64,000 nt of DNA from Marsupella aquatica. Its lineage: Eukaryota; Plantae; Marchantiophyta. Below are positions 1-64,000 of the stretch, in pieces (positions within the stretch are counted from its first letter, which is position 1; each line of letters opens with the position of its first letter). The stretch spans positions 20,782,169 to 20,846,168 of the forward strand of contig OZ316891.1 in NCBI GenBank assembly GCA_973895155.1. Direction: 5' to 3'. The translations under genes and the position numbers were made by a program. The notes beneath the pieces are model-generated. The model ran no database searches. It was not told the origin of the DNA and saw only the letters and a program-made list of their open reading frames with translations.

Positions 1-1602
1 GATTTGATTAGCTGTTTTTTCTCACCATTGATGAAAGAAATGTATACCTCTATCACTTATTTGCTTCCCGCTGCCCCGTAATGCCCCCGGCCAATCCCTA
101 TGGGCCTGTCCTCCCTGCACAGTGCAAAGCACTGGCATAGGGCTTGTAAAATCAAAATGCACTTCAACTTCTGTGCAATACTTTCTCTGTCTTAATAACT
201 GTGTCGTAGTCAAGTACTCCTCCGGTGCAAGTCTCGACTCTGTGGAGTATCGAATATTGTGATATTGCTGTACTAGATTACTACAGTATATAAGCATGTC
301 AGTGCATTAAACATTCATTTCTCAACAAAGGAAACCTGTAGAGATAAGTATTGTATGACCTACAATACATTTGTAAGCACTCAGAGATTTGGCGTTTAGT
401 GAAACTAAGATGCATTTATAGAACCTGCATGCTTTCTACATTTTCCATGGGAATTTTTGGGGAGATAGCCCTGAGCCTGCACTTATCAACGTTATGCTTT
501 TACAGATGTTGCACTAGACACGCTCTACTGTGTTTAAATCTAGAAAACATCTATATGGATTAATCACCATAAATTGGGGCGTCTCAGAGGTCGATCCTGA
601 CTGGTGATGGCTTTGTGCCACAAACAAATGGCCTTAACATTTTCATGCAATTGTGTAAAAGTCTTGTTAAAGTTGTTTTCCCCTCGTCTTCACAGTGACT
701 TCCCTTCATGGCATATGATCATTCTTTATGGTAAGAAGTTGACGGGGGCTTTACAAGAATCCCGGACAAGAATGAATGGACAAACATTGAGAGATCACAT
801 TTGTTTTCAACAGGTCGATTAAGACTTCTCCTGACCAGAAACAATGGTCTGATATTAATGCATTTGATATTGTCATGACATGATGAGACAAGACCCAAAG
901 GTGGTCAAACTACAACTACAAATAAGCATCTTGGTGGTCTCAACCATCCTTCTTTTTAGTGGCAACATTCACCAGATTCCACCAAAAATTCATTAGATTT
1001 ACACCAAAAAGTAAAAGGAACCGGTTGTGGATTGCAGTTGACAACTTTAACTACCTTGGGAGAAAGTAGTCAAGATGTCATGGTGATCCTGAGTAACGGC
1101 ATGACATCTTGAGTCTTTCAGGTCCAAGGTTTTCAAGTCATCAAATTACCAAAACCAGTTTGATAATGTAATTGAAAGGAGCTGCAAATGGTAAGGAGAC
1201 CATTTACAGGTCAAATTTCAATCAAAAGTGTACATAGTGTTATCTGAGTAAATTTTAAATGTTCTGACCAAGTATGTCCAATCTTTTACACTCCATCTGG
1301 TCTCCATCTGGGCTTCATAGACAAAGTGGAGGTCTATCGGCAGGCTTTAGTTTCTTGGTTATTACTAATAACCCCACAAGATTAAATAACAATCATTTGT
1401 TCCCACCAGGATTTAAAAGTTAGACGAGTGATTTCCAAGGGCCTGTATGTGAATGGTTCTGATGAAATGTAAATGCTCTCTGAAGCTACAGTCAAATTTG
1501 GTACTCTCTTTCTTGTAAATGCCTCTACACTCTATCAAGCGATTAAGTATCCACTATCCCGACATTCGTTCATGCTCCAGAGCTTGACCTCGTCAGGATG
1601 AG

Positions 1603-1790
1603 CTTTACTTTGCACCATGACTTGACTTGCCTGGACGATTTTGTGGCAGGGCTGATCTCAGGAAGAATTTTACTTCACGCCATGACTTGACTGGAAGTTA
1701 TTGTGGCAGGGCTGGTCTCAGGGAGAATTTTACTTCACACCATCGATCATGACTTGACTGGAAGTTATTGTGGGTACATGACTTGCAATC
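1603..1790. repeat. Degenerate ~60-bp tandem repeat, about 3 copies
   Basis: TTTACTTCACRCCATGACTTGACTGGAAGTTATTGTGGCAGGGCTGRTCTCAGG-like unit recurs near 1605, 1669 and 1729. Confidence 0.7.
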
Positions 1791-2310
1791 ACAGTAGCTC
1801 TGCCAGGGCTCTTTGTGGTCACATTAATGTATTGCATACTGGTGCTTTTAGCTTGCCTACTGAAGCTCGATGACTGCAAACTGTGATCTGTCTTCCTGCC
1901 TGACTCATCCGCCCTGCCTGCCATGTGAGCTCATGTGGCCGCCAATACATTCACTCAAGGATTTGGATCGATCTAATGCGCAACGCGGGAGCCGGGAGAG
2001 TGGTAGAGCCGTAGAGCAATGCCACGCCGGAAGAGGCATATTTAGCTATGGAGTATGGGACAGCACAACGGAGTCAGTAGCTATAAAAGCTTGGTCTCCA
2101 AGTCTGCCATACTGTAATGAGCTGTATGGTGCCGTATAACAATACTGCGGTTCGAGAGGGAGCTCGGTTAGAGTAGAGTAGAGTAGTGTAGAGAGTAGAC
2201 CCATGAGGCCACAATTAATGAAATAGGTCACCAAGTCAGGAAAACGATACAATTTCCCTGAGAAAGGATCAGAAGAGTGACTGGAGTACATGTGTGAGAC
2301 GGTGAATGAA

Positions 2311-2329
2311 AACCCCAATTTAGACAAAA
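2311..2329 (+). repeat. Left terminal inverted repeat
   Basis: AACCCCAATTTAGACAAAA preceded by TSD TGAA. A subterminal CCAGATTTTATTAA (2349-2362) matches the right-end inner sequence, offset by 19 bp. Confidence 0.9.
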
Positions 2330-2742
2330 TTGGACTTCTGGACAATTTCCAGATTTTATTAAATACAATTAAATACAATTAAATACATTAAGCCCCATTC
2401 AAACCTATAATGATATTCTATAAATCAATCATACACTTGTGTTGTCATTGTCATTGATTAAACAAATTATGTGTACTCAAATCTTTAATCTCAAATTGCA
2501 CACTTTTGAGCGAGACCTTGAGCTATAGTAAGGGTCATTTACATAGAAATAAGGAAACATGTACAATCCATGGTTGGTTGTATTGCCTACAATAATCTTG
2601 AAATCTTTGGCGCCAAGCTATACTTGTCAAGTACATATTAAACTAAATTTACCAGTGTATCATAATAATGATACTTAATACTGCAGCTGCACTAAGTAAG
2701 TACTATCTTGTAATAACAATCATTTTGTATATCCAAGCAGAT

Positions 2743-5700
2743 CTATTCAACATTTTCTTCTCCATTTCCTGGTACCTCACTCTCAATGCATCTAGTAAGA
2801 TTATTTTGTGCTTTCTCAGCATGTCTTTTTGGAATTGAAATCAAACCAAATTTTCCAGTAGATCGCGATTTGAAACACCATAGCACAGTATTCACACTAA
2901 TTCTCTCTATTTCATACCCAGGATCACATTCCCATTTCTTGTTCCAACAATTGAGCCATCGTTCTTTTGCTTGCTCACATGCTGGTTGACCTCGTTTTTT
3001 TTGCATGACAGGTCGTAACCATCTCACATCACACATGTGTTCTATCTGGTTTTGATCATTTGGACTTCCCTCTTCCACATCACTCACCGCTTCTCCCAAA
3101 TAGATTGGGTAAGTATCCAAGTCGTGGGTGTCTGGTCTCACCATGACATAAACACCCTTTGTAACATCAATCCGTGGGTTAAAAACCTCACGTGGCTTAT
3201 CCTTCCAAGGCCCCACATAGTCTATTTGTGCATCCAACTCACACGCAACATTACGGTATGCTAATGGAACATGCTCCCTCCATTTGGATATAGGCCAAAA
3301 TCCGTGCACCAACTCATTTCCATCTTCCGGAAAATATTGTACTTCTATACCCAAAGTGCCTCTCACACGGTTCCAATATTCAATCAGTGACTCCCAACTT
3401 GTTTTTTGTTCCTCCACAATGTGACTTCTCCTCATGATCAATTCAAAAAAGTGCACTTGCTTCAGTAGACCTTCTCGAACCTCCTCCAACACTTTAACCT
3501 CTGTCATTGGTAACCTCTTTGGTGTTCCGGTTGGAAGGTTAGGACGTTTCTTGACTGTCCATGACCACATTTCAATTCCACCATTCGGAAGCCACCCTTG
3601 ATCCATTGCCTTTAGCTTGTATTGCATGCAAGGCATGCCATCCTCTCGAACATACAGTCGAAACACTCGAGGTTTCAAATGGCCCACCAATGTATCTCCC
3701 CCTTTCAACATATAAGGTGCTAAGTAACTTTTAAAATCAGGCACTTCTTGTACAAAATGGGGAACAGGATTTGGTTTTCGTGATTTCATTAGTAGCGACA
3801 TTAAATCTGGGAGAGTATACGATGGCTGCCTCATTAGAGCTTCCGAAAAATTACCAAACATTGCATCAACATCTTCATGAGTATGTCCGACCATCAGAAA
3901 TCCCAAATGAACTTCTTCGAACACCTCTCTCGCTGTCAAAAGTGACAAATATGCCAAAATGAATCTGTTTTTGTTATCTCCAGCACAATTATCAAGTTGT
4001 AACTTCAAGATCCTTGGCAATGGTCTATATAGCTGTGTCAAAGATGATGTTTCAGAAGCCCCTGAAAAATAAGAAATTTTAACAATCAGAACAATGGCAT
4101 GCATCTAGATTGTAATCTCAAGCACACTATTACTCAATCTCAACCAAAACAATATTTGAGATTTACCCACAGCCCACGGGTTGTAGCCTTTCTAAGAGGC
4201 TAATATTTTGGATCTAGAAATTAATTTAAAAAATGCGATTAGAAGATGAGATTCACTCCTAGAAGGATAGACTAGTTGCAACACCTAATCAATGCGTGTA
4301 CTTACCTAGACTATTGATATAGTCTATGTCTTCCTTGAATGCATCTTGAACCATTTCTCCCAAGACGGGCATTCTTCCAATTAACAAATTTGAAAAAAGC
4401 TCTGTAGAATTTGGTCCTTCAAGCAATGATTTCACCATTGGTACCGGATTTTCTAGCATTCAAAATATTGAATCCAAGGAACCAATGCAGGCATTAGGAT
4501 CAGCCGGCCACACTCCAATATTATACTGGGCAATTGCTTTTGGACCATGACCATGAGTCAAGATACCAGTAAGAGTAACCGGGACCCTCTGCACACCATC
4601 CAACGATTTTGGGCATCGTGGCATTCTCGGTAGTGCAGTCTTGCAATGATCCATCTTGTCGTGAATCATACACAAGACCTCCTTTGGCCTATGCACCGAT
4701 TCAAACCTCCAAGCATGATACAACATTCTCCCTTCGGTATGATCTTTGTGATGTCTGTCCTCATCAACCTTCAAAAGTTCCCTTTCCTCTCTTCCTCCAG
4801 TCATTTTGGATTTGCGTTCATTTAACTCACAACAAGTCGTGCACTTTGAGAAGTTACTCCCTTTCTTCTTTATCCCCACCTCCTTAACGTGATTGTTTCG
4901 CAGAACACTCATAGTCGGTTGGGAAACTGGACCAATACCAAACTCTTTGTTCCTAGAGTTCACCTTCTTTCTCAAATTCTCCCAATTCAAACCTATTGGA
5001 AGTTCTCTAAGTACTTGGCGGGTATTGTCATTCATAGTTCGTAACTTAGCTGGATGGTTATCTGCGCATTCGTCTATAATCCCTTTCATTGACATAAGCG
5101 CTTGGGAAACTCTTTCAGACATTCGTCGTTTTCCAAGATTCCCATGAGTACACATACTTGCCCCTGCCCTTACCATTTTCTTCACCTCATAAAACTGACT
5201 TCTTCCTTTTCCGTATATCACCCTCCACGCTTCCAGACAAACCCCTCTCCCATTGGTTCCCTCCATACCAACTATCACTCTACCGCTAACATCATGGACT
5301 GAGTTCACAATAGCAGTAACTTCATCTTCCTTCCGCATCTGATAGCTCTTTGCCCAATGTTTCTCTCGGAGATTATGTGCAAGGTCACGGTTAAAAAATT
5401 GGCAGCATTGTTCCTCACAACAATCCACCTTACTAATGTTTTTGGCATCCTCACGGTCTAGAAACTTGCTTTTCTTTGACAGTGAAATGTTGGCTACTTT
5501 ACTTCTCCTTGTAATGTTCACATAAGATCGCTTTCGACTGGATGCATCAATCTCTATAGGAATAGTGCCCTTGTTTGGAAAGCTCAACATATGACCTTCA
5601 CTAGCTCGCAACAAGCTGAGAGGCCAAGGGACAAGACAATTCCTGTATCTAAGGTGCTCATTTGTCGCGCCATCAACAAAATCAGTAATGAGTATCCCAA

Positions 5701-6187
5701 TGTGTGTGTCTCCGATGATAATTTCCCCTAATGTTGATCCTTGGGTCACAAAAGTAATCAGCGCTACAGCAAAATTAACATTTGCTTCATCAAACACTTT
5801 CACAACCATCCCAACTTGTGGTACAACTCGTCGGATAGTGCTAGGATCAACTTCCCCAGGGACACTATCACAGGCACTGTTAATATTGTCAACTTCATCA
5901 ACATGGACTTCAGGGTGTTTCTCTCTAAAGGGATGAACTCTGAGATCATTTTTATCCCAAACAAGAAAGGATCCAATCAAATGCTTCAAGTATTCTCCAT
6001 CAGAAAATATGAACTTTTCATCCAAACATTCAATAACCTCCACCATTACATGATCCGGACCTAACTCCACCGTGTGACAAATCCTGGTGGGATCACTACT
6101 AAAAATCTTTCCCATCCCAACCAATATCTTTGAGCCAAACAATCCGACCATGTCACCCACTTCAAAAGACAGGATGGTCGTAGACAT
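2743..6187 (-). pseudogene. Sola-like (DUF7869-type) DDD transposase, two exons (6187-4306, 4061-2743), ~1066 aa, one in-frame TGA at 4460-4462
   Basis: Motifs CC..CC, VCLEAWRVIYG, FSKCTTC, MIHDKMD, LQLDNCAGDNKN and FLMVGHTHEDVDAMF. The frame continues through the TGA (IF*MLENPVPMVK...INSL) to donor CTAG|GTAAGT at 4306/4305. The acceptor TTTTCAG|GG at 4062/4061 is phase-compatible. Confidence 0.85.
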
Positions 6188-6875
6188 TTTAGTTTTGCAA
6201 TAGCAATATATAATATTTGTTAGCCACTTTACATTATTCGGTTGCCCTTATCTCAAATTATCCGAATCCCAAAACGATGCCACTCTATCACAAAACTTTC
6301 TAAAAAAAAGAAGGTTCTGTAAAGATCAGAGAATAATGTTTTGGATATTATGTCATCTTTGTAGCTCAGATTGGAATTTAAGGTGCCCCACATCTGGGCT
6401 TTGTTGATTAACTTAACTCAAGGTATCAGTACCCTACCGCCCGCAGGTTGTGAACAATACTTATTGAGGTATCAGTACCCTGCCGCCCGTGGGTTGTGAA
6501 CAACATTGATTTCGCTTCATTCAAGAGATGCTCCCTCCAAGAAACAGTATTCTTTGTTATATATATATATATGTGCAACATCTACAAAAGGTGTCTAGCT
6601 AAGGGTTAACTGGCTCTAGTAAGTTTTGATACCAAGTATCATTGTGTACCCAACAATCAACTCAATACCCCACAATCCATGGGTTGCAGGGTACACAAAT
6701 TCATCGACCATTAGTAGGCTGGCGGCTGATAAACCTTATCAATAACTAGAATGTAATAACATTTTTATGAAAACATTACAAGAAATTCTCTTGAATTCTA
6801 TCAATCAGAGATGGAGGACCCTACAGCCTGTGGGTTGTGCGGTGTACAAATTTTAGGACCCCGGGTGTGGATATA

Positions 6876-6900
6876 TAAACCCTAAACCCTAAACCCTAAA
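6876..6900 (+). repeat. Short interstitial plant telomere-type repeat (CCCTAAA)x3 / telo-box upstream of the transposase
   Basis: TAAACCCTAAACCCTAAACCCTAAA. Confidence 0.7.
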
Positions 6901-7442
6901 TATCCCTATTTCCTCACGGGTTCCAAAGTAGGGTCACAAGAAATTATGATATTAATAATGAATATTGTCCCCTTTTGACACATGATAGTAGTTATCAAGG
7001 GTTCAAACTAGATTTGAGTTTATTCGGCTTATCAAACGGTTTAGATTTGATTTCCTGATTAAATTGTTTAATTTGTTACATGATGTTCGGATGTGGTCAG
7101 GAGTTCAATTTTAGGGTTGAGATCTCACTCCCTGACTGAATATTATGAAAATTAATAAGGGCTATTCAAAATTATGAAGGGCTATTTAAAATTGGTTTAC
7201 TATCTGAACAGATGATTGATGTTGTTTGTTCATAAAATGAGAAACACTTCACCTCAAGTGAGCAGCAAACTTAATTATTTCCAGCAACTGGTCAAGTCTT
7301 CAAGTGAAATTGTGATCTTAGATTTTGTGTTTTAAAGAATTTTAGGGTTTAGTAGTTACTCCAAAATTTTAGATTCGCGTACAACAAAATCCATTTCTAG
7401 AGCATATACAATATTGTATCCGATTCGAACTTTCACAAAGAA

Positions 7443-7505
7443 CATGAATTGAATGTGAGTACATGAATTGAATCTGAATCATGAATTGAATCTGAGTACA
7501 TGAAT
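7443..7505. repeat. ~19-bp tandem repeat, about 3 copies
   Basis: CATGAATTGAAT(G/C)TGAGTA repeated. Confidence 0.7.
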
Positions 7506-8509
7506 AGAGTTTACGTTCATCACATTAGAAACAAAATTGCTTTGATCAGTCACGGGATCGAAGAAATTTAACACACAGACTCAACCAGAAGAGATATAAA
7601 CAGGTTACAAATTGTACACAATGAACCAAACAATAAATTAGGGATTTGAAAGTAGACTGCATACCTTATGCTGAGTGACGACACTCTCTTGTAGCTTGAA
7701 TGTTGTTCCCGATCACTCCAGAGAAGCTAGCTCCTTATCGATCTCCTCAGGTAATCGAGCTCTCCCTAGATTACTCTCGGTCCTCTGATCGAATTGTCTC
7801 AACGTGGGTGACTTTCCTCGATCTAAATGAGCTCAGCCGGTAGTGCTCTCCTCTTGAATGACTCCTCTCCTCTAATCAAGCTCAGCCGGTTGAGCTCTCT
7901 CCCGCAAGTTTTAAGCTATTATGGGAGAGAGCCTTAACCGATCAAGCTCTCGACCAAGAAGTATCACTAAAACAATTGCTATACCTCAAACTTGAAACTC
8001 AGACGAGGATTGATTGAAGATGAATGCGCAATGTGAAATAAGCCAGTATCGTGACCACAACAAAGAGATTGCAAGACAAGCGAGACTAACGCGACCTTAC
8101 ACAAGCGGGTACACAAGAAACATGAGGACTGAAGTCGACTGAGGCTGGTGCAAGGCCTTACAAAAGAAACCTCGGCGAGAACTGAAGATTGAGGCCGGTG
8201 CAAGAGTCTGCATGACGATTCACGCTCACTCTAAGCATCATTCAAATTCAAATTTCAAATACAATTCTCTTGGAGGGAAAACTTGGATGCAATTTGACGG
8301 CCGGATCCACGTTTTGCTTATACTGTAGACGTTATAAAAATACGATGTTGGATCTACTATGTTTGTAATTACGTCAACACTTTCAACATTGCTTTTTCAA
8401 TCTGACAATACGTTACCTTCCAACATACAAACTAAATATTATTTCAGTTACGTTAAATATATGATTGGGATATTAAATGTACTGTAATATTACTATGGTA
8501 TATATTATT

Positions 8510-11150
8510 GTAAACATGGAGCATAGGGATACCTTAAGACAACCTCCTTAATTAGTTCAATTACACTATATATCCGGACCAGCTAGAGTTGCGCTAACAT
8601 GGAGCATGGAGATAATTTATCAAACCCCCTTCAACTATATATATATATCCAGCATTTATTAAACTATATTTCCATCCAAGGTTTCCCAAACATGAAGCCC
8701 ATGTGTACCTTATAAAATCCCTCTAGCTTGCATTAAGTTCTACTTCCTTCTAGGGTTGCACAAACATGGTGCATAGGTACTAATACTTTATAAACCCCCT
8801 TCAAAGTGGAGCATAGGGATACCTTATTATAATATCCCTCCAATTAAATTGCACTTCCTTCCATGTTGCACATACATGAAGCATTGGAGCATCACTCAGG
8901 ATAGTTACCTCATAAACCCTTCGAATTAAATTGTACTTCCAGTTAGTAGGGTTGCGCTAACTGTCCGGGTAACTGTCCCCCTTAATACTTTATAAACCCC
9001 CTTCAACTAACATGGAGCATAGGGATACGTTATAAATTAATACCAGCCCCTTCAATTAAACTAGATATATCTAGCTAGGGTTGGAGTAAGATGGAGCATA
9101 GCGACAAGGGTTGGACTAAGATGGAGCATAGCGACATGTTATAAACCCAACCCCTTAAATTAAACTAGATTTCTAGCTTGGGTTGCCCTAATTAACATGG
9201 AACATACTAGGGATAAATTGTAAACCATCCTCCATTAAACTATACTTCCAGGCATCCAGGGTTGCACGAACATGGTGCATGTACTACTGTACAGGTATAT
9301 TTTCTAAAACCCCGTTAGTTCCATGAAACTATATACTTCCATCCAGGGTTTCCTAAACATGAACTAAGCATTAGTAGCTCTAAGGTGTACCTTAATTATA
9401 AAACCCTGCTTGCACTAAGTTCTACTTCCTTCTACTAGGGTACCCCTTCCAACCTAATTGTACTTCCAGGTAGGGTTGAACTAAATACATGGAGCAGACT
9501 TAGGGATATATATATATATATATATGTACATTTAAAAACCCCTTGCTTTAAATTATACTTCCAGGCATCCAGGGTTGCACTAACATGGAGCATGGGTATA
9601 CGTTATAACCCCCTTCAATTAAACTAGATATGCAGCTAGGGTTGCGCTAATTAACATGGAACATACTAGGGATACGTTGTAAACCCCCTCCATTAAACTA
9701 TGCTTCCAGGCATCCAGGGTTGCACTAACATGGAACATACTAGGTATATTTTCTAAACCCCGAGTTCCATTAAACCAATGATATACTTCCATCCAGGGTT
9801 TCCCAAACATGAAGCATTAGTAGCTAGGTGTACCTTATAAAACCCTGCTTGCACTAAGTTCTACTTCCTTCTACTAGGGTACCCCTCCAACGTAATTCTA
9901 CTTCCTGGACCAGGTAGGGTTGAACTAACATAAAATTGAGCAGACTTAGGGATATATATATACGTACATTTTAAAACCCCTTGCATTATATTATACTTTC
10001 AGGCATCCAGGGTTGCACTAACATGGAGCATGGGTATACGTTATAAACCCCCTTTATTAAACTAGATATGCAGCTAGGGTTGCGCTAATTAACATGGAAC
10101 ATACTAGGGATACGTTGTAAACCCACTCCGGCGTTAAACTATGCTTCCAGGCATCCAGGGTTGCACTAACATGGAGCATACTAGGTATATTTTCTAAACC
10201 CCGAGTTCCATTAAACCAATGATATACTTCCATCCAGGGTTTCCCAAACATGAAGCATAATTAGTAGCTAGGTGTACCTTATAAAACCCTGCTTGCACTA
10301 AGTTCTACTTCCTTCTACTAGGGTACCCCTCCAACGTAATTCTACTTCTAGGTAGGGTTGAACTAACATACATGGAGCAGACTTAGGGATATATATACGT
10401 TTTAAAACCCCTCAGTTGCATTAAATTATACTTCCAGGCATCCAGGGTTGCACTAACATGGAGCATAGGTATACTTTATAAAACCCCCTTAATTAGTTCC
10501 ATTAAACTATATACGTTATTAAACCTTGCTTGCACTAAGTTCTACTTCCTTATAGGGTTGCCCAAACATGGGGCATAGGTATTTTTATAAACCCCCTTCA
10601 ACTAACATGGAGCGTAGAGATACCTTATCAAACCCCACGCCTTCAAGTAACATGCATGGAGCAGAGCAACACCATATAAAACCCCTTGGATTGAATTGCA
10701 CCTCCATCCAGGGTTGCACCACCATGGGAAATAGGGATCTACCTTATGAAATCCCTCGAATTAAATTGCCCAGGTTCCTTCCATGTTGCACACACATGGA
10801 ACCTAGGCTAGGGATACGTGATAAACCCCTCGAATTAAATTGTACTTCCAGTAGGGTTGCACTAACATGGAGCATGTATACTTATGGATACTTTATAAAT
10901 CCCACTTCAATCAATTAAACTATACTTCTAGCTAGGGTTTGACTAGCTAACATGGATATTAGGGATACCTTCTAAACTCCCCTAATTCAATTAAATTATA
11001 CTTCCATCGAGGGCTGCACAATGAACATGGAGAATAGCAATACCTGCTAAACCCTTCCATTAAATTAGACTTCTGTCCATTATTTACCCAAACATGGAGC
11101 ATAGGGCTACCTGATAAACCCCTGGCATTTAAGTATACTTCCATCCAAGG
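8510..11150. repeat. Internal satellite of the transposon: ~65-70-bp monomer with ~440-bp higher-order repeat
   Basis: The monomer resembles AAACCCCCTTCAATTAAACTATACTTCCATCCAGGGTTGCACTAACATGGAGCATAGGGATACCTTAT. Near-identical blocks are offset by ~440 bp (GATATATATA tracts near 9505, 9950 and 10388; duplicate spurious ORFs at 9619 and 10057). Confidence 0.9.
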
Positions 11151-11304
11151 AATCAACGTACTCAATCAAGTGATAGCATCAACGTACAGCAGGACGGGTA
11201 TTGTGAACTGGATGATGGTGACGTGTTTGCTCACTCGCGCGTGCACTAGATGATGGCGACGTTTTTCCCCACTCGCGCCTGTTTGAGTACTACCGATCAC
11301 GTTC

Positions 11305-11470
11305 AAGAACTGAATCAAATGATTCAGACTGCCAAAGACACCGAGTCGACATTGTGCGGAAGAACTGAATCGAACAAGTCAGATTGCCGAAGACACCGAG
11401 TCGACATTGTGAGGAAGAACTAAAGCGAACGAGTCAGACTGAAGGGAGTCGTCGACATTGTGCGGAAGGG
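11305..11470. repeat. ~55-bp tandem repeat, about 3 copies
   Basis: AAGAACTGAATC...TCAGA(C/T)TGCC.AAGACACCGAGTCGACATTGTG(C/A)GG repeated. Confidence 0.7.
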
Positions 11471-14302
11471 AGATTGAGGATCTATATGAGGTTGATCGAT
11501 ATGGCGATTCTAGAGACTACCATTTGATTCAAGAGGTGTTCAATTGAGAACTGATACTATTTTGCGGACGAACGTACAAAGCATTCATGAGGTGTTCAAT
11601 TGAGAACTGGATTGCTTTGTACTGATACTATTTTGCGTCGGGGCAGGGAGCTCTCTTTCTCCAAAAATGAGCTGGACATTTGAGGCATGCAACACCTTGA
11701 CTGGAACCTAAATCATTTCATTTGGTTCACTTTGTGAAGTCGCAAGAGTATATCTTCGACAATCGGAATAGTATCATTGTTTCTAGCAAGAAAGGAGGGG
11801 AATTAATTACCGTCGGTAGTTACTTTTAGTGGGTCGGACACTGTTGGGTTGAAATGCTGTTTGGATGGCAAGTGCGAAAGTGAATTGATGAATGAGGAGT
11901 TTTGTGTTGCTAGGTTGCATTTTTTGGAGGCACCAATGTGTTTTGCGTTGGTTGAGAGCAAACGTCGCGGGAGTGAGGCACGATGTCTTTGTATGTACAA
12001 GCTCTGAAAGGTACTAAAACTCACCTATATATATATTGTTCAAAGGCTTGTCAATCCTCCTGTCGAATGCTTTCCTAGCCTTGTGCTTCTTGGAATGCTT
12101 TCCTGCTTTCAGACTTCTCCTTTTAGACTTCTCAGACTTCTGTCAGCCTTCGAGCCCCTTCTCCCTAAGTATGTTGACTATGCTTTTTGCGATTTCAGAT
12201 GCAAATGTGCGTGACAGAGCCTGGACGATCCATTGTTGACTACGGATTTTGTGGTGACCACGTTGTGGAGAGCGGTATCCATCCATTGTCAATAATCCAT
12301 CTAGGTGTGATTGCCTTGCCTTGTATTGCTCGACTCATTGTTGGAGACTACATTGGACAGTAAATGATGTGTTTGCCATAATACGTGATCTGCTATGTGA
12401 ATGATCATGATCTACTATGTCAACAAGCACGATAGTCGCATTTGGGATCTCTCGCAGGCCGCTTATTCTGTGAGAAGTCTATGTTTGCATGGGTCTATGG
12501 AATGTTGTCAAATAATGTTATCGTTCTCAATCTTGATGCTTGATAGAGGAGAAGGAATGTAGTTGTTTAGGGTAGTAGTCCTTAAAGCCTGTGTTGTGGT
12601 TGTTGTTTGAATTTAATTTTTCATAGTTGTGGAGCAGTCAAGTTGGTCCGTTTGTGTGCCTCCTGATAACTTAAGCTGCAACCCCGGTTGCACCAAATCT
12701 GTTGTTTCTTTGTTAAAGGTGACATTAGTCATCCCAATAATTTCTAATCTGCCTACAATCAAGGTAGTCAAGTAGCTCCAAATTCAAAGATCATCAATTG
12801 TCTTTCTTCAAAGACATCATTCATCTGGCAATCGTTCATCGTTCATCTAGATATCTGGAAATCGTTCATCATTCATCATCGTTCATCTGGATATGTAAAG
12901 ATGACATTTTTAGTTTGAGGTCAGCCGATCATTCATTGAGCTATGTAATCCCATAGGTAGAGGTTGTCAGGTAGGGATCTATTTGAAATGAGGTGTTGTT
13001 TTGGAATGTACAGCGATTGGTGTTAATAGTATCCTAAACCCTGCTGCCCTTGTTCTCAAATTCATTGGTTTCATAGATTGCTATTGTAGTCCAGAGAGCC
13101 CAGCTATGTGGGCCCTCTACAAGTACACAGTAGGTCACTGAGCCAAATGTCATTATTTTTGGAAATTTGGGAGGCACGAAAGTTTCTCGGCTCTTTGTTT
13201 CAATATGTTGTGAGTAATGTGCTGTTGAGATTGGTTCTCCTGTACTAATTACTCCTTCCCTTCAAGTACTCTGTCAAAGATGAAATCCATGGCCTCCTAA
13301 TCAGATAAGTGAGTATGGATGATTCCTGTGATTGAGATTGTGTCTCACTCTGGCTTTGGGTCAAATGTTGTGCAGGTCCATGGTGCTCAGATTCCATAGC
13401 CGCCAGGGATTTAACAACAATTTGGCCTAATCGTCCCAAGCATCTACTCCGACCTGCTCCTCAAAAATTTGCACCCTTGGAATAATTATAGGTAAGCCCC
13501 TGGTGTCATATCTAAATGTAATGAAGATGTCAAAATTTCAGTATCCATTGACTAGTTAATCCATGATTGCATCCACTATTCATACCCAATGTTGTTGTGA
13601 TAAAATCCTATTGTATCAATGCACATTTGTTAATTTGTTTAGTTTCCAGATTGAAATTTTCAATCTGTCTGTCGATCTTCTTGATCTCAATGTGATTCCT
13701 TCTGCCCGTAGTTGGTACATCTACCGCAACTGCATCACTCTGCATAAAAAAACAAGTGTGTCAATTTGTTTTGCAGGTTTCTAGTGCTTCTCCTGCCTAC
13801 ATCCTTGACAAGCATTGTGCGGGTATAGTCTACCTGCGATGCCTCAATCTTACACACTGAAACAACAATCTGCTGAAGTTTGAAGAGATTAGAGCCCAAC
13901 AAAATCCGGGAACAAAAATCTTGAGGTAAGAGCTTTTGGAACTCATTGTCTGGTTCATAGTAAAGATTGTAGAGTTGAACTCGTCCATGAATTGTATGCA
14001 ATTGCCACCAATATTAAAGAGATTATGAGGAAAGACTGTTATCAGGAGATTAGCAATTGTTTGTAATGAGTACTATTACTATTAAAGAAGGGTAATGATT
14101 CTTGATCCACAGGGGCTACTCTAGCCAAAATATAGATCAATCATATATAAACTATGAAGGGTTGTCTGTCACATAATCCTAGCCCCTCAATCACACCCTC
14201 TCGAGCCTAGCTAACTAGATTTTGGGTCAATTGCTAATGAATATATTGATTAATGAGTATACTATTGATCCGGGGGTTTAGGAGGCTCATAAAACAAGAG
14301 AG

Positions 14303-14870
14303 TACCTCACCACCCACGGGCCGTGAGGCTCACTTGGATTGACTGTCTAGCATACCTCACCACCCGCGGGTTGTACGTGCAACTCACTAAAAGCTCAACA
14401 TATCTCACCACCCGCGAGCCGTGAGGCTCACTCAGACCGACTGTATAGTATACCTCACCACCCACGGGCCGTGAGGCTCACTCAAACCCATAGTCTAGCA
14501 TACCTTGCCACCCGTGGGCCGTGAGGCTCACTCAGACCGACTGTATAGGATACCTCACCACCCGCGGGCCGTGAGGCCACTCAGACCTACACTCTAGCAT
14601 ACCTTGCCACCCGCGGGCCGTGAGGCTCACTCAGACCGACTATATAGCATACCTCACCACCCACGGGCCGTGAGGCTCACTCAAACCTACTATCTAGCAT
14701 ACCTTGCAACCCGCGGGCAGTGCGGCTCACTAAGACCGGATGTCTAGCATACCTCGCCACCCGCGGGTCGTGAGGATCACTTGGACCGACTGTGTAGAAC
14801 ACCCCACCACCCACGGGCCCTGAGGCTCACTTGGATCAACTGTTTAGCATACCTCACCACCCGCGGGCTG
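14303..14870. repeat. 50-bp tandem array of hairpin/palindrome units (12 cores) directly upstream of the cargo gene
   Basis: Unit TACCTCACCACCCGCGGGCCGTGAGGCTCACTCAGACCGACTGTATAGCA starts at ~14303, 14353, 14401, 14451, 14501, 14551, 14600, 14650, 14700, 14750, 14800 and 14850. It contains a CCTCAC..GTGAGG stem and a CCCGCGGG palindrome. Confidence 0.95.
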
Positions 14871-14965
14871 TTGGCTGTGTTTGTCATCCATTCAAACAAA
14901 CTAACTATAGAGAGACCTTCCTTTTTAATTAAATAAAATTCCTTGTTTTTTGTGTGACTCCAGAT

Positions 14966-17900
14966 ATGGCTCCTAGAAATGGCAGCTCCCGAACAAAGAG
15001 CAAGACCGAAAGCTCAATTGTTGACCAGCTTGATAAGATGAAAATGATCAAAACATATCGAGGGAAAAAGATACGGGACCTTACCTCACCGGAAGCCAGC
15101 TCAATTTATAGAGTGAAGTCAAGCAACGTCTTTGATTGGGGATTAGTACTCCAGAATAAGGAATTGCGAATATGTTTCACGCACAAGGAGACGTTACATA
15201 TCGTCATGGATGCAGAAATTTTGGGATGCATCTTCAAGCGAAATATGGGGCTTGATGACCTACAAGAAGCATTGGTACTTCTCTTTGACGAAAAAGAAAC
15301 TGGAGAAACAATTGGGGTTTGCTTTGATCGAATGGATTATGGAACTTTCTCCCAGCGGAAAGTCACAGAATATCTCACCTCAAGTTCAGAATTGCTTGGT
15401 TCGAATTGTTGGGAGGGCTTTCCCATTGCACCATTGGTTCCAGATCCAGAAAGTATCTCCAGATACATCAATGCCATTTTGGAGTTCTCAAAACAACCGT
15501 TCACCGAAATATTTTCTGTCACCAGGAAAGGGGGAATTTTGGCATCAAATCCTCCAAAGGATATCACGACGAAGAACGTGGATGAATTATTTTGCAGCTT
15601 TCTAGAATCATACTCTCATCTGAACATCTTTCAGAGCAAGACTTTTGAGGTGCCTATTGAGAGATGTCACCTGGCACCAAATCACATAAAATGTCGTGAC
15701 TTTGATGAAGATTATGCCACCGAACTGAAGGCTGCTTTCTTTGGCTACTCCTCGATAACCTTTCAAAAAACTCTCTGCTTTCTTGTCCCAATAACATGGG
15801 ACTCAAAGAACAAATCAAAAGGTTACTATGGAACTCCTCTAAAAGAGGCACCGCAGAGTGATGATATTACCAACACTTGTCACTTCTGGATTCTTGGTGG
15901 GCAGCACACAATAATGGCATACAAGGCGATCCTCAAGGAAGATGATAAGCGATGCACATTTCGGGAGGATCTTCGCAAGGTTCAGGCAATTATGTTCTGG
16001 TCCCCATACAGTTTGAAAGAAAACCTCACGATGATGGGGCTCTCTCGAGCCTTGAACAATATCTAGAGAACTCAACTTGACGAGACTAACTTTCCGTTGA
16101 TAGCGTCCCAAGCACGTGCAGTATGGAAAGAGTTTGGAAGTCCAAGAAAAGAGAATGCTCAGGCAAAGGGGTCAAAATGGAAGGTAAATTATCAGACACT
16201 TCTAGATAGCATGAGCCCTACAACCCGCGGTTTGTGTGGTAACATTGAACATAATGACTTGAATCTGTATTTTCTGTAGGGTTCTAATATTATATTTTGT
16301 AATGTTTTATATTCAGGTGTTCCTTGAAGCTGCCAAGATTATTGTTCCATGGGCACGGCAGATGAAAACGTTTTCATTTACCGAGCTCAATCCGTTTATC
16401 TTTCATATGAGCCATGCAACATTCAGCAAATGGATGCGGGTATATGAGAAGTCTCGTACAGGATCCCTTATAGCGTTCAATGGTAAAACGCAAGCTCAGG
16501 CAATAACTTACAGTAACCGGAAGACTTGGCAACTGAATAGGCGATGCTTCCGAGATCTACAAGGGATGGAGGAAGCTGACATAGACAAGGTTGCCGCCTA
16601 CTTGTTGGAGAATTCAAAGATATCTCTTTTGAAGGACCGACCTCATTCAAAAGATTATGATGCTGAAGAAGCCGAAAAGTTTATTTCCATGGAAGAATTT
16701 TGTGTCAACAAGAAGTAGAAGCGAATGTTTGAGATAGATCTGTTGGAGAACTTGGGTGACGGTGGCATGAAACGTACTGAATTGAATAGCCTGAAAAAGA
16801 TTGAGAGGAAAGTTGAGGTTGATATCTTGTGCAAGAGGTATCATCTTAATAAAGAAAAGCTGAGCAGGATCAGGGATTCACTAGGAGAGGAGTATCTCAA
16901 CAAGGCATCGCAGAAAACAACCAGTGTTGGAACAATGAAGAGTCTTCTCCCAGAGGCTTTTAAGAGCGTAATTGCCGCAACAAAGAACTCCATTGACGAG
17001 TTTGGAAACCTGAAGCCTCCCCAAATCAAGGATATCCTTCAGTTACACTCGCGGAAAGGTCTGAAAACAAAGAAATTTCTTGACGAAATCTCTGAGTCCC
17101 TGAGACAACGGGTAGACTTTTTCTATTTTGACTCCACTATTCTATCTGATGACGGTCCATTCATATCCAGTTTTTACTCTATGTTCATCAGAGCAATTAA
17201 ACAGATGGGGACGGTAAATCATGTCCATGTCTCAGATCCTATTGAGTCTATTTTCATGATGAGAGAGTTAGTGTCAACTCCAGGATATTTCCCATTCCAA
17301 ACAACTTACGTCCAGAGAAGAGGCACCGAAAAGTCTCATATTTCCCTCTTTAACACAGAGCGGGATGTTACATATACTGTGACATATGCATTTTGTCAAC
17401 CTCTCTTATCAAAATCTACCGACATGACAAAGATAGGGGAAGCAATTAAGTCCAGTCTACAAACTCGGGGAACTCTCCTTAACTTTCAGGAGTCTAAAGA
17501 GGATCAGGCTGCTAGGTCTTTCCCTGGTGAGAAAAGTATTCTCTTTTTCCAATACTTGACTCGACTGTTTCTCGACAACGGAAAGCATGCTGTCTGTTTT
17601 GGAGAAGGGCTAAACTTGGTCAAATGCCTCCTGGTAAGCTTTCAAGTATTATTACAATTCTATTTTTGAATAGCTTTAACCTTATCTTAAGTTCCTCTAA
17701 CATCTTGCTTGTTTATTCCAGGAAGAAGGAGTTAAGGTTAGATCTTATTGTAAACGATCATTTCACACAGAAATGAGTGGGTATTTTGGTGCCTTGTATC
17801 CTAGTAAAGCACCATGTCTCGACAGAAAAAGGCTTGAGGCAATGATGAATGCGAAGATATCTCGAGGAAAAACCTTCAGAGAAGTCAAAGAAGATGTAAT

Positions 17901-19652
17901 TGATCATTGTAAAAGCATGCTCACATATAGTGATGAAAACGTTGAGAGAGTTTTAAAAGAGTATGAATTGAGTAACCTCCTCAGCCAGAATTGGATATAC
18001 TATTTCCCATCAAAGATGCCAGTTGGACCACTTAAAGGTTAGTCAGCCGAAACCATATACTTGATTAATTTTAATACATTCACTAACTTGATTGCACAAA
18101 TGAAATTTTGAAATCTGATTGTTGTTCCTCTGTTTCAGATGAGAAGTCTACTATCTTTGAAGATGAAATCAACACTGGAGAGTATGAATCAAGTGAGGAG
18201 GAGCCAAACGATGCAGAAGAACCAGGGTCAGAATCTGAAAACCAAGACGATGATGAAGAACCAGGGTCAGAATCTGGAAACCAAGACGAGAGCTCAAATG
18301 AGTCCATGAGTGCAGACAATCATTCAAAGAAGCGGAAGAATATGGGTGACGAAAGTGACATGGAGACTTTACAGCATAAGAGAAGTCAAAACAGGAGACG
18401 AGTTGATACTCGTCAAAAGTATACAAAAAGGAAGCAGAAACCAACCAGCGGTACCGATGACTCCGAACAGGAGTTTGATGACAATTGGAGGGAGCGGCGG
18501 ATGAAAGAAAAACAAGATCAAAAACAGCAAGCAGATGAGAAAGAGCAAAGGCAATTTACATACACTGAAGAAGGAGGAGGGGCGGATGAGGAGCAGGGAA
18601 AAACTAACCTGGATGGTGAAGGAGATGAAGATGGTGATCGTGATGAGAATGAAGGATATGGAGGTGGTGCAGGAGATGAGAATGAAGGAGATGGAGGTGG
18701 TGATGAGAAGGAAGGACATGGAGGTGATGATGAGAAAGAAGGACATGGAGGTGATGATGAGAAGGAAGGACATGGAGGTGGTGCAGGAGATGAGAATGAA
18801 GGACATGGAGGTGATGATGGGAAGGAAGGAGATGGAGGTGGTGATGAGAATGAAAGGACATGGAGGTGATGATGAGAAGGAAGGAGATGGAGGTGGTGCA
18901 GGAGATGGAGGTGGTGATGAGGAGCAGGGAAAAACGAAGCTGGATGGTGAAGGAGATGAAGATGGTGATGAGAAGCAAGGAGATGGAGGTGGTGATGACA
19001 AGGAAGGAGACCGAGGTAGTGATGACAAGGAGGAGAGCAACAAACAGAGCGATGGATACAAGGGGAAAAATGTAACAGAAGATGGAGAAAGAGAAGAAAA
19101 CTACTGGAACAAAGCCGGTGATAATGATATTGTGAAACTAAATATCCGGAATTATTTTCGATCAGTAGTAAGTCTTGAAGACACAACTCGGCCAGATAAC
19201 ATTTCGGTTGCAGACTGGGAAGTATACTTCCCCGATGAATTGAAACTTCATGCTTGGAATGGGAGACAATTTTGGACTACTGTTTTGAATGATATCTCAA
19301 CTCTAATAACACCTTCAGAGAGAAAACTCTAATAACACCTTCAGAGAGAAAAGAGTTCGAGAGAAATAAAATATTTATGGAAGAAGCTTGCGGTCGGATT
19401 GGAGAGCCCTCCATTAGCTTGATGGCCGAGGAGAATGCTTTAATTGACATGACCCAATGCGATCATGCTTGGGCAAAGTTGAATGAAGATACTTCTTCAG
19501 CTACAACCCATGGGCCGTCAGATGCGAGGTCAGATGGCAACGAAGGTGATCAGATGGAACCAAATTCTCTCAATGAAGAACAAGAAAATGAAACAGATGA
19601 AGCATACGCCGATGTTTTGCTCAATATGCCACTACCTTTCCAAGGGCATAAG
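14966..19652 (+). pseudogene. Transposon cargo gene, exons ~14966-16183, 16317-17633, 17722-18037, 18139-19652: ParB/Srx-like domain + degenerate beta-class DNA MTase-like domain + acidic repeat
   Basis: Phase-compatible GT/AG introns join the ORFs. Lesions are in-frame TAG at 16064 and 16716, a +1 frameshift near 18855 and a 26-bp duplication at 19301-19352. Motifs: FEVPIERC..RDFDEDYATELK..FWILGGQHT..LSRALNN (ParB-like); RVDFFYFDS and FPGEKSILFFQYLTRLFLDNGKHAVCFGEG (MTase-like). Domain calls are by eye. Confidence 0.7.
18585..19040 (+). repeat. Coding minisatellite, 27-33-bp units encoding G/D/E-rich repeats (GHGGDDEKE / GDGGGAGDENE)
   Basis: GGACATGGAGGTGATGATGAGAAGGAA-type units, plus a duplicated DEEQGKT.LDGEGDEDGD block. 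Confidence 0.9.
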
Positions 19653-19968
19653 GTAAACTTTCTATTATCCTAAGTAGCCTTAATGTACTGTCTAGTTTTA
19701 TTTCATCGCCTCTGGTTTATATTTTTGAGCTTATTCTAATATCAAATCACCTCATCATGCAACCAGGTAAAGGATGTTCCCACTTTCAGAAAGAGAATTT
19801 CTGCATCGGACAGAAATGGGATACACATCATAACTTTGTGATGAGATATATCAACTAAAAAAGCAGCTACTTCAAAGAGTAGAAATGGGGTCTTGCAAAA
19901 ATTTAGTTTTGTTTGCATAGATTTTATAAAACTGTAATTCTCTCATTATTTTTTTTCTTGATGTACAG

Positions 19969-20661
19969 GTGAAAAAAGTCATTATTCTTGATGTAAACAA
20001 AGTTATTTTGTTAAGTGTGTATTCTACCAAACTACTTGACCAAAGTGTCGGAGTTCGGGTCGGGTCTAAGTTCATCTACAAGAGGCGGTATTTGCGGGAG
20101 TTTCTAGATTTTTGCAAAGCAAACTTCGACGTTGCAATTTGGTCCTGCATGCAATGGCACAATCTTAAGCCTATCCTTCAAACTGTATTGACTAGTGATG
20201 ACAGAAAACAGTTAAAATTTATTGCTACTCAACAGGACACAGTTCGATTTGGCAACCATTTCAAAACCCAAAAACCAATTTTCTTGAAAGAGTTGAAAAA
20301 TCTGCGTTCGAAACTAGAAAATGACTATTATAGTGAAAACATTATACTCATTGATGACTCTCCTTACAAAACGTGCCTAAATCCATTTTACTCTTCTCTC
20401 TACCCTGAACTGTATTCTGGACAGATAGCGGACAATTTTTTCCCCAACACTCTTATTCCATACCTCAGAACACTCCTGAACTCTTCCGAAACAATGCACA
20501 AAACCATACAAAACAAATATCCTACTTGGTCATTGTTTGCACTAGTTGAAGATTGGGAAGAAAATAGAATGATCTGGTCAACTAATGACACTGTGAGGTT
20601 AGAGAGTGACCCACATCACCTCAAACGATTTAATGAGTACGCTGACATTGTTTTTCAATAA
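19969..20661 (+). CDS. FCP1/NIF-family HAD phosphatase-like domain exon (cargo)
   Basis: KKVIILDVNKVIL, YKRRYLREFLDFCKANFDVAIWS, KPIFLKELK, ENIILIDDSPYK..LNP. It begins right after acceptor TACAG|GTG and is probably spliced to the upstream cargo gene (phase 0 donor at 19653). Confidence 0.8.
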   Translation: MKKVIILDVNKVILLSVYSTKLLDQSVGVRVGSKFIYKRRYLREFLDFCKANFDVAIWSCMQWHNLKPILQTVLTSDDRKQLKFIATQQDTVRFGNHFKTQKPIFLKELKNLRSKLENDYYSENIILIDDSPYKTCLNPFYSSLYPELYSGQIADNFFPNTLIPYLRTLLNSSETMHKTIQNKYPTWSLFALVEDWEENRMIWSTNDTVRLESDPHHLKRFNEYADIVFQ

Positions 20662-20777
20662 ATGTAAGGACTCTTTTTTTCTCATGCATATTTAATGTTA
20701 ATGTTTTATTTAGTTTATTGCCTCTTTTGTTTTGTATTATTTAATGCTCAATTGCTGACATGTTTTGTGTTGTGCAG

Positions 20778-21401
20778 ATTATAAAATTTGTTTCTACCCG
20801 AAAATTACTTCTTTTCCATGTTGAAAGCATTCTCGTCTTCTCCGTTGGGTTCTCAAGGCATTTAAGAAATTCGACTGCCTTCTGCGTTAAGAAGAAAATG
20901 ATCTTTCCTAGACCATTTGTTCAAGAGTTTTTAAACTTTTGCTCTGAAAACTTTGACATTGGATTTTGGTCCCGGAATCATACTGATTGGTATGAAGTGG
21001 CCGATCATGTTGATCCACTTCTCACTGAGAAGGCTCTTGAAAGTTTTAAGATACTATGGTGCCGACGAGACGACCTTAAGTCAAATCAGTGTGGAATGAA
21101 TATCAAGATTGTTATGAAAGAAGCCCCTGGGTATTTATATGAAAATGTAGTACTCTTAGGAGAGGCAGCATCTATAAGTTTTGATTCTCCATATTATGCT
21201 GCACTTCATCCAAAACCCTTTTACGGTGATCTAGGTGACCAGTTTTTAGAAAACACTCTCATGCCCTATCTTCTAAGACTTGCTCACTCAAAGGTTAGTG
21301 CACATAGATTTATTAAATCCAACTATCCATTGTGGTCAATGAGGCCTAGAGAAGAATTCCAAAAAAGTAGAGACATTAAGGTGTCTATTTACAAAGATTA
21401 A
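20778..21401 (+). CDS. Second, more degenerate FCP1/NIF-like domain exon (cargo)
   Basis: RKLLLFHVESIL, FPRPFVQEFLNFCSENFDIGFWS, ENVVLLGE, PYYAALHP and DQFLENTLMPYL..NYPLWS parallel the preceding domain. Acceptor TGCAG|ATT at 20777/20778. The catalytic Asp residues are lost. Confidence 0.7.
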   Translation: MIKFVSTRKLLLFHVESILVFSVGFSRHLRNSTAFCVKKKMIFPRPFVQEFLNFCSENFDIGFWSRNHTDWYEVADHVDPLLTEKALESFKILWCRRDDLKSNQCGMNIKIVMKEAPGYLYENVVLLGEAASISFDSPYYAALHPKPFYGDLGDQFLENTLMPYLLRLAHSKVSAHRFIKSNYPLWSMRPREEFQKSRDIKVSIYKD

Positions 21402-21770
21402 ATAGAGTTATTTAAATTTGGTTTTAGATTAAAGACTACGTTTCATATTGTCTGTGATACTACATTCACTATAATAAAAAGTGTCCAAGTTACATTATCT
21501 TAAAGCTCTATCTTGAATTACTCTCTATTGCAAATGAATTTGATGTTTATGTTAAATTTTTCATTCCGAGTAAACCTCCATGTACTATGTACACTATATG
21601 TTCACAAACAGGATATTTTTTATTGCTACGCTCCATGGATTGTGAAAGTATTATCCTTGTGTATGGTTTAAAGAGAATCATATACCAAAAAAATACATGT
21701 ATAATACAATCATAATTAAATATAATATTAAATAATATACACTATGAATTCCGGACTTAATAAATTCTGG

Positions 21771-21789
21771 TTTTGTCTAAATTGGGGTT
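21771..21789 (-). repeat. Right terminal inverted repeat
   Basis: TTTTGTCTAAATTGGGGTT is the exact reverse complement of 2311-2329 and is followed by TSD TGAA. Confidence 0.9.
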
Positions 21790-24700
21790 TGAACCGCAAA
21801 AGGACCCATGTCTCCAGGAAAAAGCGTCTTTAACTGTTCATTCTGGGATTGAAGGCAGTTTGGCTGCAGTGCCTGCCTGTTGTTCTCTCCACAACCTGCA
21901 CATGGAAAAGAGCGGAATTTAGCACCAGTCCTGCATTGCCTTCCCAACGTTGCATGCTGGGTGTCCGATCAGCGTGTCCGATCATCCGTATTCTCTGAGG
22001 CGCATTTTCTTGTGTGGGCCCACGGAATTTGGCGGTAGCTCTCATGGAGTTGGGATCCTTGAATGCATCTCTGGACTAGATGTTTTAGACCTAACAGCTC
22101 TTGTTGCCAGGTTTGCCTTTCAGAGACAGTAAGTGGATGCAAGTATTTGCACACAGTATCATGACGCCAAAACTTGCCCTCTTTAGAGCTTCGACCTTCA
22201 TGCTCGCAGAAATATTCTTCTTGTGGCAGTCATATTACCGCGGATCGTACAGGACAGTGGATGAGGTCTAAACTCTAATTATCCCTCCTGAAAACTCAGT
22301 CTAAGTCTGCCAAAAGAGAGCCTGAGTGGATCGAAAGGTGAATGTTTGTGTCCTACGTTATCTCCATTTACTGACGTTCACGGCAGTCTTTGGCGATTGG
22401 AGTCGGAAAAGTTGAAAAGGAACAACAACTACAACAGTTGTCTGCATGTCTTGTGTTAGGAACTCCTTTCTGCATCCCTATGTCAGTGTGAGAACTCCAT
22501 ACTTATATCGGGACGTTAAAGGCTTGCACTCTACAGTAGAAAGGGATGACCCTAATCCGACGCCGGGCGTTTGGATATTTTGATCCCGAGCCACTTCGCA
22601 GTTTTTGTTAAATTAGCAGAGAATAATAATTAGGTCTGCTTCCAATCTGGAGTTGAGTTCATGCACACAGAGAGTAGGCTTGCATTCCAATTCCAGACTG
22701 AAAGTCCGATCGACCGGTCTTGATAATTATTACCAACTGACCAATCCGCTTATAATACAATACGTCTCTACAAAATGACCAAAGTCTGTCAACAGTCTCG
22801 TCAAGGGCATGAAGGTCCAGAGGACTGAATTCGAGACGAGGGAGTGCTACGGTACGTACGTAGGGCCACCGTACGTCATGTGCACCTTCCTTTCTTTCCC
22901 ATGGTAGTTCACTTACTTACCTGCTAGATAGTTGTACATGGGTCTACTCGCTCTCCTGGGTGTCACGCTTGAATGGCAATGACGGGAGCACCATGGAAAG
23001 CCGAACTAGTTGTATAGATTGCACAAAAAGGTGCGCCTACAGTTTCCATTTCTTTTATGAGAAGCGAGATGAGAAGTTGAGCTAGCCAAGCCAAGGCAAA
23101 CCAAGCCTGTAGTAAACAGTGCAAACTGCGTACCATTGTGTACTACTTCATCAGAACAGTGCTGTATCATTCCGGTCTGACGAACGGAATCTAATGTGGT
23201 GATCCTACGAAATCTCTCTCGCGCGCTTTGCACAGCACGGCGTCAGGTTTCCTGACTCGGGTAAGCTTTTACATTACAGTGCCGGACTTTGCAGACTTAC
23301 TTTGGAGGGCCGGTGGGGCTTGGGAAAAGTAGCAGCGACATTAGTGACAACGCGAGGTGAACATTTACTCTGCGTTGCAGCATGCATTTTTTGATAAAGG
23401 TACCCTGGAGGATTTCCCGGCATTTGGACATATATTGCGTGCCGATGCTACTTTGCATTCAGTTCTTTCCCGTCTTGCTCTGGCTCCACAAGGTATTACT
23501 CGTGATAAACGTGAAACGTCGCTGACGTGCGCGCATCTAGTCGATTGCGAAGTCAAACTAAGTATCAACTGCGATTAAAGTCCTTTGTGTTACTGCTTTC
23601 TTGCTCATTGCGTCTAAACTCGAGAGTTCTTGAGACTGATGCCCTTTAGAAGTATTGAAATGTTTGGAGGATGATCGGCTGCTTTCGCAAACAGGAGTTC
23701 ACTCGCTGCAGAGAGCAGGACATCCATCCGTCAAGAAATAGATCGGTTTCGAGTATAATTCCGTAGAGCTCGAATGGCTTTCAAATCAAAAGTATAGTCT
23801 CGTTTCGAACCATCGGGATCCGTAACTAAGATTCCTGTCGGTGTTGGGTTCGTTGAATAGTGAACCTCCCAATTTGACGCATCCTCATGTACTTTACAAC
23901 TGCCCTTGGTATTCGTCAACCGGATCACGGTGCATGCAAGTTTTGCATTCAGTTGACAGAGTCGGTCACAGCAGTGTCTTCGAAACCCGCATCATTAGCT
24001 TTTACGAGGGAGAGAGTTCGCATGTCTAGCTCTACGGATTTCAAAACAAAAAGCTGCTCCTCAGGCAGTCTTAAATTGATAAAGTATTGAACCTGGCTTT
24101 TATCTCCAGGCTCTGATGCAGATTCCAGTGGCCCCTCCCTACCACTCAGGCTCAGTCACGGATATGCTGAAGAGCTGTTTTACAGAACACATGAATCCAT
24201 AGCTGGAAGCTGGGGACGGATTGCGGGTAGGTGTGTGACTCTCAAAAAGTTCCCGGGAGGTCGACAAGCGAGGTCTAGACTCGGCGCGAACTGAAACATT
24301 TTTTGGAACAGTACGTTGCACATCATGTGGATGTAGGAAAGGAATATCTCAAGCTGCCAGATCGAGGGTCGGAGATTGTCTGAACCTATATATGGGCCAA
24401 ACTTCTATCTGCTTACCTGCTCAATTTAGACCACAGTTGGCAAGCTGTGGGTGAGATCCATAAAAAAAGTATCAAGTGGTTCACCATACATGATAATGCT
24501 CCACCCACAGTGTGTGCATCTCCAAGTTTTGACGTCACAGGACTAAATGCTTCGCAATACATATATACACTGGCCGAGCCTAAATGATTCCCTCTGAGAA
24601 CCTAAAGCCTCACTAGTAATTGTACTGTCAGGATGAGTCTCAAGATTCTTCTCGCTTTTGAAAATTTTCAATTCCGATTATGATCAGGGATGTAGGCTCG

Positions 24701-27700
24701 ACTGGAAGCCGTCATGAACATCGCAATCCTCTTGCGAACCGTGATTACCATTTTACCTTCAGAGCTCACTCTACAGAAGGAAAGCCACCGGCATGCGCAA
24801 GGGTGCTGATCCACTCGTGGAACCAATGATCAGCGATCGTACTGTCTATTTAAACAGACAGCCTTGAGGCCAAAGACAATTCGACCTAAACGTAGAGTCT
24901 AGGTTGAGAATCATTCTTCTTATAATGAAGAAAGTCTAGTCGGAGGGTGAACTTGAGAAGGGGTGGTGAGGTTTGAATTTGTGGATGTGAAGACCAATTT
25001 CTTCTAGCTGACACATGACAAATCCTTTACTGTGATTCAAGATTGAAGATTATATTGCAATGATGTCCAAGCTTGCTGACCCTAAATTGACAACCTGTAT
25101 CGGACAAGCATAATAATTCGCAATCTGCAATGAAACTAGGTGTGGGAATGACGTTTTTTAATTGAGGAGTCGGGCACTAGCTTGAATTGACTTGAAAAGG
25201 AATCAGCCGGACACAATTATGAATGGAGCACGCCATCAACGTTTGCCGTAGTCTTCGAAATCAGGACCTGGCTATTTTGTGACGATTAACTGTGCAGAAA
25301 CGGCCATAGTCAGCTGACTATTGGGAAATGGCTATTGGGAAAGAAAGATGGCATTTCCAGAGGTACTGTACGATCTTTTCTGGATAATAATGATCAGTTG
25401 ATTCTGAAAACATCTAATAAATGCTGGCAATGTGGTAATGATATGCCTTTGTGGGACTCGATTTGCCTTTGTGGGACTCGATTGCGTCACTCCATTCAAT
25501 GTCTCCTCATCATAGAAAACCTACAGCTACGGGAGTAAACCATGGCATACAGCACACCCTCCATAATCATCACTCCTGTAATTGAGAAAGTGTCCTCGCA
25601 CTTATTCAGATTATTGTTTGCTCTTGGAGATCGATGAGTGGCAACTCGGGTCTCTAAACCCTAAAGCCTAAACCGTGAACTGTCTGACAGTTCAAAATTG
25701 CGTTATAAAATTAGGGTTCTCTGTAAAAGAAAGTTCATTGCAGTGCTCTCAAAACTTCCGCGTTATCAGCCTTCGTCCATATAGACTCGAGTGCACTATA
25801 GGGAGAATCTATGGCTACATTCACTCCCTGCATCACATTTTATGTACAACACTTAGTGGTTTCTAAACCTGAGGCAGGCAGTGCTTCCAGATTTCGGTCA
25901 TGTCTCTCGCCAATCAAGTGGGCGAGACGTACAGCAGAAAAGTTTATGATTACTCTTGTCCTTGGAATGATCTGCAACCCTCTCTACAGGAGCCAAGCTT
26001 TATCGAGCTAGCACTCGATCAGCGCACACAACTCCTCCCTCATCTACTGTAGATATGGCTTCTGAAGTGTCCGCCAAGCATGCCAAAGTAGTAGTGGAAT
26101 ATAGTAGGCTGACAGTGGGCGATAATGCTCTCCAGAGTTCCCTCTGGTCTAGTGCACAGTTAGCCTTACTTGATCACGTTGTCAGTTCATCATCTTCGAT
26201 CAGTATAGCTGCACGACGGTGACCACACAGCCTCGACCAAAGTGACTGCCCTTCTCTGCGGAACCACTCAGTTTTACAGTCGAGGGGAGCTATGCCAATA
26301 GATTAAAAGCGAAGAGCGAATTAAGCACTACAGTAGACGGCTTTCTCAAAACCCTGACTCTACAACAGATTCATCTCTCTTGCAGCTAATTTTGAAATTT
26401 AGTATCTCCATTAGTCTCTACAGTGGTGGCATGGGGTGGGCTGAACTCGTGTCTGTGCTGCAGCAGGAGGATGACGACGGTGGCTACGTCTATCGATTAA
26501 GGAGTGTAGTACAGTGGCATGCATACGAGTTTGTCGTGCTCAGAGATGGTTTTGCCAGCCAATTCTCGGTCATGCTTGAAAATCCCGAGACGTCGCTACT
26601 GCATCGTGCGTCTGTCTGTGGTTCTGACCATGGACCTCACTTCAGCTGAACCTGCAGGATGATCGATCCAATCCATTCCCTTGCCGCCTCTGGAGGCACA
26701 CCTTCATGCGTGAGTCGGAGCTCTGGTTTACGTACTGACGTTTCCGACCTTCCGTGTCACATGTGTGAGGTGACAAGCAATTACTGGGATGGTTTGACCA
26801 CATTAAGCGCGTCGGAGGAGCAAACCTGGCCTTTGCTGAAAACCAGCCCATCTCGTCCAAAGTTCCTGGTCCCTGCAATTAATCAAATCTTCTAGAAAAC
26901 ATATCTGGACAGTCAGTTCAGCTCCAAAGTTCCTGGTACCTGCAATTAATTCCTTTCCTTCTTCGAGAAAACATTTCTGGACAGTCAGTTCAACAGTGAT
27001 GCCCATTTCAGAGCCAAACATATCCCCCAGAGCTCAGGTCTACTAGGCCTCAATCCAAACATATTCTGTATATACAACGGAGTAGAGTGTGCACCACAAC
27101 TTATCCCTACAGTACACCGTAAACCCTAGAATCATGCAGCCGAATCACTTGCAGGTTAATGTGAAGATTTCCGTATCGTTGAGCGCATGCCCTTCGGCGC
27201 CCCCAAACCATTTCACCATGAAAAGTGAGAATCAAGACCTGCGGAGTCCCTGGTAGAGTGATTATATGATGAATTTCATGTGGTAGGGTGATTCTAATCT
27301 GTCTACACTGTAAACATGGCCACTGTGTATGATTGTCAGCCTATGTCTTCGAAGTGACCCGTGACTATGAAGATTTCTATCTGAGAGGATGCAGCCCAAT
27401 CCGCTCTCTTGTAGGTTCGTACGTGTGGAGATTTCTTCCAGGGATTTTGATTTGTTCCGAAATCTATTTGCACACGAGTGCTGAAGTGAAGCCTAAAAGT
27501 TTTTCAATTTACCATACTGAACAACGCCGGAACTATCATATTGATTCACGACCTTCACTTGGAATCATCCAGCTACCATCTCTCTTACTTTCGCCCATCT
27601 TACTGGTTCGTGTGAAGATCTGATCAATCCACTTCTTTAAAAATGATCGAAATTTTCTTTTCTTTCCTTTTCTGCACCTTATCCTTATCGTCATCATCAG

Positions 27701-30700
27701 CAGTCCATTTCTATTGGACCTTTATACACACTTGACTGAGCGTTGATCGATCGACAGGGTCAATTAAATGGTTCACAATGTCAGGAGTTGTAACGACTTC
27801 GATGATGACAGCTCGAAGGCATTGTAAAGGTCAGCTAATTGTTGATTGGAGTTGAGAACACACACACACACCAGCACATGGAGAAGCTCTCACTGGTGAA
27901 CGCGTCTAGCTGCAGTAGCCTTCTCCCAAAATTCAACACGTCGAGTAAGTGTCAATCTCATGTTACATTTCACACTCGAAAATATATATACATCCACCAT
28001 CATTCTGTCCAGAAAGCCTCAACAAACAAAGTGACATGCACCTAAAGAATGATGCCTGGGGAAGAACTACCGAATCTACAGACTGCCAGACTGAGGGATT
28101 TGTCTCATCAGCCAGTCTGGTACAGTGCAGCTAGCAGGGCAGTGCGATCCACTGTATTTTTTTAACCTTTTTTGTTTGTTTTTGTTTTTGGCCATTGTGG
28201 GGAATGTCATTCTGTGAAGGGGACGATGCTACTAACACTCTTCTCTGTTTCCTGACCCTTAGATCTCCCTAGATTTAAGGGTGACTGTTAGATTCTGGCT
28301 AATGGGGTCTATAACTACTGTAGGTGGGAAACAATCTAGCCAAATTTTTGCCAAAAGTAGCGAAAACATTTTGGAGGCTAAATCTGACAAAAATTTGCAT
28401 CCAGAAAATTTATGCAAGGCGGGGATGGAGACATGGTTACCCATAGCAGACCGAGCCTGGTGGGCTAACATTTTTGGCTCCAAAACACCAAGGGCATCTA
28501 GGCAGGTCCTTTCAGTTGGTGGACCTGTGGGAGTGCTCTAATAAGCCCATTGCATGTGAATCACCTTCATGACAGTGGTTATGAAGTTGCAGCTATCTAG
28601 TGATTGATCTCTGAAACCCTGACCCATAACCTTGTAACTTCTAACTTGCCTGAGACATGCATCTTGACACAAGGAATTACTTTTGGGAAATTGAAGCCCA
28701 ATGCTGGGACTGCAGCAAAACCCACTTTTCTGCTCACAAAGAGTACATAGCACATCAATGAGTCTAATATGGCAAAAAGACAGTTAAGGGCTTAGTTGTC
28801 CTGGCCATATGTACAGTCGGTATCTCAATTGTCAATGAAATTTGACTATATTAGGCTTATTAAAAAGATCTTTCCAGACAATTTCTAATTTACTAGAAAA
28901 TAAGATCGCATTGTTTCTTGAGGGAGATACTCAAAGCCAAAGTTAGCCACTCAAAAACTTTCAGAAGCACAAATTAAGTTTGGATCTTTAGAAATTCATT
29001 ACTCAATGAAATCTTCATGAAAACTAAAGATATTAGAGTGACTGGAAAGATCTTTCCAAGAAACTTCTAACTAGCCCAAGACGAGTATTCAATTGGGTAT
29101 CAATGGAGATATTGAATATCAAACTTTGCTGTTCCAAACTTGTTGTAAACTAAAAGCCAAGGTGTTAATGCGTGAAGGTGTAAAGGTGTCAGTCCATGGG
29201 GGTGACATGGTTCAAGAGCTTGGTCCATGGGAGCATCATTTTCCATTACAGCAACCTCTCTTGAAGTGCACACTCCCAGAAACAAGCCTCCAATGTGCAC
29301 TGAATGAATGAGGGTTTGCACTATATCATAAGTTCAAACACTTGGAATTTCCACTCATCACTTGCAACGGGCCCTCTGTCAAGCTGTTCCAACCATTTGA
29401 TGTGATTTGAACAGCCAAAAGAGAATTAATACCACCCATAAAATTATAAATCTTGGTGGCACACTACCTGGTACTCACTTCCTTCCTAAATTGTACATCT
29501 TTGCCCTAAAGAGTGATCCCCTACCCATTAAGTGCAAATTTACTCTACTTCGAATGATGCATTTTAATGACCACTAACAATGATGCACTTAAACTACCAC
29601 TAGCCACGAAAAAACCTGGATCCACCAAATTTCACCATTAATAATACTTTTCCTTAAATTCTGGAGAGGAGAGGGAAATGAAAAAGGGAGAATTCCTGGA
29701 CACTTCCTCTATTAAATGGCTAGTGGCAGTTTTAATTTAGTGGAGCCCTCTTTGCAATTTCAGACAGTGCACAGAAAGTGCAAAATGTTGGGGAAAAAGG
29801 CCAGAGATATGCTTAGTAGACCCCCTTCTGGAAAGAGTTTGCTTAATCAACCCCCTCTATACATTTCCCCAATCTGGACCGTTGATGGACCTTTCAATCT
29901 CAGATCTGGACCGTTGATAGACCTCAGAGGGTCCATCAAATAACAAGTTTCATCTTGGGGGTTATCAAGCAAATACCTCGGAAAAAGGCAGAGCTGCACA
30001 CCATGCAACTATCCAGGGTTCGCACTTAGGAATGTGCACTCAACGAGAGACAACTGTATAATTATGTACAGCACAGATTTGCGGGGGAAAACTCATCTTC
30101 ATCCAAAGTGGTGCTAGCTTTAGTTGTACTGTACAACTTGTGACCAATTGATTCGGAATGGGCCTGGATACAGTCGTGCCCAGCTGGGCACAGAGAACCA
30201 AGCTGCTTGTCAGACAATCTTCCATTATAATTTTCATGATTTCTAAAAGGTAGTTCCTTCATTTTGCCAGAAAGGATCACAACACTCTTTTTTCTTTATC
30301 GAATTCAAGACGACTTTTCAAGAGAAACAAAATTCAAAAGGACATGGCGGTTCAGATTTGGCGGTGAGGTCTTCCATAGGATTGCGACCGTCGGGAACTA
30401 AAGTTTACATTCCGCTCGATGAATCCTGCAATGTCTCTGAACGATTGAAACGGTGACGAATCTCATAGCAGGTGTCCAGAGCAATTTCTCAAGACTCTAA
30501 TGAGCTCCTGAAGATTCGGGTCCGACAACTTAAATGTCACACTTGTTAGCCCACCGCAACTTTGTCCAAGTTATGCCTCTTCTTTACTTCACATTCTCAT
30601 ATCTTGAGGCACAATTTTAAGAATCTCAAAGACCTGAATCTACTCAGCTGGAAAATAGTCATGTCCTCAGAGCGGACAGTACGTCATGCTGAAGATGGAC

Positions 30701-33700
30701 ATGATATCTATTGAAAGGCCCCAAAATCCGTAAATCGAATCACATTTGGCTCCAGGCAGACACATTGTGTTATTTGTGTAATGAATACCTCTTTGAAAAC
30801 AACGGCGTCTTTAAATTTTCTCCCCTTGGACACAATTTGCTTTTCGGAAACGACACTGGAGGCCTTCAGAATTCGTTGTGCGAAGCTGCAGAATGATGTG
30901 AAGGAATAATGCAGTTCGATTGGATGAAACTGTTAAATCTCGAACCTCCAAATTGATCAGACACAGTGTCCCAAGTGTGGACTCTCAATATAGGGATGAA
31001 CATATATCTCGGCTAAGAATGGGTAATTTTGGACTCGCACCTGTTGTTAATGCAGCGTGGAAAACAATTGCTGGTAGTCCTATCTCATGGCCCTCGAAAT
31101 CCAGGATGCAAAATCGATGCGGATTTGACTGAAACAAATCATGACCCACATTAACCACATCCTTCCTCGCGCCATCCTGAGTTCTGTGGGCTCTTTTGGA
31201 GGTTGGAGCCTCATCAATGGCGGGACACCGTCGGTGAAGGTCGTGAGTTTAGTCACGGATTGGAGAAATGACACCGTCTCAAAGCGTCCCCTTTACTAGA
31301 ATGGCGTCAATATAGTAAGAAATCAGCTGGTAGATAATCGAACGACCCTCCTCTGAATCAAGCCAACGACGCCACAATCTTAATTATGACCACGACTGAA
31401 TACGTTTCCTGAATTCCTCGATCTCAACCAAAGACAGCCGACGCACTATGGATTACAACGTTCGCGTTCGAGCTGATCGATGCCGCATCTAAAACCACCC
31501 TGTCGTACACATTAGTTCGACGACGCGCGACTGTGACCTACAGTAGAGAGCCCGCCGCCCCGCGTTCTCCGATTGTTCATCCACCAGTATTGTTGACCTG
31601 AGCTGAACTGACCATCGCCCTGAAGCTGTTTATATTACATGAGCTTTGTACACGTTCTGGTAGGCAAGTTGGATGCTCAACGTATTTCAAAGCATCTAGA
31701 GTGAACTATGATTACCCCGGAAGTTGTAGATTTAACAGCTGGACGTCTTTTGGTAGTTCACCTGGTCGGTAGTCTGGGCAAACTGAGATTACACGAAACC
31801 TTCTTGGATTATTGACACGAGCTGATTCACAGTGAGCTCCGTGTCTTTGAATGCATCTAAGGGACATTTGTCAACGTTTGTCCAAAGCCGGGGGTCTAAG
31901 ATAAATTCATCCTGCCCGGAGCTGGCTGGAAAGCTGGTGAAGTGTCTTCAATGCATCCCCTAGACATAGCGCTAAAGCATTGACCGACTCTAGAATGACA
32001 ACACCGATCGATACAGCTTGATCAATTGAAGCTTGAGAAGGGTACGTACAGCACAGCACCTCGCAGACAGACCGGCCGTTGCCAACGACGAAGGGGCGAC
32101 GAAGTTGATGGTACCATTAGCGTTGCAGTTCTTGAAGGACTGCAGACCCGTGTGATCGAGTGTGCTACAGAATGTCCTGCTTGCCGTAGAATCTGTACGA
32201 GTAGAAAGCCGCCATATCCGCACTCACTCGTGACGCCACGGCCTGCCCTCCCACAGCCCCCGGCAATGGCATTGGCGCCGTGTTCTGCACTTTTCAGGCA
32301 ATCAATTGATAGAAAAACCACCCAATCCATAACGGTAAGCAACATAGATTGTATGACCCTATCATATATCCATAGAAATTTTGAATAGAATTCAGTGGGT
32401 TCATTTGTAGACTGAATATTGGGCCAAGCGCATAAATCTCTCAACCGTTTTTTATTGTAGGTTCAAGGAGAAAAATGAATTTCCTTATGGCATATAAGCT
32501 ATGTAGTCAGAAAGAGAAACTAAAGTCTACAATTATTCGGCTATGGTCATTAGCTTTGCCAGACTTTTCGACAAACAAATTTGGTCGTCCAAGTATAGTT
32601 TGAAGAGAGTTTGGGAATATAGGCTGTCTCACAGAAAATAATCTTCTTATCTTGAGATCATTAACTTGAAGCAGTTTTTCGGAGGATGAAATTGGTCACC
32701 ATAACATCAAGAGAAATTCCACTCACTCCTGAAGTTTTAAACAAGGGAGACTTCTATCAAAGAATGTACGCTAGAGGAAAGGAAAAAGTCTAGAAAAAGG
32801 AATATGTATTCACTGAGCACCACACATTTGTGAGGCGCTGATTACAAAACAAGAACACTCTAAGGGAAGCCTGACCGTATACAGGAAAGGGCGTGACATT
32901 GTGAAAATGATCATAAGCAGCTTGATGGTAATGTACTTGGCGATGAAGTACTTCGAAGTCACAGCTACACTGGCGCTCCTGAAATTCCTCAAGGGCGATC
33001 CTTGTTTAAAACAGCTGCTGTGGCGTTAAATTCTAAAACAGTACGGATCTCGGATCTGTGGTTGTCTGACCTCTCATCCTCCAACGTCATATAACGCTTC
33101 TTGGTAGATATAGTCACGTGCTCCCTATACATTGAATCAGGATGGATCAATTCACCCAAGCATGAAAGTCATTTATGTTTGAATACGATAACCTGAAACG
33201 ATCTAACCTGCAGCGCTCAGTGCAGACTGATCCATGCATTGCAACTTGATTGGGAAAAGATTGATCAATAAACGTGCTTCAACAGAATTACTAACTTTTT
33301 TGTAGAAATCAAGCCTTGCATTCGTTGGAACGGACACGGTACTCGAACTGTGGGATGAATGCTTCTCTTGTACGTAGTAATTAAATCAGAGCCTGATCAA
33401 AAGCAGAGAAGCGTGTGTTGAAGCGGTGCAATACCTCCATTCACACCTGTCAACGCTTGCTTTGATCTTGATGAGTTCAAGCTGGAAATACAAGCAGGCG
33501 TTTAAGCTTGATCCTCGTTCACCTTATGGATATCATCTATGATAGCTTGAATAGATTCGGAATGACCAGTGCCATCCTTAGCCACTATAATTGTGCGTTT
33601 GGTGCATGCCAGGAACTGATTTGATGGACTCTTGAAGTCCGACTTCCTGAATCTACGACGTTGCCGTTAGTCCAACACTTGACAGTTGCTATGGTACATA

Positions 33701-35969
33701 ACAAGACAGCAAATCATGCATCACCCCATCGTTGGGAGTCTTATTGAACAATGCCCCTGGTGAAATTGTCACACAGCCATTACCAATAAACAAGTCATCA
33801 CGGGTCCAACCTTCCAGTTCTGTAAAAACGAAAACAAAGGTTCTTTCGATGACCTGCCCCTTGACTTTCATTAGGGAACTCAAAGGCACTCACGACCAAA
33901 ATTATGTCCATCTGCAATGAGAAAGTAGGCCTCCTGAAGCTTTACAGTCACTTTCGAAAATGCCAATTCTCTATGTTCACACTGGACGCACTTCCTCGAG
34001 CATGATCCTTGGCTGTTCTTGCTTATTTTGCCGAAATGCCTACCACAATTGAAAGAAAGAAAACAACAAAACAGAGCCAATTCCAATGCACATCAATTCA
34101 ACAGCGAAGATTAACATTGGAAGTTCCACAGAGCGCAAGTGCTAATTATGAAGTCCAATAATGAAAATAATAGGTCAGAGAAATAATTCGAAGTACGGGC
34201 CTTCGCATGCTCTAGCAACAGTTGTGCCTGGTGTAATGCCTACATAAAAACCACCATTCGCGTCTGGTCTCTCCACAGCGACAGCAACAGCAACCTCCTC
34301 GCCTTTGTCGACATGTAATCTACATGCAAGCAACCCTGGCACAAAACCTGAACTCACAAGATACATATGGCACATTGCATTACAGTAGCGGCGTCTGCAA
34401 GGCGAAGACTAGAGGTTCCAATTCTTTCGATAACTTTCCTTTGCTTATCAATTGAAATGATTTGGCTGAAACAGAGTTGGGTGTTTCCTGGTACCAGTCT
34501 AGTTCTACAGTGAATCATGCCCTGTTCTGCACAACTCCTATCTCTCACGTGCTATCTGTTTGTCAAGTCCATTCAACTAGCACCCTCACTCTAGTCCACA
34601 AAATGGTGAACCCCAATCCGACCCGAGGCCAAATAATAATACGTTCCTCTTCAACATGATGAAATACGATACTGGAGACGCGTCTCGCATCAAGAAAAGG
34701 ACATCAGAGGGCATTAAATTTTTCACACTGCAGGCCGGGGCAACTATAGGAATATGCTCGCAAAACTATCGTTAACCCAATTCATGAAAAGGAATCGACC
34801 AACCTACATTGGCTCCACGAAGTACTGCCTCGGAATATTTCCGGCTCACAACGACCCCATTCATGAGGAATTCACCTGCCATTTCTGCATTCAACCATGC
34901 CTTCTCACCATCACCACATCCTTCAAGATGGGATGTGCTCCCAGAATATGTCAGAACTGAGACGCTTGCTGTTCCCATTGACACCCTTTGCTCCTGTGGT
35001 GAAGTGCTGGTCCTGGATTGTCTGATACCTTCCACCATCAAAGAAACCGCTCTGTTGAGAAGCTAATTCCTCGTCAAGGTCAATCCAGTCCTTTCCTCTA
35101 AAGCTCTGACCTTCAAAAACCCCCGAAATGGGTCCACATGATTCACAGAAATGGTATGTAGCTTTTGCATAACCTCACGGGTGGTTGGTGAGTATTGACA
35201 CGGACAGTGGAAGTAATACATGGCCGCGTGAATTATCGGCAATGCAACATACGTTACAAGCAAATCGTTTTTAGAACTTTAATATGAAAATGTGGTTGGA
35301 GAAGAAACAAGATTATCAAAAAAAGGCATTTCCATCATGGCCACAGCTTTCTTGTCCAGTTGTTTTGAAACTATTGTGGGGACATCTAGTTGCGCAAAGT
35401 CGAAAGAAAATGTTCCTAACTTGTACATTTGTTTTCAACCACTACTTGGCAGAATCAGGGAAAGTTGAAAGAATTGTTCCTTCGACCTTCCTTGATTCGG
35501 CCAAGAGTGGGTGAAAACAAAGGGAGCAAAGTTAAGAGTCAATTTTCGGACACAGAACAAACTCATCAAGCAAAATTCCACAACGTGAATCGCGTCAGCT
35601 GCAATGTCTAAACAAAGTGAGGAACACAGGGAGGGAAAGGCCGAAACCATACGTGACAGCGATGTAAGTTTTCGCGAACATCCAGATTCAACAGATTGGA
35701 GTTGGTAATAAGAGTTCTGTCATGAACCAACTGACTACATAGAAGCGAAGCAGATGATTACGGCTGTGACACTCGGATCCAATGTTTTTCTAAAACCATA
35801 ATGACAATGCGAATTCTGTGCTAGAAATACACAAGCGTCCTGCCATCAAATACATTGCTGGAATTAACCTGAGAAGTGGAACACATTTCCAGTTGCAGAG
35901 CTCGTCATTCCTACTCCGTCCAATGCATCAACTTCAGAAGATGCAAAGGCGTTGAGCGCAATCGTCTCT

Positions 35970-36858
<889 letters not shown>

Positions 36859-39800
36859 GTTGGCGGGTCTTCCTTCGCGAACAAATGGGTCCAGCATACG
36901 CGTTCATACAGAGCCAGGACTTGAAGTATCGAGTCTCGACAGCATACGAAGTCTTGAGTCTCGACGTCTGCAAGAGCCGGAAAAGGGCTTAACTTCTTTT
37001 GTAGGGCACCTGATGAAGGACTTCCCTCTCTACCCATCCCGCGCGTGCATTTGATGCTGCCTCGACCCATTTTTATGGTCGATTCAGACGGACCTTCAGC
37101 GTCACACATTTGAACTTCTGCCAAAACCCTATTTTTACCGATAGAAGGGTCCAATGATAAATGGAGCAGGGTCTGTTTAGGACCATAGATTTGAAGCACA
37201 CGGATTGAAATCCACGGTCTTTTTTATTCGAGAAGATTTGACAGGGGTTCCTATTTTACCAATGAAAGAGGACGTATTCCGATGACTTTTTCTCCGCCGT
37301 GCTGTCACGAGTCTAGCTTTCCTTTTTAACATTTCAATCCCGATTTTGATGGGAGTCTTGTATAATCTAATATATATGAGGGTGCGCACTGCAAAATACG
37401 GCGGACGATTTGGAGGAATGATGAAATGAGATTCAATGCGCGGCCCAGTAAAGTTAGGCAGCACAAGCTGGAAGAAGCTTTCATTTTCTTTCAAAGGAAG
37501 TCTGTTTCGATTCACGAATGCCCCGGATGAGAGCTCAAAGCTCAAGCTATGGAACTGCTGGATCAACCATTGGTGGCACACAGTTAGAAAGAAAGGCTTA
37601 GAACAGTTCTCTCCGCTCATGGTGGATGACCTATATGTTCGAAAAATCTCTATCTTGCCGAGCGGACATTCACTACTGTCACTCGTGCTGGTCTAGGAAT
37701 GAGAAAATTGCTGCGCTACATGAATTAAAACCCGATTTCTGTGCCTGAGTTATTGATTCGTGGGTGCACTTCCAGTCAATACGAGCGTCGTTAGTTGAAT
37801 TGGACTCCCTGTTATTTGTTGGGAAAAAGAATGGAAAGATAAAAACATTGCTATAGTTAGAAAGAGAAGATATCCATTATTTAGAACCAGTCTGAACAGA
37901 CCGTGAACGTTAGTGAGACAGTCAGTGAGTAATAATGGCATGAGCAATAAGCAGTTACGCTCTTCAGTATCTCGGTTGAAAACTGGCTCGAATTGGCGAC
38001 GTTGGGAGTCAGTCACCTACTCTAACATCGCTCGGAGCAGTTCCCGCATTGCGAGTGTAGTCCACGCGATCACTGCCCTCTTTCGAGTTTTATATGAGTG
38101 CAACTGAAGCTCAAGAAGAGTACGCCATACTGAATATAACGAACAACTCTCTGCAACGAGGACGGCTGCCGTGCAATGCATTTGTGTTTATGTCGGCGCA
38201 TGCAGATAGGACGGGCTGTAGCTGGCCAAATTCAGCTCATCAGTCCTATAGTACAGAACCTTGTACATGGCGATTGAGCAGGTCTAGAAAGAGATAAATG
38301 GAAAATGAAGAGAAGAGGCAAAACCGTCAGCAGTATAAGTGTGGTATGCCAGATCGTTGTGTGGACATGGTTTCTAGGAGAAGAGAAAACTTTAGCAGTC
38401 CTGACAAAACTCTCCTCTAGACGGCAAGGTTTCAGGAAAGCTTCACTAGCCGGCATCGGCGTGGAGAAGCTGATCATGTTATCTCCTTAACTTTAATCTG
38501 CGTTGCTCTCTCCTATTGCAATCTTCTTCGACTGAGTTTGCGTTGATTCAACTCGTCTATATCTACCTTGCCATCGGTGAGACAAGCAGCGCCGCTCTGT
38601 ACTCACCCTCATCAGCCTCCACTTTCTCTCGTGTTTGTGCAGTAGAAGAGACTGTTTCAAACATAGTACTGATAGTACTGTCAAATGAATTGGATGGCCA
38701 AAGATCTTCCACAACTATATTCCTGCCTAGCTCCGCTTCGGGAAACCTCCATTTCTGTTGAATCGACTTCTGCTCCTCAAGTTCTCTTACTCGCTGACCA
38801 GCTAGTGGACACTGCTATCTTGTATCTGGTTTCCGTGGACCCTATTGAGCCTCTCTGGACTAGCAACTATTCATCCATTATTGATTCATTTTCTCACCAC
38901 GACGGCTCCTGTTCGATGCCCTCGCAAAGGTTTCGAGTACCAGCCTGTTTTTGTGTACTTCAGTACACAAAAATTCACTGATCCTCCTCCTGCCAATTCT
39001 TCCTCAGGTTCTGCAGAATTACGTTGAAGTCCACGTTGGGAGCGCTAGGAAGAGGAACTGATGACTCAATCCATCTACTCGTCTGCAGTACGAGAAACTC
39101 CATACAGTAGCTTACCAGTGTGGCAGTCAGCAGCACCCAGCAGTAGAGGGAGCAGACGGAGAGCAAAGACACGTCTTCTGGAGGGTCCTTCAGAAATTGT
39201 CAGTGGGAAGTCATTATTATCGTGCAGAGACCTCGTCCAAGCAGTGATTCCTACCACTTCATGCCAGAAGAATCACAGGTCCACTATGTACCGTGCGTAT
39301 CGAGTGCCAGGCGAATCATCCGTCCACTATGTACCGTGTGCGCAGAGGCATAAAGGTCCGTTGACGGACCTTCTCCTGTAGTACTATCCACACGTCCATC
39401 GTTCTGCCCGTCCGTCAGCAGGAGTACCCACAAAAGGTCCACATTTCGAGCAATATTCGGGAAGACCGGAGCTGGGCTTCCCCTGCGCAAGGGAAAGTAC
39501 ATCACCAGCCGGCATAGTATACAGTAATCAAGCTTGGCTGATACTTGATACTCGAGACCATCACTCCTTCCCACGGTGATAGAATGACTAGCTCTGACGA
39601 TTCGTACGGTGCTGGATGTCTGTTACGAGGGATTAATTATTCCAGGCAAGCTTTTTCAGGAAGCCACAAGTTTCAATCATCTCACCCTTCGCACGTATAC
39701 CACAGAATCCACCTCATTAATTTCACAGCTGAAGAGGAGACAAGGCGCTGAGAAGATTAGCAGGCAGCAGCAAGTTTCTCACTCGGAATTTAGTTGAACC

Positions 39801-42300
39801 GCGTTTAGGAGAAGCAGAGTCAACACACTGATGGCGAAAGGATTAGAATGAATTTCCAGGTCAGACAACCAGACACAGGGAAATCCAGCGTACCGTAACA
39901 TAACCAATGCTTTCTGCCTGGAATGAATTGCGGCCTTTGCAAATTCGGAGCAGCAGGAATAGCAGCCTAGGGGTAGGAATATAATTATGTTGTCGTGTAG
40001 GAAGCTAGTGAGCAACCTACTTACTCGATTGTGGTCCTATGCCGAACCGTTGCAGTACGGTGACTTACTCTCTGCTTCTGTACTTGAAGAAGAGGCATTG
40101 CTGCCTGCGTGCATGCAATGCCAAATGAATGAATGCTAAGCGAGCAAGAGAATGCCAACCTGCACCTGCATGCAAGCAAGCACGCACAACACGCACAGCA
40201 CATGAATGCCAAACGAGCAAAGCAGTATGGAGGAAATTACTGTGTCTAGGCCAAGTTCGCAAAGGAAGGGAGGAGTAACTGCGGATGTCTGTCTGACTCT
40301 CTGCAATGCATTGCATTGTTGGTACCACTCACTCTGAGTTGTGGTCGCTGAAACTCAAAATATTGGAATCGGATTCTGCATTGTAATCCAATCGCAACTG
40401 CTTCGCATCGCAGTTGACCGGCAGATCTGGAATTGATTTCCGACCCGATTTGTTGATCGCTTAGTGTCTAGCAATGAGATTCATCCGAGGTGTGCAGATA
40501 TGGAAACGAAGTTAAAAATAGGAATCGAATCGCATGACCAGGTACAGATTTGAGTGGGGAACGCTACACCACACGAAAGATCTTGGCAGGCCATGCATAA
40601 CTTCTAGTGGTCCGAAGTCTTTTTACTCATTATATTTCTGAAACGGCGGCGAACCGTTACATTTCCGTCTCATTTGATAATCTATATCGCTGCTTTGCAA
40701 ATTGCAAGTCCGTCTAAATATTGGCGACTTCTGCATGTCTGCAGATCGTTCCAGGTTTAGAACTTAAGCGTGTACCCTGTTAAATGCAATGTCATCAAGG
40801 TTGAATTACTCGTTATCCTAGCATCCTCTTTCTCGAGTAGAAGGAGGGAGACTATAATTTCCAAATTAAAACTTGACAACACAGTGTTTCGCGTATTATG
40901 CACTGCACTTGATGTTGGCCAGAACGGTGTTGGCCATAGCCAGCTAAAACTCCCACCACCGTCTATGAGATTAGTGTTCTGTTCCCTTTGTCCAAGTAAA
41001 GGCGAGCTTAAAGCATTCTCAGAGGTTTACGCTCTTAAAAGCGTGGGACTTTCCTTCAATTCTCGCTAGCAGTGTCAATTCATTTTCAAGTGGTAGAGGT
41101 TTACGCTCTTAAGGAGCGTGGGACTTTCCTTCAATCTCATATCCATTCTCGCTAGCAGTGTCAATTCATTTTCAAGTGGTTGTTAAAGATGTTTTCTTAA
41201 ATCTCTTTGTTTTTGTTGTCATGGGTGTACATGTCTTGATAACAGACTATCTTGGACACCCTCAGCTCTTCCAAGATGCCCTTATCAGCTAGATCGTATC
41301 CATTCGCTGGGAGTGTGAATAACAACAGCCTGTACTAATTGATTGAGTTCCTGGGACATTTTGTCCCATTTTGAGTTCACTTCGAGTCCAGACGTGTGGA
41401 GAGAAGTAGAGCGTGGTTCACGTTGGGATCCTAATAGTAATCCTGCTTTTGTTGAAATTCCCATGAATACACCATCATTATTGTAGTTGGACAGAAATCC
41501 TTTCTGCTTGCTCGGAAACCAAGTAGCACATCAGTCCGATTGGAAACTCTAGCGTTGTCGTAAAACGCTCCCTCGTAACCTGCGTATAACCTTCATTTGG
41601 GATCCGAATAGAGGATCTGTACATTTTGTCTCTGTCAGGTCGCTTACGATTTCATCTATCAAAATACTTGCTGGTCACCGGTATGAGTTTACTAAGTTCT
41701 GTCACGCACGACAAGGGCGTGAGATTTCTCCTAAAGACAAAACCTTGTTCTAGACGTGAGCTGCGCAGTATCGGTTTAAATCGTGGGGGATAATGGAAAT
41801 TTGAACTCCATTTTCTCAGTGCATGTCAAAATGTTTCTTTTAGTAACGATGCGTACCGACGGCACTGAAAAGAGTAATAACTAAGAACTCACTGACACCC
41901 CCATTCGCTTGCTCATCACATATCAAATCCTTCAGGTACTCCATGAGTCGGGTCGTGACTCATTCGTTAACTTCAATCATGAATTCTCTTCATGATTTGA
42001 AGTGGCCTCGGGAGTGAATTGGAGAATAGGACAATCCGGTTTTTACGACTCAGTTGCAACTGGAAATGCTTACATCTCAAATTGCGCACGAGAGAAGGGC
42101 CGAGAATTGGTGTGGACATATATGCCACTTCAGATACCCCATCTTGGCACAGTAGAGACAGATGACTATATCAGGAGGGTTTCATACCCTGGATAGATAC
42201 TGCAAAAGACTCGTCATCTTTGCAGAAGACCAATTCCTCTTACCACAGAAACAGTGCCGTCGTTGAGTATACAAATGTGGTCAAATTTCTACAAGCAGCT

Positions 42301-42410
42301 GCTTGTTGAGCAATTAACTCTCACAAGACTGCCTCAGCTACAATGCAATTTTTACGCTTGTTGAGCAATTAACTCTCACAAGACTGCCTCAGCTACAATG
42401 CAATTTTTAC
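42301..42410. repeat. 55-bp tandem duplication downstream of the TTL gene
   Basis: GCTTGTTGAGCAATTAACTCTCACAAGACTGCCTCAGCTACAATGCAATTTTTAC x2. Confidence 0.85.
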
Positions 42411-42653
42411 AATTAAGGTTCCTAAATTTTGCTATGCTATTGGATCAGGGATCTAGTCTACACTACATCCGCTACAATTTTGTGACAGCATGTAAGGATC
42501 AGCTATTCAATCCTAGACAATTTTGGTGAGTCGTTGGCCTAAACTACATCTACAAAAAGTAGACTTCATAAATATTTTTTAACATCAATGGCAAGCATAG
42601 GGCTCACTTATTTTCTAAACAAGAATTGCCAATTAGGCGCTGCAGGCATTGAG

Positions 42654-45600
42654 CTAGGAGCTGAACGTATTTATAGCCCGCTCTAAATCTTCCTGGGTTG
42701 GCCCAGCTAGCTCCTTCGTTTTTGAGCCATTCTTATATATTTTGAAAGTGGGCACAAAACTCACATTTTCCGATTTCGATAGATAAGGCTGGTCATCGAC
42801 GTCCACCTGAAAAGGAGCAGAGTTGAACAATCAATGAATTCTGCCTCGACAATATCCAAATTGCCTTTGCAAATCCCACTCTAACAGATAGATATGCACC
42901 CAGACGAGGAATGTAAGACAATCTACAGCTATTAGAAAAGGCAACGCATTCAGAACCAGTATGGCATAAATATGTACTACTTCGTGTATAGTAAGACTAA
43001 AGTACCTTTATGAAAGTTATGGAGAGGTATCGTTTGCAAAGACCTTCGACAAAGGGCGTCATATCTCTGCACCGCTCACTCCATCTCGTACTGAACTGAA
43101 CTACTGCCAATCCTGAACGGACACGAGATAGAGAATGAGATATTCTTCCTCATGACCCATCCTTTTGTATCTAAATTCCTACCAGTCTGTAAGACCTGGT
43201 GAAATTGTACGAAGAGCTCACAACTGATTGTTGTGAAACGCAGAGCAAAAGTAGTCCGGAGAGCAACGTCTGAGCTTGGAATTCAAAAACTTAATGTCAA
43301 GATGATATCATGGCCATGGTACAAACCTGGTGCAGTAATTGCTTCTTGATACTGATCGTTTGCGGTAATCTCCAAAATATCCCCTCCGAATCTCCGAATC
43401 TTGTAAGTATCTTCACCCTTGGACTTCTTCAGAGAAACTTGAACGTCAAAGAGAGCACGGGCTACTTCCGCATCCCCGGGACATTCTCTCCGTAAGATTT
43501 CGTAGTCCCTGGAAGCATCTTCCCAACGCTCCAACTGCAAACGATACATTCAAAAGAGTAAGACCCCTGCACTGTCAAATATGCCAAATGAAGACTCCAT
43601 TTTGAAAAGAATCAAGGTTCATCCACGCTATCCATTCACCGCACTGACGCAAAGCTAGTAACGTTGGTGGCCCGCCGGGAATGCGGCATTCCAGGTAGGC
43701 CATATCTCAATACCCACCTTTGCATATGACTGCGCTCGTCTTAAGAGGGCTTTCGTATAGTTCGGTTGCTCTTCTAGTGCTGCATTGCTATCTTCAACAG
43801 CCTTCTCCCATTGATTCAATTTTGATCGGCATGCTGCACGGTTGCACAACAATACTGCATTTTGGGGAGCAGATTCTAAGCCTTCTCCGTAGGCTATCAC
43901 TGCCTCTGAAAACTTTCCCGCTTTGAAAAGATCATTGCCAACTTTCCTTGCCTTCGCAACAGTCTTTGCCTTCCTCAGTAGAACAGTTGCTGTCACGTCA
44001 TTTGGTGCACACTGAGACGCCTTCTCAGCTGCTGCGACTGCATTATCAAATCTGCGATTGTAACGCATAATAGCTGTCAGTTGCCACTAAGGACAATCGG
44101 ATCGAAGGGACAATCATCGTGGTCTACTTTAGAAGAATTTATTTCTAAATAGGTGACAAACTCGTAAATTTCAAGGATCGCACAAGACTTGAATGAATTT
44201 AGATCCACTCAATGATCAGCTAACGCAGTACCTTCCGAGGGCCATATCAACCTGCGCCTGTACAAGAAGGACCATACTATAACTCTGTGCAAGGGATGTT
44301 CGCTTCATCGCATCCTCGAATCTGCGAACGTTTGCCATGACGGAGTCTGCCTCTTCTGGTTTGTGAAGCTTCATCAGTGCCTCAGCCTTGTAAGCCATTA
44401 CCTGCAAAAAATACAAGACGTTAGGTCACGAAACTTAAACGCACACTTTCGCATGCTTTCCAGATATGCAACTAACTGTATTGCTTTTGCTAAGGCCAAG
44501 GAGAGACAGACATGAATGAGTACAGTAGAATTCAGAGTGTAAGTAACCCTGGGAAAAAGCCGAGGATTGTACCAGAGGCGAACAATCTGCTCCTGCTATT
44601 ATTGTAGCATCGGTTTCTCTTAATACATTTTGCCAGTCCTGTGATTTCCTAGCGTCCTTGCACTTCCAAATATGCTTCTCAATCGCCAGACTCCGTTGGG
44701 TATCTGTCCACTCCGTCTGCGAACCAGCCGCCCTGAAGTGTCTTGTGGCATTGTCTACCTGCCCTAACCTGAATCACGCCATTTGACCACTCAGTAAATT
44801 TGACCTGTTGGTCTCCTCCCCTGTCAAGGTTGGGCACACGGGATAGTGCCTGCATTTCTGTTCAAGCATTTGACCTTTACACTCTACGAGCTAACTAAGT
44901 TTACACCAACCAGCCTCCACAGGGATTTGCGTCCCGCAAATTCATCAACCTGTACCCACAGTTTGTTCTCATCTTAGAGCGGAACAACTTATAGTGGAAA
45001 CAGACAGGCAAAGCCTTGTTTTAAGGAATCCCGCTGCTTGCGTGCTCGCTCGGGCAATGTCTGTGTCCTCGGAGCAATGCAACCAATCAAAGAAATACGC
45101 GTGGCATGTTCACAATCTGACTCTCTGCTCTGTAATCTTCGAACAGATCAAATGAGATTGCAAGGAAAGAAGTGGAGGACGACTCAGAGACAAGGAAAGA
45201 AAGCAATGCACTTCGTACCTAAGATACAAGGTGGCCAGCCGATGATGAGCACGAGAATACGAGGGATCCAGACGGATTGCATGGTGGCACTCTTGGACTG
45301 CCTCAGGAAGCCGCCCAAGCCCTGTCAAAGCTGCTGCTCGATTACTCCGATAGGCAGCTTTCTCAGGTGCCAAAGAGATAGCCTTGTCATACAAATTGAG
45401 AGCCTCAGTAAAATATCCCTTCTTGTACTGGTCGTTCCCAGCGTTCTTAACGAGCTCTGAATCCATGCTTGCCAGAACGTTTCTAATCACCAAGTTGTCG
45501 CTGACCCTTCCGGGCTTGAGGTTGTCAGCACACTGAGGTGAGCCGTAAGCTGACCCACTTGGGCTCGTCGACAGAGAATTTCTCGGACTAGCTCCCACAT

Positions 45601-46657
45601 TAGCTCCGGTGTATGGTCCAACGTTACCAGGCTCAGATCCACTTCGAACATGAGCAGCAGCCTTTTCATTTCCTGCAGCATAGTCCCAGGAGTTGGACCT
45701 CCGGCTACCCTTGAGAGAACCTGAAGTTGGGGAAGGAACTGGTGCATGCCCACTTGCTGCACCATTGTTGTGGACTCCCCTGCCACTGATGGAAGCAGCT
45801 GGATTAGTGATGGGAGACGTACCAGCCTTCACAGGCCCCCCGTGTGGAAGAATGTTCCCAAAATTCATAATCCTCCCTACAGTGGGACTGCCTCCAGAAG
45901 AACTTCCGCCGCTGGAGCTACTGCCAATGGATTTCGGGCTCTCTGCTCTGGGACTCCGGCCTTTGCTGCTCGCACTACTAGAATCCAAATCCGATGATTT
46001 GAGACCACCACCACTGGAATTATCGTCACACAAGTTTCCCACCCCCTTGATGATCTCACCGAAAGCGAACCCATCCGCATGAATTCCCTTCACGTGGATC
46101 CTCTCGTTGGAGAGCTCTCCACTGCTTTTGCGGCTGATGTTGTGGTTGTGAAATGGTGGCGTCCCTGCAGTGAAGAGCTCTCCACTACTTTTGCGACTGG
46201 GTTGCAGATTCCTATTTGCACCGATTTGAACGCCTCCTTTGGTGGTCTGCTGAACCGGACTGACTTCAGGAGTGGTGAAACCTGGACTCTGACCCATCAT
46301 CCCTCCAGTAGACCTCCGTCGCTCGATTCCGGGTCCACCCGAATTTGCCCCAAACCCAAACCCGTTTCCGTTAGGAGATTCGGACTTGAAGCCCCCACGA
46401 GCTGCTTTCAGACCACTGTCTAGGCGAAATCCGTCTTTGGATTGATTTTCCTGAGCAAAATTCTCCACCCCATTCAAACGATTGTGGATCACATTGCTGT
46501 AGTCTCCAGCTCTGTGGTAGCTCGGACCACTCGGCATGGGGTCCACGTGACCATTCCCTATGGTTGCCCCATAAAGGTGTCCACTGAAAATGCCACCGTA
46601 CAAGTCGAATCGGGTGTTACCACCATGCTTCTTCACGTCTGCCTGGCATTGGGCCAT
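42654..46657 (-). CDS. TTL: TPR repeat-containing thioredoxin-like protein (TTL family); exons 46657-45219, 44768-44573, 44401-44232, 44051-43718, 43534-43327, 43112-43006, 42806-42654
   Basis: Ser/Gly-rich N-terminus followed by TPRs ([42 protein letters not shown]; [22 protein letters not shown]; [11 protein letters not shown]). The C-terminal thioredoxin-like domain has WSERC instead of WCGPC and ends [21 protein letters not shown]. All six introns are GT-AG and phase-consistent. The start codon is less certain. Confidence 0.93.
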
Positions 46658-47879
46658 CTTGCATGTGAACTGAAAAGAATTCTGTAATACGCGAGGACCA
46701 AATTCCTTGAATGTGACCAACCCGTCTGGTCGGGATTCAGAGAAAATTACTCGTCTCTCTCGCCCTCTCTGTCAGATACTGCACCTAAGGAGATCAGATA
46801 AATAGAGAATGACCGTCGACAAACGCTTCCAGTGTACATCAATGTACAGTTCCTCGAGTTACATAGAGCAGCGATCAACGTAAGAGATGGAATCTCATCT
46901 CGAGAGTGCGTGACGTTTAGGGGACTCAGAATGGAGTGACGGCGTAAACGAGAAGAAAGTCACCAAAGCAGAGACCACTCCTCCGTCTTAAATGACCCTC
47001 CCTTGCAGTCTCCCAGCTCCTCACCGTTGGCAATGCCTTCTGGATGACGCTCAGAAAGACGTAAATCCAAAGTGTCCGGAGTCAAAGTCCTCTTTCTCTT
47101 CTTCGCTCCTCTGAAGGGAAAAGAAATTACGGAGAGTGAGTTCGCTGCAAGCTACCAACCGGTGTGGCAAGGAGGAGATCCACCAGCCAGCCAGACAGTC
47201 AGTCCGTTCCACAGGCAGGTAGCACCGGCAAGGGATTGCCAATCGAGCTAGAGTTCAGTCCATGAACTGGAGTGGATTACACTCTCCGACGCATTGGGCT
47301 AGAGTCCTCCTCTCTCCAGCACCGACATGCACGTAGCCACAACGGCAGTTCAACAATTGTGAAAGACGCATTTACAGCACAGAAGAATTCATACATATCG
47401 AAGTCTCTTATCGAATCTAGATAGAGACCAGCAGGAGCAACGCCAATTTGGCTTGAGCTTGCGCAGGTCAGAGGAGGGTGCGATTTATCGGCAGCCAGCA
47501 CAACTGAGGCCGGAGGTGTTGAATGATGATAAGTAATGACTTCCCCTGGATCGGAATGGTGCAGGTAGATGATGATAAATGGTTGCGCGGATTCTCGCCC
47601 AACCCAAAATCCCAGAGTATGAGAATAGTCAGTGACTCGGACAAACCGGGCAATCAATCCGGCAGCAGCAGGAGGAGGGACGGATTGTGTTCTGTATCGG
47701 TCAATGTGCTCTGCAGGCAGTGCATGTGAAGTGCCGTCGGGTTGTTGCGCCACTCAAAGCCTGTCACAGACTGCTCGACCGAACAGAAGAGAGACAGAGA
47801 GAATCTGCACCTCTATCCCACAAATTTGAAGCAATGCCCTGCGGAATGAAGATCCTGTACCGCTACAAACGATCCGGCG

Positions 47880-48255
47880 ACGGAAAGGGAGAGAGGGAGA
47901 GAGGGAGAGAGAGAGAACCCCGAACGATTCACTCTCTGCCGTGGCTCCGATCGGAGGAGCAAGAGGAGGGAAGATATCAGCTGCCGTGCTGCCGTAGCTC
48001 GAATGTAGTCGACTCACAGTAGTATTAGATTCACAAGTCTGTTGTCAAGCGCTTCTCTACATCATCAGAATGCGAGGGCGAAGAAGGGACGAGAAGAGAG
48101 GAGAAGGGAGGAGAAGCTCTCGTCTCTGAGTGAGAATGAGTGAGTTAGTCAATCAATGAGTGAGGAGCATGAGGGATGTCGATCCCAACCAATCCAATCG
48201 AAGAAGAAAGTGAGGAGAGGAGACGAGACGAGACGAGACGAGACGAGACGAGTGA
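47880..48255. promoter_or_regulatory. GA-rich / (GAGAC)n tract in the probable 5' UTR-promoter region of TTL
   Basis: GAGA tracts at 47886-47915 and (GAGAC)n at ~48220-48250, upstream of the minus-strand gene. A regulatory role is inferred only. Confidence 0.35.
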
Positions 48256-48525
48256 GAACGGGGAGGACGGGAGGTGTCTATACTCTATACTCCACTGCGG
48301 CAGGGAACAAGAAAGAAGCGGAGAAGGGTGGGCGTTAACGAATCATCAGCAGTAGAAGCAGAAGCAGGCGAGGGAGAGGTGACATGCTGGATTCTGCGTG
48401 CTGTCGTATGCTCGCCGATGTCACGGTGTTTGCTCGCTGGCTGTGAGCTAGAGCTAGCTTGCTACCTAGCTCAGCACCTACGTACGTATGTGCGTGCGTG
48501 CGAGCGAGCGAGAGCATCAATGCAC

Positions 48526-48730
48526 CGCAGCAAAGCAGAGCAGCAAAGCAAAGCAGAGCAGCAAAGCAGAGGAGCAAAGCAGAGCAGAGCAGAGGAGCAA
48601 AGCAGACGAGCAAAGCCAAAGCAGAGGAGCAAAGCAATGGAGCAAAGCACAGCAGAGGAACAAAGCACAGCAGAGGAGCAAAGCAGAGGAGCAAAGGAGC
48701 AAAGCACAGGAGAGGAGCAAAGCAAAGCTG
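48526..48730. repeat. AGCAA/AGCAG/AGG compound microsatellite
   Basis: Runs of AGCAAAGCAGAGG-type units. Confidence 0.85.
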
Positions 48731-49690
48731 GAAAACGAGGAAGAAGCAAAGGTCAGGATGCTTTCTCATGAGGAACGTACTGTAGTTATTAATTTTTTTC
48801 GAGCATCTATTTGCGTCTATTTGTGTCATGCGTCCCCTAATTGCACCATCAAAACTGTGATAATGTACAATATTACTGATAAATACAAATATTTTAAATC
48901 ACTGGCTACTACTTTACATACTTATGGTGTAGAGTTTTTTTAATTTTTATGTGTTTAAAAAAATTAATTAAGGAGAATATGTGAAGCCTCACACAAAATG
49001 AATAATCAATCACAACGTTTTGAACCCAATAACTATACATCTACACTCGAGTGAGTTGTCACACAACGTCTAGACTGTATAGTGTATAATTTTATGTATG
49101 GGGGTATGGGGGTGCAGCGAGAGCATTAAGGCACCAAAGCAAAGGAGCAAACTAAATCTGCAAAGCTGGAAAACGAGGCTCAAGTGAGTTATCACACAAC
49201 CATGTCTCTCAAGACTATATAGCGTATAATTTCTATGTATCGGGGTGCAGCGAGAGCATTAAGGCACCAAAGTAAAGGAGCAAAGTAAACCTGCAAAGCT
49301 GGAAAAGGAGGAAGAAGCTAGACAATATGCTTTTTCATAAGGAACACAGTTTATGTTATTAGAGTATCTATTTGCCTAATGGGTTGCCTCCAATTGCACA
49401 TCAAAATGTGACTTCATATCATATATCCAAATATACTATATCACTTCATATCATGATAAATCCAAATATTTTAATTTTTTGAGTACTAATTTTAATAAGG
49501 ATGTAGGATGTAGGACTATCAAGGCACCAAAGCAAACTAAGGACCACAGCAGAGGAGCAAATGAAGCCACAAAGCTGGAAAACAAGGAAGAAGCAAGGAC
49601 GGGATGCTTTCTCATGATATTAGAGCATCTAATTATATGCCTCATGCATCCCCCCCCCCCCCTAATTGCACATCAAACTGTGACATATAA
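48718..49690 (+). repeat. Locally repeated element fragments, about 4 copies
   Basis: CAAAGCTGGAAAA(C/G)(G/A)AGG, mostly followed by AAGAAGC..ATGCTTT, recurs near 48723, 49161, 49294 and 49570. Confidence 0.6.
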
Positions 49691-50598
49691 TTCTTTTGAA
49701 TCTTTGAGCACTATTCTAAATAGGTATGTAGGTGTAAATTTTTATGTGCGATTACCAGGATGCCACCTATATTTAGGAAACTGGCTAATCAAAGAAAAGT
49801 GGAGGTTTGAGGGAGTTTAGCTCCTCCCTAAAATAACAAAGACTTTTTAGTGTGGTGGGATTTGGCACATTTTTGCCACACAAAGATGTGTTGGAGGGTA
49901 GGGAAGGATAACCTGTTGCAAAGTCCTGTAGTTAGAGCATTCACAGTCCAGCCGGGAGCGAGTATAGCAAGACAAACCGGCAGGCCCAGTTTTGGATCTC
50001 CCACCTCTGCCCTGGTCTGCACACCTCAATGTTGCAGCCCAGCATATTTCATGGCAAGGCTGGCACTCCTGCCCTCTGTTATGGCAGGACATAGCCAGCC
50101 AACACCAATAGATGACTGTGATTGGCCTTCTCATTTTTTAACTTCTCTGCATAGGCAAATGCAAGAAAATGTTCATCTCAAAATGGCAAGATGGGTAGGG
50201 CTGCTTGGTGGGCACCAATGGGAGTGCTCTCATAACTCTACCACAGACAGTTTATATTACATCTTACCCTGAGGAGAGTTTGTGTTAACTCCCAAACGGA
50301 TTTTGGGTTTTCCAATAACAGTGATGTTCGTGAAGGTTTACATTATCTACACTACAATAAGGGATCACTTTTTTAGTCTTTTGTCCCAATACAAAAAAGG
50401 TTTTGGGTAGGAAAGATACACAATTGTTGGATTCCATTAGTTATTTTTCTTGATCATTGATGAAGAAAATGTACACCCTTGGAACATATGTACTTCTCGC
50501 TGCCCCATAAATACCCTGGCCCGACTCCCTATGGGCCGACCCTGGTTGCACATTGCAACACACTAACATAGGGCTCGGGAACTAATAATACTAGCCTA

Positions 50599-51635
50599 CC
50601 GTTTTCCCCCGAACACAAGGCCCGGGCACTATATTCAAATAGTGAGCCAAGGGGCGCTCTATTTGAATATAGTGCCCAGGGCACTCTGTTCGAGTTTGAA
50701 GTCAATGTTTTCATTTTTTGGACTTGTGACGTTGTGTTCGAAATGTGGCGTTGTGTTCAAAATGTGGAGTTGTGTTCAAATTTAAGGTAATGTGCTTGAA
50801 TTTTGGCTTTGTGAGATGCATGTAGAGTGTAAGTAGGAATGATAGGCATAGAAGTTATGTGTATTAGAGAGGAGTGTGTTCAAGTTTAGGTGTTTTGACT
50901 TCCCAACAATATTTGCTCAGGTCAAAGGATGTGTAACTAAATAATTGAACCACTGAAATTACACAAGGGGAGAAATCAAATTTCAATTGTTGACAAACCA
51001 TACGTACCAAGTGTACTATTATCACTTAGTAAAACATATTCGTCCACTTTTCACAGTTATTTGGTTTACTGTGGCCAATTTGTTTGTTTCTATTATTTAA
51101 TCTTTTTCATGCAGCCTGGAATGTTCGTGAGACTGCTTTGTTTCTATTGGAGTGCCTTGATCTTGAGGGCAATGGAAAATTGGAAATAGAGAAAATGAAT
51201 CATCAGACCTAATTATGCACATAGGCACTATGGGTTTCTTTGACAAGACGTTGTGGCGTCAATCAGAGGTTGATGTGAAAGTCCATTGAAAGTTCACACA
51301 ACAGAAGAATATATCGATACTTCCGGATTGTTGCTTAACATTTTGGAAAGAGCACACACTTCTCCGAGAATGAAGGATTTTGAAATTAGCTTACATTTCT
51401 CAAAGGACAATGGATTTCGTAAGTTGAAAGTGCGGATATGTCGGACGATTTTAAGTAACGTATTGTTGTTGCAACCCAGTTACCTTTCTCCTATAGTCAC
51501 TTGTGCATTTTCGAACACAAAGTCAATATCAAACACAGCGCCCGGCGCTGTGTTAATATGGTGCTGTGTTCGAGTGAAAACGTCTTTTTCGTCTAAAGTC
51601 CCTGTTTTGACCATATTCAGTTCGGGGGAAGAGAG
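50599..51635. mobile_element. Non-autonomous Tc1/mariner(pogo)-like element
   Basis: TA|CCGTTTTCCCCCGAAC ... GTTCGGGGGAAGAGAG|TA gives a 13/16 inverted match with TA on both flanks. Subterminal palindromes: GGGCACTATATTCAAATAG..CTATTTGAATATAGTGCCC (~50624-50677) and AACACAGCGCCCGGCGCTGTGTT (~51532-51554). Confidence 0.55.
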
Positions 51636-53069
51636 TAGTGCCCAAATTTTGCTCATAAATTTTGCTCATTTTGACATCCCTTCTTGCCACGGTCTATTGT
51701 AGTATTTTAAACTAGACCATAGGTCCCTTATCTTCGTTTTCGCTAGCAATTTGTGACATAAATGCAAACAGGAGAGTTTAGTCTTATTGGTTTGCGATGG
51801 TACTTTATTAGTTCATTACATAAATGCAAACAGTGAAGTTTAGTGAAAGATGCAGTACCGTATACAGTAAGGACTGTTTACCCTGCACTAATTGATTAGC
51901 GTGTAATGTAAGTCCAAATGGATCATTTCAGCTTACAGTACTCCATACGGTAAGAGCGTTAATAAGTCTGCACGGAAATTAATGAAAATGTCGCTCCAAA
52001 CAGTAAACCTTTCGCCAAAGATGCTTTTGAGTTTAAGTGTGCTGTATGATTTTGTCAAGAGTGATTACAATGCAGAGTGATTAATGTCCATGCAACGCAA
52101 ATCTACAGTACATGATGGAGCTCGGAAACCCAAAGAGTTTAGGTGGAAAATCCTCTCGAGGCAATTTAAGGAGTTTAATTATTATGTGTAAGACAAGATA
52201 ATATAATCATTTTAATCTTTATTGTTCTGTAGGACGACCAAATGATTTCTCGAGAATCATCAAAACAAGGACAATACTATCATTTCGAGCTGCACTCCGA
52301 AGTTTCCAATTCTCATAGATGTTTTGAAAATTCGAAGATGCCCATCTTTATTGTGAAAATTTCCACCCTTTGATGGGGGGAGATGTCCTTCATTATTTTG
52401 AAATTTCCAAAATACCTCTAAGTGATTGTACCTTTTATCGTTTCTTCAAAATTCGGTAAAAGGTACAAATAGCAAGTGTACTTTCGTAATTTCAAAACAT
52501 GAGTGATCGTTGCATAATTGGTCTGCATTATTGGTTTGCCTTCCATAATTGACCTGCAACAACGTAAGGTTTCATTTACATAAATGGTTTGTATAGTTAT
52601 TTTTCTATCTTCCCCAGAGCAGTCCAGTTATTATTGACTTAGAGAGTCCCCAGTCATCTAACGGAATGCCTGGCCCGAGGTAATCTTTGCTGTGAACTCC
52701 TAGTCATTTTAAAATAGGCACTTCTGGTGAGTTTGAGCTCTTCCTCCAGAGTCTCGCCAAACAAACAAGAGAACATGCATTGCACCCTCCCTATACACCT
52801 GGTTGACCATGGTAGCACTGAAAATGGTAGAATTAGTCATGGACTACAAGAATAGCATTGACGATAGGGGCTAATCTCCAGTGCTCCACACCTCAACTTT
52901 GTCCCCAACAAACTTGCAAGACAAGGAGTGGTGAAATGTGCAAAGGGTGGTGATACTTCTTGCCAACAAAGCAAACCACTACAAATTAAGTTGGGCCAGA
53001 TTAAAATTGGGCCCCAAGAATCAAGAACCCATAGCCACGTTTAGGTTTGGAACGTGCCATTAACTGGAC

Positions 53070-53310
53070 ATGGCCAGGTCCAGAAATCATGGGCACGGAC
53101 TAATCATTGTAAGGGTACATATTTTCCTTATGCCACTAAGACCATGTGGATGGCAATTGGCAAGGCCCTGAAATCATGGGCACGGGCTAATGAATGAAGG
53201 GTACATATTTTTCCCGATCCCACTAAGTGTGCAACACAACTGGCAAGACCCAGAAATCATGAGCACGGGACAATGAAGGGAAGGGGAAATATTTCCTGAT
53301 GGCACTACAC
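53070..53310. repeat. ~80-90-bp tandem repeat, 3 copies
   Basis: GAAATCATG(G/A)GCACGG..AAT..AAGGG.A.ATATTT..CACTA recurs near 53083, 53170 and 53253. Confidence 0.75.
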
Positions 53311-56300
53311 TTAAGGACTCCACAAATATTCACTTTCAATCCTTCCCCCTCCAAACATGATTATACAACAAATAATAATGTTCATGGTCCTTGAGAAGAT
53401 TCTTCCCTATACGTACACCTCACAGTAATGTGTGGTACTCTCTAGCAAAGCATTTCACTTCATGAATAAGTGTTGTTCGCGTTACTTTTGTTATAACACT
53501 TTACATGCAAATAAATTTATGTTACTTTGGATCGAAGGGTGGAAAGTAGTGAAACCAAATGGTTTTAAATTGACAATTAGTGTGACCCCAAATAGCATCT
53601 CATATGCGTTTGTGCCGACCCTGTTGTGAACTTTGGACTGAAGACCACCCATTCATAAATAACACTGTAAACAAAAGTGCCAAAAAACTATCTTGAAAAA
53701 CCGACAAAAATTGAAGTTTGGACTTGACATCACTTTCAGCAGAATGAGTGTTATCAACGCTAAGTTTGTAGTAATACCAATTCCTACAGAGCACTAGTTA
53801 AGGCAAACAGTGAGCAGTTTTGGAGATAATTGTAGTCATGGTTTTATATAACAGTGATTAGATTTCAAATGGTACTCAGTCAGGTTTTCTGTTCCCCGTT
53901 TATCATAGGTTGGTTACCTTTGTTTCTTGCTGGACAGTCTGGTCCTATGTGTTGTTGCTCTGGGGATCCTCTGGACTGTGTGTTCTTTTGTTCCTGCAAA
54001 GTGCAAATTTGTGGAGTTGTCCAAATAGAATTAGGAAGGCACATAGTGATGAATAGTGCCGTTCCAAAAATGAAGCACAACCTGAAATCTAGAGAGCCTG
54101 ACACTAACCAGCAAAAAGGTCGGTCAAATGATCAGAATATGAGCAGCGAGGCAGAGAACAATGGTGGCTGGAAAAGGAAAGGGCGAATGATATTGGTCAA
54201 CAGACAATTCGTCACCCTGGCTGGCCCATCTTCACCATCTTTTCTTGCTTTGTGTACAGGAGTTTCTTTCTACTGTGGAATGTGAGTGGAGATGGGGTTG
54301 ATATTACTTAAAAAATATTTGTACTTTAGGCAAGACAAGGTAATGGAGGGGCCCAGTGTGTTGATTCTGAACTATACATACTCCTTAATATTGAAGCTAG
54401 AGTAATTGGTTTTCAATCATAAAGATTTTCAATTTGGCTGTTGGGCTTTGAGGGGAAAAAGGGAGGAAGCCCAAGCCAGCCGAGTACTGGAGGAGGGCAG
54501 ATTGTATGCATGCAGAAGGACCTTAGAAATGGGTAGGGGGGGGGGGAGGGGGGATATCCACATTTCCTGAGGAGAGGTGGCCAGTGGTGAACCCAGGGGC
54601 AACCAAATCCAGTAGGGCCTGGGTGGCAATCTAAAGAAAACCCCTTAGTTTGTATTACGTGCAGAAATGAGGGTGAGTAAGCATTTGTCAAAATTTTGCC
54701 ACTAAAACATGCTCGTCATTCTTCCTGCACTTTTTTCAATATTTTCTGTCTTGAAATGTTGGGTGCCTTTTTTCAAAGAACTGGAACCAAACATTCTGCA
54801 TAAATGTATCTAATAAAGCTCAATCAAGAGCTACAATAAGAGCTTATGGAAGAGAATGAAACCTCTAGACTGTCACTCTGAGAGACACTTATGGTTCGGG
54901 TACAACTGAGCAGGATAGTATTCACCATCTATTCATCAGCTACGTTTGGGCATGGAAACAAGCAGGAATAAGTTTTGAGGAAGTAATCCCATTGACTAAA
55001 GGAACTTGAGCTTCTTCTTGTATTGTAAGCGAATGGTACATTCATCTCATATTGGGGGACCGTGGAATAATAGCCATACTGCACATTTGAAGGGTCATGC
55101 TTCCGCCTTGTCCAATGAATTGCTGGTATTAAGCTGGAAAAGTTCCATGTAAAAGGTTTCACAATTGACATCAAGAATATTGTTGAAAATTAGGTAATCT
55201 TAATTGCATTCGAAGGACCAATCTTGATTTGAATGTGAGTAATGGAGGTACTGTTTGGATATATTGGAGACGTGGAAAAAGGAGTGTATTTATTATTGGG
55301 GGTCAGCAAAAGTTGTTCAAAGTGAGAAAGGTCACACTCATGCTTATCCCTTTGCTCATCAACACAATTGTGCACTTCACCACAACGAAAGATCCGCATA
55401 AGATTCTGGGGCAAACATGTGCATCACAATAAAAATAAAATGTGCACCACAATGGAAGATGCTTAGACAATTCTGGATCACATATTTATGATGGTCAGCT
55501 GTGATCAATCAGTTCATGAGATTTGACACTGTAAGAAGTATCCTACAAACCTTCACGTGTGCACATATCCCTTCTAATCCAATCCAACCAATCAACTATA
55601 AAGCAAGGGAACTTTATTTCAAAGGCCAAGAGAATGTCACCTTTGACACGAAAGGTGGTTTCCAGAGTTGCCTTCTCTTCTCATAGTTACTAGACTCCAA
55701 GGTTACAGTAAGCAGTAAATACTAGCACCTTTTTTTATTTTACTCTAACAAGTAGTCCCAATTCTTACGCACATATAAGGGGAAATCTGTGAAAACTCAC
55801 CAAAAGGGAGGCAACAGAAGTCAATTATAACATTTGAACCCAAGACTTATGAGCCCTACTCAAGTGAGCTAGCACACAGCCATATCTGCTTTGGCTCCTT
55901 AATCACAATTTTACTTCACACTAGAAAACAGCTTCATCCCACCTTATATTACAATGTTGAAAACCCAGCAAAGAACCTAGTAGAGTGTCAAAATTGTTTG
56001 TTGTCTCCCAAGTATAGATCAAGTAACCAAAAAACCCTATAGAAAATTCCATAGTTACACTGAACTGGTTGAACATGACTTATTGCATTTCAGTTTCCGG
56101 TTCAGTCAACAGCCACTTATTAGGGCTTTCCAGTAAGGACTGAAGATTGCTCTAGATCGACCCAAGATACAACAGCAGGCCACATCCTCTTAATTTCCTT
56201 AGTCAAACTGAATGACTCTAAGTTTGAAGCAAATTGTTCTCTAGATTGTCCACAAATTCTCCACTGGTAAGCTGCCAGGAAAGGGTCAAGAGCTACTTTC

Positions 56301-56337
56301 ATACCAAAAGTCTCTATCTCATTCAACGCCAAAAAGA

Positions 56338-56475
56338 GCGATAGAAGAAAAAGGTTACCTTCTTCTCTTGCAATCCAGAGGAGTTAACTTAGTTTATTTT
56401 TTACGAAGAGAGATAGAAGAAAAAGGTACATATTTTCTCTTGCAATCTAGAGTAGTTAACTTAGTGAATTTTTTA
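56338..56475. repeat. ~70-bp tandem duplication
   Basis: GATAGAAGAAAAAGGT..TCTCTTGCAATC.AGAG.AGTTAACTTAGT x2. Confidence 0.75.
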
Positions 56476-59374
56476 GGATATCACGTCAATTCCTAACCTA
56501 ATTAAAATACTCAGAATCTATTAAGACAATATTCTATGAGTTTTGATATTTTATTTTGAAATGCTCCATTTCACTATAATAATATACAATCAAGAATATC
56601 TTCTATATTGTGCTATAAGCGCCTTCTTTTACATCGTATATATCATAAAATTTTGGTCAAAATAATGTGAGAATGGATTTTTTGGTTTACACTTGGTGCA
56701 CACTGTGCCAACCACAGGTTGGTTTCACTGCATATTGTTGTAGACGGTATCAGCTTAAAGCCTCCTTTTTTTGGATGATAAGAACAATTCTCTTCAACAC
56801 CCAAATATGAAATTGCTTAGATGTCCTTGTATTTTCCCATGGAGGTGGTTCATAGTTTCTTACGAACTGCAATCACATTTGTTTTTAGAAATAGAAGTCA
56901 AATTTATTGTCTCACATATTGAAAGATGGTGTTGCAGGAGCGGATAGAGGCAGGTGATCAGTGACGGAGCATCCAAGCATGTTATCCCAGAACTATGGTA
57001 GATGTAGTTGTTAAAAGTCATTTTACTTGTAGTATTGGTTTCATATTTAAGTTCTGGTCTAGGAAAGGAAGATGAGGATAAGATGGACCACAATGTTTGA
57101 GCTATGAGGACTCTGAGGACTAAGCACACCAACATCCAAAAAATGACCACTGATACCAAGAAAGATGCTATCTCCATGGAAAGTAACATTTCAGAATGGT
57201 CCATGCTGGTTTTGGGTAATTTATCAGATCATCTTTTTCAATAGTTTTAGTCTATGGAAGCTCCCACTCTAAACAGGGAAAGGGAGTAAAGTACTTTCCT
57301 GCACTAGTGATCCAATAACAGATGGTGCGACGAATCTTTCATACCATCAACCCAAAGCTTTGAGGAGACTCGAGGCTATATCACCAAAACTCAATGGAGT
57401 ATTCTAGTTCAAAGTGTTTCACCTACACATTTGATTAAAGGCATACTTATATTTTTGGGTGTCAAATAGTGCTTGGTCTATCAAAATCCTCAAGTCAAAT
57501 GTTGTAGCTCATCCGAGCACCAATTCGAATATCGTAGGATTCCATTGTCATGCATGATAAATTTACAAGCCTTTAAGACGTTGTAGCAAAAAATTAAAAA
57601 GTCATGATAAGACCCAACAAAAAATATAGATATATGTAAGTGACTTAACAGAGTGAACTTGTAATACTGGAACTCAATTCTACCTATGCTTGAGGGCAAG
57701 TTAGTCCAGAAAAATACTATAATTTAGAGCCTCCTACTGTCATTCACGACTTATTCCATAAAATAAATCATAAACCAGTTAATTATGGACCCCACTAGAG
57801 GTCCTTCCAAAATTCGAGACTCCACAGTGTGCCACGTCATCATGATGTGCTCCAAACAGGTATGGATTGGTTTACAAAATAAATTACTTCACCGTTCGTG
57901 TTTGTGACAGGATTTTGGTAAAATTGAGGACACCATGCCGTAAACCTTGATGTAAAAATGTTTGAAAAATAACCATTTTATTTACCCTAGGTAACAGACT
58001 GCTCAATTAGTAGGAGGCCTACCTTCCGTGTTTTTTACCCTGAGTAACCTCTGCCCACCCGCATTCTGAATTGTGTTTCAATTTAATAATAACTAAATCT
58101 CTCTCGGTAAGTTGATCTGATGACAAGTAATCATGACAATTTTCTCGACCTTCTGCTGTCACGAAGGAAGAAGTGGACATGATTCTATGTTGGATCACTC
58201 AGCACTCCTTTCCATGGCGTCATCATTGCAGTTCCTAACTCGGTGATGCCTCTCACTATTGTTAGATTGTCCAACGCATGAGACACGAGCGAACGAAAGA
58301 GAAGCAAGCTTAGTAGGTTCAATAAGGGCCTCGTCTACGTGCAGATGGTGTTAAACAGCCTGGGCATAAAAGAAGGACATAGTTATAAGAAATGTCAGAA
58401 GATAATCAAGGGAGTCGTGCGAACGGTAATGGAAAGGTGGACTTTCAGGAGTTCAAGGGGTCCACGAACTAATTATTTGTTAACAGGAAATTTGATATCT
58501 AGACTATAGGGAGGGACAACCAGGAAGGGGAGTTTGCGTGTGGGGTGCTCTTAGTATGAGTGAGCACAGGTATAATTGGGGTAGTGAACAATACATAGGA
58601 AAGAAGGCCATGGGGACAGGTCCAAATACAGGTTTGCGAGAGGGAGAGGGGGAAAATTACCCAGCAGGAAAAAGAATATTAGTTCAGTTAACTGAAACCA
58701 AGTAATTGGTCAATTGAAATCCTCAAGTCAAGGATTTAGCGCATCTGAGCTGCTGAGCATCAGCTTCACAAAATCTTAGGATTCCTCATAATTATCATGA
58801 TAACTGTATTGTGAAGCTTTAAAGAGAAATCAAAACCTAAACAATTTCTTTCAACAATTCTTGATACGACCCGACAGGATAATTATATTTCCGACCACAT
58901 TTATTTTTAATATTTTCCAATTTCCTGTCGTTACTGGGTTGATTTTATTATCATGTCAGCCTCGATTCCCCTCACGAGGTCTCCTTCAGCAATTTCGTGG
59001 CACTTACTTACAGTAAGACGGACTGTAAGTGTGTAGATTACACATTCATCATCACGAACCTGCTCGCCAATCGGAGCCGTCGGTAATAGAGATTGACGAT
59101 CAGGATCTTGCAGTCAGGGATAGAGGAAGTATCAAAGCCGTACATAAAATGAGATCAGCACTGCGATAGTACGGATTCCGCGCAGCCGTTTCGCAGACCG
59201 GACTGTTCCTGTTTCTTACTCATCTGTCAGCGGCAAAACGGGGATTGTCGTGTTTTGGAGTCTGGAGCAAATCTTTGCTCTTGTACTCGTGTAGGGAGAC
59301 TTCGTTACAATGGCTATGTAGAATTGGAGATGGAGAGCATTAGAGACTAGAGCGTTGATGCGTAGACTGCTCTA

Positions 59375-59650
59375 CGTTGTTTTGCTCGAGTAGTTTTGGT
59401 GGATGATTTGGTTTAGCTTCATTCCGCGGTAGTCTACAAATATACTTTGGGGCGAACTGTGAGCAGAAGCGCTTGCTTTGCTTGGGTAATTTGGCCTAGC
59501 TTCATTGCTCCTCGGTCTAGACTTTAAGAGCAAAATTCAGTAGACTGTGGAGCAAATCATGGAGCAAAAGCGTTGCTTTGCTCGATGATTTGGTCAAAGC
59601 TTCATTCCTCCTCAAGTCCTCAGTCTACACTTTGAGAGCAAATCATCGAC
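59375..59650. repeat. ~100-bp degenerate tandem repeat, about 3 copies
   Basis: TTTGCT...ATTTGG...AGCTTCATT.C...GTCTA(C/G)A recurs three times. Confidence 0.6.
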
Positions 59651-60319
59651 CAGATTCCGTGATGAACGAAACTAACCCCCAAAAAACAATGCCAACCGTA
59701 GAGTCTAGAGCCCCTGTCCGTGCGCAATAGACCCTAGAGGTCTGAAGTGTTCTACAGTAGTGCTCTAGTGGTCTAGTGCTCTTGTTTTGAATTTTTTATT
59801 AGTTTTTGTGAAGACTGAGAAACCCCGCCATAGAACACTCGTTTTGATCTGTGTGGAATGAAGTTATGAATGTAGAGGACAAAAATAATAAAGTCTAGAC
59901 TCTAGACCGCGGTCTAGCAGTCTCCTAATTAAGAGCACTTTGCCGTGCGACGTGATTCTGTTCGTGGGATGGGTTGAAGTAATGACGCAGTGGAGAGAGC
60001 CCCGGGGAGAGAGCAGACTAGCAGAGGGACTGCGCGTGACTGCGCTTGTCTGAGAGGGGGAGGATGATTCTCATTCAATTTCGTTCATTCATTCATTCAC
60101 TCACGCATTGAATGATGGCAGATCCTGATAAGAATCATGAAGGATAAAGCACTGGACTGGTCTACTGCGCTGCCGTGGGGATCTTGGAGAGGGAGTAAAA
60201 GGGTTTGTGTGTCTGGGATTGCACCAATGGGAGACGGAATTCTCCTTTGGCTGGGGGCGTGGCGTGGCATGACATTGCAGGCATGGGAGATTGGTGGGAT
60301 GCTGCATTCAAGACTGGAG

Positions 60320-60990
60320 TCCTACTCCTCCACTCTACTCCTTTAGGCGTCACCGACTGGCAATGGGACAAATTGAGAGGCAACACTCATCAGGAAGGAA
60401 ATGCGAAATCATACAGTAGAGAACTGTGGACAGCGAGAAAGAGAGATTTTGCTCACCTGCTGTACAAGGAGAGATGACACTAATTTAGTAGAAAGTGTCA
60501 TACTCCTGTAGTCGTCACCGACTGGCAGCGGGACACACCGAGAGATAAAACTTATCAGGAAAGAAATGCAAAATCCTTACAGTAGATAACTGTGGAGGGA
60601 GACACGAGTGACTGCTCTAAAGCACTGAGTCCAGCGTAAAAACAAATGCCATACTCCTCTACTACCCAACTGCTGTAGTCGTCACCTGACTGGCAACAAC
60701 GGGACAAAATACTCATCTGAAACGAAGGAAAGACATGCAAAATCCATACAGTAGAGAACTGTAGAGAGACAGAAAGCGAGAGTTGGCTGTAAAAGGAGAG
60801 GTCAGACCAATTTAGCAAAAAGTGCCATACTTCTCTTCTACTCTACTCCTATAGTGGTCCCTGACTGGCAACGGGACAAAGCGAGAGATAAGGCTCATCA
60901 GAAAAGAAATGCCAAATCCATTCAGGTGAGAACTGTGAAAAGAGAGAAAGAGAGATAGAGTTTGCTGTAAAAGGAAAAAAGAGGACCAGC
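60320..60990. repeat. ~165-175-bp degenerate tandem repeat, 4 copies
   Basis: GACTGGCA..GGGACA..CTCATCAG.AA.GAAATGC.AAATC..ACAGTAGAGAACTGT recurs, with cores near 60351, 60516, 60683 and 60860. Confidence 0.8.
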
Positions 60991-61267
60991 GCATTAAAAA
61001 GTGACAAAATGTACACTGGAGATAGAAGCAAAACAGGGGATATACACGGGTGAGTGCTCTAAAGCCTATCGTTTGACACAGAAAAGAAAAAAGTGACAGA
61101 GAAAAGAGCTCGAGATGAGTGAATCACACGCCGTCATAGTGCTGGCCTTGCATACAGTACAGCCGTCGTAATCTGCATGGAGTACAGGCGTACAAATGGG
61201 TCTAGAGGAACGACAAGGCAGGGTGTGCTTCTTTTCAGGCAGGGTGTGCTTCTTTTTAGCCAGGGTG

Positions 61268-61385
61268 GCCAATGTCACCTTTTGTGAAGGAGATGATCTT
61301 AAGAATATTACACATAATTTACCTAGATAAGTTCTTTCGCCAATGTCACCTTTTGTGAAGGAGACGATCTTAAGAATATTACACA
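61268..61385. repeat. ~70-bp spaced duplication
   Basis: GCCAATGTCACCTTTTGTGAAGGAGA(T/C)GATCTTAAGAATATTACACA x2. Confidence 0.8.
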
Positions 61386-62515
61386 TCTCATTTTCCTAGA
61401 TAATTTTTTCGACCATTCGATCTCCTTAGATTGAACAAGAACCATCAGATTCTGGCCACTGGAGTATGTGGCTAGATGGGCAATTGGGTAATACAAGGGA
61501 AACAAAACTAGCCAGTTTTTCTAAAAAGTGAAGACTTTTCAGTGGAATTCGACCAATTTTTACCACTAAAAAATGCTGGTGCTCTGCTGCAGATTCCAGA
61601 AAGAGAGGACTACCGTAATTAGTATCATAACTTATATAGTCTCCCTGCATAAATAGTATCACACACACTAATCAGGGTGTGACTACAAATCTGAGAAAAT
61701 ATAAATATTAGTACAAGTAGAGAGTTCAGTCTATTGTCATCCGTTCTAATTTGATTTTGATTGTATTTATAACCTGGTTGTCATTTCATCATACTTTAAT
61801 GAAATCTGAATTTCAATTGACATTCATTTTTAATTTTATATGCCATCGCAAATATATCTTACTACTAGAAATATTTGTACTTTTCATAAGCTATATACAT
61901 AATATGTGTTCATCACACACTATTTGAGTGTCACCAAAAATAATCTCACTTACTCTAATTTATAATAACATGTATTTAGTCTCACTTCTTATATAGTCTC
62001 ATACACATTAATTACGGTGACAGCTTTCAAAAACCTTTGTTCCCAAATACTGTGTGTGAGATTAATTAAGGTAATCAGTGTAGATGATGAATCTGTAAGG
62101 GAGCAACCTGGGGTGGGGTCTAGGGGAGGGCATGTGTTTGCTCAATGGGCACGCACAGTTTTGGAGAGGGGGTATTGCTATCTCCACGCCCATCCAGGTC
62201 TAAAGGGGGGAGTTACTTTTTGCCCAACTCTTTCTTTTCGCGTTTTAGAGGAACGCACATTGGAAATTTGTCTATGTGTCTTGGGCATTAATGGAGCTTT
62301 ACAAGAAATATTGGACTACAGCCATAATTTCCCAGGACAAAATGAGTGGGCCAGTTTTAGTTTAAATGTAGGCTTCCAGTACAAACCGATTGGCCCATGT
62401 TGGGAGCGGAATCAATGCCAATCAAGAGACCGAGCTGCAAACCAAGAGACCGGGCAACCAAACCTTTAGACCACCTCTCACGGTGGCCCGGTGGTCTAAA
62501 CTTTGGCTAACAAAA

Positions 62516-62658
62516 ACCGCGTGTTAAATTTACGTCAACCGTACAACCAGAACATAAACCAATACACTATATTTCTGATTTATAAACCAAATGATTTGAA
62601 CAACATGTGTCTTGGTTTATGTTCTGGTTGTACGGTTGACGTAGATTTAACGCGCGGT
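62516..62658. mobile_element. 143-bp foldback MITE, Mutator-like (9-bp TSD)
   Basis: 52-bp inverted arms (62516-62567 / 62607-62658, 3 mismatches) flanked by CTAACAAAA direct repeats (62507-62515, 62659-62667). Confidence 0.85.
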
Positions 62659-62936
62659 CTAACAAAACAGTTTCCACATTTATACTCATAGGGACCCACA
62701 GAGTGCCATGTATGCTTGGGCAAACTTGAGCTTAATAAGTTGCCAAAAATTGTCTACAGTCAAGAAAGACCCATCACACTAAGCTAACAGCTGGAATGAA
62801 ATCTCAGTTTAGAAAAGGAAGAAAGTGTCAATGTGACCATTCTTGTAAAGCCCCTCGTTGAGCCATCAAAAACCCATGTCTTATAGTTAAGGTAGAGGAG
62901 ATTCAACAAGGTAGCCCAAGTCATGATCCAGGTTTT

Positions 62937-63227
62937 TTTTGCCTTGAATATTGAAAGCTGACCCAGCCAACAGAGGATAGAGCATCAACTCCAGAGCATG
63001 CACCTCTGAAGGGTAGCCCACAAGGGGGTCCATACCCCGTACCAGGAGGAGAGAGTGTTGGACCAGAGCCCCAAAGTAGCAACTAGGGGCTGGGAAGAAA
63101 CCAGGACGATCACCACTGCACCGCACCCACAAACACACTCACCCTCCACAACCCTTGCATGTGAAAGGGGGATTGAACCTGGGGCCTCTGGGTTTTGGGC
63201 TCATCCCCTGGCCAACTGACCAACAGC
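62937..63227 (-). mobile_element. tRNA-derived SINE
   Basis: The minus strand begins GCTGTTGGTCAGTTGG (A box), then GGTTCAATCCC (B box, ~63169-63179), and ends in an A-tail (~62933-62940). It is flanked by ATCCA(G/A)GTTTT direct repeats (62926-62936, 63228-63238). Confidence 0.75.
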
Positions 63228-63639
63228 ATCCAAGTTTTGGGTTCTGTGTTATAAGAACATAGTGATTTCATGGAAGGAAACGCTCAAGGAAACAAAGTGG
63301 GATTATATGGAAAACCTTTCCTTATCCTTATGGAGAACAGTGGGTTCTGTGTTGTAGGAAACCATGGAAGGAAACTAATGTGGAATTATATTTGTAACCT
63401 CCCCTCGTGAAGAACAACAGCGGAAGCATCTTTGTCCGTTGCAAAAATAATGGCCTCAAAAGTATCCATGGCTTGTCCTCTCCATAGTCTAGTCCATAAA
63501 ACAATTGGAGGAACCCAGACCAGTAGACCACCGACTTGAACTGTAGATTGCAATGAGGGTATCGTGAGGAAGACAGGAAAACTATTACCAAAGACTCTTT
63601 TGGAGTTATGAGAGATCTCCTGCAACAGGGATCTTGTCT

Positions 63640-63872
63640 CTTGGTTTGGGGCTTTATGTAATTTGGCAGTCTGCTAATTGTTGTGAGGAGTCAAGTCAAT
63701 GCTTTATTGTCTTTGAGGTGAGGACAAATAGAAACAAGGTACTGGTTTGGGGCTTTATGTAATTTGGCAGTCTGCTAAATTTTGTGAAGAGTCAAGATAA
63801 TGCTAAATGTTGTGAAGAGTCAAGATAATGCTTTTTTTTCTTTGAGGTGAGGACAAATAGACACAAGGTACT
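63640..63872. repeat. Local duplications
   Basis: TGGTTTGGGGCTTTATGTAATTTGGCAGTCTGCTAA x2; GAGTCAAG..AATGCT x3; TTTGAGGTGAGGACAAATAGA.ACAAGGTACT x2. Confidence 0.75.
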
Positions 63873-64000
63873 CAGAGTAATAAATGAGCTGTCATACTGT
63901 TACATTCCAAGCTTTTAGGAATATGCCGTGTTGGACTTTGGCCGTGTATTCACCCAACGTCACATTAAAAGGTTAGCTTCACAAGGTTTTTGTTGTCTTT

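What the first reader, a model, noticed from the sequence alone, without database searches (positions are those of the whole stretch)
2307..21793. 19.5-kb cargo-carrying Sola-like transposon with intact TIRs and TSD
Seen: perfect 19-bp TIRs, a TGAA TSD, a DDD transposase on one arm, a ~6.4-kb multi-exon gene on the other arm in divergent orientation, and ~8.7 kb of repeat-rich spacer. Known: Sola elements make 4-bp TSDs and are usually a few kb long, encoding essentially a transposase. Inference: this is a giant multi-gene member that moved as one unit, possibly an undescribed plant family.
Basis: partly seen in the sequence, partly recalled or inferred. Interest (0 to 1): 0.9.

Follow-up and report, generated by a model that had tools for sequence, protein, structure and literature searches.

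The report
Giant plant Sola1 transposon with helper
This is a real 19.5-kb cut-and-paste jumping gene of a land plant, present at this spot in some samples and absent in others, that carries beside its cutting enzyme a large second gene whose protein likely grips short mirror-image DNA words scattered through the element; the design was reported in seaweeds in 2025, and the plant version adds phosphatase-like parts.

Summary
Confirmed as a mobile unit. The 19-bp TIRs (2311-2329, 21771-21789) and the TGAA duplication are there. The empty site is seen in 3 of 5 sequencing runs, and near-identical copies end at exactly the same base before two other flanks (ATTG, ACTA). The transposase (1,066 aa, DUF7869) matches the Sola1 second-Asp motif. 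The second gene is an old accessory gene rather than casual cargo: a ParB/DUF3723-like part, a probable degenerate DNA-methyltransferase part (lead only), an acidic tract and two NIF/FCP1 phosphatase-like domains. A fern protein shares the ParB-like + NIF combination. A 16-bp palindrome occurs at 19 sites, all inside the element. The layout is already published for the brown-algal Sola1-1_Ec32 (21.5 kb, 4-bp TSD, AACCG termini, opposite-strand ParB + MTase gene), so the kind is known. New here are a land-plant, insertion-polymorphic member and the NIF domains. This copy is not 'intact': both genes carry stops or frameshifts. The function of the accessory protein is inferred, not tested.

The parts
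2307..2310 (.). Left copy of the 4-bp target-site duplication (TGAA)
   Evidence: empty-site joint 2306->21790 with 4 letters fitting either side
2311..2329 (+). Left 19-bp TIR, begins AACCC
   Evidence: another left flank ending ACTA in run X2
2743..4061 (-). Transposase exon 2: DUF7869 core (LQLDN and GHTHEDVD motifs) and C-terminal part
   Evidence: Pfam E 2.9e-40; splice sites
4062..4305 (-). Transposase intron (GT-AG); holds one palindrome copy at 4169-4184
4306..6187 (-). Transposase exon 1: N-terminal region, C-x-x-C, first acidic motif HDKMD; premature TGA at 4462-4460 (codon 576)
   Evidence: spliced product 25-33% identical over 701-1171 columns to 5 of 5 homologues tested
6440..6838 (.). 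Cluster of four palindrome copies upstream of the transposase start
6876..6900 (.). (TAAACCC)3.6 plant telomere-type repeat, probably a promoter telo-box (inference)
8513..11145 (.). Degenerate ~74-bp repeat array with a 438-bp higher-order unit (9107-10492); part of the family, covered in runs X1-X3
14303..14868 (.). 50-bp tandem array (11.4 units) with 12 palindrome copies, ending ~100 bp before the accessory gene's ATG
14966..16183 (+). Accessory gene exon 1: unnamed N-terminal part + ParB/DUF3723-like domain (W-I-L-G-G-Q-H-T); premature TAG at 16064
   Evidence: Atlas 0.95 to clusters with DUF3723 on 31-47% of members; 38 relatives; collinear but weak ParB alignment
16317..18037 (+). Accessory gene exons 2-3 (16317-17633, 17722-18037): helical linker + probable degenerate N4C/N6A methyltransferase-like domain; premature TAG at 16716
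   Evidence: Atlas 10 of 10 rows PF01555 at 0.80-0.84, a lead only; Calypogeia protein 34% over 428 columns; not supported by own profiles
18139..19652 (+). Accessory gene exon 4: acidic, Gly/Asp/Glu-rich repeats; +1 frameshift near 18848 and a 26-bp duplication at 19299-19352
   Evidence: the 26 bp are absent from contigs of X1 and X3
19969..20661 (+). NIF/FCP1-like HAD phosphatase domain 1 (motif I reads DVNKV)
   Evidence: Pfam PF03031 E 3.6e-14; UBLCP1 3shq E 3e-4
20778..21401 (+). NIF/FCP1-like domain 2, lacks the motif-I Asp; 28% identical to domain 1; either spliced in frame via a donor at 20593 or an alternative last exon
   Evidence: Pfam E 7.4e-9
21771..21789 (-). Right 19-bp TIR
   Evidence: contigs of X1, X3, X4 end at 21789
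21790..21793 (.). Right copy of the target-site duplication (TGAA)

Best explanation
This is a recently inserted, insertion-polymorphic copy of a 19.5-kb Sola1-type cut-and-paste transposon of a land plant, whose second gene is an old accessory gene that likely binds the element's own 16-bp palindromes and likely helps keep the element expressed. Shown: TIR-bounded unit, 4-bp TSD, empty site, two other insertion flanks, both genes and the spacer travelling together, palindromes confined to the element. Inferred: a DDD transposase from an intact sister copy cuts at the 19-bp TIRs and inserts with a 4-nt stagger at AT-rich sites. The accessory protein would recognise the palindromes through its ParB-like or neighbouring domain, as proposed for Ectocarpus Sola1-1_Ec32 and red-algal Plavaka PAG3, and would act like the VANC anti-silencing proteins of Arabidopsis. 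Its methyltransferase-like part looks catalytically degenerate, so in plants the effector role would have passed to the acidic tract and the NIF phosphatase-like domain. This copy's own genes are broken and it could move only in trans.
Against: No binding, expression or activity data. The methyltransferase call rests on a sub-0.9 Atlas lead and by-eye motif order; my own profiles scored it no better than shuffles and Pfam, PHROGs and NCBIfam did not name it. The ParB call is not made by Pfam for the query or for 21 of 38 relatives scanned, and hhalign gave probability 0.6%. 0 of 3 target sites fit the AWWT preference called a Sola1 hallmark. No Repbase Sola sequence was in my tree. The palindrome pattern was derived from the element itself. 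No single contig spans a whole second copy, and the ACTA duplication pairs flanks from two different runs. No intact copy was shown.
Confidence: 0.7

Rival explanations
1. Same element, but the accessory protein works in the transposition reaction: loaded at the palindromes, a ParB-like clamp would bridge or compact the 19.5 kb so that the two short TIRs can pair.
For: TIRs are only 19 bp and 19.4 kb apart; transposition efficiency falls above about 6 kb of cargo (PMC6431247 passage). ParB/DUF3723-like genes recur in unrelated giant elements: Starships, Plavaka, Sola1.
Against: The palindromes cluster in front of both genes and in introns, not near the ends, which fits transcriptional control better. 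The ParB G-x-R-R motif (recalled as the CTP-binding motif) reads G-Q-H-T/S in all 13 relatives whose motif was printed.
Confidence: 0.2
2. The second gene is a passive passenger (Pack-type capture of host NIF exons plus decayed sequence) with no role for the element.
For: NIF domains are host-type; motif I is altered in both; the gene is broken in this copy. None of 80 metagenome loci around related transposases showed the ParB-like or MTase-like parts; 3 had only a weak NIF hit, E 0.002.
Against: 38 relatives keep the N-terminal domain; about 10 of them end within a few residues of the same W-K-V intron position. A fern protein has the same fusion. The loci are mostly short or decayed. The same gene type sits in the same position in an algal Sola1.
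Confidence: 0.07
3. The transposase belongs to a separate DUF7869 lineage next to Sola1 rather than to Sola1 proper.
For: First-Asp region (HDKMD...TALP) and the middle block differ from the mostly animal Sola1 profile. Targets are not AWWT (0 of 3).
Against: The second-Asp block matches the Sola1 profile. The algal element with like termini and TSD bias is filed as Sola-1 with best hit Sola1-1_PPa.
Confidence: 0.15

Closest known systems
Sola1-1_Ec32 of Ectocarpus (PMC12477816; passages and supplement rows read; Fig. 1C not seen)
   Same: About 20 kb; 4-bp TSD (biased to end in A there; 2 of 3 sites end in A here); termini AACCG..CGGTT versus AACCC..GGGTT; accessory gene on the strand opposite the transposase with ParB-like + N4C/N6A methyltransferase domains; pseudogenised copies moving in trans.
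   Different: Land plant; TIR 19 bp perfect versus 282 bp imperfect; accessory protein about 1,860 aa versus 1,104 aa, with an acidic tract and two NIF domains; methyltransferase motifs look degenerate. The sequences themselves were not compared.
Sola1-1_PPa of Physcomitrella patens (Bao et al. 2009; paper not held; known from mentions)
   Same: Plant Sola1; the review says some Sola elements exceed 15 kb.
   Different: Its gene content could not be read; it may already carry this accessory gene.
Plavaka PAG2/PAG3 accessory genes of Bostrychia (bioRxiv 10.1101/2025.02.11.637652; one passage read)
   Same: ParB-like accessory protein with tandem arrays of inverted repeats next to its gene; proposed self-binding and self-modification.
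   Different: Different transposase superfamily; effector is a 2OG oxygenase or methylase + SET, not NIF.
VANDAL/VANC of Arabidopsis (PMC5735166; abstract read)
   Same: TE-encoded accessory protein with target motifs in tandem repeats in non-coding parts: the working model.
   Different: Mutator superfamily; no homology shown; anti-silencing is demonstrated there and untested here.
Starship DUF3723 auxiliary genes (bioRxiv 10.1101/2021.12.13.472469; passages read)
   Same: Atlas features of the exon-1 domain are nearest to clusters carrying DUF3723 (0.94-0.95).
   Different: Tyrosine-recombinase elements of fungi; no sequence-level match to PF12520.

Membership tests
Sola superfamily | DDD transposase of RNase H fold | tested here: met
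Sola superfamily | 4-bp TSD | tested here: met
   TGAA on both sides, single in the empty site; ACTA at a second site, paired across two runs
Sola superfamily | TIRs (11-1124 bp reported) | tested here: met
   19 bp
Sola1 | Match to the Sola1 catalytic profile | tested here: inconclusive
   By-eye comparison with 78 of 124 consensus positions: second-Asp block 12 of 19 identical, first-Asp and middle blocks weak; no scored search; Sola2/3 profiles not read
Sola1 | AWWT target preference | tested here: not met
   0 of 3 sites (TGAA, ATTG, ACTA) in either orientation; feature; the algal Sola1 is described only as biased to end in A
Sola1 | Phylogenetic nesting with Repbase Sola1 | not testable with these tools
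   No Repbase sequences; my tree shows only that it sits in a 12-row clade with a Riccia protein, apart from animal-type relatives
ParB + amino-MTase accessory proteins of algal transposons | ParB-like domain | tested here: inconclusive
   Atlas 0.91-0.95; collinear 66-column hhalign, probability 0.6%, E 0.1; no Pfam hit
ParB + amino-MTase accessory proteins of algal transposons | N4C/N6A methyltransferase domain | tested here: inconclusive
   Atlas 0.80-0.84, 10 of 10 rows PF01555; own HMM and hhalign at shuffle level; model pLDDT 39 and its fold searches uninformative
ParB + amino-MTase accessory proteins of algal transposons | Opposite strand to the transposase; palindromic arrays beside the gene | tested here: met
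Active FCP1/NIF phosphatase | D-x-D-x-T/V motif I (recalled) | tested here: not met
   Domain 1 reads DVNKV, domain 2 lacks the first Asp; activity of D-x-N variants is untested
Pack-type non-autonomous element | Captured host fragments, no own transposase | tested here: not met
   Full-length transposase gene present; the second gene has TE-type relatives across plants

The most novel reading that the evidence does not exclude
Land plants harbour a still-active lineage of giant Sola1 transposons with a ParB/parS-like self-recognition system: the accessory protein binds a 16-bp palindrome repeated before both genes, has lost its methyltransferase activity, and instead delivers an FCP1-type phosphatase to its own promoters to steer RNA polymerase II past silencing. 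Because filled and empty alleles segregate, this can be tested directly.
Probability: 0.25. Interest if true: 0.85.

Novelty: new variant of a known kind. Interest (0 to 1): 0.55.

Why it matters
It extends the recently noted ParB-type accessory system of giant algal transposons to land plants, with a different effector module (NIF domains) that appears to be shared with a fern. Those papers only proposed that such proteins bind and modify their own element. A young family (0.4% between copies) with defined palindromic sites and filled/empty alleles is good material for testing that, and for asking how a 19-bp-TIR element moves 19.5 kb. Practically, these accessory genes will be annotated as host phosphatase genes unless the element is recognised.

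Tried and rejected
No own genome held, so no genome-wide copy search. No RNA holder listed: no evidence either way on expression. Word-index searches for long relatives of gene-2 exons 1 and 2 found none; the exhaustive search found 38 for exon 1 and could be run only once, so exon 2 was not searched that way. tblastn of the MTase-like part against phages: no match. PDB sequence search of exon 2: 7 rows, none below E 0.06. Three-sequence hhalign: score 12 within 40 block shuffles of 10-19; that alignment was visibly out of register. Single-sequence fold pLDDT 39; both fold searches uninformative. Metagenome relatives (80 loci kept of 429) are short or decayed; no convincing TIR pair in 21 long loci. 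Viral collection: nothing. Prokaryote genomes: 3 hits, one inspected and eukaryote-like. Rfam: 0. The first tree lacked the window row through my off-by-one splice; redone with 16 rows, leaving out P0006, P0007, P0010-P0016, L045 and L063 (mostly long branches). A 20-bp TIR reading was rejected (no TSD; contigs break at 21789). A third gene in 11.1-14.0 kb was not resolved: candidate splice sites but no ORF of 100 aa or more there. Earlier-finding look-ups by sequence, by place and one by words were empty.

Full report
OBSERVATION. The window shows TGAA | AACCCCAATTTAGACAAAA (2311-2329) ... its perfect inverse (21771-21789) | TGAA. No shuffled window reached 19 bp with a 4-bp duplication (0 of 20; best 15 in 2). 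The minus-strand gene splices from 6187-4306 to 4061-2743 into 1,066 codons with one stop at codon 576. It carries DUF7869 (E 2.9e-40). The plus-strand gene runs 14966-21401 in six predicted GT-AG exons, with stops at 16064 and 16716, a +1 shift near 18848 and a 26-bp duplication at 19299. So the ends are intact and the genes are not.

MOBILITY. No genome was held, so I used public runs. Five hold the stretch, from three studies and two coded organisms. I laid X1, X2, X3, X5 on 2050-22049 and X1-X4 on 21560-22200. The empty site, with a single TGAA, is in X3 and X5 (joint 2306->21790) and in X4 (left flank joined to 21790): 3 of 5 runs, 2 studies. The filled site is in X1, which may be the window's own source and is not independent support. 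X2 was read only to about 57% and does not cover the right junction. Contigs of X1, X3 and X4 leave the element exactly at 21789, into flanks starting ATTG (X1, X4) or ACTA (X3); an X2 contig enters the left end from a flank ending ACTA. That gives three sites. The ACTA duplication pairs two runs and is inferred. X1, X2 and X3 have depth in all 30 bins; the 8 listed X1 contigs differ by 61 substitutions in 16,193 nt (0.4%) and the 8 listed X3 contigs by 54 in about 6,900 nt (0.8%). X3 lacks the insertion here but holds the whole element elsewhere, and a 2,124-nt X4 contig links the 3' end to the ATTG flank. No single contig spans a second copy. The right flank of the empty haplotype differs from the window by 28 substitutions in about 410 nt, so the insertion is much younger than the two haplotypes. 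Whether sister copies have open frames is not visible, since 441 difference rows were cut.

SECOND GENE. Exon 1 has 38 relatives at E<=0.001; about 10 end within a few residues of the same W-K-V intron position. Two of the 10 looked up are named: a Calypogeia protein, 34% identical over 428 columns of the linker and the start of the next domain, and a 990-aa Adiantum protein with the same N-terminal domain and a C-terminal NIF domain (E 1.4e-8). The fusion is therefore old or has been repeated, and is not a capture private to this copy. The genomic context of these relatives could not be seen. The exon-1 domain scores 0.94-0.95 to Atlas clusters carrying DUF3723 (31-47% of members) and 0.91 to one with ParB_N (11%). 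It aligns collinearly but weakly to ParB. The exon 2-3 domain returns only N6_N4_Mtase clusters (10 of 10 rows, 0.80-0.84), and by eye follows the beta-class motif order with degenerate catalytic and SAM motifs (motif names recalled). My profiles did not confirm it, so it is a lead, about 0.65. Two NIF domains close the gene; neither has the canonical D-x-D motif.

SPACER AND MOTIF. A 16-bp imperfect palindrome with core CCCRYGGG occurs at 19 sites: 12 in the 50-bp array just before the accessory ATG, 4 upstream of the transposase, and one each in the transposase intron, accessory intron 1 and exon 4. All 31 strand matches lie inside the element and none in the other 44.5 kb (1.3 expected). 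The pattern was drawn from the element, so this shows enrichment, not function. Bacterial parS sites are also 16-bp palindromes (recalled).

MECHANISM. Shown: unit, ends, TSD, polymorphism, co-travel of both genes. Inferred: cut-and-paste by an intact sister transposase (0.9); the accessory protein binds the palindromes (0.55); it acts on the element's expression in the manner of VANC (PMC5735166 abstract) rather than on end pairing (about 2:1, from where the sites lie).

WHAT IS KNOWN. It describes Ectocarpus Sola1-1_Ec32: 21,549 bp, AACCG-CGGTT termini, 4-bp TSD biased to end in A, best blastp hit Sola1-1_PPa, and an opposite-strand 1,104-aa ParB + N4C/N6A methyltransferase gene (passages and supplement rows). 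Red-algal Plavaka elements carry a ParB gene beside arrays of inverted repeats (one passage). A review gives Sola sizes of 2-9 kb, some over 15 kb, and presence in Physcomitrella (PMC10741241 passages; PMC9033089 passages); Azolla has many Sola copies (PMC6786969 passage). DUF3723 is a recurrent Starship gene (passages). Also seen as passages only: PMC6431247 (no mention of Sola), PMC8885841, PMC4455052, PMC3985635 (one supplement file not searched). PMC7466625 and PMC13317346 had no hit for Sola. Seven searches found no description of a land-plant Sola1 with a ParB-like or NIF-bearing second gene. Bao et al. 2009 and Repbase could not be read and may already hold it; bioRxiv supplements were closed.

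HOST. A land plant, probably a liverwort or other bryophyte: inferred from the named relatives, the plant telomere-type repeat and a TPR gene at 43.6-46.8 kb. Not determined.

VERDICT. Real, recently mobile, well bounded. A new variant of a known kind: the giant Sola1 + ParB-type accessory design, here in a land plant and with NIF domains. Interest 0.55.

Noticed in passing
window 21790-22195 versus 2311-21789: The empty haplotype's right flank differs from the window by about 7%, the element by under 1%, and the ATTG and ACTA insertion flanks each occur in one run of organism A and one of organism B: gene flow, loose labels or a shared recent burst.
   Followed up: no
window 2870-4200, 12794-13391, 14610-14813, 19305: A sister subfamily about 90% identical in the transposase 3' part, with different intron sequence, is present in X1, X3 and X5; X3 and X5 also hold diverged pieces of the gene-2 side, so the two-gene layout may be shared.
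   Followed up: partly
window 2311-2390: The left end has several times the depth of the right end in X3, suggesting related or non-autonomous elements that share the left end.
   Followed up: no
window 20895-20930: An X1 contig matches 36 bp of NIF domain 2 and continues in frame as a diverged NIF-like sequence: another family's accessory gene or a host donor.
   Followed up: no
window 43655-46771, minus strand: Host TPR-repeat gene, TTL-like by recall.
   Followed up: partly
window 62516-62658: 52-nt inverted repeat, 94% complementary, 39-nt loop: small MITE or hairpin-RNA candidate.
   Followed up: no
window 21902-21958: 57-bp piece with a second, high-depth contig and identical loose ends in all four runs: an interspersed repeat in the right flank.
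   Followed up: no
window 48492-48758, 60322-60975, 1-144 / 50430-50575: Degenerate AGCAAAGC tandem array, ~165-bp repeats, and a 146-bp dispersed repeat at 73%.
   Followed up: no
L083:1604-3596: A fragmented, apparently spliced DUF7869 transposase in a 16-Mb 'Nitrospirales' bin: probably eukaryotic contamination.
   Followed up: partly
L072:6596-14545: A 2,650-aa open frame containing this transposase core in an AT-rich metagenome contig; its N-terminus looks SET/PHD-like by eye.
   Followed up: no
L035, L044, L048 near 270-580: Weak NIF-like hit (E 0.002) about 9 kb upstream of a decayed related transposase, same strand.
   Followed up: partly

Follow-up and report, generated by a model that had tools for sequence, protein, structure and literature searches.

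A putative ParB-like and methyltransferase-like accessory gene in a likely giant Sola1-like transposon of the liverwort Marsupella aquatica

What is a gene that recalls a prokaryotic ParB domain joined to a DNA methyltransferase doing inside a plant transposon, and is the resemblance real? The question is raised by a locus of the liverwort Marsupella aquatica (assembly GCA_973895155.1, contig OZ316891.1, positions 20,782,169 to 20,846,168), which we analyzed as one window of 64,000 nucleotides; all coordinates below are positions in this window. A preliminary description had assigned the gene as cargo to a transposon with a DUF7869 transposase, and this assignment is borne out by the element ends, a target-site duplication (TSD) and a Pfam match of the transposase to PF25273 (E 2.9e-40). 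Outside the cargo gene, the element and its borders comprise the following features.

2307-2310: left target-site duplication TGAA, identical to 21790-21793
2311-2365, plus strand: left terminal inverted repeat, starting with AACCC; 20-bp exact core, with the likeness resuming past an indel of ~19 nt
2743-6187, minus strand: Sola1-like DUF7869 transposase gene, exons 6187-4306 and 4061-2743, 1066 codons
8500-11150: degenerate repeats of ~75 bp and 438 bp, arrayed between the transposase and cargo genes, with units built on AACATGGAGCATAGGG
14303-14868, plus strand: 50-bp tandem array, 11.4 copies, ending ~100 bp ahead of the cargo ATG; candidate binding sites
21752-21789, minus strand: right terminal inverted repeat, with GGGTT at the end
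21790-21793: right target-site duplication TGAA

The element thus delimited is 19,479 bp long (2311-21789); its ends are AACCC/GGGTT, and the 4-bp duplication TGAA flanks it on both sides. Self-comparison of the sequence gave a 20-bp exact inverted match between 2310-2329 and 21771-21790, the sole one apart from a local hairpin. The cargo gene on the plus strand and the DUF7869 transposase gene on the minus strand stand head-to-head within this single element. Its terminal inverted repeats and 4-bp TSD are those by which Sola1 elements are recognized, and we take DUF7869 to be equivalent to the Sola transposase. A preference for AWWT targets is the hallmark of insect Sola1; the TGAA site departs from it but agrees with the bias of the Ectocarpus Sola1 to end in A. 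By these sequence features, the element is likely a giant Sola1-like DNA transposon.

The transposase retains the acidic motifs HDKMD, LDNC, and GHTHEDVD, and its reading frame is broken by one in-frame TGA (4460-4462); like the cargo gene, it is decaying. Upstream of it lie 3.6 copies of TAAACCC (6876-6900), presumably a plant telomere-type repeat. Some 2.7 kb of the element (11150-13900) contain neither a long open reading frame nor a long direct repeat and are possibly a decayed nested insertion. The unit of the 50-bp array contains a 22-bp imperfect palindrome with the centre CCCGCGGG, and in 12 array units 12-18 of the 22 positions are self-complementary. Single sites of the CCCGCGGG type, a pattern picked post hoc, occur at six places in the element beyond the array, including the vicinity of the transposase start and introns, and at one place outside the element. 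All palindromic sites lie at least 1.9 kb inward from the element ends, and the array itself is at the cargo promoter.

The cargo gene starts with the ATG at 14966 and is interrupted by three GT-AG introns, 16184-16316 (133 nt), 17634-17721 (88 nt), and 18038-18138 (101 nt). Its exons, and two reading frames downstream of them, are as follows.

14966-16183, plus strand: exon 1, a family-specific N-terminal region, then a ParB/Srx-like domain (~15641-16081)
16317-17633, plus strand: exon 2, a helical linker, then a beta-class amino-methyltransferase-like region from ~17076
17722-18037, plus strand: exon 3, likely the final strand and helix of the methyltransferase-like domain, then 80 further residues
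18139-19652, plus strand: exon 4, an acidic Gly-rich tract, 34% Asp and Glu over 238 codons
19969-20661, plus strand: FCP1/NIF-like HAD phosphatase frame 1 (PF03031, E 3.6e-14; UBLCP1 structure 3shq, E 3.2e-4)
20778-21401, plus strand: FCP1/NIF-like frame 2 (PF03031, E 7.4e-9), first Asp motif lost

All peptides quoted in the preliminary description were found on the plus strand at the places given for them; in exon 2, the motifs FDST, PGEKS, and CFGEG begin at 17127, 17523, and 17595. When exons 1-3 and the start of exon 4 (to 18860) are spliced by script, the resulting 1191 codons contain two stops only, both TAG: codon 367 in exon 1 (16064-16066) and codon 540 in exon 2 (16716-16718). Two more lesions lie in exon 4, a frameshift at ~18850-18870 and, at 19299-19352, a duplication of 26 bp. 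Contigs from three public sequencing runs (X1, X3, and X4) span the cargo gene at ~99% identity. The earlier proposal to repair the stops from TAG to CAG agrees with these runs: position 16064 is C (CAG) in all three, and at 16716 the main contigs have C in X3 and X4 (two of three runs) and T in X1. The 26-bp duplication is missing from X1 and X3, and X4 carries a stop of its own. Among the differences listed for these copies, synonymous and non-synonymous changes number 2 and 8 in X1, 7 and 19 in X3, and 4 and 12 in X4, the synonymous fraction without selection being 0.33. Since the listed coding differences are mostly non-synonymous and lesions are present, the cargo locus is judged to be decaying; the present copy is decayed, dead, and ordinary. 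More distant copies exist as well, since many contigs match the region of FWILGGQHT alone.

The FCP1/NIF-like frame 1 may be the C-terminus of the cargo protein, because the donor of exon 4 (19653) and the acceptor ahead of 19969 share phase 0. Frame 2 can be linked to the cargo gene only tentatively. The DxDx(T/V) motif is absent from both frames, its place being taken by LDVNK in frame 1 and FHVES in frame 2.

Relatives of the protein were sought by several routes. Three relatives of exon 1, with identities of 42-67%, were found among 172 candidates, and 23 relatives of exon 2 at E <=0.001 among 1.84 billion representatives. Two of the 10 exon-2 relatives that were looked up are NCBI proteins of the liverwort Calypogeia fissa, one of which spans the exon 1/2 junction. 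Nine relatives reach the end of exon 2, and the next residue is Val in eight of them, which fits read-through of the same GT donor. The relatives of exons 1 and 2 thus back the view that the cargo gene is a real spliced gene. In open frames that are 26-67% identical, blocks of conserved sequence suggest that the protein was under selection as long as the elements were active. Neither tblastn nor pattern scans revealed prokaryotic or viral relatives of the cargo protein, and word-index searches among long proteins gave no match. Three metagenome pattern matches were obtained, two of them chance-like. The remaining one (L002, positions 500-560), on a short metagenome contig, resembles a degraded relative and reads FWIIGGQHT.

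The identity of the exon-1 domain was approached with standard searches and with a purpose-made test. Scans of the window proteins and their relatives against Pfam, PHROGs, NCBIfam, PADLOC, and PDB sequences yielded no ParB or methyltransferase match, and a DUF6551 match on window protein P0004 was below significance (E 0.16). For ParB, hhalign gave 0.3%, and hmmsearch was likewise non-significant. A profile of the DGQHR family (114 viral proteins) compared with motif-keeping shuffles was unconvincing (51/286, 12/252, and 70/268), with hhalign at 27%. The model of exon 1 built from a five-row alignment had a pLDDT of 37.5, too low for fold comparison.

In the purpose-made test, which like its methyltransferase counterpart below was devised once the hypothesis was known, four ordered modules from 89 viral ParB proteins were laid over a six-row profile of exon 1. 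The resulting chain scored 15.0, a value reached by none of 400 column shuffles and none of 400 block shuffles; the controls gave 1.3 for the reversed profile and -6.5 for the exon-2 profile. Placed singly, three of the four modules fell on the expected sites, FEVPIERC..ELKAAF, LCFLVP, and FWILGGQHT. The end of the chain falls on ALNNI-RTQL, the counterpart of IIENLQREDL, and the last module alone did not find its expected place. Without the GxxR module the chain scored 11.9, barely over the 10.5 of the reversed profile. A lead came from the Atlas, where, at 0.96 (193/256 features), residues 205-366 (15578-16063) stand beside clusters of fungal DUF3723 and one unnamed cnidarian cluster; DUF3723 is annotated on 31-47% of the members of the matched clusters. 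The assignment of the exon-1 domain as ParB/Srx-like has moderate support at the level of sequence.

The G-x-(H/R)-R motif predicted for this domain was not found: the sequence at the nucleotide-motif site is GGQHT in all four rows that cover it, and the arginine of GxxR is present in none of the four. According to the accessible parts of the respective papers, CTP binding by ParB requires GERR (bioRxiv 2024.12.04.625172) and the sulfiredoxin pocket is formed by His-Arg (PMC4619093). With GGQHT replacing GERR or GxHR, a CTP clamp is unlikely.

The methyltransferase-like part was treated in a similar way. A match to PF01555 was found in none of the 23 exon-2 relatives. On the single sequence, an HMM of 51 viral beta-class methyltransferases was equalled by 174 of 500 shuffles, and the module chain was marginal (27 of 400 shuffles). 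The alignment by hhalign of PGEKS..CFGEG to HPTQKP..DPFxGSG received 0.4%. Five methyltransferases stood among the top 20 of 201 viral ORFs ranked by the family HMM, which is no enrichment since 78 of the 201 are methyltransferases. The Atlas matched N6_N4_Mtase clusters at 0.87 (132/256 shared features), which is a lead only, and the single-sequence model of the region had a pLDDT of 35.1, too low for fold comparison.

Modules from the same 51 viral enzymes were also laid over a 13-row family profile of exon 2, from which 10 of the 23 relatives, covering the N-terminal half only, and P0025 were omitted. The chain scored -8.1 versus shuffle means near -25, a result obtained in 0 of 400 trials in three nulls, and the reversed profile gave -26.9. 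Placed singly, the catalytic (DPPY) module falls on FLDE..VDFFYFDSTI and the SAM module on SFPGEKS..CFGEGLNLVKC; the two middle modules alone did not find their expected places. In the chain, the catalytic module precedes the SAM module, which is the beta-class order. Eight single members, which are related and thus not independent, scored 5.5-22.4 versus a mean of 2.1 and a maximum of 14.0 for 76 real viral decoys, and four of the eight exceeded the best decoy. A beta-class methyltransferase-like identity of the domain encoded by exons 2-3 is thus moderately supported.

The erosion of DPPY and FxGxG noted in the preliminary description holds throughout the family, and the ParB nucleotide motif is lost too. 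PPY occurs in 0 of 11 rows, with the Asp before it kept in 10 of 11; DPFxGxG occurs in 0 of 10 rows, with a CFGEG-like sequence in its place and an F-G-x-G-like turn in most. In exon 3 of the present copy, Cys occupies the acidic position for SAM binding. The accessible text on the rotifer N4CMT reports that its activity was abolished when the SPPY residues were lost (PMC8885841). The domain is likely a pseudo-enzyme across the family, not merely in the present dead copy. The proposed fusion of ParB and beta-class methyltransferase stands in part: the module tests, the Atlas lead, and a published look-alike speak for it, and Pfam, PHROGs, NCBIfam, PDB-sequence, hmmsearch, and hhalign searches do not.

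The look-alike is Sola1-1_Ec32 of Ectocarpus, which, like the other published systems below, is compared as far as the accessible parts of the sources go. This element is 21.5 kb long; its termini are AACCG-CGGTT, and its 4-bp TSD tends to end in A. An accessory gene, which runs opposite to the transposase, encodes a 1104-aa protein with ParB-like and N4C/N6A methyltransferase domains, and the best match of the transposase is a Physcomitrella Sola1 (PMC12477816). The present element shares with it the giant size (19.5 vs 21.5 kb), the AACC.. ends, the 4-bp TSD ending in A, and, by published description alone, an accessory gene opposite the transposase with the same two-domain order. It differs in its land-plant host and in its terminal inverted repeat, which is short compared with 282 bp in Ectocarpus. 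Further distinguishing traits, relative to the published description, are the loss of the catalytic motifs in the present family, the acidic tract, and the NIF-like frames.

In the red alga Bostrychia, the Plavaka accessory gene PAG2 combines PF01555 with SET, and PAG3 a ParB-like domain with a 2OG oxygenase (bioRxiv 2025.02.11.637652). Here too a giant DDE transposon carries ParB-like and N6_N4 methyltransferase cargo, with tandem inverted-repeat arrays beside the ParB-like gene. Unlike the present element, it has an EnSpm/Plavaka transposase, its ParB and methyltransferase reside in separate genes, and the methyltransferase is Pfam-detectable. Phage and prophage loci with ParB and N6_N4_Mtase, and the ParB-HTH Dam clade, provide further ParB-linked amino-methyltransferases, of prokaryotic origin and taken up by eukaryotes (PMC4738411); these proteins keep the catalytic motifs, unlike the present family, which is without a detectable prokaryotic relative. 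MpDN4MT1 of Marchantia and the bdelloid N4CMT are also amino-methyltransferases of the beta-class type in eukaryotes. Unlike the present protein, both are active enzymes of host genes, with TSPPY or SPPY, and there is no evidence of kinship; as described, the Marchantia enzyme lacks extra domains and N4CMT is fused to a chromodomain (PMC8885841).

In fungi, DUF3723 (PF12520) is conserved cargo of Starships (bioRxiv 2021.12.13.472469, accessible text). The ParB-like part has its best Atlas feature match (0.96) with DUF3723, and both are cargo of giant transposons. Unlike DUF3723 proteins, the present one has no Pfam DUF3723 match, Starships are tyrosine-recombinase elements, and the likeness is one of Atlas features, not of alignment. 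DUF3723 itself may be an unrecognised ParB-like protein. In the literature that we searched, with most subscription journals outside its range, neither a land-plant version nor DUF7869 was treated, and no paper dealt with both DUF3723 and ParB. The design of a ParB-methyltransferase accessory gene is already in print for algae, and its novelty was overrated in the preliminary description; new here are likely the land-plant host, the family-wide catalytic loss, and the NIF-like tail.

What might such a protein do? We favour, with a probability of roughly 0.55, a non-catalytic ParB-like and methyltransferase-like accessory protein that binds palindromes of its own element and helps to maintain the element's expression. 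The ParB-like half and the adjoining helical region would bind the CCCGCGGG-centred palindromes, to which the dead methylase fold may contribute DNA contact; the acidic tract, possibly together with the FCP1-like domain, would act on chromatin or RNA polymerase II, so that the element stays expressed. The binding sites are predicted because the palindromic array adjoins the cargo gene, as for the ParB-like PAG3 of the red-algal Plavaka. The binder of the palindromes could instead be the transposase.

The strongest competitor, itself rather unlikely, is a role in transposition and not in expression, in which the protein would coat or bridge the element and assist the transposase in pairing the ends of a 20-kb unit. 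ParB-like proteins are known for palindrome binding and DNA bridging (bioRxiv 2024.12.04.625172, accessible text), and giant elements of 17-21 kb repeatedly carry ParB-like genes in the sources cited. The location of the sites, far inside the ends and with the array at the cargo promoter, speaks against this role, as does the loss of the CTP-clamp motif, and the acidic tract and the NIF-like frames suggest transcription instead. A chance likeness of an alpha/beta domain to methyltransferases, with only the DUF3723-related ParB-like part being real or neither part, is less probable again. Such a coincidence would account for the blank standard searches, the hhalign values below 1%, and the Atlas value below 0.9 (132/256 features), and on the methyltransferase chain even the exon-1 profile, which is shallower, reaches -14.1, vs -8.1 for exon 2. 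It would leave unexplained that two methyltransferase modules land independently on the predicted sites in the right order, and that a published element with matching ends and an equally long TSD has the same two-domain gene (PMC12477816, accessible text).

Improbable in turn is the view that the amino-methyltransferase of intact members is active, its motifs being unusual, and places 4mC or 6mA on the element that encodes it. The Asp of the DPPY position and the F-G-x-G-like turn have been kept, self-marking has been proposed for the Ectocarpus protein (PMC12477816, accessible text), and a 4mC enzyme exists in liverworts; but PPY and DPFxGxG are missing even from open reading frames at 26-57% identity, and the present copy has Cys at the acidic SAM-binding position. 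Domestication of the locus into a host gene common to related species is, in our view, the most improbable. Runs from two or more organism codes do contain a near-identical copy, but most of the listed differences are non-synonymous, stops have arisen independently in the present copy and in run X4, and the element ends and TSD are intact.

In brown and red algae, ParB-like and methylase-like genes are found in giant cut-and-paste transposons and have been proposed to bind and modify the DNA of these elements; with the present element, the design extends to land plants. The protein was kept while both catalytic signatures were lost, so selection likely preserves DNA binding and not methylation. 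The 22-bp palindrome and the cargo protein make a concrete candidate protein-site pair, and an unannotated plant family is linked, as a lead, to the Starship DUF3723. A bolder version, which we regard as doubtful, posits an early-land-plant lineage of giant Sola1 elements in which a double pseudo-enzyme with an acidic tract and a CTD-phosphatase-like domain blocks silencing via parS-like palindromes, its ParB-like module being kin to the Starship DUF3723. Were this true, self-binding ParB-derived proteins would be a device common to giant transposons of plants, algae, animals, and fungi.

The remainder of the window holds several minor features. A spliced host gene with TPR repeats, which we take to be TTL-like, occupies 43300-46800 on the minus strand. 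Frameshifted fragments at 36270-38810, also on the minus strand, are possibly a processed pseudogene; none of the four fragments scanned had a Pfam match, and by their motifs they presumably resemble the Myb protein CDC5. A hairpin at 62516-62658, with 52-nt arms of 94% complementarity and a 39-nt loop, is MITE-like or miRNA-like and has no Rfam match. There are also a short inverted repeat with 28-nt arms at 50610-50692 and an array of 13-nt units of the GCAAAGCAGAG type at 48490-48760.
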